A DNA stretch of 64,000 nt, taken from the NCBI GenBank assembly GCA_051294905.1, contig CM119371.1, forward strand, positions 27,220,001 through 27,284,000, in the 5' to 3' direction. Within the stretch, counting starts at the first letter, position 1. Each line of letters opens with the position of its first letter. Shown in pieces: positions 1 to 64,000 of this stretch. The notes under the pieces are model-generated. The model searched no databases. It was given only the letters and a program-made list of their open reading frames with translations, and had not been told where the DNA came from. Source of the stretch: Botryllus schlosseri (taxonomy: Eukaryota). Made by a program: the position numbers and the translations under genes.

Positions 1-48
1 GAATTAGTATAGGGTTCATCAATATGCAAAGCCTATATATACTCGTAC

Positions 49-730
49 CTAACCAGAAATCATCAAAATCGCCAAATCCGTTCACGTAGTCAGACCAGTT
101 TCGGAAGAAATCGACATTACCATTATTTCTTCTCTGAAAAACCTGTAATAGCAGTGGAAACTGATCTCATCCCCTTTAACAAATCACACATTCAACATAC
201 GGTCCAGTTTCCTCCTTCATCTCTAACGTCACAAAACACGTTCTTGAATCCAATTCCTGGAATGAGTAATCCGACCACACCACCATTGCTTCTGTGTGCT
301 AATTGTGACTCGATTTGATCGCTTTCGCAGGTACTAGGTAATAGAGCTTTAACAGCTACAAATCATAGGTGTGATTTCAGAAAATTTATTTTGAAAACAA
401 GTGTTATAACAACACACCTTTCTCTATTTTTCTATCGATGTTTTCTTCGTTCGTAGTCCCGTCAACGTTTCCCCGAAGCGAATTTCTTTGTTCGCACCGG
501 ATGCAAGCATCGCGAATATCCGTGTTTCCATCTATCCTATTTGTTGGCCTACCTGTAATTGGGTCCATGATACGCTGACCAACGTTATAGTTAGGCGGTT
601 CCCATTTAAGGCACTGGCGGCAAGCAAAGCCATAGGGCGTCGTTCCATCTGTGATTCTTGATCCCTTCGTTTGTGATGCGAGGAAAAGTACAACCAGCAG
701 TAAAGTTATGGTACTTGTTGGTATTTCCAT
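49..730 (-). CDS. Secreted FReD protein, copy 1 (5' part; exons 730-418, 355-201, 142-49; continues beyond the left edge)
   Basis: GT-AG introns of 62 and 58 nt give an in-frame splice: signal peptide [23 protein letters not shown], variable core, ...[20 protein letters not shown]...[48 protein letters not shown]. These are the canonical FReD motifs VxCD..GGxWTVFQRR..G.VDF.R.W..Y..GFG....FWLG. Confidence 0.93.
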
Positions 731-806
731 CTAATATTGTAAAATATGTTAGATTGACAGTTTCTGTTTTCGACCTTTGGGGCATGAATACCTCGAATTC
801 ACTGAC
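731..806 (-). other. Putative 5'-UTR intron ending immediately before the ATG of FReD copy 1
   Basis: Minus strand CAG|GTCAGT...CTAAC...T-rich...TTAG|ATG. The homologue in copy 2 is 27789-27725 (CAG|GTTACT...TTAG|ATG). Confidence 0.5.
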
Positions 807-1290
807 CTGATTTTAGCCTATTACGAGCATTTCGTCACTGCCGTCTTAACATATTCGAACCCAATTTAGGTAAGTATCGGAAAACTGTTAATAATGTGTT
901 GGTTCATACATGAAATTTTCAGATACCCCTGACTGCTTCACATACTACACGCACATGAATTGGCACTTTTCGTTTCAAAGACTTGATACAAACGCGAACA
1001 TACTGACAAATATATCACCGAATTCTCACATCAAATGCATGAATTTGTCATGGTATAAATATGTGAATTTTTGAATATATATTGGCGTTTCGGTCAAAAT
1101 ATACCTAAGATTTCTGAATTATATTTCGTTTTGATAGAAAAAAAAATTGCCTGTCTGGCCACGAGACAACCACTCTGCTATGCGTAAGGATCACTCTCTA
1201 GTAACTGAAATATCGACCATGAACATCCCTTTTATATACTATCGTTTAAGTCGAAAATCTGGCGGTAGGTAATCACCGATAGATCTTCTC
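807..1290 (-). promoter_or_regulatory. Upstream block conserved in all three FReD copies (also ~27790-28210 and ~45635-46085); probable promoter/5' UTR
   Basis: Shared motifs such as AAATGCATGAATTTGTCAT(G/T)GTATAAA and CTCTGCTATGCGTA at similar distance from each ATG. Function is inferred from position only. Confidence 0.4.
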
Positions 1291-1412
1291 CGGAGTATAA
1301 GTGAGGGTAGGAGTGCCCGACGGGAACGTCTACAGAGTGATTGAGAAACCAACAACAATACCAAGAACACTACCCGATACTGCTTCTCAGTACATTAATT
1401 GATCTTCTATGG

Positions 1413-4222
1413 CAGGGGTCACCAACACGCGGCCCGCGGGCCGCATGCAGCCCGCAAGGTCATGTTTTGCGGCCCGCGACATGATTTGAAATTTCGAAAG
1501 AACTCTTCGTAAAGCATTTTGTAATGCTGAAATTTATTTCAGTTTAAACATGTGGTTGTTGTTCTAAGTAAGATATTCCCACTATTCCTCACCAGCTGAT
1601 ACCGCATCATTCCATGGAGTAATAATTTGGAAATTTGCTGATGTGAATGGTCATATTATATTGCCTTGACGTGCAATGGCCCACTGCCAAGGCCGAGACG
1701 ATTGAAAAGCGACTTCCGGCTCCCCGAAAGACCAAGCTTTTCGGGGAGATAGTTCCCCAGCACGTACACCGTATCTATAGCTAACTGAAATATTGATTTA
1801 TTAGTCCAGGTCAGTCTGCGTCAGAAGAAGGAGAATTATGAGGCCGTCGACAATTAATTCGATTAGGATGTGTTGGCGTAAGGCAATGCGCAAATGGAAT
1901 TTACGAACTGACTCCTGAATTAATGAGAAGTTTGAATTATTCTTCAAATTTATTCGCGCTACGCGTGGTTCCGTGAGAGTTGATTTTCGATTATAGTATA
2001 GTCAGAGGTGGTCAGTAACGAAGTACTTCTACTTTTTGGAAGTACTCAAGTAGTTTTCCTCTACTTCTGGTACTTACTCAAGTAAATCTGATTTTCTCTA
2101 CTTCTACTTCTACTTCAAAATATTTTGTGATCTACTTACTTACTTTTCGGTATTTTCAGTTTGTCAAGTAGAAGTAGTTTAATCCCCCAATAAGAAAGAT
2201 AGCCTGAGGAATTTCGGGGCTGTTTCCACGGAGTACCAACATTTAATATTCGTAAAAGTCAAGTAAAGCCCAGATATTTTGTTGCGCTTCGCGCACAGTA
2301 GTTATGGAGTGACAAATATGTTTTCACGAAAGTATCGGTGAGTATAATTTAGGGACCGGATTGCTTGGTTCCCCTCACACCGCATTGTCGCTCATAACAA
2401 ATATTTCATCACAGGGAATATGGCCCACCATAACGTTTGAAACTACCGTTTTGCAATCTAGCAATTACCTATTATATCTTAATCTAGCAGCCCATTACGT
2501 GTCTTGCTAATCTGGAAAATCCAGTCTATTTGAACGTTACACCTGTTTTAGCAAATCACGTTTGAAGCTTTGTGGACAAAAGACATGAAATATATTTTCC
2601 GCTTTTTAGAAGTGGTATTTGTATTTCACTTTCAATTGCGAGTATCATACTTTGAGTTCTAATTACTTTCAGTTCTTTTGTCCGCAGAACACTAATGTTG
2701 AAGCATAAAAGCAAGTGTAGTAATGCCTCTATTTTCCGAAAATAAAGCTACACTAAATATAACTTTCACGATCCACAATATTTGTTTTTAAGGAAACTAA
2801 TCGCGCATAGTGGGGAAACTGTATCCGATACTACATACGTATTGCTCTTCGCCTAAACTAGGGACTTTATAATATGGGGTACGGCACCATGCCATGATAT
2901 TTTCTAAAACGGGGTCTTCTACTAAACGAAGGGTTAGTATCAAATTTTCATACAAATACTATAATTTGCATCCCATGATGCGAAAGAATGTTAATTCTTT
3001 TAAAAATTGATACCTCCTTGGATGCATCAATACGAATCAAACTCTCTGCACCTTCCACAGAGCTCAATTCGCAGCTTTTAGGAGTGCATGCCAACGAAAT
3101 AAGACTGTTATCAAAACTACTTACTTACTTGAGTAGATTTAAAGTCAGTCAATTCTACTTCTACTTCAAATAGTTTTAGGTGGCTTGTTGGAGAAGTACT
3201 TCTACTCGTACTTGAGTAGATTTTTTCGTCGCTACTTCTACTTCTACTTGAGTAGCTTTCTTGACTACTTTGACCACCTCTGAGTATAGTATAGTATCCT
3301 TTGTAATCTGAGCGCCACAGTACAGATGCGAAAAGCAGAGAAAAATGATGCGCCCCATAAAGAAATACCAATTTGTAATCGTGTTCTACTCATCACGAAG
3401 GAAATTTGTTTCTTGTATAGGCATACGTTTGGGCGAATCCAATATATTCTACTATACCGACAATCCTGATGGATGGTCACGAAATAAAAGCATGTAACAA
3501 ATGTGGGCTAATACCAATTGGTCCACCCAAAGATGCAACGCAGAATTAATAAATTACCTAAATTTCCGAGGCCAACCTCTGCATCAACTCTACCGGTGGA
3601 GCTGATCATATGGGCTGAGAAAGTATAAATAACTGATAGCAATATGTGAACCTATACTAACATTATTGACGACAGTCACTCATGCATATGAAAATTTTTT
3701 CGCGCTCGCGACTCGTACACGTTCCTGTGGCTATTCATAACATCACTACTCACGATATCCGTGCGCATAGTGTATTGGTCCGGAGTTCATTGACAATGGA
3801 GAATTAAACATGGACATGGACTGTTTACCGTGGGTATTTGGCATACAGTTACTTCATTACGACTATGTACTGAACGTAGGCTACACAAGTAATCAAAATT
3901 CGGCCGTGAATAGCAAACAGGTTGGCAACCTCTTCTTTACTTGATGAAGTCTGTTGTCAGCTCACAGTTGAAAATAGAATGAAAGTGATAATCGTGATAT
4001 TTTTTTTCTATTTGTATTTCTTCAATAAAATATTGTTTCTTTAGTGGTAACCATCCCCGTCGCCCATGTTAGAGAGCACAGCGTTGTACCGACGTAGAGT
4101 TATCAAAATGAGGTTGTTAAACAGCGTTACCTATTTATATTTCGATATTGAAGTCATGCGGCCCGCGGCCCGTACGAATTTCGAAAAGTGGCCCGGGACC
4201 CGTTTTGAGTTGGCGACCCCTG
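1413..4222. mobile_element. Non-autonomous hAT (Charlie/Buster-like) element
   Basis: TIR CAGGGGTC(A/G)CCAAC, GGCCCGCGG subterminal motifs, perfect 8-bp TSD TTCTATGG (1405-1412 / 4223-4230). Confidence 0.9.
2003..3282. mobile_element. hAT MITE nested in 1413-4222
   Basis: TIR CAGAGGTGGTCA, TACTT subterminal repeats, perfect TSD AGTATAGT. Confidence 0.9.
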
Positions 4223-4229
4223 TTCTATG

Positions 4230-5660
4230 GGGTATATTCAAGAGTAGGTGTGCCCCACAGCTAAGTCAACATACTGATTGCCGAAACCAACAACAATACC
4301 AGGGGCACTAGTTGATACTGCTTCCCGATATGTATTTTTTTGTTAAAAAGTACCACGGCAAAATGCCTCTGTTATAAAATTAAAAAAAAAAAGGACACGG
4401 TTTCCGTTTTTCTGAATATCATTGCGTAAATTGCTCTATTTCAAACATTCAAAATCATCAGCAATATCAGGAACACTACTTGTTGTTGCTTCAAAATGAG
4501 TTTATAAAAAATGATTTATTCCCTGAGATGTATTTGTTCATATTCAATTGGAACACGGTACAAAATCTCTACTATAAAAACTGTTCACGGTTTAATTTTC
4601 TGAAACTCGATTTTACACACTATCAATCACTGAATATGAGGTATATACAATTATAAATTATATAGCCGCCGACATCGACATCGATTTCGCTAATTTACAA
4701 TATATTCGTCGCACATACCACTTTGTACGCAACGACGCATGATAGCTCCCGTTGCCCGTGTGATGTCGAGCTCTATAACTTTTATATTGTTCCCCAAACT
4801 TAAAAGGTTTGGATATCACCTGTTTCGTCCTTTTCTTTGGATTTTCTGCTAAGATTATAAGTTTCTAATTAACGAGATAATTTGGTCGGTGAACCTGATA
4901 AAAATCGAGTATCGGACCGATTCGATTTTGAATCCTTCAGTCATTATTACATCTTCACAGTAAGAATGACGGACAATGTTCGAATAATTACCATTTTTGT
5001 GGTCACACCAAATATAATCTAGTACTTATGGACCTTGCGGAGCGTTGGTCACATAAATGTCGTTATCATGAATCTTTGTAGTCTTGTAATTAATGTTTTG
5101 AATTTCATGATACCATCAACCGACGTTTCAAACTGTTCACGGTGGGAAGATCCTATCTATCGAGGGAAAAACCTTTGAAGTCTTTATATTTGTGACTGGG
5201 AAAATGACTCTTACTGCTCGTCTCGAGTCATTACAATTGATTCTCGACTAGGATGCGAAAACTCAAATCATTGTGCCTTGCCGTAATGATAACTTGACCG
5301 GCATGATAATCATAGATGCATACAAGGTAGATAGGCATCGCGTGCAAAATCAACGAACCGTGAGATAAAAATGACACCAAAGTCACGAAGATACGATTCG
5401 ATAAGCGAAGGGCGGAAAACAGGAGTACCTCCTTATACCATTCTCTAATGAGGGGTGGATTCGTTGGACGTAACGCATCAATGCATAGTTGACGAACGCA
5501 TGACGTATTATCATTGGGTTATCCACAAGCAATCGAGACGAATAGAAATATACCACATTCGCGTGAGCGTGTACGGCTATACAGTTTTGTAGTGGGAATT
5601 CGGTTTGTATGACGTAATGCAGCAACGCACAGTTGACAAACGCTTGGAATATTGTCGTTG
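4230..5660 (-). pseudogene. Decayed intronless ORF module, one of several copies
   Basis: Fragment LHYVIQTEFPLQNCIA...NPMIIRHAFVNYALMRYVQR (5383-5625) recurs in the same frame at ~9025, ~19250, ~29755, ~35400 and ~49760, with stops and frameshifts that differ between copies. Confidence 0.5.
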
Positions 5661-5668
5661 GTGCATAT

Positions 5669-6780
5669 CAGTGGTCGGGAACCTATGGCTCTTTAGGAAA
5701 TTTTCAATTTTGTACTCAATTTATCAATATTAAAGCAACTCGTTGGTAAATTTTCGTGACGGCAATAAATATTATTCTCATGGCAGCATAAGCATGTCTT
5801 TTAGAGATCAAGACAGTACGGTATCCCGGGTTAGGGGCTCGTGCCACCCTCTTTTCAAAATTTAAGTTGCTGTCGCACGGGCGACTAACACCACTCGTGA
5901 ATTCGATCTAACCACCATCGCGCGACTAGAAATCTTGGATTGCACGATACCTTGATTGACGAAAGAAAATAGCAGTCATGGCAACACTTGTAGGAAAATG
6001 CAGTCTTCAAATACACATTGTCTTCCCTATCTACTCCGAGAAATATAATGTCTTGGAAGTGACATTCACTATTCACAATTAAAAATTCCCATTAAAAACA
6101 ATGCCATAGCTATCCATTCTCTTGATTGGTTAGTAGCTTTCGAGCACCGCCTTAAAATGTAGGTGTGTAACGCAACATTACGTTACGCCGAATATTTTAG
6201 AAGTCGCGGTCGATACTTGGATTTTCAGAATCAACGCGACAATTACATTTGATTAATATCAGTGATCATAAATTCTAAGCTATTTACGACGAGTTGCGCT
6301 GTTACACGCAGGTAAGGCTTGACCCCTCTGTGCCTCATCTGAGCCTATTACCTCTCCTTTGGCGCTTATTTACGAACAATAAATATGACAATTTCGTGAT
6401 TTTTGGAATAAAAATGTTCCAAATCTAGTCATTCATAAACATCAATAGAAGATATCAAGAACCATTGACGGGTTCACAATTTTCTTCACTCATCCCTGAC
6501 GACATATGAGGCACTGCCTCACTTGCCTCCCCTAACTACACCTCACTGACGTATCACCCAGTGTGTATGTACTGCTTTAATAACCATGTTTGGCTCCACC
6601 TACCCATGTGGGCAGGAAAATATGGCGTACACTACCAATCCCATATATTAGGGCTACCAATACGTCATGGATGTCCAATTGTGGCGTAACAGATGATTGA
6701 CATGTATGGCTCTTTGGGAGTTACAATAGCAAATATTGGGCCAATATTGTTCTTCGGTCGAAAAAGGTTCCCGACCACTG
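5669..6780. mobile_element. hAT (Charlie-like) MITE
   Basis: TIR CAGTGGTCGGGAACCT; TSD GTGCATAT/GTGTATAT. Confidence 0.88.
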
Positions 6781-6789
6781 GTGTATATC

Positions 6790-9250
6790 TACGGATAATG
6801 TCTATAGCATGACCGACGCGTGAGATCGTACAAAGCTTCTGATTTCGGTCATCGGACTAGCGTTGGATGGCTTATTCGATAGGGTTAAACTGAATTTATT
6901 CTCCGAGACGAGAGTATTGAAGTTGACTCCTAATGGAAATATTGTATTACTGCATCCTAATTTATTTCATGGTCATGCAGAACTACAATAAATTATTGCA
7001 ATACTTATGCGCATCGAGAGATATTTCGTATTATACATTGATGCTGCACACGCCTGATGATGATGTCTGGCATTTCATTAGTCGAATATATGCATTGCAC
7101 CACTTTTGACCAAATCAATGTGTGTTTTCTGTTCGCATAAGAAATAATGTGTGCTTCAAACGCTACACATAATCCAGGTATACGTCCTACGATAGTAAGC
7201 CACGTCTGTTCGCAAGTGAATAAATTTCTCGCGTTGGAAAAGATATATCAACTCATTCGGATATTGGACGGGCGAGCTCTGATGTTAAGTCGGTCTGTTA
7301 CTACGTGACGCGTGTGGCGAACCAGCAGAATACTTTGTAGGCATATGATTTTCAGTGGTACACAGTAACATGTCTATCGATGGCAGGATTCTTAAATAAG
7401 TCGGCATCGATGTCGCCTGAATAGCATACGACGCAGAGTGGTCCGGCTTTCCCGAGTTTTATCAATATAACAGCGGATTTCCAGATATCGCCCATTTATA
7501 CCGTTATGCGATACAAAGCGATTGTAAAGTTAATTTACAATATATTCGTCGTATATACCACCTTCTACGGAACACCGCATGATAGCTCGCATTGACCATG
7601 TGATGCCGCGCTCTATACCTTTGCTAGTGTGTCACATGCAAGCTACAAAGGTTTTGAAATCCCCTGTTTAATCTTTCCCTCTTGATTTTCTTCTCAATAT
7701 TAAACGTTTCCAATCGTCGCGACAATGTTGTCGGTGAATCTGACAAAAATCAAGTATCTGGCCGATTTTGTTTTTAGTCTAGTACTAATCATTATTAAAT
7801 TGTCAAAGTAGGAATGACTGACAATGTTGAAGCATGTACCATTTCTGTTATAACAAGCGAAACAATGCCATTAGTTAGTCGCCACCAAAACTAATTTTGT
7901 ACTTGTCGACCATGATTATTTATTAGCAAGATGTGACCTTGCTGAGCGTTGGTCACGGAAATGTCGTTATCATGATTTTTCGTAGCCCTCATTTTTATGA
8001 TTGGGATTTCATGATACCATCAGTCGAGGTTTCAATCTGTTCATGGTGGGAATTTCGTATCTATCGAGACCGCTTTTCTCGATGAAAAATAAAACCTCCG
8101 AAGTCTTTGTATTTGTTACTGCGGAAATGACTCTTACTGATCGACTGACATTGCAGAAGAGTTTCTGGTCACGGTTGAATCAGATAACTGTAGCTTCGAA
8201 CTCTGTCAGGTGATGTTGTCCTTGCTGCTAAGATTCGGAAACAGCGAATATTCGCACGTTGAAGTTTTATTGAAATCGCACCTTCTCTAGCATATTTATT
8301 GGGTTTAGCGATATACCAAGCAATTGTGAACGATGCGTCTGTAACGTCGTCGGCAATTTTAACAGCGCCTTTCCGGCTTGACACCTAGCTGGTAACGTTT
8401 TCTAACACCAGGCGATATGTATAATTACAGAAGAAACTGTATAGTGGTATCATTTTAACCTTCTACGCTTCGTTACGACAACTGTTCTTCGACAAATATG
8501 ACGCATCGGTTTTCCATTTATATCTGAGAAAGCTGATTCATATTTTCACGCAGAGTTACGAATCCAGTTTTTGCTGTTTTATTTTCCGTTCCTTGTTCTC
8601 GTTTCTGTTCAAACCATTCGCCAGAACCAGAACCAGAAACCAGAACACAACAAAGAATGTGTAATCAAACGAAACAGAGACTGTGTGATAAGAGAGCTAA
8701 GTCGCTAGATTAATATGTAACAATACTTTGCCAACAGTAATTGCGTTCATAATGAAAATCGTCGCGGGCCGCAAAATAAACGTCTGCGGGCCGCATGCGG
8801 CCCGCGGGTTGAGAACCCCTGCTCTAGTGTATTACAATCAAATCTTAACTAGGATTCAAGAACATGTATCATTGCGCCATGCCCTGATGCTAAATTGACC
8901 AGCAAGATAATTATAGTTGCAGCCAATGTAGACAGGCATGACGTGGAAAATCCACGAGCCGTGAGATAAAAATGACACTAAAGTCACTAAGACACGATGA
9001 TAATGTTATTCGATAAGCGAAGGGTTAAAAACAGGAGCAGCTCCTTGTACCATTCTCTAAGGAGAGGTGGATTCGTTGGACGTAACGCATCAACGCATTG
9101 TTAACGAAGGCATGACGTATTACCATTGGGTTATCCGCAAGCAATCTAGATGAATGGAAATATACCACATTTGCGTGAGCGTGCAAGGCAATCCAGTTTT
9201 GGAGCGGGAATTCGGTTTGTATGACGTAATGCAGCATCGCATAGTCGCAT
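6790..9250 (-). pseudogene. Further copy of the decayed ORF module, interrupted by a truncated hAT element
   Basis: Homologous to ~28800-30520. ORF fragment 9025-9237 matches 5383-5625. Confidence 0.45.
8143..8821 (-). mobile_element. One-ended fragment of the Charlie-like element seen at 31228-34128, inverted
   Basis: Ends GGTTGAGAACCCCTG followed by CTCTAGTG. The body is the reverse complement of ~31230-31780 plus ~33320-33450. The other end is lost at a GATCG microhomology. Confidence 0.75.
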
Positions 9251-10154
9251 TTTCAGTATAAATGAAATGGTATAGCAGTGCTTTTCAACCTTTTTGAGCT
9301 TCATTCGCACTTTTTCTTGTAAAATAAATTTCATTCGCACAAACTAACCGAATATTGTTATACAAAAAGAAGATGAAAATACAACATTTATTTGATCAGA
9401 TGTGCGACAAATCGGCTGCTATGTAGGCCTATCTTAAGCTATTAAGTGTCTCATTAAAAAGGCTACTATATTTTCGCTCGTTTTGATTTTAACTATTTCA
9501 CTAAAACCCTTCTACTAGTGCTTGGATGGCCAGGTCTTGAAGTCTGTTCTGCACTCCTATCCAACATACACCGTATTTTTCACGAGTGAAAAATGCTTGC
9601 TGGACAAAATCGATTTTGAGAGCTGACAAAAAGGTATAGGAGGCTCCATTATGTCGAAAGGGTGAAAAACCCACTTGTTTGTGTTGAGGCTTTTGCCTTT
9701 ATGTCTTGGAAAATAAGATCCAAATGATCAAGGAAAGTAGGCACGTTAAAGCTCGCTACCTTATGATACGTTGCTCCAACTTTTTTTTCGATTTCTCATT
9801 TTCTGTCTCGCGAGTATGTGGTAAGAGCAAATAAACTCACGATACTGTGTGTTCTGCTCTTTAGTTCAATCTAACTTGAGAGTTCATGACGGTTTAATAA
9901 CGTTAAAGCAGTTTTTAGACTACCACCAAAATCTGAGTTTTTGTGGCATCTCGCAACCTGGAGCCTCACCCATGAAAAGGAATTCATTTTTAACATTACA
10001 GTAGTATGCTATAATTTTACGGACATGCATGACATACAGAACGAGCACACCACAATTCTATCCAACACAGCTCTACAAAATGTCTGACGCTCGTGATTTC
10101 AAATTAGGGTGAATTAAATTCCTTTGCGTGTCGCAGTTGTACTACAGTCTACTC

Positions 10155-11018
10155 CAGGAGTCAAACCTTTTTGCAACCGAGGGCTACTTCTGCGTAATGA
10201 TTGAAGCGGCGGGCTACTATTTACTCCGGTCGTTTACCCGTACCACACTGAATTTCCGCTTTGATATTCATAGCACTGGGCAGGACTGGACATCATGTTA
10301 TCTGTTTCTATAGCAGTCAGTGGGAAGCCTGGCATTGTATGATATCAACTAGTGCGCTGTACTCTGGTATTTAACTTGACACTGCAATTCTGAGTGAGTG
10401 TTCCATATGTGCATTAATTAAGCGTGTTTTGTGTTAGTTTTTGATGAAGTTCATGTCCAAAAAGGCCGATTCAGAACGATAAGTTGAACCATAGACGCTT
10501 GCAACCTTCAGAGCTGCTGCGCATAATACACCACCGTGCCAACAAGCTGTGCCAAAAGATGCAATACGTAATGGGTATACAGATAATTAAAATCTGCTAG
10601 TACGTCACGGCTATCTGACTCCGAATAGTAATATTGTTTACTACTTTGGCATTGTACTGGTCGTCGAGCTATCGTGACGGAATCCCCCACCATTTCAAGA
10701 AGACCGTGGACGGCATGTCGCATGTATAGGCAATGCGCCGTATCTTGAATTTCTGGTGATTCTATCACATACATCTATATATTACTAATTGTAATTTAAG
10801 ATATTTTTAAGTGTCTATATATGTAAGTTACATGTTAGTGTGTTTTAAACAAGAATAGCTGAATCAATCAATCTATATATTTAAAAGCTCACTGGTAATA
10901 ATCTGACGAATATTGGTAAATGATGCTATTCCACCTATTTTTAGAATGGGCTAGCGGGCTACTCATCTAGTCCTCGCGGGCTACCTGGTGCCCGCGGGCA
11001 CCGGGTTGGTGACCCCTG
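10155..11018. mobile_element. hAT Charlie-like MITE (nested)
   Basis: Ends CAGGAGTC.../...GACCCCTG, GGGCTAC subterminal motifs, perfect TSD GTCTACTC. Confidence 0.82.
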
Positions 11019-11447
11019 GTCTACTCTTTACTCAGATTGCGAGAACGGTACTATTCCGTGCCGACAATTAGGCGTATCCATAATGAATGGTTTTTGCCAT
11101 CCAGTATCGGTCATTCTTTGGCCAAGGTTTTGTCGACGCTTATGTTTTGGCACCGCATTTTATCAGCCGTTTGTTGGCCCAAACTTTCCGTCTTCATGTG
11201 ACCCGACGCAAAAGGGTTTGGCCCCGAAATGAATGAGTCTCGTAGGCCTGAGCTCGCTCGTTGCACACACCAACACTAGTCCATCCGAACGGTCTTCGAC
11301 CATGTTTTCCCGTAAAACCAGTCGGGCAAATCTTATCATCAATACCCAAAATCATACCTTTTGCAGTTCATACTTTAACAACCCTTGAAGGGGTAAAATT
11401 TGCGTTACGGTAACCTGCAAATGGGAGTCTATGATGATGGTATTTAC

Positions 11448-12334
11448 TAGGGATGGTGTGAACCTCTGAAAGGTTCAGGTTCGTGTGAACGCGAACCTTT
11501 CCGAAAGGTTCTATGTGAACGCGAACGTGAACCTCGTGACGTCACGTGACGTCATACTGCTAATTCCAACCCTATCTTTCAATGAAGTGATAGCCTATAT
11601 TAATGTACGCGATACGTAGCGACGACTCTGGCCACATAATGCCACAATGCTGAAGTATATTTTGGCGTTTTAAAGGTCGCTAAATGTAACAACTGGGGCA
11701 ATAAAATGATATAATACTCCCATAAGATCAATATCATTCGTCGCTTTGCCAATAATTTCGACGAGGACCAGACCGGGCATCCAATGTATTCGGTGTATGA
11801 GTATTGCTACATTGATATTGGGCAGAGTGTAAAACAGGTTCTTACACTTGCTACCGATATTAGGCTACCCCAAAAGTTATACAGCTGTAGCTAACACCTT
11901 AATCGCATGGGTTTGGTTTTAATGATACAGTAAACATATGAAGTGAAGTTTGACCCCGTACGCTATAGCTAGATTTGTTACATCAAACAACGGTATCAGT
12001 CTCATTGATTGGTTAATAAGCATCATTCGCTCTCTACATGTTATGAATGTCGCTCGCAAACTTTTGTAACAAAGCAAGTAAAATCTTTAAGGTTGTGAAG
12101 GTGCATGCTAGTTTTGAGTTTTTTTTTTATGCTGCCGGCTTCATTCATAGAGTGGCCCGCAGTTGAAATGCAATAAATTCGAACCAAGGATGTCATTATG
12201 AAGTGAAAATTCTAATATATGAAAAAGGTTCACAGTGCAGAACCTACCAAGGTTCTGTTGTTAACGCGAACCTCTAAATTCCCGAGGTTCACACATAGAA
12301 CGCGAACGTGAACCTCGCGTTCACACCATCCCTA
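11448..12334. mobile_element. hAT Ac-like MITE (nested)
   Basis: TIR TAGGGATGGTGTGAAC, GAACC/GAACG subterminal repeats, perfect TSD GTATTTAC. Confidence 0.9.
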
Positions 12335-12694
12335 GTATTTACTACTATCCTCGTGCCTCGCACTAATCGAACAGGTGTTACGGAACATGATGATTGTTTA
12401 GCAAAAGTAAGCAGAAAGTCAATTTAACGTCATTTTCCCAGCCTGTCGCAGGCTCAGACGGGCTGATATCCTGTATGTCTGCCACTACACCAGCTTACAA
12501 ACCAGGCCTTTGGTTACGTAATAATTATAGTGCGAAAATATTAATTCACTACGGCTTGTGATAGCTACGACTATATAGGTGCGTCGTAAGTTAAACAAGT
12601 TTATACAATTGCGTCGCAACAACAAAAGTTACACTGCCCTTGAATTTCCTATAAGGTTTATTTGAATTATTCCAGGTCAGAAAAATTAATTATT

Positions 12695-12890
12695 ATTCAC
12701 GATTTTCATTCGCACTCATCGGGGATTTTCTTTCGCACCGTTCGCACCACCTTCTTCATTCGCACTCATCCGGGGATTTTCATTCGCACCGTTCGCACCA
12801 CCTTCGTCATTCGCACTCATCCGTGATTTTCATTCGCACCGTTCGCACCATGTTCGTCATTCGCACTGCAATATTTTTCATTCGCACAAG
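12695..12890. repeat. ~50-bp tandem repeat, 3-4 units (subterminal region of 9276-12921)
   Basis: Unit CATTCGCACTCATCCGGGGATTTTCATTCGCACCGTTCGCACCACCTTCGT. Confidence 0.85.
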
Positions 12891-13068
12891 TGCGAACCGT
12901 CACACAGGTTGAAAAGCACTGGTATAGAGTAACATGTCTATCGATGGCAGGTTGCTTTACGAGCTCAAATATTAATATAGGTATGCATTGACACTACATT
13001 CGAAAACTTGCGTCAGCTAACCACCAATATCTGTTCTCGGAGTATTCACCGATTGATATGCGCTAGGG

Positions 13069-14197
13069 CAGAGGTCTCAAACTCAAATGTGCTCGCGGGC
13101 CAATTTCCTACTTTTTGATGGCGCCGCAGGCCGCAGCACTAATAATAGGGGGATTCAATGTATTTCCAACTAGGCCTGATTTGATAGAAACTTGCAGGCT
13201 GACATTCCACACGCATCGTAAAAATATGATTTACTATTGTGAATTCACGACCGCCACGGAAAAAATAACATTTTTAAATATTTGAATAAAATTGTTGCTG
13301 TACTTGGGATAGATTGTCAAAATAATTAGTTGTAGACACCATGCGAGAGTACAAATGCATCAGGACATCGTAAAAGCTGCTGCGTTATAATTTTGCAGAT
13401 AGCGGACATTTGACGGGCCGCAATTATAGGTAGAATTTTAGAATTTTACAAAGATTCATCTGATATGAAATCATTGGAGCAGTACAGCCTAATCCGGGTC
13501 TCGGGTATACTCCTGATAACTAGGCTATTGATCATGTCATTACCAAAGTCAAATTAAGTCAGCGTTAGATTTACCATCACAATAACATGTATAAAGATAC
13601 CCAAGATGACACAAGATGTAACCAACTATACATCATGCCGGCAACATAATGCCAACGGTTGCCATACCGACCTGCTTAAACATCTAAATAAGCTAAGAAA
13701 CGCAAGCTACGACCTTTTCATATATTCTACTATTTTCCATACCAGTTTGATATAGTTTGTTGCGTCCGTAGTTGTACCAAGTCCCGGCGTTCAGCGTCAC
13801 AAAAGTCCTTCTCTGATTGTATCTTTTGACGCAACGCAATTAGAGTCATTTTTATTTTATGACCTATTGAGTCCGAGTTCGAGTAATTCTACAAAATGTC
13901 GCGTCCAAGTCCAAATCACAATTTTCAGTACGAATCAGCAAGGGGTCATGTTTAAACATCATAAACAAGTAATACTACGTATAATGGGTAATCTTCCACT
14001 GAGTCGTAACTTTTCAAAGTGATGTAATAGTGAAGTTTGTTGAGTAGTTTCGGGCTATTGGAATAGTTTTATAGCGAATAGCGAAGTCTTCAAACTAAAA
14101 CAAAATGCCAGTTCAATACTGTCGAATACTTCAAAATCCAAAATGTAGTTGCGGGCCGCACAAAATGGTCTCGCAGGCCGCGTGTTTGAGACCTCTG
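13069..14197. mobile_element. hAT Charlie-like MITE
   Basis: TIR CAGAGGTCTCAAAC; TSD CGCTAGGG/CGCTAGGC. Confidence 0.88.
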
Positions 14198-15632
14198 CGC
14201 TAGGCTATCTTCAAGGATTGGGTAGGAGTTCCTTACAACTCCATACCAGTGACACTCCTTGATACTGCTTCCCAGTACGTCAATAACAGATGATTTATTC
14301 TCCGATATGATTTTTTCTTGTTAAACAGGACCACGGAACGACGCCTCTACTATAAAAAAAATAGAATACTGTTTCCTTTTTCTGGTTACCGTTGCGTAAA
14401 TTGGTTCATTTCAGAAATTCGAAACCCACAGCAATATCAGTAACACTACTTGTTCCGACTTCCCAATATAAATATAACTATATATATTATAATATAAATT
14501 CTATATATTACATAGCAGCCTAAATCGGTATCGATATCGATCGAACAACATACAACGCAGAGTGGTACAGCTTCCTCAACTTCTATCAAGATAACAGGGG
14601 TTTTCCAGTTGTCGCTCACTTATACCGGGCATATCACCACAATGTTTTAAAACCTTCACACAATTGAAGCCAGCGACAACATGTTGGCTGAAGCGTAAAT
14701 TTATTTTTACTTCCGATAAATCTACCGCAAAATATTCTACTTTATTGTAGTGTAGTGTAAGATGATCTACCAAAAATGTGACTGCCCCATGTATCTGCCA
14801 ATTCGTCGGAACTGATAATTTAGTCAACAGCAATAGGGATGGTGTGAACGTGAGGTTAACGTTCGCGTTCTGTGTGTGAGGTGAACCTCGGGAATTTATA
14901 GGTTCACGTTGACAAACGAACCTTGGTAGGTTCTGCACTGTAAACATTTTTCATGTATCACAGCTTTCACTTCATTATAACATCTTTGCTTGAAATTTAT
15001 TGCATTTGAACTGCGGGCCATTATATGTGCATGTCGCTGGAAACATAAAAAATCAACACTAAACGAGCAGGCACCTTTACAATCTTATAAATTTTACTAG
15101 CTTTGTTACAAAAGTTTGCTCGAATATTTAGTGACTCTTTGCTGTAAGCTTGACCCGCAATCACACAATATCAAGAGCGAAATACACTACAGGTTGTCAG
15201 CGAATGATGCTTATCCAACCAATCAATGAAATTGATATCGTTGTCTGATGTAAAAAATATAGCAAGCGTACGGGGTCCATTTCGATTCCATATGTTTATT
15301 GTATCATAAAAAACAAATCCGTTGCGGTTGGGGTGATGGTTATTGCTGTATGAAATGATATACGCATAGCACACTCTGCTCAATATCAACGTATCAACAC
15401 TCAGACGCGGAATGCATTGTCAGGTATGGCCGAGACCGCTAAGGGGTAAATTATATTCCCTTGCAAGTCCTCGTCAAAATTTTTGGCAAAGCGACGCAAG
15501 ATATTAATTTTATCGGATCATTATATCATTTGATTGCCGCAGTTGATACATTTGGCGACGTTTAAAACGTCTATATCTACTTTAGCATTGTGGCATCATG
15601 TGGCCTGAGTCGTCGCTAGGTATCGTGTACAT

Positions 15633-18482
15633 GAGGGATGTCAAACATAGGGCCCGCGGGCCGCACCTGGCCCGCGAAGTAATTCTGAGTCGATTAAAAA
15701 ATGCTTGTATTATCCAGCACATTTCTAACAAATGTTGAGAATTATAGCAGGAAATACTTCCATTAACTACTCCTTCAAGACAGCACATGTCGAGTGTGTT
15801 TATAGGCCACATTATAACCACCTGATTGGGGAAGCGAGTGCCGCAGTTGGTTAAACACCGCATCCACGACACTAATGTTTGGTGGCTCGAGTCTCGGCTC
15901 TCGGCCATGTCTCTATGTGTTGGAGGCAGGGCCGTAACAGCACTTCGTCAGCCCCCCCCCCAAAAAAACTTTGGTCTTGGGCCCGCCATAGGGTTATAAA
16001 CCCCCCTCCGGCGATACCCTGTTTACCGCGATTTATCATATTGTTGGGAGTTTGTTTAGTGAATCAGCTTTTGTCGCCTAAGCGCGCGAAGCGCGGAAAA
16101 TTTCTAGAATTCATGATTGAATCGGTCAGTAGGATCGGGAATTGCATATATATTGCTATCAATTTTTATCTTCTCTCTGCTCACGTAATCAGATTTGCCG
16201 GTAGAGCTGAGTGAGGTGTGTTTGAAAGGTAGGACGACTCAATAATAATTAAACATCTTCGGGCGTATACCCATTGGCAGGAACTAAACAGTACCTCGTC
16301 AGGCCCCCAAAAACGTGGGTCATGGGCTCCCATAGGGTGTAAATCGACCCCCCATCACGTTGTTCGCGTTTGTCACGAAATCATCTGTACTGTATTGTGA
16401 GGCAGCGCGAAGAGCGAAAATTTTCGATAATTTATGACAAAATCGCTCAATCAGATCGGCGATTTCATATATATTATGCTATCAATTTATTGTCCTCTCT
16501 ACTCACGTAATTAGATACACCGGTAGAGCCGAGTGAAGTGTCTTGAAAACGGGAGGGCCCGTAAATAATAATTAAACATCTTCGGCGGGCGGACCCGTTG
16601 ATATGACTTCGTTACATGATGTTATTTCGTGACTTCCAGTCTGCTATAACAAAAAATATAGAATCGCACAAACGTGAGCTTCTGAACTAAGAGACGCACA
16701 CGATTTCAAATTGGTATTTCTTCACTAGCATAAAATTTTTACCAGCGGGATGGTATTTGTCTTGTGAGGTTCAGATTGCAAAGACAGCAACATTCAGCGC
16801 CAGTCATTTAGGCGCCTATGGACAATTAAACCTATATGTATTTTGTATATATAACGAAGTCTTCGGTCAGCATAAGGGCATAGACCTTTTAGGCCAAGGT
16901 TTTCTCGCTGCCGATCGTTCTGGCACACTTCTTGGAGTCGCATGTTATATGGCCCAAAACTTGATTGCATGTCTTGGTAGGTCGTGGTGCGGTAATGGCC
17001 CAATACCCAATAATAAAGACAAATGGCTACTGTAATTCGCGCGCGGCGCGAACAATTTTGAAAAAATTGTAAAAAATTTCAAAAAATACTCTATGATTTA
17101 TGCTAATTCACGAAATAATTTTGGTTTTCTTCGAGCTCGCCCCTCCCCCAATTGGGGGGTTTGGGGTGCGGCAGTTACGGTGCTGGTTGGAGGTTTATCT
17201 GGGCTCCTCATCGCCGGACCCGCTGTAAATACAACTCATGGAAGAAGCTCGAAGGAAGAGAGAGCCGAATTCTTGATGAATTATTGATGGCAGCAAATGA
17301 CTCAAGACAAGTGTACTGTAATATGAGTATATGTATGATATTTACTGTGCGGGCGCATATAACCAAGTTGTTGAAAGTTGAAAGCGAATGTCAATAAAAC
17401 AAAACAAAGAACCACCTGACTGCGGTGCTGTGGTTTCTAGTCACCATTAGGAACAGAACGCTGACATTGACACTCAATTCCGAGAAGGCAAGATAGTGCA
17501 AATTCACTTCACTGACTAAAAACTAGCTATTAACAGAAGCGAAAACGTCAATGCGAAAAATAAAAAGTATATTAGAGGTCTCCACTGACTAGCACTCGAG
17601 AAAAACCCGAACCGCGATATAATAGTATGAAGCAAATGCCAATGTCCACCATCACAGTTAAATCATTTGCATTCCTCACAACGCATAGGCAGGATTGATG
17701 CCAATATATCACTAAACAAATTGACGATAGCAATATGCCATCTTATCATCGTTAGAGCCACTGTTTTGCCGGTTTATAACCAATGTCGCCAGACATCTTT
17801 TGCAAAAAAGGACCGAACAGCGCCGAAAAGGGCCAAATTGTTCAATAACGTTAATAACGTTGCAACATTAACCACAGACCTTTTGTCAATCACCTGGAAT
17901 GCAAGTTTCATATTGTTGGTACTGGTGTAGAACACCAAATCCACTACCTTCAACGACACTGGATCCAACTACAATAACTGCTATTATTTCAAGCCTTTTG
18001 CGACCGAATATAGAATCGTCAAATAAAACGTTTTGTGCTATAATATGAGAGTGATTAAATTTTATGAATTTTAATTAAAAATTGAGAAAATAGCTTCTTT
18101 GCATTTAAAACTTACCCAACTTATATACCTAATTTTTAGGTTTTTCATCAAAAAAATCTCTTTTTCTGCTACTCAACTCCCAGCTATATTCGATGCTTTA
18201 TCGTCAACCCATTCAAAAATCTGTATTTACAATTTCAACACAGTCTACATTCCACAAAAACAATTCGGAATCTTAATCTTCTACGGTGCTTTCACTCGAA
18301 TCTTTGACATTGGCAAAAACATTGTCAGCTCAATTTACGAGATACATTTATCAGAATAGCTCGTTCGATGGCACGTCTCGTGGATTTTGAGGTATTTTGA
18401 AATTAGGGCATTTTGGTGCGGCCCGCAAGCGATTTGAAATGTCGAATCCAGCCCGCGACGACAGTTGAGTTTGATACCCCTG
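15633..18482. mobile_element. hAT Charlie-like element nested in 14834-18645
   Basis: Ends GAGGGATGTCAAAC.../...GTTTGATACCCCTG; TSD GTGTACAT/CTGTACAT. Confidence 0.82.
15927..17185. mobile_element. hAT Tip100-like MITE nested in 15633-18482
   Basis: Ends CAGGGCCGTAAC.../...GTTACGGTGCTG; perfect TSD GTTGGAGG; internal ~330-bp direct duplication. Confidence 0.8.
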
Positions 18483-18859
18483 CTGTACATTAATATACGC
18501 TATCATTTCACTAAAATGTAGGGTTGGAATCAGCAATATGACGTCACGTGACGCCATGAGGTTCACGTTCGTGTTCACACAGAAGCTTTCGAAAAGGTTC
18601 GGGTTCACACGATCCTGAACCTTTCAGAGGTTCACACCATCCCTATTCAACACCCCAAGTGTTGCGGCCAGACTAATCAAATTTTTGATTTCCCTTGCAA
18701 GTTCACAATCCGGACAGTCCATATTGGATAACATAACTAATTCCGAAAATTATCTCGCAGGACATTCAAAACCTTCTGGCGGGCAACATGTGACCCGCGG
18801 GCCACGGGTGTGCGGCACTAGACTTTACATGTTCGTGTATGTACTGTTTCTGAGGTCAA

Positions 18860-20270
18860 AATTGAACCAATGCCAGTTTGTCGCTGACGAAACTAATCTT
18901 TTGTTTGTGGACCATGCTTATTTTATAGCGCGATATCATCTTACTGAGCGTTGGTCATATAAATGTCGTTTTATGTATTACGTATTTTTACGTATGTAAT
19001 GTTTTTCCGCTTATGATACCAATAACCGAGGTTTTAGAGTGTTCAAGGTGGTATCATGGTATCTATCGAGACAGTTTTTCTCGTTGAAGTCTTTCTCCTC
19101 TGAAGTCTTTATATTTGTCAATGCGGAAATGACTCTTACTGCTCGTCTCGAGTATTACAATTGATTCGCGAATAGGATTCCAGAATGCACATCATTGTAC
19201 CTTGCCCTGATGATAACTTGACCGGCATAAAAATTATAGGAGCAGCTAAGGTGGATATGCATCGCGTCTAAAGTCAACGAACCGTGACATAATTATGACA
19301 CAAAAGCTTCGAAGAAAAGATGACGGTGTTATTCGATCAGTAAAGTGTGAAACACAGGAGCAGGTCCTTCTGCCATTCTCGAGTGAGAGGTGTCGACGTC
19401 GTTGGACGTAACGCATCAATGCATAGTTGACGAACGCATGACGTATTACCATTGGGTTTTCGGTAAGTAATCTCGATGACTGGAAATATACCACATACGT
19501 GTGAGCGCGTATATGGAAGCAATACAGTTTTGGAGCGGGTATTCTGTTCGTTTGACGTAATGCACCGACGCATAGTTGAGAAAAGCTTGTAATATTGTAT
19601 TTGGTGTACATCTACAAATAACAAACAAACAAAATGGTATTATATCACCTACTCGAGAAACCGTACTAAGATTTCGATTTCGTGCATCTGACTAGCGCAC
19701 TGTTTAGCTTATTTGATAGGGTTAGACTTAATTTATTCTCAGACACGAGAGTATTGAAGCTGACAACGAAAGGAAACAGTGCATTGGTGCATCCAAACTT
19801 ACAACATGGTCCATTCGGTCATGCTCATGCCGAACTATAATAAATTAATTGCAATATTGCATCGTGCGATATTTCGTATTATTCATTAATGCTGCAAACG
19901 ACTGATGATGATGTCTGACAAAGCTTTGTCAATCCAGTGAATATTGAGTGTTTTTTGCAAACAAATTATACCATGTACTCCAAACGCTACACGTAATCCA
20001 TAAACCCCGAGATGTATTTTTCATGTTAAAAAAGGACCACGTTGCAACGCCCCTATTATACTATAAAAACAGTACACGGTTTCTTTTTTCTGATGACCAT
20101 TACGTAAATTGCCACATTTCAGGCATTTTGCAACCACACAAATATCAGGAACACTACTTGTTACGGTTCCCGATGATCTCAATAGAGCGAGTGCTCTGAA
20201 AAAGACACGGAAATTCAGTCATTAGTTCCCAACAATATTTCAATAGCGTCGTCTGCCGAGAGAAATATTA
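18860..20270 (-). pseudogene. Copy of the decayed ORF module
   Basis: Fragments 19246-19611 and 19446-19628 join by a frameshift into PNTILQAFLNYASVHYVKRTEYPLQNCIAS...NPMVIRHAFVNYALMRYVQR. Confidence 0.5.
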
Positions 20271-23200
20271 GACCAGGGGTGCTCATCTTCCCATGTACAA
20301 CGGGCCTCATTGTAACAGCAATAAATGCTGCCGGCCGCAAAACATTATCACCGTATATTGGTAGTCCACTATTAAATTCACTGCATGTCCCAGTCGTATA
20401 CTGACGTTTATTACATTTTTAAACATTCTAAAACATTAGTAAACATCGTTCGTAGTTACTGTATTTTGTTGGAACATGTCAAATTCCAATGGCGTCAGTT
20501 ATTCACGATGATTTTTTTCCTAAAATTGGCGTAGGCCTACTGATGGTAGTGGGGTTGCAGTTAAAGCAAAAGTGTATTTTAAACAAATCAGTTTAAAACA
20601 TGGGCCACGTTCAAACCATTTTATAACGATGACGTCACGAATGCGTAATGGTGAAGTCAAGACGGATTGACATTTGCATTTGAAAATATAGCGTGGAAAT
20701 GGCTCTCTAATCACTAATGGTGACGTCACAATCGATTGAAATATACATTTAAAAATATAGGGTAAAAATAGCTCTTTTGATGAAAAAGCTTTCGACCACT
20801 GTTATAAATAGTTCAAAAATACCTTTAACCGGGACGTCGTCGATATGTAGCGTTTTAACAGTGGGCGGTTATCATCATTGCAGCATCCATGTCTCCCAAT
20901 AATCTATAACTAAATGCTTTAACTGTTCAACCGACGTTCATTTCCAGTGTTCCAGCCACTTCATATCGTATACGTCGACTATATCGGGTGCAAATCGTCC
21001 ATAGGTTCATGGTGCGTTTTTTTTTGGAAGTATTCACACAATTATAGCATAATTATACGAAGCTTTTTTAGTAGGATTCCTGATATACACCACTTGTTTC
21101 AAATGCAACCTTAACCGGTAGCAACTTTTTGGAGCTTACATTGCATGCATTGCCGGGTCTGTATAGGCACCTTCAAACATTTCCACCAGAAAACGGCACT
21201 CTCTGTTTCAATCCGTGGGCATGTTTGAAATTACAATAACTGTTATTGTCCCAGAGGCTATTATTACTTCGACAGTAAAATCAGAAGAAGTCTGGCGGAC
21301 ATATTGGTTTTAGCGATATTCCAAGCAATTTCAAACGATTCCTCCGTGACGTTGTTTTCATTTTACCAATACCTCGTAATATAGATCGCAGTGATTGACA
21401 CCTAGCTTACAACGTTTATTTTCTAAATATCAGGTGAATATGTTTTTTTAATACTTAGGATGAAATTGTCAGTGGTTTCGTTTAAATCTCACCCGCTTCG
21501 TTACGAAAAATGAAACATATTGCTTTACATTTATCGCGGCAAAAGTAAACTCTTTTTTCCACGTAGAGTCCAACACAAATTTCCGTCGTTTAATTTCAAT
21601 GTCACTGTCGCTAACAGTTCAAGCCTGTTGTGGTGCGTGTAAAACTCATAAAGCCTGAGTGGCGGATTTCGATTAGCAAAACAGTATCAATCTTAACTCG
21701 AGCATATCAAGAGACCAAAATACATCAAAGAACGAGTCATCACCAAACAAAACAGAGACGGTGTGAATGGAGAGCTAAGTAGATAAATTAATACCAGACA
21801 ATACCAAGTCAGAAATGACATTCATAATCAAAGACGTTGTGGGCCACAAAATAAGCGACTGCGAGACGGTCGTTGAAGGCGCTGTATTTGAGAGGATACC
21901 GAATTGCGAATTAACAAAATTGAAGCAAATCCCGCCGTCCGCGTCAACATTGAAATATTTTGTATTCCTCACAACGAATACGCAGGTCTAGAGCGAGATT
22001 ATGACTAAAACAAAGTCAGCATAGACATATGGCAACTAATATCTTCTTTAGAGTCATTGTTTTAGCGGTGTACAACTGTATTCAACCGTATATTCATCGT
22101 ATTTTCCAATTCCATTGTTGTGAATGAAGGTGTTGCTACAATAGAACCTCTGTGATCCTTAATAGATTTGATGATAAAGTATTCACGCGAAAATCACGGC
22201 CATGGATTTTGAGATAACAAGCTGTATTCATTTGACTGTTTCGGCCCGCCATGCCAGTTAAGTTTGACACCTCTGGTCCGAACCTTGTGAAATGTGATGT
22301 TTTAAAATTGCAATGTCAATTCATGTGATATAGTAGCCTATCTCACATATTGTGGTTGCGGTTTACCGTATACCTAGCATATTTTCAGCAGTTCAAAAGA
22401 GGATATTCATAACCGGCAATTAATTCGAAGGTAGAAGTACTTTCGAGTTTGACAATTATTTATCTTACCTCGGTACGAGCTAGACTAGGGGTAGGTGATT
22501 TCCCAAAACTACAAAGATATAACCGAAAATATTGTGGCAGGCCTAGATAAAAGTTCAAACTACATTCTGCAGATTCGTAGCAGGCTGGTGGGCTTTGCGA
22601 TATCATGATCAGGGGCGCGCGAAAATTTTCACTATCAAAAAGGGGGGCGTGTCTAAAAAAGTTTGAGAACCACCGTTTTATAAAATTAAATTGGCATTTC
22701 AGCGACGGTCATTACCGAGACCGATACCAAGAAATCTGAAGTTTAGGCCAACATGCGACTTCGCGAAGGGGGTTACCAAGTAAAACCTTGTGCGAAAATC
22801 ACCACCTCATGTTGACCGAAACCATCAATTGTTAATTGCCCATTGTCGATAGGTGCGGAATAGTCCTGCGTTTGCTATCTGAAGTCACCAACTTTGGGAG
22901 GGGTGTCTGACAAAGTACTATTTTGGTTCTGTATACAAACATGGTGCGAACTAATTCATGATTTCTTAAAAATGTCAGTGGCTAGCTAGTTGAAATGAGA
23001 TGTTTTAATTACACAAGACCGTCTTAGAATTTTTACTGCAATGTGATTCAAGCTCAGTGCTATAAGTATTAATGAGGAAATTCAATTTGGTACGGGTAAA
23101 ATGCAGGAGTGAGTGGTAGCCCGTCTCTTCAATCAGCACCGAAGAAGTAGCCCATGGGTGCAAAAAGGTTGATGACTCCTGCCCTAACAGATAATAAACA

Positions 23201-23618
23201 ACATAATACAAGACAAACAATTTGCAGAAAGTAAATGTATTAGTTGCAACCATGGTAACATAAATTCAATGATATCCCATATATACGTGACACGGAGCCA
23301 ACCTCTAAATAACATTGAATATTAGTGATAGGTATTGAAATTTCAAAATAGATGACATGAGGTCTTCCAGGAAAGCAGGGAATAGCACGACGTGGAATAG
23401 ACCTTTATATGACATCCAATTGTAATTATTCTCAAACGTGGTGTATAAATCTGCTAGTCGTATACCGTATAGTCAATATTTCTAGTTGCCTTAATGCAAA
23501 CGGCTGGTTGCAATTCAAGGGCTAGTGATTATTAGATAAGTATCCTATACATGACTTAGACATCTCAATGCCACTACTAGCCAAGTTACAACGTAATCAG
23601 AGGTAAACGGACGAATTT

Positions 23619-26600
23619 TCAGAATCTTCTTCGGAATTTCATCTCGGAGTAGCCAAGGTATTGAAGAGTTCCTGGAACAGTGAGATGCGACCACGTAATT
23701 CCACTCTCGTCAACCCTCCCGAAATTTCCATTCAGATTGCTATCGTAGCAACTCGTGTACCACCAAGCTCCTCCCCATCTAGAAGCGCAATTCCAACTTG
23801 GATATGCGTCATGATCTGCGTCTTTCGTTGAGAATGGTTGGTTATTGTGCGAAGCGAGTGAATCTGTGGCATTTCCGGAGTATCCGGAGACGTTCAATAT
23901 GTAATTGGTGGAGCCAGGTCCGATTCGAAAATTCCTAAATAACATGATACGAAAAATCTTGAATACGCAGCTAATATTTCATATTGATTTTCGTAACCTC
24001 ATTCCGTAACAAATGTTGATTTGTGAGCTGAAATAGAATAACGGATGTGTCTTGTGGGCAAGGTGCCAGAAATGGTAATTGAATCCCTAATTTATCCACC
24101 TATACAATGATTATTTAATATTTTTTTCAATTACACGTGAACCTATTATACATAATTTCTTCAAGGTTGAACCCATAAGAGGTGGTCATACTAACTTCAG
24201 TACTACCATAAGTACTCATACTACATAAGTGCTACTTCGTGTAATAGGCTACTGAAGGTAATTACGCCAACTTCCAGTTCTTAGTCAAGCTGTTATGCTT
24301 TCCGGGTTATCCGAAAAATATATGACGCAATACTATTTACTTTACATAGGTAGTAGTAGAAAGTAGTTCATGAATTGCTGACGTCACTTCTGTGAGTAAA
24401 AGTATCATGACAACCGGGCTGGAGGAGGGAAAAATTTATGACGAAACAGCATACTCACCTTAGGAATATAACACCGAAAGAAAGAAGACAATGAATGAAG
24501 TATTAGTAGAGCTAGTGACTAAAGTCAACAATGAAAAACCATCGCCTACCGATACTTGGCAGTCAGTCGGAGTCCATGTGTCGTGATCATAGTAATTTTC
24601 AACTCATAATCTCCTTCCCGTGTCATCTGATGTAACGCCTCCAGTCCTGATGAAAAAGATAATTTTAAGTATCATAACTCTGCGGAATCGGTGCGGCAAT
24701 AGCATTCGATTAATGACATATGCATTCTGAGCTGTGCAGTGCAGACTTGGACAACTAGATAATTCTAGTTTTCTAATTTAACTAAATTAGAGCGAAATGC
24801 CAGTAATCTAATTCTAATCTAATTTGTGAAATATTTCTATGCTCTAATTCTAATTCTAATCTAATTTGTGAAATGTTCTATGCTCTAATTCTAATTCTAA
24901 TCTAATTTGTGAAATGTTCTGTGCTCTAATTCTAATTCTACTCTAATTTGTCAAATGTTTCTATGTGCTAATTTTAGTTCTAATCTAATTTATTGTTTTT
25001 CTGAAAATGCCTCTTTGTCCGCGGCATTTTACACCTAGTTAACAAAAATATCCCTCTCGCGCAGGGAAATCCAGTGCCAAGTGCAATCATCGCATTACTT
25101 GCATACACCGTACCATCATATTATTTATCGTGACGAACAATAGCAATGATGGCATAGTAGCGTGTAGTCTCCGAACAACATCATAGTTTTGATCACAAAC
25201 AGTACAGCAGCGAAGAAAAAAAGACAGTCAACACATAGGCTTGTTCACTTTCATGCCCGTAACTACATCAAGTAAAATGATGATGATTGCTTTAGATCTA
25301 ACCACAGAAAATATATTCGAGAATGAAGTGGAACGAGGTTTTGAAAAAGAGCACGATCATGATCATGGTCTGCGATGTTTCGAGTTACTGGAAAGGAGAA
25401 AATCGTTTTCCTCATCTTAAGGCTGCTGCTCGAGAACTCGTAAGCATGACGGCAATATTCGTTTTTTTGCAGCCATGTAAGAGAGCCATGCAATAATGCA
25501 ATATCGAGACAAAATAGCCCACACGCAGTCGAGCAACCATGTTTTTAAAGCTTTACGCTATTAGAACGCCGTGCTTATGGGCTTGGTTACGACAAAAGAA
25601 GTAATATTCTATTAAAGAGGTACATATAAAACATGAAATATCATGATCATAAACTTAATTTTATTTTTAACTAAAAGCTGCGCACGATACACGACAAAGC
25701 TTTACAGCGACTAATGAATCGATATTGGGGATATGCGGACATGTTACTAGCTGAAAGACTATCTCATCCCAAAGATTGATCTTGTGGGAAAGCCATATGC
25801 CATAAGCCACTTTCTAAGCGTCTCAGTCTTGGCAGTGTCTGGGCAATTTTACGTCAAGGAAATTTGCTCATATCAGAATATATACTCTCCAACGATGTTT
25901 CCATAAAAGGAAAGGAAAGGACGTAGTTTTTTTTTTGACCTTGATGGTTTTGGCCGAAGCCATTTCGGCTAGTGAATAATAGTGGTGTTTGGCACAGGCG
26001 ATTGAATTATTTTGAAACAACTACAACAATTTGAGACTTGAAATCAATTTCAGCATTTCAAATTGTTTATCGCGTTCTTCCAAAATCACAAATCAAATCG
26101 TTGGCCGTATGTTGGTGACCCCTGGTATAGCGCAAAACGAGAAAAGCTTGATGTACAGACGCTAACCATTCTCATGTTTATGAGAATGCGCACTGTGATT
26201 TGATATGAACTGAGCTTGATTTGCGCTGTATTCATTTATAAGTCATAATTTCATTCAATTTTCAACTTTTTGCGAATTCAGAAATTCTAATTCTAATTCT
26301 AATCTAATTTGAAAAAAGCTGTGTAGCTTTTATTCTAATTCTAATCTAATTTGGAAAAAATTTATAGCTATAATTCTAATTCTAATCTAATTTTGAAAAA
26401 ACTATGTAGCTCTCATTCTAATTTTATTCTAATTTAGAAAAGCTGAAAATTTTCTAGTTGTCCAAGTCTGGTGCAGTGTCCATGCTGAAATGCACTAGCA
26501 CAGGCTTATCTTGGCTCGTCTGTGCGTCACATCTCCTTTCGCGATATATTCTAATTACTTGGTTTCGGAAGTAAAATCGATCAAAATTAGTCATTTACGA

Positions 26601-27724
26601 ACATCTATAAAAATACCACAATCATTTGTGGCGAGATGACGTATTAGTGCTACGATCAACAGATGCAACATTAATTGATTGTGGATTCCCGTGCGACTGA
26701 GGTAGAGGGCATTTTGTATTTATTTATCCATCGGTATCAAATTTTCCCTACACGATTTTCCGACCAGATTTACCATCGGGATCATGTAAGTGAGTATTTA
26801 TCATACTTTCATTTTCTATTTCCACCTGAAGTAGGTTTGAAATGATTTGAAAAACGATCTTTCTACTGTTAATTGAGTAGAAATTTGCATCGTCATTTCC
26901 CTTTAATTCTACCTGAGCAATTACGCTGACTAATATACATTGAATGTTTGTAGCCTTATGAATACGCTGCGTCTTACATCCACTGTGACTCAAATTCAAT
27001 ATAATATTCATCGATATGTAAAGGATATCTATATTTGTACCTAACCAGATATTTTCATAATCGCCAAATCCGTTCACGTAGTCAGCCCAGTTTCGGAAGA
27101 AATCGACTTTGCCGTTCTTTCTTCGTTGAAAAACCTGTAATGAAAGTGGAAATGAAGCTTATCCCCTCAAACTTATAACATACTCAACATACGGTCCAAT
27201 TTCCTCCTTCATCTCTAACGTCACAAAATACGTTCTTGAATCCAATTCCGGGAATGAGTAATCCGACCACCCCACCATTTTGGCTCAGTGATAATTCTGA
27301 CTCGATTTGAGCGCTTTCGCAGTTACTCGGTAAAAGAGTGTGAATAGCTACAAATCAGAGGTGTGATTCAGAAAATTTGTTCTGAAAACCCATCATTTAA
27401 CAACACACCTTTCTTAATTTTTCTATCGGCGGTTCTTTCGGTCGCAGTACTGTCAAAGATTCGCGGGGGCACATGTGGAGCAGGTATCAGGCCAGGACCA
27501 GGCGTCCTTCCAGTTAGGATTCCTGACGGCCTCGCTTGTGATCGAAAGATGTTGGCCAAAATCCTGCTATTCCTCGCACGCACCTGTTGGCACTGGCTGT
27601 CGCAAAGAGGCGGATCCGTAAAGCGCATAGGCCTCCTTCCATTACTGATTTTTGATGCCCTCGTTTGTGATGCGAGGAAAAGTACAACCAGCAGTAAGGT
27701 TATGGCACTTGTTAATGTTCCCAT
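23619..27724 (-). CDS. Secreted FReD protein, copy 2, complete (exons 27724-27409, 27347-27193, 27134-27041, 24646-24550, 23934-23619; 325 aa)
   Basis: All four introns are GT-AG with consistent phases (316+155+94+97+316=978 nt). Exon 4 reads [20 protein letters not shown]. Exon 5 reads [25 protein letters not shown]...NCA...GAWWY..C..SNLNG...W...SEMKFR, the FReD C-terminal half. No collagen or coiled-coil region. Confidence 0.93.
24742..26470. mobile_element. hAT-type MITE in intron 3 of FReD copy 2
   Basis: 18-bp TIR CAGACTTGGACAACTAGA, perfect TSD GTGCAGTG, TCTAAT subterminal tandem arrays (~24800-24990, ~26285-26435). Absent from the homologous intron of copy 3 (~41690). Confidence 0.92.
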
Positions 27725-28219
27725 CTAATTTTTAAAATATGTTTGATTAGGAGTTTAGGCTTAGACATCGATACAGTGAGTCCAGTAACCTGATTTCAGC
27801 CTATTATCATAATCGAACTCAATTTAGATACGTAACGGAAAACAGTTAATAGTTTGTTGGTTAATACATGGTTGCTTCACATACTGCACTTATACGAAGA
27901 GTCAGTTTAGGTTTCAAAGACTTGATAGAAACCTGGAAATATTGAGAAATATATCACCACATTTCAAATTAAATGCATGAATTTGTCATGGTATAAACAT
28001 GTGAATTTATTGGTTTATGGGCATTACGGTCTAAATAACCCTTGCACTCCTGAATTAGATATCGTGTTCATGGATTCAGAATTGTCGGCCTGGCGACGAG
28101 ACATCCTCTCTGCTATGCGTAGGATCGTAACTGACTATATCGACCAAACACATTCCTTCTATATACCATCATTTCAGTCGAAACTCTAGCTTTACTTAAC
28201 CACCGATCGACTTCTCTCG

Positions 28220-31200
28220 GGCATATTCAAAGGTAGGAGTGCCCTACAGCAAATCAACTGAGTGCTTCCATAAACGAACAACAATACCAAGAACACTAAT
28301 CGATACTGCTTCCCAGTACGTTAATTGATATTCTGTGGGGTAAGGGGACAAGTGCCCTACAACTAAGTCGACAGAGTGATTGGTGAATCCCGCAGCAATA
28401 CCAGGGACACTAGTTGATACTGCTTCCCAGTAAGTCAATAACCGACGATTTGCTCCCCGATATGTATTTTTTCATGTTAAGAGGAACCACGACAAAACGC
28501 CTCTACTGAAAAACACAGTACACGGCTTCCATTTTCCGAATACCATTACGTAAATTGCTCTATTTGAAACATTCAAAACTCGCAGCATTACCAAGAACAC
28601 TAGCCTACTTGTTACTCCTTCTCAATACCCGAATTCAAAATCATTTATTCCCTGAAATGTATTTGCTCATATTCAAGCGGAGCACGGTATAAAGCCTTTA
28701 TTAATAAAACATTTCACGGTTTCAATTTCTGAATAGAATTACCTAAATTTCTCGATCTGAAATGCTTTCAATCACTGAATAAGGGGTACATACATTTATA
28801 TATTATGTAACCGCCGAAATCAGCATCGCTATCGCTCGAACAGCATACAACGCAGAGTGTTCCAGATTTCCAGAATTTTATCAGAATAACAGCGGGTTTC
28901 CAGTTGTCGCCCATTTATACCGTTGTTCGTTTTACAAAGCGATTGTTAAGCTAATTTCCAATATCTTCTAAATATATATCGCCTTTTACGGAACACCGCA
29001 TGATAGCTCTCATTCGAGTGATGTCGAGCTCCATAACTTTGTTATTGTGCCACAAGCTCCAAAGGTTTTCTTCTTGATATTATTAGTTTCCGAACGTCGC
29101 AATAATGCTGTCCCTGTCGGTGAATCTGACGAAAATCGAGTATCTCGCCGATTTTGTTTCGAGTCTAGTACCTGTCGATATTTCATCGTCAAAGTAGGAA
29201 TGATTTACAATGCTGAAGTATGTGCCATTTATGTGTTAAAAAGTGAACCATTGCCATTAGTTAGTCGCCACCAAAAATAATTTTGTAACTTTGGACCATG
29301 ATTATTTCATAGCGAAATGAGATGTGACCTTGCTGAGCGTTCGTCACGAAAATGTCGTTATCATAATTCTTCGTAGCGTTGGTAATATTTTTATGGATTT
29401 TATCATACCATGAATCAAGGTTTCAAACTGTTCATGGTGGTAAGTTCGTAGCTATCGAGACCGTTTTCTCGGTGAAAAACAAAACCTCCGAAGTCTTTAT
29501 AATTTGTATCTGCGGAAATGACTCCTACTGATCGTCACGTGTATCACAATTAATTCTCGACTAATATTCGAGAACTCATGTCACTGTGCCTTGCCGTGAT
29601 GCTAAATTGACCAGCATGATAATTATAGTTGCAGCCAAGGTGGATAGTCATCGCATACAAAATCAACGAACCGTGAGATAAAAATGACACCAAAGTCACG
29701 AAGACACTATAATAATGTTATTCGATAAGCAAGGGTGAAAACAGGAGCAGCTCCTCATACCATTCTCCAATGTGAGAGGTTGGTTCGTTGGACGTAACGC
29801 TTCAATGCATAGTGGGCGAACGCATGATATATTACCATTGAGTTATCCGCAAGCAATCTAGATGAATGGAAATATACCACATTCGTGTGTACGCGTATGG
29901 AGGCAATCCAGTTTTGGAGCGGGAATTCGGTTTTTATGACGTAATGCAGCAACGTATAGATGAGAAACGCTTGGTGTATATCTGCAAAGAATGTCTGAAA
30001 ATGGTATTACATGACCTACGGTCATAGGTCTAGGGAATCGGTTGGCTTTTTCGATAGGGTTAAACGGAATCTATTCTCCGAAACGAGAATATTGAAGTTG
30101 ACTCCTAATGGGAATATTGCATTACCGCATCCAAATTTATTTCATGGTCATGCAGAACTATAATACATTATTACAATAATAATGCGCATCGAGCGATATT
30201 TGGAATGATATAATGATGCTGCACACGCCTGATGATGATGTCCGGCAATTCATGTGTCGAATATATCCATTGCACCACTCTTGACCAAATCAATGTGTGT
30301 TTTTCATTTGTATATGAAATAATGTGTGTTGCAAACGCTACACATAATCCAGGTATACGTCATACGATAGTAAGCCATTTCTGTTCGCAAGTGAATAAAT
30401 TTCTCGCGTGGGAAACGATATATCAACTCACTCGTTCACAACTCTATGGACATTGGACGAGTGAGTGCTGATGTAAAGTCCGTGGGGCGCGGGGTGACGT
30501 GTGTGTCGAACCAGCAGAATACTTTGTAGGCATATGATTTTCAGTATAAACTGAAGTGGTATACAGTAACATGTGATTTCGAAACACACAACAATACCAG
30601 GGACACTTATTGATGCTGCTTGCCAGTACGTCAATAACGGATGATTTATTACCCGAGATCTATTTTTTCCATGTTGAAAAGGACCACGGAACAAAGCCTC
30701 TACTATGAAAATAGTATACTGTTTTTTTCTGGTTACCGTTACGTAACTTGGTTCGTTTCAGAATTTCGAAACACACAGCAATATCAGCAGCACTACTTAT
30801 TACGTTCCCAGTTATTTATCTACTGAGAAGTATTTGTTCATGTTCAGACTGACCACGGTACAAAGCCTACAGTATAAAAACAGTTCACGGTTTCAGTTCC
30901 CGAGCAGCAATACGTAAATTGTTCGATTTCAAACAATATCAATGACTGAATATGCTGTATATGAATTTTATATATTACATAGCCGCTGAAGTCGGTATCG
31001 GTATTGATATCGATCGAACAACACACAACGCATAGTGGTCCAGCTTCCTCAACTTCTATCAAGATAACAGGGGGTTTCTAATTATCGCTCATTTATACCG
31101 GCCATATCACTACAATCCCACAAACCTCCAACACTATCAAACCCAGCGAAATAGTAAACATAAATCAGACATATTCCGTGAGGTGGAGTCGGATGTTGTT

Positions 31201-31220
31201 TTAGCAGATCCCTGGGTTAT
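28220..31220 (-). pseudogene. Least-interrupted copy of the decayed ORF module, plus the start of the next copy
   Basis: Contains the TYWEAVSxSVPGIxxGF repeats (28244-28438, ~30590-30640) and the AFxxYALxRYVQR segment (29755-29952). Confidence 0.5.
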
Positions 31221-31227
31221 TCTATCC

Positions 31228-34128
31228 CCGGGGTTCTCAACCCGCAGCCCGCAGACGGTTATTTTGCGGCCCGCGGCGTCTTTCATTATGATCGCAATTA
31301 CTACTGGCGCAGCATTGTTACATATTAATTGTATTTGTAATTGTTATTGACTACTCATTCTTTGTTGTGTTCTAGTTTCCTGATTTATGCTTGTGTTGAT
31401 TGTTAGTGTTTTGAATCGGTATTCGGCTGGGTCTTGTTCCAAGAGTTGTGTGGTACACTTTTAAAGAGTGTTTCACTCACCGCAAATGGTTTGAACAGAA
31501 ACAAGAACAAGGAACGGAAAATTAAACAGCGAAAACTGGGTTTGTAATGTATCTTTGTGTGGAAAAGTGAATTTGCTCTCTCAGATATAAATCGAAAACC
31601 GATGTGCCATATTTGTCAAAAAACAGCTGTCGTAACGAAGGGTAGCTTAAAATGATACCGCGACAATTTCTTCTGTATAGTTATACATATGGCCTGATCT
31701 TAGAAAAAGTTACCAGCTTTAGGTGTCAAGCCGTAAATCCATATTTAGAGGCGTTGTTAGAATTGCGGGCGACGTCACAAACTTACTTGGTAGGTCTACC
31801 TCATGAAATCCGAGAAATATGCTAGAGCAGTGGTTCTCAACCTTTTTGGCTTCGCGGACCCCTTTTGACCGTCACGGACCCTCGCGGACCCCCTCAAGTT
31901 TTAGTTCAATTTTAGCTCTAATATGGTGCAACCTTCATCTGTCTTGTGCAAATATGAACTGTAGGCTTGTGATAAACAACAAAATCATGATTTTTCTTGA
32001 AAATAACATCGTACTATTTATGTAGAAATTGGTAGACTTTTATTATTTCAAAGCTAATTTTGCTGCTGTATTTCTTGAAGTACATGGTCGTGTCTTGAAA
32101 ATCCGCGTCCTCGTTTTGATATGAATGAGGAGGGCCGAAAACCATTTCCGCAAATATAGATGGAGGCTAATGCAGTATTAACGCATAACGCTTCCGGCGA
32201 TACTTTTGGTGTGATCGCAATATTTATGGCACCAAAATGAAAAAAAAACACATATATTTTATGAACATATAACGTCCAGCATTTAGCGCAGGGACGGGCA
32301 ACATACGGACCGCGGGTCGAATCCCACCCGCAACGGCATTTTGATCGGCCCGCAGAGAGTTCCTACCGTCAAAGTGAAAGCCCAATCTAATAGTATAGAC
32401 ACATTTTATGCGCCAAATAATGGAACCACGTTTTCCAACCTGAGAAAGACTGTCATGAAACGACTTGTTCTGTTCGGGTTTACAATATATTTACGAGCAA
32501 ACATTTTCGACCATGAACAATTGAACATTAACAAGACAAGGCAGCATACCAATATAACTGGTGATATAAATTTCAAGGTTGGAGCGTAATGCTTTGATAG
32601 CAACGAAACACTCCTTGTTCATCAAAAAACAGCTTTGTAGATAGGACATCCGCAATAAGAATGCGCCAAATTTGATAGTCGAGCTTCAAAAGCAGCATCG
32701 TCCGATTTATGACGACTGTCAGCCGACAATATTCGGGTTCATTTCAATATGAATATACTATGCAATTGTATATTGAAGTTCTGTACCTCCAAGAAGCTGT
32801 TCAAATAGTGGTTATGTCTATCGCAGGATAAAATGGATTTCGTGGCGAGGTTTTAATCCCTGCATTGGTACAAATTAGGGAAATACTTCGGAAATTTTTA
32901 TTTCAAACGACTGTTCACTAATTTGATGAGACTGACAACTTCAAATCGAGAAGACATAAAGAAGTCCCCCTGATTGACCTTACTATCTCCATATTTTTAT
33001 TTTGTCAACAAACCCCAACAAAACGTCTCTAAACAGCAATATCTTTGTATCGGCAAGTTATTGGAAAATTGGCAATGAAAATGAATTTCCACACTACGAT
33101 AGTTCATGTCAAACGATTATTATGATGATATGAGTCATAAGGTTTTAGCAGTTGTGGTGCGAAACTGCCTCATGCTTTCTCGACTAATTAAATAAAATAA
33201 AAATTACGTTATCAACCATTTTAAAAATTTAGAGGTCTCGCGGACCCCCTAAAATTGCTTCGCGGACCCCTAGGGGTTCGCGGACCCCCGGTTGAGAACC
33301 ACTGTGCTAGAGAATGTGTAAATGCAATAAAACTTTAACATACTCGGCGAATATTCGCAGCAAGAACAACATCACCTGACAAATTGCGAAGCTACAGCTG
33401 GCTGATTGATTCAACCGTGACCAGAAAAGTAACAGCAACGTCAGTCGATCGTTTATCGCATTTTCTGAAACACGTTGCCGCATATAGACTCACTTTAGCT
33501 ACCTAGCATTTGACGAATCCACCGACTCAACCGACATTGCATGACTAATTATCTGGGTGCATTCTATCAGAGTGGACATATTTGCAGAGGAAATGTTGGC
33601 AGGTCAAACGTTGGGAGGGACCAGCGTAAATCATCAACTTGACCAAGCTGACTTCTGTAACTATTGATCCAGGGCTCCAGCCATCGAAGGAAAGGGGAAA
33701 TGATGATTGGTTTGCTAAAAAAAGGACCCAGAACGCCTGACTTCTTCTCATATCGATGAAAACTCGAAGTTATAATGGCTTCTGCAACGAAAAAGTTACC
33801 GTAATTTCAAACATACAGTTCGGTTATATGGTGGACGGGTTAGTTTAAATGTGCATATACCGAACTGGCAGTGAATGCAGTGTACGCACCATTACTTGCG
33901 CCGCTGGAAAAAGATATTCTCACAAATAAAAGCAACCACAAATTTATCAACGCTATTCAGTGTCCATTAATGTCTTCGAATGCATAAAAATGTACAAAAT
34001 ACCCGTATACGACTGGTAAATATGCTACAGTAGCCTAAATTTAATATTACCCCATAAATATATGGTAATAATGCTCCGCGGCTCGCAGCGTTTTTTGCTG
34101 TTAAAATGCGGAAAGTTGAGAACCCCTG
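31228..34128 (+). mobile_element. Decayed hAT Charlie/Buster element with transposase remnants
   Basis: TIR C(A/C)GGGGTTCTCAAC; TSD TTCTATCC/TTCTAGCC. Remnants KPMCHICQKTAVVTK (~31595, BED-finger-like) and FSYLAFDESTDSTDIA*LIIWV (~33495), matching the Charlie/GTF2IRD2-type FSLxxDESTD motif. Confidence 0.85.
31828..33304. mobile_element. hAT Charlie-like MITE nested in 31228-34128
   Basis: TIR CAGTGGTTCTCAACC, CGCGGACCCC subterminal repeats, perfect TSD TGCTAGAG. Confidence 0.92.
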
Positions 34129-34136
34129 TTCTAGCC

Positions 34137-35700
34137 CGTAGCATTGGCTATACAGAATGTACACCATTCCTCCAATTGCCGATGAAAATAACAACTGAAA
34201 GAAGATGCCGCAATGGAACTAGTGCTTTGAATAAGAGAGTAAACTTTGTCATAACTTCACAATGACATTTCAAGAAGAACGCGATTTTGGTGACGGATTA
34301 GAAATATCCATAGGAAGATGTGACAGCGTTGCTACGGGTATAACTGAAAGTATAGGTTGTAAATGTGTAGCTAATTACAACATTGGGGATACCAAAACAT
34401 CTCTATTATCATGCTATCACTTCCCCTTGTAGCATTTAGTTCTTGTGATGTGAAGTCGCTTTCAGAAAAAGTCACTTTCCTCTATTGTAAATCAAACAAA
34501 TCATATTCAAATGGTGATTTTCGAGCTTTAGCAAATATACGTTAGATTAAGTGGTTGATGCTAATTACCAATATTTTCGTCCTATTTACCACCTTCTACG
34601 GAACACCGCATGATAGCTGTCGCTCGCCATGCGACGTTGATTTCTATAACTTTCTGTTGTGTCGCAAAGCCGAAGGGTTTTGAAAGCACCTGTTTTCATC
34701 GTTTCCTTTTGGTGTTCTTCTGATAGCATACTTTCCAATCGTCGCGATAATTTTGTCGGTGAGCCTCGCAAAATCGAGTATCTGACCGATTCCGTTCTGA
34801 TCCATCCAGTAATTTTGACCTCAATCACAGTAGGAATGACTTACAGTGTGCGAGTATACTATTTCTGTTGTCAAAAGTGAACCAATGTCACCTTGTCGCC
34901 GCCAAAACTAATTTTGCACCTGTGGACCATGAACATTTCATAGCGCTAATGTAACTAGCTGAGCGTTGATTACAATAATGTGTATATCATGTTTCTTCGT
35001 AGACTTGTTAATAATGTTTTGGATTTAGTGATACCGTCAACCGAGGTTTCAAACTGTTCGTGATGGGAAGATCGTATCCATCGAGACAGTTTTTCTCGTT
35101 GAAAAACAAAATTCTTTATATATGTTACTGCTGTAATCACTCTTACTGCCCTTCTCGAGTTACTACAATTGATTCTTGACTAGGATTCGAGGAATCATAT
35201 CATTGTCTATTGCCCTGATGATAACTTGCTCGGCATGATAATCATAGTTGTAACCAGTTTAGATATAGGCATCGCGTGTACGGCACAGTCAACGAACCGC
35301 GTGTAAATTATGACACAGATGCCCCGAAGAAATTATGATTGTGGTATTCGATAACCGAAGTGTCAAACGCAGGAGCAGCTTCTTCCATTCTGGAGTGGGA
35401 GCTGGGTTCGTTGGACGTAACGCATCAATGCATAAGTAACGAACGCATGACATAGTACCATTGGTTTATCCGCAAGCAATCTCTATGAATGGAATTGTAC
35501 CACATTCGTGCCAGCGCGTAAGGAAGATAACAGAGGGTTTCTAAATATCGCTCCATCCAATCCCATTAAACCTCCAACACTATCATACCCAGCGAAATAG
35601 TAAACTAAAATTCGACATCTTCCGTAACGCGAAGTCGGCGGCTCTTCTAGCGGATCCCTGGGATATTCCAGCCCATAGCATTGGCTATTCAGAAGGTACA
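34137..35700 (-). pseudogene. Copy of the decayed ORF module
   Basis: Collinear with 48506-49870. Confidence 0.45.
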
Positions 35701-38700
35701 CTAGGGGTGTAAAGGTCGAATCAGACGAGGCGATGTTGGCGATAATTTCTCTACAATCATATGAGAGTTCGTTGCATTTGATTAGTTTCAGAAAGCGTTG
35801 ACCCGTTGCATTCAAATCTGCTCGGGGATGATTGACAACTGCGAATCGGATTTTTGTTGTTGTACAGATCAGGTACACTGTACAATGTGTACATACTACC
35901 GCATCATGATCAGTGATGGGCGCATAGAGATTCCTGAGAATCCGAATTCATCCGACAGCTCAAGTCTCAGAGGATCAATCCTTCCGAATACGAATAATCT
36001 CATCCAAGTATCCATGCAAATCCGAAAAAGCACGTCCATATAATCCCGAAAATCCGAATAGAATAAATTTTCCGAAGAATCCCAATTATGCAGCGGAGCG
36101 AGACACGTTTAGGGTGTAGCCTTTATAAAGGCCTAGAGTTGGCTGTTTATATTTGCTTGGACCTTTAATAGAACAACTTTAGAGTGCTACCAGTCCTATA
36201 ACAATGTCGGTTTTAGTTGTCGAGCTGACGATTTTTCTCTTTCGACTTGAAGTCAAAAGTCACGTCTGGACAGAATTATCCAGAAAAGTCCGAAACAAAG
36301 TAACAAATGGCCGAAAATATTCGAAACTAATACAGCAATATGGTTATGATGCCTGTCCAATGTGTTCATGCTGCAATGTCTTGTCGAATGAAACCTTCTC
36401 GGAACCATGGTAGCATGGTATTTGTAAGGGTAGGTCAAAAAAGTTGAAAGTAGCACGAGTTTAGACTGTCATAATAACTGCGGAAGAATGCGCGTGCTGG
36501 TGCTACTCGAAGGTGGTGGGTGCATCCGATTTTGCAACGCTGGCCTATACTGGGTAAGTGAAGCAGCTCAATAATTTAGTAGCCTACTACATCGCAGTAA
36601 TTCGTTCGCAATGCCTCGCCAGAATTTCCGTCCGCCAAACGGCTTGAGCAAAAGTGACGCTATTCAAGTCTCAACACTGGTTTATATATGGATACGCATA
36701 AGCGCATCTCCCACTTCTCTCATCGCCGCCAATGTCGGCGACACTGCCAAATAAAATCGGCGGCGATTCGGCCGATGGCATGATAAAACAAACCCCTACG
36801 CTCGGCCGTCATCGCCTCGTCTAATACGCCCTTAAAACTGTAATTGCGTCGCGGCAGGATTCAAGATTTCAAGTCGCTCGCGGGCCGGACCAGACAACTG
36901 ATTTCAAAATGTTACCTCGTGCTCTTGCTTTTCACTCGAATAACTAAAAAGCATATATATATATTACACAGATCATAGGTTTTTTAAAGGAGCAAATCGC
37001 AACACGTTTATTCGCGAGCAATGGAATTGGCAAAAATACGATGATTATCCGGTTGAATAGGAACCGTTAAAAAAGCTGCGTTTGCGACGATATAAGTTGG
37101 CATATTCCGTCTATGCTCTCTTTGAGTTTGTCGTAGACGACGGCAGGCTGCTCTATGAGCGCAAAGCTATAATACTGGGTTGTATTGACACTGCAATAGA
37201 AAAACGTTGAGTAACCACCGACAGATACTCTCTGTCGTATCTTCAAAGGTATGGTAAGAGTTCCTTGCAGCTACATACGACATCTTACTGCTTGCGAAAG
37301 GCACACCAGGGACATTTCTTGATACTTGAATTGCTTCCCAGTACGTCATTAACAGAGGATTAATTTCCCGACATGCGTTCTTCATATTAAAAAGGACCAC
37401 AGTACTATACTCTTCTACTATAAGAACAGTAGGGCAAGGTTTTGCAACTTTTTTCGGCTTGCGGCAACTTCCTAAATACGCATAAGCTATGTAGTATACA
37501 GTTTTAAATTGTTTGAAGGAATCTTTCATTGCAAATTTTCGCAATTTTTCCTCCACTTTTTCATGCAACGTTTTGCAACTTTCCTGTTTCTCATGCAACT
37601 AACTTTTCCTGAAAATATTTGGCATAACATGTAAATAGATCGCTTGATTATGTCACTTTCGTTTAAATTTGAAGTGTTTTCTGATGTGACGTACATCTAG
37701 GCCGGACCGACGAAAATTATATTTTCACTTGTTCGCTTTTTGCAGGCTATTGATTTTGTTCATGTCGCTAACACTGAGTTTTGCTACAGTGCCTTGGATA
37801 CGGGTCGATTCTAGTATCCCATAACATAATAATTTTAAGAAACTTGTCCATAAATGTAACTTTTAGTAAAAATAAATGAAACTTTTTACTGCAACTTTCC
37901 ACGGATTTGACAGCAATAAAAACTTGCCCGAGTAATAAGGCTTGGTGATAAAGTATTCAAGTAAAAAACAGGAGCATGGATTTTGAGATAACATGCTGGG
38001 TTCATTTGACTAGTCCGAACAGCCTCGCTAGTGGAGTCTGACACGTCTGGTCAACACCTTATGAAATGAGATGTTTCAGATTTGTATTTTCACTTCGTGT
38101 GATATGCTATCTCCAATTGTGTGCTCACGGTTTACCGTATACCTATCATATTTTCACCAGCCCAAAAGAGGATAATTGGTAACCGGAAATTAAATTGAAA
38201 GTAGAAATACGTAGGTTTCCCCGGTATGTACTAGAATAGGGATAGGCGATCTCCCAACGCTCCAAAGAAGCCGAAAATATTTTGACCGGCCTATACGTAA
38301 AAGCTTCAACTGTAATCTGCGGATTCTCCGAATGCCGTTCATCCTTCTGATCGCAGTTCGTCTGGACAGCGGTAACTTTCATATGCCTATTTATTTTCGG
38401 GAAATATTACCAGTGCTTGGTTTAAAAAGCATTCTTCATCAGACTGGTCATTCGAGAATTCTCATTTACTGTGTTTATAGGTGTTGCGGTAAATTACAGA
38501 ACTAGCCTTTGTTGCTGCGCATCGACCTGCGTGCAATAGCTTGGTAAAATAGCTTTATAAATTTGATAGATTCGCAAACAGGTGTTGCTACATTCGCGCT
38601 TCATCAGCTTTGGCCAGAAGCCTGTATTCCTCGCGTGCATCTAATAATGCCGATCTGTTCACCACAAATAAAACAGACTTCTTTACCTCCGACTTCACTG

Positions 38701-40163
38701 AACAAACTTTTGGTGCAAATCTTCTGGAAATTGTGACAATCATCGTCGCCCTTCCTGTGTTACGTACACTTCCCGAATACATTGGCTATGATCGACGAAG
38801 ACCCCTAATCACGTGCACAAATCGAACTGTTTACCATGGTGTCCTAGGTCTACCGCTATGCGTGGACACTAGCTAATCCCACGGCTCATTGCGATTGGGT
38901 TACACCATTCTCGCCATTTGACTAAAGGTAACTGTCGGCACTATCTGGTATGACGTTCCGAGAGCTAAATCTGATAAAATAGGTAACATTCGAAAAGAAG
39001 ACATGTTACGAAAATATAAATTATATTCAGCTCGTTCTCGTGCCACCCACCCAATCAGACTCGAATTTTGCATTGTGACGAAGCTAAGGAGCACGGATCC
39101 GAAATGTGGTGACTAACTCGAAGTTTCCAATGTCCATTCATTGACTGTATATCATATGCAGACAAACGCGACATTTTCAGTCAGGTATGAAATGGCTTTA
39201 ATTTATTCGGATTGCGCAAGTAATTTGCCCTGCCTGCACCACTTACTCAAGTAGCTAAGTTTTATTTTACACTACTTCAACCTCTACGCAACAGGAAAAA
39301 CGAGGCAAAACTATTTACCTTTTACTCCGCGTAATCTGTAATTATAGTATAGTATCATATATGCTTGCAGCCTTTTATTGACTGCTATCTGTACGAAAGA
39401 GTCCCTGTATCACTTTAACTGAATCTATTTTTAAACCTTGGACTTATTTATTTCTGCCACTGGTCGGTTACCGTTATTCCCGAAGAAGCACGTCGGAATT
39501 TCGAAATTGTTTTCTCCGATTAACCGCTAACAGTGTACAAACAAGCGACCAAATCGACTCACTAAACTATACTTGAGCAGTTTTAAGATCTTCATTATAT
39601 ACTTATGGTACTAAGACGTTACTTCCACTTATTCTTGAGTAGCATCCCCGACTTCTTAGCCACATCTGCACTCAAGACGACAATGTTATAGGAGTGGCAA
39701 GAAAAGTTCTAGTTAACAATAGAATATCACCTGCGAATGTCCTAACGAATAAGAAACAACAAAATATGAGGCAAACAATTTGCAGAGAGTAAATGTATTA
39801 GTTGCAAGCACGGCAACAGAAATTCAACAGTAATTCATGCACGTAACACAACGCGAACATCAAAATAATATCGAATATTAGTGATAGGTTTTAGAATTTC
39901 ACTTCGTAGATGGTCTGATGTCTTCCTGGAAAACGGGTGTACGGCGTGGTATATGACATCCCATTCTAATCATTTCTATAATTGAGTTTATATCAATGCT
40001 AGTTGGTTAGAGTACCTACTTTGCCTCGTATACAGATGGCTCGTTACAATTAAAGGTCTGGTAATCATTAGATGAGGATCAAACACGACATAGAGGCTAC
40101 ATCTCAATGTCTCTAATACGCTACTCCAAGTCACAACGTTATCAGAGGGAAAAGGACGAATCT

Positions 40164-43100
40164 TCATAATCTTCTTCGGAACTTCATCTCGGAGTAGGTA
40201 AGGTAATAATTAGTTGGAGGAGAATTCATGTTCATCCACACAGTTCCAATAACGTCGTTCGTGCGAGGTCCATTCAGATCGGTATAGTAGCAATCGATAT
40301 ACCACCAAGCACCTTCGCAGCGAGAAGCGCAATTCCCACTTGGAAATGCGTCGTGATCTGCGTCTTCCGTGGTGAATGGTTGGTTATTGTGCAACATAAG
40401 TGAATCTGTGGCATTTCCGGAGTAGCCGGAGACGCTCAATATGTAGTTGCTGGAGCCAGGCCCGATTCGAAAATTGCTAAATAATATGATGCGATTAGTC
40501 TTGAATATGTAAGTAATGCGTAATATCGATTTTCCTATCCTTACTGTGTAACAAATGTTCAATTTTAGATTCTTAAATCTACCACAATGCACACAGGAAC
40601 AATATTGTTTTCATTAAAAAAACATCAATTAAATACTTCACATACTACAAGTACTTGAAGCAATTATATGGCGTTGAAAATACTGTGATGTAGCAAGATA
40701 GCTCCAAACCAGAGTTGGTCAGTAACGAAGTACTTCGACTTCAAGGAGATTTTGCCCACTCTCACTATTTCCTCAAGTAGAAATGTATTAGACTACTTGA
40801 CAGTGTCAGTTTCTCAGAATACTTATGTTCTGTTTCATCCGCTTTGATACATAATTATCAAGAAACGATGCGCTTCATATAGACTACGCGTACTGTGTCG
40901 ATAAAAAGTGCAATGAAGCATATTGTTGTTTGGTGCGAGATTAGGAAATTTGAGTTTTCCCAATATTAGGTTAGCAAAAATAGTATCAATTTTGTTGTCA
41001 CGAGCTCGGGCTTCGTTTGTATCGTATGCTGTCGACAATGCCCTATTCCCTGAATTAATTTTGCAATGGGTCGCGATTCGCGTGAATCGAGAGAATAATT
41101 CCATCGTAATTGATTTAAGTTGAGCATTCGGAGGGTTGCAATACGACAACGCATGCGTCTTCTGGGCGAGGCGCCGGAAATGTTAATTGAATCCTTAGTT
41201 TATCCACCTATACAATGATTTTTTGATTAATGGTATTATATTCTAATTACACGTGAACGGGAAGAGTTATAAGTAACAATGACGCAAAACTATTTCCTTT
41301 TTACACGTGTGAGCTATGTCATGTAAAAAGTAGTTTTAAAATTGGCTGACGTCACTCCTGTGACTGAAAGTATCATGACAACCGGGCCCGGTGGAAATTT
41401 TATCACGAAACAGCATTCTTAGGAATATACCACCGAAATAAAAAAGACTATGAATGAAATTTTAGTGGGAATAGTGACTAAAGTCAGTAGTAAATATCAT
41501 CACCTACCGGTACTTGGCAGACAGATGAACTTCATCCGTTGTGATCATATTAATTTTCAACTCATAATCTCCTTCCCGAGTCATCTGATGTAACGCCTCC
41601 AGTCCTGATGAAAGATAATTTCAGGTATCAAAACACTGCCGAATCAGTGCGACAAGAGCATTCGATTAATAGCATATGCATTCGGAACTGTTCCAAATGA
41701 ATTGCACTACCACAGGCTTAGCTTGGTTGGCCTATGCATCATATCTTCTTTCGTGATAGATTTTAATTACGTAATTTTGGAAGTAAAAACGTTTAATACT
41801 AGTTCTAGTAATTTATGAACATCTGTATGAAAATACCAAAATCACTGGTGGCGATATAGCGTAGTGCTAAGATTAGGGTTGCTTTTAAAACAAAAATTAA
41901 TTTGAAGCAAACATGATTTTTATTGTTTTTTTAAGCCTTGACGTAATGAATATTCAATTGTGACATCATAGTCAATTAACATTGACAATTCAAAATATGG
42001 ATGTAATATAGTTCCTTTGACGAAATATCTGTACTATTCCTGTTGAACCGACTATTTTGAGGGTTCCAACCATCCCATATCGATATACGTCGGCTATATC
42101 GGGTGGTAATTGTCCGTAGTCTCATATAACATGTTTTTTTGAAAGTATTTACACAATTATGGCAGAGTTTTACAACTTAAAAAACACCATTTTTGTTTTA
42201 AATGCAATCCTAGCTACTATCTACAGCTGCAACTCTAGCTGGTTACGGATTCCTGTCCGACCGAGGTCGAATATAGAATCCCAACTTAATTTTTGGATAT
42301 TTATTTAGGCTCCGCCTCGCCATCTCCATCGCGGAAGCAGTGGCTCATAGCATTAGGGACCAAGGGAAATGCCCATCCTGGGATCGCATAACTTTAAGCT
42401 ATTGTACAATATCGATCCAGGGATTAATCTAATTGAAACCACGTATTCGCTAGAAAGCATCTATCACGGATGAATGAGCTGTTTATCTCTAATTTGCTCT
42501 TAAATTTGTTACAATGTCAGCTGATGATCATGCACACTCCACATTATTGCGCTAATAATACCGACTATGACGGCATATCAACGAACTATACGGTTGTATA
42601 TTCTAGTATGAAAGATGGTCAGATACTTATACTTTTATGTAGTTTTACCGACATGTATTACTTGCAAATTTTTTTTGTGGTTGGACTACTCTCATATCAT
42701 TCTACTGCTTTCAATCATACAGGTATACACCAATGGTACACGAAACCAGAGTCTACCTCAGAATTATACCGCGGAATCGAGTAAAACATTTTAATGCGGA
42801 CTACGTATGCACGTAGGATAGGGTTACCATATTTTGGAATCCAAATTCCGGACGCTTTTCAACGCCCACTAGCGGAATTCAAAATGAGGTATGAGCAGAT
42901 TGTGGATCAATATGACGTCGCACCAGCAAAGCTTTGTCTATCGACTGGAGGTGGTCACGATCAGGTTTAGGAGTATGTGGTTGTGTGTTGAAGGTTATAA
43001 CCAGGGCCGAAGCTACATTTTCAGCCCCACGGTGGCCTTAGTAGGCCATGGCCCCACCCCGCCCAAGTAAACATTGATCTTGAGCCCATCCTAATAGATG

Positions 43101-45560
43101 CAACTTTTGGGGCTTACTATATGCAACTGGTCGTTCAATGATTTGGATGAAAAATATCAATAATATTGTTTCGTCCATATATTACTTCATAATTTGATCC
43201 TCACTCCGCCCACATGATCAGAGTTTGCGGTAGAGCTGGTGGAGGATGATGACTTCGAAAATGCAAGGCGCGTAATTGTACTTCGTTAAGTCATGTCCAA
43301 ACGGCCTAAACCGACTCTATGAAGATACCGTTATCTTGTAATTGCGATAACAATTAGACTCATTTCAGTAACTGAATGTTATTTTTATTTATTTTTGATC
43401 GCATTTTTGCGAGGGTGGTAGTCCCAATATTAAGACCAATATACGTGACACTAAATTGCGCGCGGCGCGACGAAAAATTTCATGTAGCAAAAATCTGCCC
43501 AAAAATAATACTGTTTATCTTGATTTCGGATGACCTTACTTCGAAATTCCGGACATGCAGGCATATTTTAGAAATTCCTCCCGGACGCAGTTTTAACAGT
43601 CAAATTCCGGACATGTCCGGGAAATTCCGGACGTATGGCAACCCTGTAGGAACGTAGGAGGACATGCGTGTCGGCAAGTAGGATGTATGACGGTGCTTTG
43701 TTCTGTTTTCGTAGTATACAACCCAACACGAACTAACCAGCAATCATTTTACATGTGAAGTGTACGGCTTGAATAATGCTATATGACGGCACATACTTGA
43801 GTTTCAACGTCATCAGTGAGTGTGTTATATTAGATTCAATGATTGAAAATACGCCCACATACATAGATGCTGTATGTCGTAGTTACCTATAATCAGCTGT
43901 TTGAGCCTGAATCGAAACGTCACTTTATGCCAACATTTTGAAGGGGCACTGCACTCTAAAAATGATGTGGTCTCAAATTGAAGGGCAGATTGAAATTTCC
44001 ACAGATGCATCACGCTCCAGCAGTCACGCAGAGATCGAACTTTATATAGTTGTCAGGGTCAGCCGATGTTATGAAGGAAATATGTCCTACACGCCAAGGC
44101 GGTTTAGATACCGCATTCAACGAACATAAATCAGGAGATTTATGTCAAAATCGGGCCTAGTGTATTCTATTTCCTTCATAACATCGGCTGACAACTATAT
44201 AAAGTTCGATCTCTGCGTGACTGCTGGAGAGTGATGCATCTGTGGAAATTTCAATACATTACAGCTCCATTACGGTGGCGTTCGGAAGAAAAAGGCTGCG
44301 GCCATATTTTATTTGTCGTTTTGCCCTTCAATTTGAGACCAGATCATTTTTAGAGTGCAGTGCCCCTTTTAGGTGGAAACCAAGCATTCTTCTTTGGCTC
44401 GCTGTATCTTAAATTACAATACACATCAAGTTTAAACATTTCAGTTTTCGAGCGTATATCTCATCGGTCGCCTCGTCGAGTGCTTTTGGGCCAACTGCGT
44501 GGGGACCGATGATTCGCTTGTGCAACATATTTTAAACGTTCAAACGGCGGATAATCATGTGTAATCCGAGGTAGGTATAGCGTGGGCAGAAATGTTGAGC
44601 CAGCAAAAGCTCTGATTTTCTCGCATGAAGCTTTGGGTGATATAGAGCATTTTGTAACTTTTGATCCATCGGTACCACATAGCACATACCATTTATAGGC
44701 CAGATTTATCTTCGCGAACACCTAAGTGAGTACTTCTCATACCTTCATATTCTATTTTCACCTTTTAAGTGGTTCTGACATGCTTTGAAAACCGGTCTTT
44801 CTACTTTTAATTGAGTAGAATTTGCATCGTAATTTCCCTTTAGTTTTACCTGAGCAATTTCGCCGACTAATATATAGTTGAATGTTTGTAGCCTTATGAA
44901 TACGTTACGTCTTACATCCACTGTGACTCAAATTCAGTATAATATTCATCGATGTGAAAAGCCTATATATACTCGTACCTAACCAGATATTTTCAAAATC
45001 GCCAAATCCGTTCACGTAGTCAGCCCAGTTTCGGAAGAAATCGACATTGCCGGTCTTTCTTCGTTGAAAAACCTGTCACAACAGTGGAAATGAAGCTCAT
45101 CCGGCGAAAAAATCACACATTTAACATACGGTCCAGTTTCCTCCTTCATCACTGACGTCACAAAACACGTTCTTGAATCCAATTCCGGGAATGAGTAACC
45201 CGACCACACCACCAGTGTCGCTGTGTGCTAATCGTGACCAGATTTGGGCGTCCTCGCAGTTACTCGGTAAAAGAGTGTGAATGTCTACAAATCATAGGTT
45301 TCATTTCAGAAAATTTGTTCTCAAAACCCATCATTTAACAACAAACATTTCTCTATTTTTCTGTCGATGTTTCCTTCGGTCGCGACCTTGTCAAAGATAC
45401 CGAAGGACCTAAGCACTTGTGCGCTAGGAATAAGCGGCTTAGATTGGCGTAGAAAAGGTATGCCTTTAGAAGTTCCATTTGGGATTCTTGATGTCCTCAT
45501 TTGTGATATGAGCAAAAGCACAACCAGCAGTAAGGTCATGGCACTTTTTGGTGGTTCCAT
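40164..45560 (-). CDS. Secreted FReD protein, copy 3, complete (exons 45560-45347, 45284-45130, 45072-44979, 41604-41508, 40476-40164; 290 aa)
   Basis: Same exon structure and phases as copy 2 (214+155+94+97+313=873 nt), with no internal stop. The exon-1 donor is weak (AAAT|GTTTGT). Confidence 0.88.
42819..43646. mobile_element. hAT Blackjack-like MITE in intron 3 of FReD copy 3
   Basis: TIR TAGGGTTACCATA / TATGGCAACCCT; TCCGGAC subterminal repeats; TSD ACGTAGGA, the right copy following a 5-nt filler. Confidence 0.8.
43942..44367. mobile_element. Foldback MITE with long inverted arms (Kolobok-like ends) in intron 3 of FReD copy 3
   Basis: AGGGGCACTGCACTCTAAAAATGAT... is mirrored at the far end. 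A second ~95-bp arm pair lies at ~43989-44082 / ~44168-44255. Flanks TTGA/TTTA resemble a degenerate TTAA. Confidence 0.75.
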
Positions 45561-46919
45561 ATAATTTTTAAAATATGTTTGCTTAAGATTTTGTGCTTAA
45601 ACCTGTGGGCATCGACACCGTTAGTCCAGTGATCTGATTTTTGCGTATTACCATAATCAAACTCAATTTAGATACGTAACGGAAAACCGTTTATAGTTTG
45701 TTCGACAATACATAACGTTTCCAGATTCCCCTGGTTGCTTCACATACTACTCTTACACGATAGGGCAGTTTACTTTTCAATGAATTGATACAAACCCGAA
45801 GATATTGGCTAATATATCACTGCATTTCAAATTAAATGCATGAATTTGTCATTGTATAAATATGTGAATTTATTGGTATATAGGCATTACGGTCGGAATA
45901 AGCCTTGCACACCTGAATTAAATATCTTTTTGATGGAATCATAATTGCCATAGACTGGTGACGAGACATCCTCTCTGCTATGCGTAGGGACCACTCTCTC
46001 GTAACTGAATATATCGACCAATAACATCGCTTTTTATATACTATCGTTTCAGTAAAAACTCTCGCTTTGGTTCACCACCGATAGTTCTTCTCTCGGGTAT
46101 ATTCAAAGGTAGGAGTGCCCTACAGCAAGTCAACTGAGTGATTGCCGAAACGAACAACAATACCAATAACACTACTCGATACTGTTTCCCAGTACGTTAA
46201 TTGATATTCTGTGGGGTAGCGGTAAAAGTGCCCCACAGCTAAGTCAACAGAGTGATTGGCGAAACCCACAGCAATACCAGGGTCACTAGTTGATACTGCA
46301 TTCCAGTACTTCAATACCCGATGATTTGCTCACCGATATGTATTTTTTCATGTTAAAAAGAGCCACCACTGAACGCCTCTACTAAAAAAAACAGTACACG
46401 GTTTCCTTTTTCTGAACATCGTTACATAACTTGCTCCATTTAAAACATTCAAAACCCACCGCATTACCAGGAACACTACTTGTTACTTGTTCACAATACC
46501 CCAATAACAAATGATTTATTCCTTGGAATGTACTTGTTCATATTCGAGCGGGCCACGGTATAAAGCCTCTACTAAAAAGCAGTTCACGGTTTCATTTCCT
46601 TAACAACATTACGTAAATTGCCCGATTTCAAACAATATCAATCAGTAATATGCGGTATATGAACTTTATATATCACATAGCCGCTGAAATCGGTTTCGAC
46701 ATCGATCAAACAACATACAACGCAGAGTGGTCCAGCGTTCTCAAATTCTATCAAGATAACAAGGTATCTCTAGTTGTCGCTCATTTGTACCGGCTATATC
46801 ACAACAATCCCATTCAAACTCCAACACTATTAAACCCAGCGAAATAATTAACTAAAATCGGACATATTCTGCCAGGCAAAATCTGCGACACTTTAGCGGA
46901 TCCCTGTGATATTCTAGCC

Positions 46920-48497
46920 CAGGGGCGGGCAACTTCTCCAGTCGGCGGGCCGGATATAGGAAAATTAAATACTTGGCGGGCCGGATTGCTGAATCGATAC
47001 ATTATTCGCCCATTTAATTGTATTTAATGAATGTATTTTAACGACAGAAATGTAACTTCAAAGCTATTTCTCGTCCATATTGACGAAGACGATGTGGATT
47101 TGAGAACAGCATTGTCATACAGGCACCACCGTGTCTGCTTCTCTCTGATCAATCAACATACACACGGTGCAATCCTTAATTAGGATTTCAAGGCGTTCGA
47201 TAAGGCCGGTAGCCCAAATTTACCAAGATATAAATTCATTAGGGTTTAGTGCAGGGGTGGCCAGCCTTTTTGCCATTCACGGGCGCATTTCCACTACTCA
47301 TGTAGCCTACGGCCGCATTCCAGGGCATAGTCGTAACGAATTATCTGGACGCCAAATACCCATGTAAAAGTGTCTATGTCCTTTTCCGGTGAACTCCGAC
47401 TTATCTATTTAATCACATAGGCTTACTATGCACACCAACTTCGCGAGTGGTCACTGGCCATGTCATGGCGTCGTACATAATCGCGCGAAGCGCGAAAATA
47501 TTTTCAGATTCACCTATAAATTTCGTCATAAATAATAGTATTTTTTATATTATTTCTCATCCCATGTGATCAGATTCACCTGTAGATTTGACGGAGGGTA
47601 TGTTTTTCGAAAATTTAGGACAAGTTATAAATGATGATGAATCTTCGGGTGGGCCAATTTTTACCATCAAGATTTACCATCAAGATTGTCCGTATAGTGA
47701 GGAGTACAGGACTCCGAGTTGGTATTCCTATATGAGGCACATTATTTTCCTCTGCTGTTCACGTCTGTACTGTGGAGCTATGATTACAAATGGCGCCACT
47801 ATATTAAAATCGATAAACGAAGTCACATTGAATTTCAAGATTATCTAGGATCTCTAAAAAATTCGAGACTCAATTTGTATATTCGAATTGCATGTCGACG
47901 GCCACCAACACATACTAATTGAATTACTTGTTCACACCCACACAAATTTCTTTCTGCGGCTGCAGGTTGACAACCCCTGGTTTAGTTGGTGACGATCGAG
48001 ATATGGCCTGATTGTTCAACTGTGTGGCCTCTTTTATCACGATATTGAATTCTTGCGGCCCGCAGCCTCTACGAAATTTGAAAGTGGCCCGCGATCCGTC
48101 TCGAGTTGGCGACTCCTGGCATAAGTGATGTCTTACAAAAGCCTAGAAGTGAGCCGTGCTACAAGTCGACGGTTACGGAATCAAAAATAAGAAATATCGG
48201 CCTGGTGTAAATGACCATTGAAGTCGACTATCACCATGATTACCACAAATGACATTAGGGTTGAGTGCAGCGGAAATGTCGGCAATGCAAGTCTCTCGCT
48301 TCGACTAGCTTATGAGTAAGCACCACCCTCGCTCGCTGCGCATACATGTGCACTGTGCAGTCACTAAAATTTGGCGTTTACGCAAATAGTGGGGAATCTC
48401 GAAAGACTGGGGCCGCAGGCAACATTATCATGTGAGACGGAAAACTGTCCGCGGGTCGGACAAAATCCCTTCGCGGGCCGTATGTTGCCCGCCCCTG
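46920..48497. mobile_element. hAT Charlie-like MITE
   Basis: TIR CAGGGGCGGGCAAC; perfect TSD TTCTAGCC; same family as 61771-63363 (inverted). Confidence 0.92.
47252..47979. mobile_element. hAT MITE nested in 46920-48497
   Basis: Ends CAGGGGTGGCCAGCC / GGTTGACAACCCCTG; TSD GTTTAGTG/GTTTAGTT. Confidence 0.87.
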
Positions 48498-50399
48498 TTC
48501 TAGCCCGTAGCATTGGCTATGCAGAATGTACACCACTCCTCCAATTGCTGACGAAAATACCACCAGAAAGAAGATGCCGCAATGGAGCGGGTGCTCTGAA
48601 CAAGAGAGTAAACTTCGTCATAACTTCACAACGACATTTCAATAGCGTCGCCTATCGACACAAACATAAGAATAACGCGATTTTGGTGACGGATTCAAAA
48701 TATCCATAGGCAGATGTGACAGCGCTGCTACGGGGATAACTAATAGTTGAGGTTGTAAATGTGTACGTAATTACAAGCATTGTTAGACGCAAAACATGTC
48801 TCTGTTTATATGTTATCATTTTCCCTTGCGGCATTAGTTCTTGTGATGGGTAGTCGCTTCCAGAAAAACACACTTTTCTTGCTTGTAAATCAAATAAATT
48901 GTATTTAAATGGTAATTTTACAGCTTCAACAAATATGCGTTAGATACGACGTGGTTGTGAAGCTAATTTGCAATATTTTCGTGACACGTACCACTCTCAA
49001 TGGAACACCGCCTGATAGCTGTCATTGGCCACACGATGTTGAGCTCTATATATTTCCTATTGTGTCGCAAACCTTGACGGTTTGGAAATTACCTGTTTAT
49101 ATCGTTTCTTTTTGATGTTGTTCCGATAGCAAAAGTTTCCAATCGTCGCGATAATTTTGCCGGTGAACCAGTCAAAAGTCGAGTGTTTGACCGATCAATT
49201 TTTATTTATTCAGTCAATATGACATCATCACAGTAGACTGACTTACAGTGTTCGAATATGCACGATTTCTGTTGTCAAAAGTGAACCAACAGCAGTTTAT
49301 CTCATTTTTGTACTTGTGGATCATGAATATTTTATAGCGCCAAGTGACCTAGCTGAGCGTTGGTTACATAAATGCTGTTATCAAGATTCTTCATAATCTG
49401 TTTGTTAATGTTTTGGATTTTATGATACCATAAAACCGAGGTTTCAAACTGTTCATGGTGGGATGATGGTATCTACCGAGACAGTTTTTCTCGTTGAACA
49501 ACAAAAACTCCGAAGTCTTTATATATGTTACAGCGGTAACGAAAATAACCGCTCGTCTCGAGTCACTATAATTGATTCTCCACTAGGATTCGAGGAGTCG
49601 TATCATTGTGTCTTGCGCAATTGATAACTTGACCGGCATGATAATCATAGTTGTTGCCGGGATAGATAGGCATCGCGTGTTGTACAGTCAACGAACCGTA
49701 AGATAATGATGACACAAAAGCCCCGAAGAAATGACGATGGTGTTACTATTGCCATTCGTTTATCGGCAAGCAATCTCGGTGAATGGAAATATACCACATT
49801 CGCGTGAGCGCGTGAGGAAGCAATCCAGTTTTGGAGCGGACATTAGGTTCGTATGACTTAATGCACCAATGCATCGTTAAGAAACGCTTGTCATATTGTA
49901 TTTGATCTGCATCTTCATATAATGTCACGAACTGGTATTATATCACATAGCCGAGAGATCGTGCAAAGATCACGATTGTTTTTTATCGAACTAGCAAACT
50001 GGTTGGCTTATTCGATAGGGTCAAACTGACTTTATTCACCGGGACGAAAGCATTGAAGTTCGCTCCAAAAGGGAACATTGTTTTATTACATCCGAACTTG
50101 GTACAGGATCAATTCGGCCATGGTCATGCAGAAGTATCATAAATTAATTGCAATACATGTGCGCATCGTGAGATATTTCGTATTGTTCATTGATGCTGCG
50201 AACGCGTGATGATGATGTCCAAAAAAAACTTTCATGTATTTTGCAATGCGTTTGTGGTGTATATGCATTGCGCCACTATTGGCCATTGGCCAATGAATGA
50301 GTATTTATGAGCACGAAATAATACGTAATTCAAACGCTACACTGATAATACAGTAAGGTGCGCCGTTAGTAGGTCACCTCTGTTAGCAGGTGTATAGAC

Positions 50400-51247
50400 C
50401 AATGGTTCTTAACCGGGGTCCGCGAGACCTCGAAGCTTGTAAAATGATTGATTGCCTAATTAGTATTTTTTCAATCAGGTAAATCACGAGACGGATTGGC
50501 CTCATAACTGGTGAAACTGCAAGACTCATATTACAAATATAGCCGTCGGAAATGAAATATCCTACTGTGCAAACTCATTTTAATTGATAAATTGACAGCA
50601 GCCTAATGATACCAACATATATTAGTATATGCAGATGTTTTTTCGGGGTCTGTGATAAAATAAAAAGTTCGAGCAGTAAGGTCGATCAGGGTTACTTCAA
50701 AATGTCTACAAGTTGTAAGTCTCAGCAGACTAGAGAGTAGTCTCTATAAATGGATATTTGCGATCGATTTTTTTCTGTAATATACATAACCACTATTCAA
50801 GAATAACTTTATGATGAGCTGCCAGATAGAAATCGCTACGCTGGACGTTAATTGAAAAATCTTCTTTTTTAATTTTGGTTCCTTAAGGTGTGAACGAAAG
50901 CGTTACGAGATTCGCCACCACATACCAATGTGGAAATGGAATTTCAGCCTCGTTCATATCAAATCAAAAGCGTGGGTTTTCGAGAAGCGACCACTTACTT
51001 CAATAAATGCACCTGCAAAATCGCGTTGTATTAATAAAAATCGATGCAATTTCTACGTAATCTATGATATTGTTTATAAGATTGGTCATTTTGTTGCAGT
51101 TTATTACTATCCTGCAGTTAAATTTGTCACAAGTCATATCACGGTTGCGCGATACTTGAACTAAATTTGAACGAAAACGTCAGGGGCCCGTGGGGGTCCC
51201 TGACGGCCAAACGGGGTCCACGAAGACAAAAAGGTTGAGAGCCTCCG
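50400..51247. mobile_element. hAT Charlie-like MITE (degenerate)
   Basis: Ends CAATGGTTCTTAACC / GGTTGAGAGCCTCCG; GGGGTCC motifs; TSD GTATAGAC/GTACAGAC; the host module resumes after it. Confidence 0.75.
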
Positions 51248-53648
51248 GTACAGACTTCCCCACGTTGCAAGAGTTATGTCAACTTTATCGACAGGCGAGT
51301 TCTCTGATGATAGTCCGTCCGGCGTAACATTTCGTGGAGTGTCGAATTGACAGTAAATTGTTGCAGGCATATCATTTTCAGTATAAACCGAAATGATCTA
51401 CAATTACATGCCAAACGATTGCAAATCGCGCTATGAGCGCAAAGCTATAATACGGGCTTGCATTCACGCTGCGATCGACAAACTTGCGTTAGTGAACCAC
51501 CGACAGATCTTCTCTGTGAGATTTCTTCAAGGATACGGTAGGCGTTCCTTACCGCTGCATCCGTCAACTGAGTTGTTGCGAAATCCACCATACTGAGAAC
51601 ACGACTTTATAGTGCTAGCCGGTACGTTAATAACTTTCAAGCTAAGAAAAGACCATGATAAAGTCCTCTACTGCAGTTGTTCTCGAATAGGAGGCGCACC
51701 ACCCTTGCGGGCTTGGACGAAGTTGAAGGTAGTGCGGAGCTTCGATCGACAGCCTTTTCATTGTGTGTAGATTCCTAATTTGATATTATAGAATTACCTC
51801 AGTCATAACCTCCAATGCCATCAAACTCTATGTTGCGATTGCTAGCATTCTGGAACCTTCCATACCATCAAATTATCCGTTGGAATCGCTAGCATTCTGG
51901 TTACATTTTCTGCGATACGACGATCAGCTGAGATCCACTGCTCTACCATAAGAACAGTACACGGCTTCATTTCGAGAGTACCATTACGTAAATTGCTATA
52001 CATTCCTTACAAACCCACAGCAATGCAAGGAACACTACTTGCTACCGACTCCGAGTACTTTAGTAAACCAGTCGATTCATGCCCTGCGACGCCTCAGTTC
52101 ATGTTTAAAAGGATCATGGTATAAAGCCTCATAGTATAAAAGCAGTACACGGTTTCATTGTAAAAAACAACAACGTAAATTGCTCGATTTCACACACTTT
52201 CACTGAATATGCGACATATACATTTTACCTATTATATAGCCGCCTAAAACGGATACATTAATAGTGCTCGAACAACATACAACGCAGACTGGTGCACAGC
52301 ATCCCCCACCTTCATCGAGATAACAGCGGGTTTCCAGTTGTTGCCCATTTGTATCGGCAGTATCCCCACATTCCCACTAAACCGCCAACAGCACAGAATC
52401 CTATTACCGTGAAGCCGACGAAATAGTAAACTATAATCGGACATCTTTGCTGAGGCGGAGTCCCCGGTTCTATTTGCGGATCCCCGGGATATTCTGGCCC
52501 GTAGCATTGGGTATGCAAAATGTAGATCATTGATCCAATGGCAGACGCGAATAACATCAGGAAGAAGGTACCGCAATAGAGCGAGTGCTCTGAAAAAGAC
52601 ACAAAAACTACGCCATTACTAAACAACGAAGTTTTAATAGCGTCGTCCATCGAGAGAAACATTAGACCAAGATGATTATGGTGAGGGATTATAAATATCG
52701 AGAAGCAGATGTATCAGTGCTACTGCGGGAATGAGTAAAACTATAGGTTGTAAACGTGTACCTAATTGCAAGCATTGTGAGTAAAATTTTGGATAACCTG
52801 TGAAATTAGAAATTGAAACTTCGAAAACTACTGAAGCAAGTAATTTACAGTATTAGACTTGGAAGACAGGTCACATACTACATGTCATTACAAGCGGTGG
52901 TACAGGGTGGCTACTTCTGATATTGCAGGATGCATCTTCCACCGACGAAAAATGGCTATAGGAAGAGGTCGACATACGTAGTCAGCGTTGCCATTTACCC
53001 GAGAGTGTAACTGATGCTGTACCAGTTCTTGTTACCTTCAGAGGTGGTGAGCAACTTGTTACTTATAACGGAGAACAGAAGTTGCTTTTTCCCACTTGTA
53101 CTGCTCACTCAAAGTGTTTTAATCAATACTACTTCCACTTAGACGTGACCAGGTTTAGCTTTTACATCATTTTGTTCTTGGGAAGTTATTTTAAATGGAA
53201 TTATCATAGGAATCCTGCGAAACAGCGCCTGTATCACGATAACTTGAAGTAAGTCCGTAGGTCCCGCCTATTTGTAGTTCCATTAATAATTTTGTGTTTG
53301 TCACGATGATGTACCCTGCTATCTCGAGAAGTAGCTCATTCCGACAAACTGCGACAAAAATGGAACCTTCCGATCAGATCATCTTTTTTTAAACCATCTA
53401 CTTGGACACTTTTAAATTCGTCATTTTCCATTTACACTCGATGTAGGTTGAACATGCCTACGGCTCTACTTCTGAAAATGCAGTAGATATTACTGGTGTT
53501 ATCTATGGTTATACCGGACGAAGACTACTGGTTCCTGTTTGTGATCACTGATCCGTACTTATATTTTTCAGTACTCGAAAGGACGTAGAACTAACGGCGA
53601 CAAATTCAAGTCGACGAGTACCGACATCGCTCAATTGACCGTCTCTGG

Positions 53649-54189
53649 TTACAATGACGCTAAAATTGACCGAGCTTGATAACAGCGAAGTGACCAACTC
53701 TCAAATTCGGCTTACTTGCTTTTCTCCGGTCACGTTCAAGAATTATCGTATTCCGTCTTCGCCCTCGCCCTGGCCTTTCCGCTGGTAGCTGATTCGCGGG
53801 TGATTGCGATTCCATAAGCCGATAATGCCGTTCGCTTGGTCGGGAGTTCATCGGTAGGTCGCTTCGTCTGTCACCAAGCATCAACCCACCAGATGAATCC
53901 TCGTCGGAATTGATGCCGTCATTATTTGAAGGAGTCGTGTTTCTGCTGAGGCTACGACCATGTTCGAATATCTCATCAACTAGAGCCTCTTCTTCCTGCT
54001 GAATCCGCAACTCTTCAGGGGTGGGTTCGCGCCTATGTCTCCGGTGCCGCTTTGCGCTTTTGCTGCGGGCCGCTGATTGCAGACCGCATCCTGGTGTTCC
54101 CACTTCGCTAGAGGATTGAAATTGCTCCGGATATCTAAGAGTCAAAGTCGGAGATCCACGAGGATCGCTTGGCACTTGATACAGAACAG
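53649..54189 (-). CDS. Likely 3'-terminal exons (54189-53716, 53659-53649) encoding a disordered cytoplasmic tail
   Basis: Acceptor CTTACAG|CTGTTCTG gives (A)VLYQVPSD...EPTPEELRIQQEEEALVDEIFEHG...RDRRKA. A 56-nt GTAAGC...TTTTAG intron then gives the terminus ...KATSL*. About 470 nt open and GC-richer than the flanks. Confidence 0.55.
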
Positions 54190-56009
54190 CTGTAAGTACA
54201 TACACCATAAAACAGGCTACTATCATTTGGGAATGACGCAGCAAGTAGGACTCTGAATACCGTGTGCAGTCATGAGTAATTTAATTTTAGACACAGAATG
54301 GCCAAAATTAAGTGGAGCTTATTGTGATGACAACGCCCTTTTTTACCTATAAACGGAAGATTTCGCCAAAAAATCACAACTTTGAAATCTTTGATCGTGA
54401 AAAAGCTAATTTTGACCATATTTTGAACTCGCGAATGCAAATTATGTGTTTTCGCTCATAATGTTAAGATTGTACTACTCATCTTCATTTCTGGTTGAAA
54501 CTATCTTTCCTTACGAAGACATTTGGCCGGACTTGAAAACAAACATGGAAAAACTTTATTTCAACGAAATCTGGCCCTGTGAAGAATTCCGGTGGTTAGG
54601 CCTAGCATGCGCTTCTTGATATACGAACGATGCAATGGCCAAGCAGTCTTGCTTCAGTTAGGGTATTGCGGTACGTTGACCATAACACCATGGCAGCCTA
54701 TTTGTTCCGTTCGACCGTTTATGATTCACAATAAGCAGTCAATCAGCCGTCTACAATGGTAGGCCTATAAAGTAAGCTGCAAAATATCAAATTATAAGTT
54801 CACCCACTGCCCGAAATCTACGATACAAACGAAATCAGGAGTTAAAAGAAATTTTATTAGTAAACAATTTCGACATTTTATTAGTAAACAATTTCGACAA
54901 GTTTTTTGACACAAAGTTACAATTTTCAACTCATTTTGACCTGTGAAAAAACAAAATCGCCCTAGTAATGACCTTACAATCGTCGCTTTCTGAAATTTTG
55001 GGAATACGTGCATCTTTCCGCCAAACTTGGAATGGGACAGTTTTTATATATTACATTTTTGAAATTTATATTTTGGAAAGTATTAAGTAGCTACAATTTT
55101 AGCGAAATGATGGTGTATCCCCACCCATGGGGCCAAAAATGGAAGGTACACGAAAATGTATCCAACTATGAATTACATCGCGGCCACAAGTGCTACACGT
55201 GCTTGCGGGCTTACCTTCCTGCATTGCTACGTGCATGCATATTTGGATAAAATTGTTGTACTCGATTCATACCGCGTATAAGTCCCGAGGTAGGTTTTGG
55301 TTTCGTATGTCATGGATGTATATTCACACTCGTAGGCCAATACCAGGGGTGATACACGGGACTGTACAACACAAGTGTATATCATTTTCATTGGTGGGAT
55401 TGCCATACACCAAAAACATACCACTGAAATGGCCCCGTTATCACGATATGCTTGAAGGCTAAGCCCATTAGTGATGTTATTATTCGCTTTGCTTTGGTCG
55501 CGAAGATACAAACCGCGATAGCGAAGGTAGCTGTATCCTATATACTGAAAAATGAGCGCGTCCAGTTGAGCAAATGCACTATTTGTTAATTTCAACACCT
55601 TTCAATGGTATTCTACTTCCAAAGTATGAAATTAAAATCTTGGCAGTACAATGTAACCACCTCAATCAGCCCTTCAAGTACGAAGATCGGCATTGTTCGA
55701 ACAATGGCATCGCCGCAACACAACGAACATAAGAATGGATAATTTCGTCAAGTGATGGAACATCGCCGATTTTCAGATTTTAAGGGCTGTTTTGAGGTGG
55801 TTCCATTGGCCTGATAAGATTTCAATTTGTGTTTTCGGAATCAGTAGGCTACGACACTACCTTTTGATTAAAGCCAGTTCTATCAAATTTCAGTTCTCGG
55901 GTCGACAGCTATAGCATTACCAAGTGGGCTGCTTTTATATTGCACAGCAGCAAGAGATACTGCTTACCCAAGCGTAACGACGGGTTTTGCGAGAATTGTA
56001 CCTCTACCC

Positions 56010-58222
56010 GTATATCTCAGTAATCTACCGTCACACGTTGTTCGGTTACGGTGCCGATTATTACTGTTCTGCCTCGAGACCGGCCCGGTTGCTAACACAG
56101 ATCACTCAACTATTCTGACCTGGTGCAAATGTCTCCATGTCATCAGCGTGGGTGCGTAGGCCTACTGCACTTGATCTGTCATCTCTTGAACTGCACGGGA
56201 GTTTGGGAATTTCAGGGAGTTTGCGTCGTGTCCGTCCAGGAGCACGCTGGTCATCATGTCCTTTGCAGACATGGAAATTGAACGCATTTCATATATCGGA
56301 CAAGTAAAAGCAAGAGACATGGATAATATATCGATACGATATATGTGACTTATGTAGCCTAATACGTGGTTCTGTTACATAGCGAATCTAGTCAATCTTG
56401 TCAATTCACTCATGTTGTTTAATTAGAACTCCCGACATGGTTCACATTTCTTCCCATTACATATTATACCAAGGCTGCAGATGGCAATTGCGTCAAATAT
56501 TTATATTAACATTAATTTCCCAAGCCCACTTTATTTAGATTCACACCCGATATATCACGTTGAAAATTTCGTTGGTATTGCAGTGACTCAAACAAGAAAG
56601 CCTCGACTCAGTTTCAATGATATGCGAATGGTGATGGAGCATGGAGGCAGTGAAAGACGGAGTTCAGGACATAAGTTAAGTAAATGTATATACAGATTAA
56701 ATATATCTAAACACTAGAACCGATATAGCGATTACCAGATTGTTTTGCGATTAGAAAAAGGCATTCAAGACCTACAAGACGGAAGGACGTGTGCGCCTAT
56801 CTGCATTTCAAGCCAAAATAGACATTGCACTCTTCAATTCAACATTAGAATAATCACAGCGATTTGCCGGAATTACTCGACAAGTTATCCAGAAAAAAAT
56901 GTTCGTGACGCAACCACATATTTTGGAAAGTCACCATGTATAGATTATAATTGACCCTCGTGTGGAAATTATAGACTATCCGCCTATTCCTGGCGTCAAT
57001 CATGCTATAGATAAAACCAAATACATCGAATATGATTATATTCGACATGGCGATTGACGAATATAGCAATATACTCACCTGCGTGTTCCATTTCTCCGCA
57101 AGGAATCGAAAATCTCACCGACTTCGATTGCTCCTGGAGATCTATTGTGTTAATGCCGGGAAACATTAGCGGTATTTTCCTCCACTCTGAATATAGAAGA
57201 GTTGGAGCTGTCAAATTGAGCTTTTCGAGCACAAGCGAAACAACCCACACAGAGCAAGCATGATGTAGCATCATACCATGGTTTGATGCTTACAGTCGCT
57301 GTGTAAATCATTGCGTGCCGTAGAGCGTGTGCTACACAGGGCAGCAGTACTACTAATATAACGGCAGCCTCATTATTGCCCACATCTGACGCTTTATTTC
57401 TGTGAATGGCCGCCAGGTTCAGTCAGTGAAATGAAACAACTATTTCGAGCTGCATCATATAATGGTAGAACCCGCATATCATCTGTCCAATATGTTACAA
57501 GAGGATCGCTAGTCAATATTCAAAATTCCACTATGGTGATGGCTCCGGTAGCATGAAGTACCCCGCGGCTTCAAAGGCTGTGCATCCACGGGTTAGAGTG
57601 CTAATTTATAAGGCAACAAAATTCATTTTACCTTCCTCGGAACTATGGCTGTCACTCTCACGCGCCTTCGCTCCATCTGGAGAAGGAATCCGTTTCTCTG
57701 CCATGTCACGAACACTCAACCACCCTTTTCCAGCTTAAAAGAAGCTATAGTTTGTCGTTCGTGTTTGATAAAATCCTTAAAAACCTTCTAAACAAAAGCA
57801 ATTTACTTTACACATCGATAGACGGGTACAGCCACACACGCAACGAAGGAATTCACCTGAAATAAGGCTAAATCGTCTCTTCATCAATCGTTGCAACCGT
57901 CTCGTGTAAAAACGCCATAATCACCATCTGTATAAGCTGATTACACCCGCACACTAATTACAAATCAATCCGGCAGACAGCTCCAATGAGTATATGGGCG
58001 ATGCAGGAATTAATTCTGTAACGCTCCCGGATTTGTAGGTGGTGTAAATATACCCGAATGATTTTCAATTTTGTGGAGTGGAATTCTAACAACATGTTCG
58101 ATGCGAACACGCGGCTCAACCACTGCCACTGGATCTCCAAAGCGTGAATTGAAAAGTGATGTCCGAGAGCGAGATCGCATCGAACTGTCAATCAAAATCA
58201 CTTCACCAACCATGCCAATAAT
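56010..58222 (-). pseudogene. Decayed upstream exons, probably of the same gene; weak THSD1-like ectodomain motifs
   Basis: Fragments VRFSIPCGEMEHAG|gtgagt (donor 57078), TRGCTAFEAAGYF, HVVRIPLH...NPGA/YRIN (frameshift) and RAPGRTRRKLPEIPKLP...FAP|gtcag. Multiple stops. The THSD1 resemblance is from recall of motifs only. Confidence 0.3.
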
Positions 58223-58737
58223 TAGGCCTGGGCACAATGACACGGGTACTCGGATCCGAATCTAGTATTAATTTTAATGCTTCGAGTTGAGTGGTAAAAT
58301 AAGATTTTTCCGAGTACTGAAATTTTGACCTCCTCGCCACTGAAAGTTAATTTATCCACGAGAATTATAGTTTTGATACTAATTTCCAATTTGGAAGGCT
58401 TAAAACCCTGATTGGCTGTTTCGAAAAGTACGAAACATAGTACAAAGCTGCCAACGTTTGGGGAAATAACATATTTCCGAAGTCATAATCATCCCATAAC
58501 CTTGTCACGAGGTGCAATAAAGTCGGTGTGGTCGAAAAAATAACAAAGCATCTCTAATGGGATGGATAACATGCATTATATTCTTTGTGGTGTCATAAAA
58601 GATACATATTTGAACTGTGACATATTTTATTCTGTTATGACGTCATAATGTGTGATACTCGAATACTCGACTCGACTCGAAGCATAGTGCGTGATTCAAA
58701 ATCGAATCACTCAGATATTTAATTTCGCCCAGCGATA
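58223..58737. mobile_element. Degenerate hAT Ac-like MITE
   Basis: TAGGCCTGGGC start, GCCCAGCGATA end, TACTCG subterminal repeats, partial TSD CCAAT. Confidence 0.5.
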
Positions 58738-58825
58738 CCAATGTGTAGCGATGACAATATTTTGTTATGCTGTTGTTAGAACAGGTTGTGTGCGATGGGT
58801 GTGCAACTGTGCATCGGGATTGCAA

Positions 58826-59762
58826 CAGTGTAGGGATCAAGTCACTACCTTCAAGTCACGAGTCATTTCGAGTCATTGCACATTTTGACTCGAGTCAAGT
58901 CAAGTCAATCGATTTTCAAAGGTGACTCGAGTCAAGTCAAGTCACTCTATTTTTGGAGGTGACTTGAGTCAAGTCAAGTCAAGTCACGAGTCAAGTCACA
59001 TTTCAAGTCAATTTGCCCTTTCGAAGTATGTATGATGCATGATTACGTCATTGCAATTTGCTAGCTGTCCGAAATACAGTCTGAACGGTCATTGATTCCG
59101 AAACGATGAACGAAAATAGAGCTAAATATACACGCAAGAAGGCGCTGTATTGCTCACATATACGCAGAACTGTCAAGCTACGTAATTGCATAGCTTCAGC
59201 CTCAGTTTATAGTTACCAGCCAAAATATAGAAACGAATTGATAAGATACAATACATTACCCATTTTCAAATAGATATGATACCATTCGAGCCTGCGCCAA
59301 TGATTGAGGACTTTATAAATTATATTTTACTTCAATTTCAATAAAACAAGAGGTTTGGTAAAGGCACGAACAGAGAACAGAAATATACATTTTGCTGTTC
59401 TATTACTTTACTTTTAGAGTTACGACAACGTAAGCTGTAAGCTTCGTGTGCGGTCAATTTATTTGTGAGAAAACAGTCGAGGCTCAATGAAACACACGGT
59501 CATTAAATGATTGGTCGCTCTCACGGGTTACGCAAGCGTTTCGAGAACAATCTGAACATATGTAAGATACAGTGATTTTTATCGACAACAATTACTTGAT
59601 GACTTGAAATTGACTCGTGAATTTTGCTCCGAGTCACGAGTCAATCCACATTTCTGATACGCCGAGTCAAGTCAAGTCAAGTCATTTTAGCAAAGTGACT
59701 CGAGTCAAGTCAAGTCATGCGAAAAAGGTGACTCGAGTCTGACTCGAGTCATCCCAACACTG
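58826..59762. mobile_element. hAT MITE with GAGTCAAGTC subterminal repeats
   Basis: TIR CAGTGT(A/T)GGGAT; TSD GATTGCAA/GATCGCAA. Confidence 0.88.
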
Positions 59763-60081
59763 GATCGCAATGCCGTACAATGTTCATATCAGCTGTACGC
59801 AGTTAGTAAATTACATTTCTTTTGTAGTGTCATAAGCAAATGTTTATCCATATCATGTAACCATTGGTATTCGACTTAAGCTTATAAATAGCCCAGTGCA
59901 CATATAATTGCATGGCGTGTAGACGCCAGGTTTAGGGGGTCGAGTTTGCGAACCATATACTTATTTAGATTGTGGTCCCGCAACCTTAAGCCTAAACCAA
60001 CCTCGAGCCATGATTGATGTTTAGGATTTAGCATTCATTTCCTATACGCTGCAGCCTCGCTCATCCTTATTCCGATTAGGC

Positions 60082-61306
60082 CAGGGGTGGACAACCTTCA
60101 AACAGTCGCATGCAGCCTCAAAACAATAACTACATTATTAAATTAGCGTGTGCTGGCGGCCGTCAATATGGAATTTGAATGAATGAATTGGTTTGAAACT
60201 ATTTGAGAGATTTTTCTTCACGCTTAGCGCGTTTCACGGTGACTTTGATTTTCGTTTTTAATATAATATAGTTTCCTCTCAATCTGAGCCTCACCATACA
60301 AATGCGAACCGCAGAGGGAAACGATACTCCTCATGAAGAAATACCAAGTTAGAATCGTGCTTATCTCTCGAATGAAGGTTTTCTCGGAACAATTGGGCGA
60401 TTTGTGATATATTTTGACTATACCGACAATCCTGATGGGACGTCAGGCAGTAACAATATGCAACAAAGTGAGTACTTGAAACCGAAAGATGAATCATCAA
60501 TATAATTTTGCGCCAATTTTTTTCTAAAACTCCCCGTTCATTAGCTATACCGGTTGATATGATCACGTGAGCTGAGAATGGATAAACATATGACAGTAAT
60601 ATGTGACACTACCAATAATAACGACGAAATTTCTTAACGAGGTTAAGAAAATTTTCGCGCACCTCGCGACTAGAAACTGAATCCCAACAACTTTTCCTAG
60701 GAAAGGAAAGAAAAGTACGTAGTTTATTTTTGTTCTTGATGTTTTGCGGCATATAACACCGACTCATGATACACACACGCACACAGACGACCTGTGCATA
60801 TGCATTGTGCATATTGCATACCATGACTGAATGGTGTGAATATGCCTCCGGACACGACAGGCGCAGATATAGCCTTTGACTGCTTTCTAAGTCTTGCGCC
60901 ACCCCTCCATGCTATCCCAATAATGCATGAGCGCCAAGTGGGGAAGACATATAGATACCAGTGTTACTAATCACGTCTTTGGTCTGACCCGGCCGGGGAT
61001 CGAACCCACAACCTACCGATCAAGAAGCCGGACGCTTCACCATTTCGCTATCTTGTCAGTATTCTCGCGATTTTGGTGCATATATGTCAGCGGGGACGTT
61101 CTGCTTCCACGATAATAAGCCTTTGTACGCAAGTTATCTCTCAAGAAATCAATGATGGCATCGAGAGTTCCCGGTAGCCAGTTTAACTTGAGTATTTGTC
61201 GTCTAGGTGGGTCATGAGGACTATCCGTCTGAATGTGGCCCTACGCTATTCATGTAATCGAAATACGGCCGTGTATTGCATCAAAGTTGAATAGTGAGCA
61301 CCCTTG
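60082..61306. mobile_element. Degenerate hAT Charlie-like element
   Basis: CAGGGGTGGACAAC start, GAGCACCCTTG end, TSD GATTAGGC/GATAAGGC. Confidence 0.7.
60880..61050 (+). mobile_element. Probable 3' tail of an L2/CR1-clade LINE or associated SINE
   Basis: GTCTTTGGTCTGACCCGGCCGGGGATCGAACCCACAACCTACC...CACCATT resembles conserved retroposon tails. Confidence 0.5.
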
Positions 61307-61770
61307 GATAAGGCTTACTTTGTAATCGCTGTGTTATGTGATTAGGGGTGTACGAGTTTTGAGTAAACGTTAAAAGCGTGCACCACGACGAAAAAGGTTG
61401 AAGAGCACGGGTCTACATCACAATTTTTCATCATGCGCTTCTTGGTATAAGAAGCAATACCCACGCAGCCTTGCTTCGGTTAGGATATTGCGGTATATAC
61501 GTTGCGCATATCACAAGGTCGACCTTTTTCTTTCATCTGATCGTTTATGATTCACAATGAGCAGACAATGAGCCGTCTATAACGGTAGGCCTGTAAGGTA
61601 GGCTACAAGCGGTGAAATGTCAGATGATAAGTTAAATGACAGTGCAAACATCTACAATAAAACGAAATGCAGGCTGGAAAATAATTTGACTTTATAAACA
61701 ATTTTGACACTTTTTGACCTAACGCTACAATTTTGACAATATTTTGACATGTCAAAAAATCGCCCTAGTG

Positions 61771-63363
61771 TAGGAGCGGGCAACATACGGCCCGCGGGCA
61801 GTTTTTCGTCTCACATGATAATGTGGCCCGCCGGCCCCAGTTTCCGAGATTCCCCGCTACTTGCTTACAATACATACATCAAATTTTAGTGACTGTATGT
61901 TATTATACTCATGAATGCGCGCTGCGCAGCGAGCGAGGGTATCGAGCTTACGCGTAAGTTCGTCGAGGCGAGAAGACTTGCATGATCGGCATTCATGATG
62001 TACTGAACCCTAATGTCATTTGTGGTAATCATGGTGTTTGTCGACGACAATCGTCATTTACACCAGGCCGATATTTCTTATTTTTGATTCCGTAACCGTC
62101 GACTTGTAGCACGGCGCACACTTCTAGGCTTTTGCAAGACACCGCTTATGCCAGGTATCGCCAAGTGCAAACGGGTCGCGGACTACTTTCAAATTTCGAG
62201 GCCGCGGTCCGCATGAATTCAATATCGAGATAGCGTGGTTGTTAAACTGTGTGACCTGTCTATCTCGTCACCTACTAAACCCTAATGCCTTGATATCTTG
62301 GTAAATTTTGGGTACCTGGTTTATCGAACGCCTTGAAATCTTAATGAAGGATTGCACCGTGTGTTGATTGATCAGAGAGAAGCAGACATGGTGGTGCCTG
62401 TATGACAGGGGTGGCGAACCTGCGGCCGTAGAAGCAAATTTGTGGGGCCATGGACACGTAATTCGATTAGTATGTGTTGAAATCCGTCGACATGGAATTT
62501 GAATTTACGAATTTACTCCCGGTATCTTGGAAGATTTTAATTATTATTGAAATTTTCTTTGCGCCGCGAGCGTTTAAATTCGACTTCATTTTTCGATTTA
62601 AATATAGTTGCGCACTTTGCAATCAGAGCCCCACAACACAGTTGCGAACAGAAGAGAAAAATGATGCACCTCATATAGAAATACCAACTCGGAATCGCGT
62701 GCTCCTCACTATACTGAAAATCCTGACGGGAGGTCAAGAAATGCAATGAACAGCATGCAACAAAGTGACTCATAATAATTGGCCAGCCCGAAGATGCATC
62801 ATCATTCATAACCTGCCCTATATTTTCGAAAATAGCTCTCCCTCTACTCTACAGGTGAGTCTGATCACATGGGATGAGAAATAATATGTAAAACTACTAA
62901 TTTTAATGACGAAATTCATGAATGAATCTGAAAAAGTTATCGCGCTTGGCGCGACTATGAACAGCTTACATTATGTAATGGATTTGTACGGAGTTCACTG
63001 GAAATAGACATAGACACTTTAACACGAGTATTTGGCGTCCTGCCAGTCTAGTTCATTACAACTATGCCCTGGAATGCGGCTGTAGGCTATATGAGTTGTT
63101 GAAATGCGGCCTTGACTGGCAAAAAGGTTGGCAACCCCTGCTGTATGACCATGCTGTTCTTAAATCCACACTGTCTTCGTCATTATTGGCGAGAAATGGC
63201 TTTGAAGTTGCATTGCTGTCGTTAAAATACATTCAATAAATACGATTTATTCCTTGTATTTGTGGATAAATGGGCGAATAATGTGTCGATTCAGCAATCC
63301 GGCCCGCCAAGTACTTAATTTTCCTATATCCGGCACGACGACTGGAGAAGTTGCCCGCCCCTG
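61771..63363. mobile_element. hAT Charlie-like MITE (inverted relative of 46920-48497)
   Basis: Ends TAGGAGCGGGCAAC / GTTGCCCGCCCCTG; perfect TSD CCCTAGTG. A homologous empty site lies at ~54958-54967. Confidence 0.9.
62406..63140. mobile_element. hAT MITE nested in 61771-63363 (same family as 47252-47979)
   Basis: Ends CAGGGGTGGCGAACC / GGTTGGCAACCCCTG; perfect TSD CTGTATGA. Confidence 0.9.
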
Positions 63364-64000
63364 CCCTAGTGCTTAGAGAAGAGAACTTAAGACGGAAAGT
63401 GCGATGTGCTTGAAACATATCCGGAATGGCGTGTGACTATATACCTTCTAGGCCAGAACTGACCCAAAATGATGAATGGCATTACATATGTAGGCTATAT
63501 AGCTGCAAGTTACTAATATAAAATCATTTATCGTTGTACAGGGGGTACTTTACTCAGTTGCGGGGACAAATTCACTCATAATGGTGATCCAAGCTAACAC
63601 ACCAAACGTATTTCCTACTTTACATAATCAGAGTAAAAAATAGGCGGTTTTGACTCGATAACCGTAGTAAGAGCGGGAGTGGCCTTAAAACCTAACCCAG
63701 TAAAAAAGCAAAACCTGCATGACCACTACGAACAAGTGATAGTCTGTCGCTGCTGACTTCATCTGTGAATATCTCTCGATTTCACTGACATGTGGAAGGC
63801 TGGTGGTGAGAGGAACATTCGAATAATAATCCATGTGTATTATTCGAAACGTTCTAAATCGATCTCCTGTCTCGTCCCGTGTACGCCTGCGATCACAAGG
63901 GTTACCATATTTTAGAAATCTGAACCTGACTTTTTATTTAACCTAATTTAAACCCTAATTTACCCAAAATTATGAAAAAATAGGACGAATTCTCTTTGGA

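Follow-up and report, generated by a model that had tools for sequence, protein, structure and literature searches.

The locus contains an array of four neighbouring FReD genes (c0, c1, c2 and c3), each of which was modelled as an intact five-exon gene with GT-AG introns (Table 1). Three of the genes fall wholly or partly within the window, by which we mean the entire 64,000-nucleotide stretch analysed (G000:C1:27220001-27284000). The fourth copy, c0, was identified at G000:C1:27185940-27192873, 27 kb before the window, and encodes a core of 105 aa. Copies beyond these four were not found in the 214 kb around the array. The models predict proteins of 368, 323, 325 and 290 aa for c0, c1, c2 and c3, respectively, and all four begin with a hydrophobic stretch that, judged by hydrophobicity, is a predicted signal peptide. 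Exon 5 of c2 matches PF00147 (E=3.7e-17). At least 151 Fibrinogen_C matches are present in this 496-Mb animal genome (150 of 871 candidates scored).

Table 1. Positions of the array genes and of related features; positions refer to the window unless a contig is named.
Feature	Position	Strand	Remark
c1 exon 1 (signal/leader, variable core, neck; phase-1 GT donor)	418..730	-	
c1 core, 60 aa	464-643	-	
c1 CxQCxxW motif, ficolin-like N-terminal Cys-motif remnant	602..622	-	22/30 nt match to paralog L061
c1 second unit of internal duplication, with second Cys pair	494..533	-	matches 611-650; 2/2000 shuffles as high
c1 exon 2, start of FBG domain	201..355	-	
c1 exon 3	49..142	-	
c1 exons 4 and 5, before the window	G000:C1:27218182-27218278 and 27215648-27215960	-	
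c2 exon 1	27409..27724	-	
c2 core, 61 aa	27455-27637	-	
c2 CxxQCQQ motif, remnant of ficolin-like Cys motif	27584..27604	-	
c2 second unit of internal duplication	27500..27542	-	33/43 nt match to 27629-27671
c2 intron 1, 61 nt	27348..27408	-	identity 56/61 to c3 intron 1, 57/61 to c0 intron 1
c2 exon 2	27193..27347	-	
c2 exon 3	27041..27134	-	
c2 exon 4	24550..24646	-	
c2 exon 5 (Fibrinogen_C), hypervariable P-subdomain at 23652-23804	23619..23934	-	
c3 exon 1, with loss of one repeat unit and of every core Cys	45347..45560	-	
c3 core, 27 aa	45393-45473	-	
c3 exon 2	45130..45284	-	
c3 exon 3	44979..45072	-	
c3 exon 4	41508..41604	-	
c3 exon 5, hypervariable P-subdomain at 40197-40346	40164..40476	-	
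Further copies of the upstream repeat block	about 1306, 4250, 7398, 14243, 14494, 20005, 30581, 46106, 51954		

Exon 1 of c1, c2 and c3 has the form that an earlier note on this DNA had described, and all of its coordinates are confirmed: a 29-codon leader and a 15-codon tail enclose cores of 60, 61 and 27 aa that are open and in frame. The open frame is no sign of a separate function for the core, because translation of the constrained FBG domain downstream requires it anyway. Pfam returned nothing above cut-off for the three exon-1 products. A LEAP-2 match (E=0.027) was rejected, as it covers residues 8-32, which are mostly signal peptide. An AlphaFold prediction for exon 1, made with an alignment of three rows, reached pLDDT 53 and is uninformative, neck included; a helix at residues 5-19 is the sole part near pLDDT 70. 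Intron 1 of c3 (45285-45346) has a weak donor, GTTTGT, and unspliced read-through would reach a stop after nine codons.

Intron 1 is 79-93% identical between copies (for c2 and c3, 56/61 was measured where about 56/62 had been counted by hand). Exons 2-4, which had been called highly similar, are 84-97% identical, flanking non-coding DNA is 73-93% identical, and exon 5 contains a second hypervariable stretch at 64-74%. In local alignments compared with 1000 shuffles, four of the six core pairs are at chance level, but the cores, which had been called barely alignable, can be aligned in part: for c0-c2 and c0-c3, 0/1000 shuffles scored as high. As controls we used 15 ficolin-like paralogs, of which 86 of 105 pairs have an intron identity of 0.70-0.92. 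In these pairs a mean of 85% of the shorter core could be aligned (minimum 32%), at 82% identity, whereas in the six array pairs (intron identity 0.78-0.90) the cores align over only 5-50% of their length. The faster divergence of the core than of the introns, as proposed earlier, and than of the same segment in paralogs is real. Local homogenisation of intron 1 was rejected as the cause of this contrast, given that distant intron parts, upstream DNA and the 3' flank are all 73-90% identical. The flanks of the core are fixed in length (29 and 15 codons) but not, as had been thought, in sequence: omega is 1.03 for the leader, 1.18 for the tail and 1.27 for the start of exon 2, none of which differs from 1, and identity of the tail DNA (72-87%) equals that of the introns.

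A search with exon 2 gave 75 matches genome-wide, including the four array genes (97 candidates scored). Upstream of 33 distinct paralog loci, exon 1 was identified in 21; 11 had no neck in the flank taken and one had no open frame. All 21 exon 1s encode a signal, a Cys motif (CNQCQQW type; CxQCQQW) and a neck ending in DRKI(K/E), with the same phase-1 donor, and 20 of them include Gly-X-Y repeats whose run length varies. Array genes and paralogs share short introns 1 and 2. Exon 1 was also found in 10 of 20 further, mostly more distant loci (7 with collagen, 3 without), and the more distant paralogs L080, L082, L085 and L089 have both Cys motif and collagen. Lacking from all four array genes are runs of three consecutive Gly-X-Y triplets and the motif GKxGP, which is present in 15 of the 21 paralogs.

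In a midpoint-rooted tree (52 rows, exons 2-3, 75 columns) the array forms one clade (100/100) within a 47-row group (96/85). The collagen-bearing L080, L082, L085 and L089 fall outside the two starred branches (96/85, 99/94) that join the array to the main family, and identity between array and main family (0.60) exceeds that between main family and distant paralogs (0.50). Given the layout of paralog exon 1 and the nested position of the array, the DRKI(E/K)K tail is the family neck and the core stands in the Cys-plus-collagen place of a ficolin. An architecture apart from ficolins, as the earlier note had it, is not supported. The Cys motif is still recognisable in c1 and c2, where 6 and 1 of 300 shuffles scored as high with a DNA profile and 43 and 5 of 1000 with a protein profile. 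The cores of c0 and c3 gave no significant match to these ficolin-like profiles (187 and 300 of 300; 54 and 835 of 1000), so their homology rests on position, neck and tree. Core Cys counts are 2, 4, 2 and 0 in c0 to c3. We conclude from these comparisons that the array is an unusual offshoot of the ficolin-like family in which the collagen stalk was replaced, and not as a new system. Its genes are ficolin-derived by nested ancestry, yet fall outside the ficolins proper because they have no Gly-X-Y run. On whether the architecture belongs to a known family, a point on which the earlier note had staked its reading, the ancestry speaks for a known family and the collagen-less, duplicated form does not.

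Collagen was lost separately in L077, L090, L093, L009 and L086. In L009 (G000:C3:37.49 Mb) the Cys motif runs directly into exon 2, and collagen, neck and intron 1 are missing. The weakly supported sister of the array (85/70) is L073/L013 (G000:C3:11.69 Mb), whose exon 1 holds a signal-bearing frame and, out of register with it, a decayed Cys/collagen-like frame; this is probably a frameshifted gene. In L067, L068, L069 and L075, intron 1 has a length of about 200 nt rather than 60, and in the last three part of the exon 2 start is duplicated inside it. A search of cluster representatives with an exon 2 profile gave 10 matches, and the 6 examined included no close relative of the array. Three are FReD-like (P0003, P0007 and P0010), of which P0003 has the same neck, and three are seemingly unrelated. 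An Atlas search with c1 exon 1 gave no lead (all scores ≤0.79).

About 40 codons are duplicated within exon 1 of the array: the segment that begins at codon 18 is found again at codon 60-61, clearly in c0 and c2 (0/2000 shuffles scored as high) and in weaker form in c1 (Table 1). The repeat is absent from all 21 paralogs (best 7/200 shuffles). The end of the c3 leader matches the second unit of c0 over 62/80 nt (31 of 36 nt for unit B vs 27 for unit A), and the end of its core matches the end of the c0 core; thus, c3 lost one repeat unit along with the middle. An extra stretch with a short 7-residue repeat is present in c0. A match in c2 past QCQQ (ARPSG vs KAGPRG) was not counted as a collagen remnant, as the internal duplication explains it better.

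A second hotspot, missing from the earlier account, lies in exon 5. The FBG core evolves under constraint, with omega at 0.26 (p=3e-10). Within the domain is a 50-codon P-subdomain, its limits drawn post hoc after inspection of the alignment, with an omega of 2.7 using shared dS and 1.86 using its own dS (p=0.03). A site test over exons 2-5 is independent of these limits because no choice of region is needed. It prefers M2a to M1a (2dL 32.9, p=7e-8), assigning an omega of about 5 to 14% of sites, although four sequences on a near-star tree and probable mosaic histories may inflate such tests. The P-subdomain holds 14 of the 17 sites with a posterior >0.8. P-region variability is family-wide, but only in the array does mean pN exceed pS (0.34 vs 0.26); for the paralogs the values are 0.24 and 0.36 (28 of 120 pairs, those of similar age; 16 of 23 loci usable).

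In an alignment to FIBCD1, the selected columns match Lys381 and His415 and flank Tyr405 and Trp443; Lys381 corresponds to Arg186, a ligand-binding residue of tachylectin 5A (PMC3908420). All four genes encode equivalents of Asp393, Asp395, Cys401 and Cys414 (the calcium aspartates and the P-domain disulfide). Not kept is the N-acetyl (S1) pocket: in c0 to c3 Tyr405 reads W/S/W/C and His415 A/F/Y/Y, and Trp443 is T in all four, while the Tyr431 equivalent falls in an alignment gap. The residue of c3 that matches Tyr405 is an extra Cys. The P-subdomain around the predicted sugar-binding pocket, in which the four genes differ strongly, is a better-supported hotspot than the core.

Ficolins consist of a signal, a Cys-containing N-terminal region, a collagen-like Gly-X-Y region and a C-terminal FBG domain (PMC3240626), and 54 ficolin genes have been counted in Styela clava (PMC7540406). 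The array genes share with them a predicted signal peptide, a neck or linker, and an FBG domain with calcium aspartates and P-domain disulfide; N-terminal Cys occur in c0 to c2 but not in the c3 core, with the family motif recognisable in c1 and c2. They also belong to a large expanded family, and direct paralogs in the same genome carry the full ficolin layout. Unlike ficolins, they have the roughly 40-codon duplication in place of Gly-X-Y, altered N-acetyl pocket residues, and a core of 27-105 aa that diverges faster than introns. Ficolins further form trimers and larger oligomers, bind MASP and activate complement. Kenjo et al. are said to have described, in 2001, ficolins of the ascidian Halocynthia roretzi.

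FREPs and FReDs without collagen are known from other invertebrates, e.g., amphioxus BjFCN1, tachylectin-5 and bivalve FREPs (PMC11312191, PMC11741071). The array genes resemble them as an expanded family of predicted secreted recognition proteins composed of signal and FBG without collagen. They differ in their descent from a collagen-bearing lineage and in the fast change of the replacing segment itself; no such segment is described in the available text of PMC11312191 and PMC11741071. A literature search, mostly of open-access work and including parts of PMC5465252 and PMC3269628, found no description of ficolin descendants that lack collagen and have a duplicated N-terminus evolving at speed; the Styela clava genome supplements may list such genes.

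The variable coding region of the array is more diverged than its flanking introns, and the earlier note had compared it with conotoxin and antimicrobial-peptide precursors. In those precursors, too, a coding stretch behind a signal peptide is more diverged than the adjacent intron. The analogy fails in other respects. The array genes have no common cleavage or processing site (RxxR motifs occur three times in c0 and twice in c2, in non-equivalent places, and are absent from c1 and c3) and no shared Cys framework, and the variable stretch is fused to a 200-residue domain. The array leader, with omega about 1, is not strongly conserved.

We predict, with moderate confidence, that the array encodes secreted pattern-recognition FReDs from the ficolin-like family that have different pockets and no collagen helix and that act as agglutinins or opsonins. 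At the sequence level, the comparisons show collagen loss in an ancestor, the duplication of about 40 codons and selection on the FBG head. The Gly-X-Y run was lost in the common ancestor and the segment from the end of the signal peptide through the Cys motif duplicated, after which the copies diverged via in-frame deletions and insertions and fast amino-acid change. Selection redrew the ligand surface of the P-subdomain in each copy, with FBG core, calcium aspartates and disulfide kept. Each protein would be secreted, may oligomerise through the neck, the FBG domain and, in c0 to c2, N-terminal Cys, and could bind, in a pocket supported by calcium, a microbial surface ligand unlike those of the other copies. 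The core may serve as a flexible and largely cationic tether that remains attached to the protein and that, once freed from the triple-helix constraint, would have been remodelled by indels, with selection as a partial driver. The GKxGP motif has a role in MASP binding, and with motif and collagen gone the proteins would work mainly as agglutinins or opsonins instead of by way of MASP docked to collagen. That MASP coupling was lost is a weak, uncertain step because the collagen-less amphioxus BjFCN1 still activates MASP (PMC11312191). An immune role is plausible.

How much of the change in the core reflects selection bears on two other explanations. In c0-c2, 27 of 90 nt differ over the 30 alignable codons (with two gap-facing codons dropped) as compared to 114/730 in non-coding DNA (p=0.001), and CpG decay was rejected as the main cause, CpG transitions making up 6 of the 27 differences. 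Based on only 22 synonymous sites, pN is 0.36 and pS 0.11, and omega is 6.3 with the pair's own dS (p=0.006) or 2.8 when a common dS is used for it and the FBG core (p=0.002). In the other testable pair, c0-c3 (26 codons), omega is 1.2 (p=0.74) or 2.1 (p=0.04), respectively, and the pooled pN/pS count test over four segments gives p=0.07. Positive selection on the core is thus suggested by one pair, c0-c2, rather than established. The c0-c2 values, together with net charges of +17 over 111 aa (c0), +9 over 67 (c2) and +5 over 33 (c3), compared with roughly +5 per 100 aa among 21 paralogs, would suit a two-headed recogniser/effector. Here the core itself would be the selected module, cationic and Arg/Pro-rich, binding membranes or polyanions, that replaced collagen and diversifies alongside the FBG pocket. 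We consider this rather unlikely, given so few synonymous sites in c0-c2, the c0-c3 and pooled results, a charge in c1 (+3 over 66) near that of the paralogs, and a core so variable in length with no common motif or Cys frame. Doubtful as well is the boldest version, in which the MASP-docking collagen was traded for a duplicated, selected cationic module serving as a second binding or killing element. Were it true, each paralog would combine a variable peptide and a redrawn FBG pocket that are both particular to it, and a complement lectin would have given rise to a complement-independent, two-ended recogniser.

Conversely, selection could act on the FBG pocket only, the core being what was left after collagen loss, an unconstrained, GC-rich and repeat-bearing linker eroded by slippage and unequal crossing-over. 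Consistent with such decay, the internal duplication explains the length changes, cores are CpG-rich with 44-57% GC (27-40% in introns 1 and 2), collagen has decayed repeatedly in paralogs, and the neighbouring leader and tail have omega about 1. Yet neutral DNA at about 20% divergence should remain alignable and the c1 core aligns to none of the others, and the c0-c2 core has a low rather than a high synonymous divergence, which makes pure decay quite improbable. A further reading takes up allo- or gamete recognition, both suggested earlier: the genes would encode a ligand that acts like Ciona v-Themis, a FReD of the egg coat that a sperm polycystin reads. That protein is fibrinogen-like, multi-allelic, ovary-expressed and located in the vitelline coat, is polymorphic along its full length with a hypervariable region, and is encoded antisense within intron 1 of the polycystin-1-like s-Themis (PMC7018956). 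The array genes are also fibrinogen-like and hypervariable, with variation in two regions, but the variation observed is between paralogs and not alleles, and the genes nest in the ficolin-like family. A Themis-type layout was not found: no antisense s-Themis/PKD1-like partner was detected at the locus, and no REJ (10 listed of 15 scored) or PLAT match (17 listed of 47) lies near C1:27.13-27.34 Mb among the matches listed, which are lower bounds from an exon-by-exon search. Such a function is highly improbable.

The general theme is not surprising, because expanded and variable FReDs are well known in invertebrates. The locus presents a ficolin family caught in the course of collagen loss, for which relatives that still have collagen serve as controls within one genome. 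It makes testable whether invertebrate FReDs without collagen still engage MASP and complement, and what has taken the place of the stalk. With different pockets on a near-identical scaffold, the four heads are a natural panel for mapping the ligand specificity of FBG domains.

A 3.5-kb block upstream of c2 (~28340-31830) is 95% identical to G000:C1 ~27199700-27203200, between c0 and c1, which points to duplication or conversion of recent date inside the array. Upstream of every copy there is a recurring non-coding block (window 28230-28930; other copies in Table 1) that contains repeats of about 100 bp. It is locus-specific, as all 16 of its genome matches fall within C1:27.19-27.28 Mb, and is possibly regulatory DNA that was multiplied. 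Also present, at 53660-54280 on the minus strand, is a 206-aa stop-free, low-complexity frame with a single genome copy and no Pfam match, which is perhaps an exon of a neighbouring gene.
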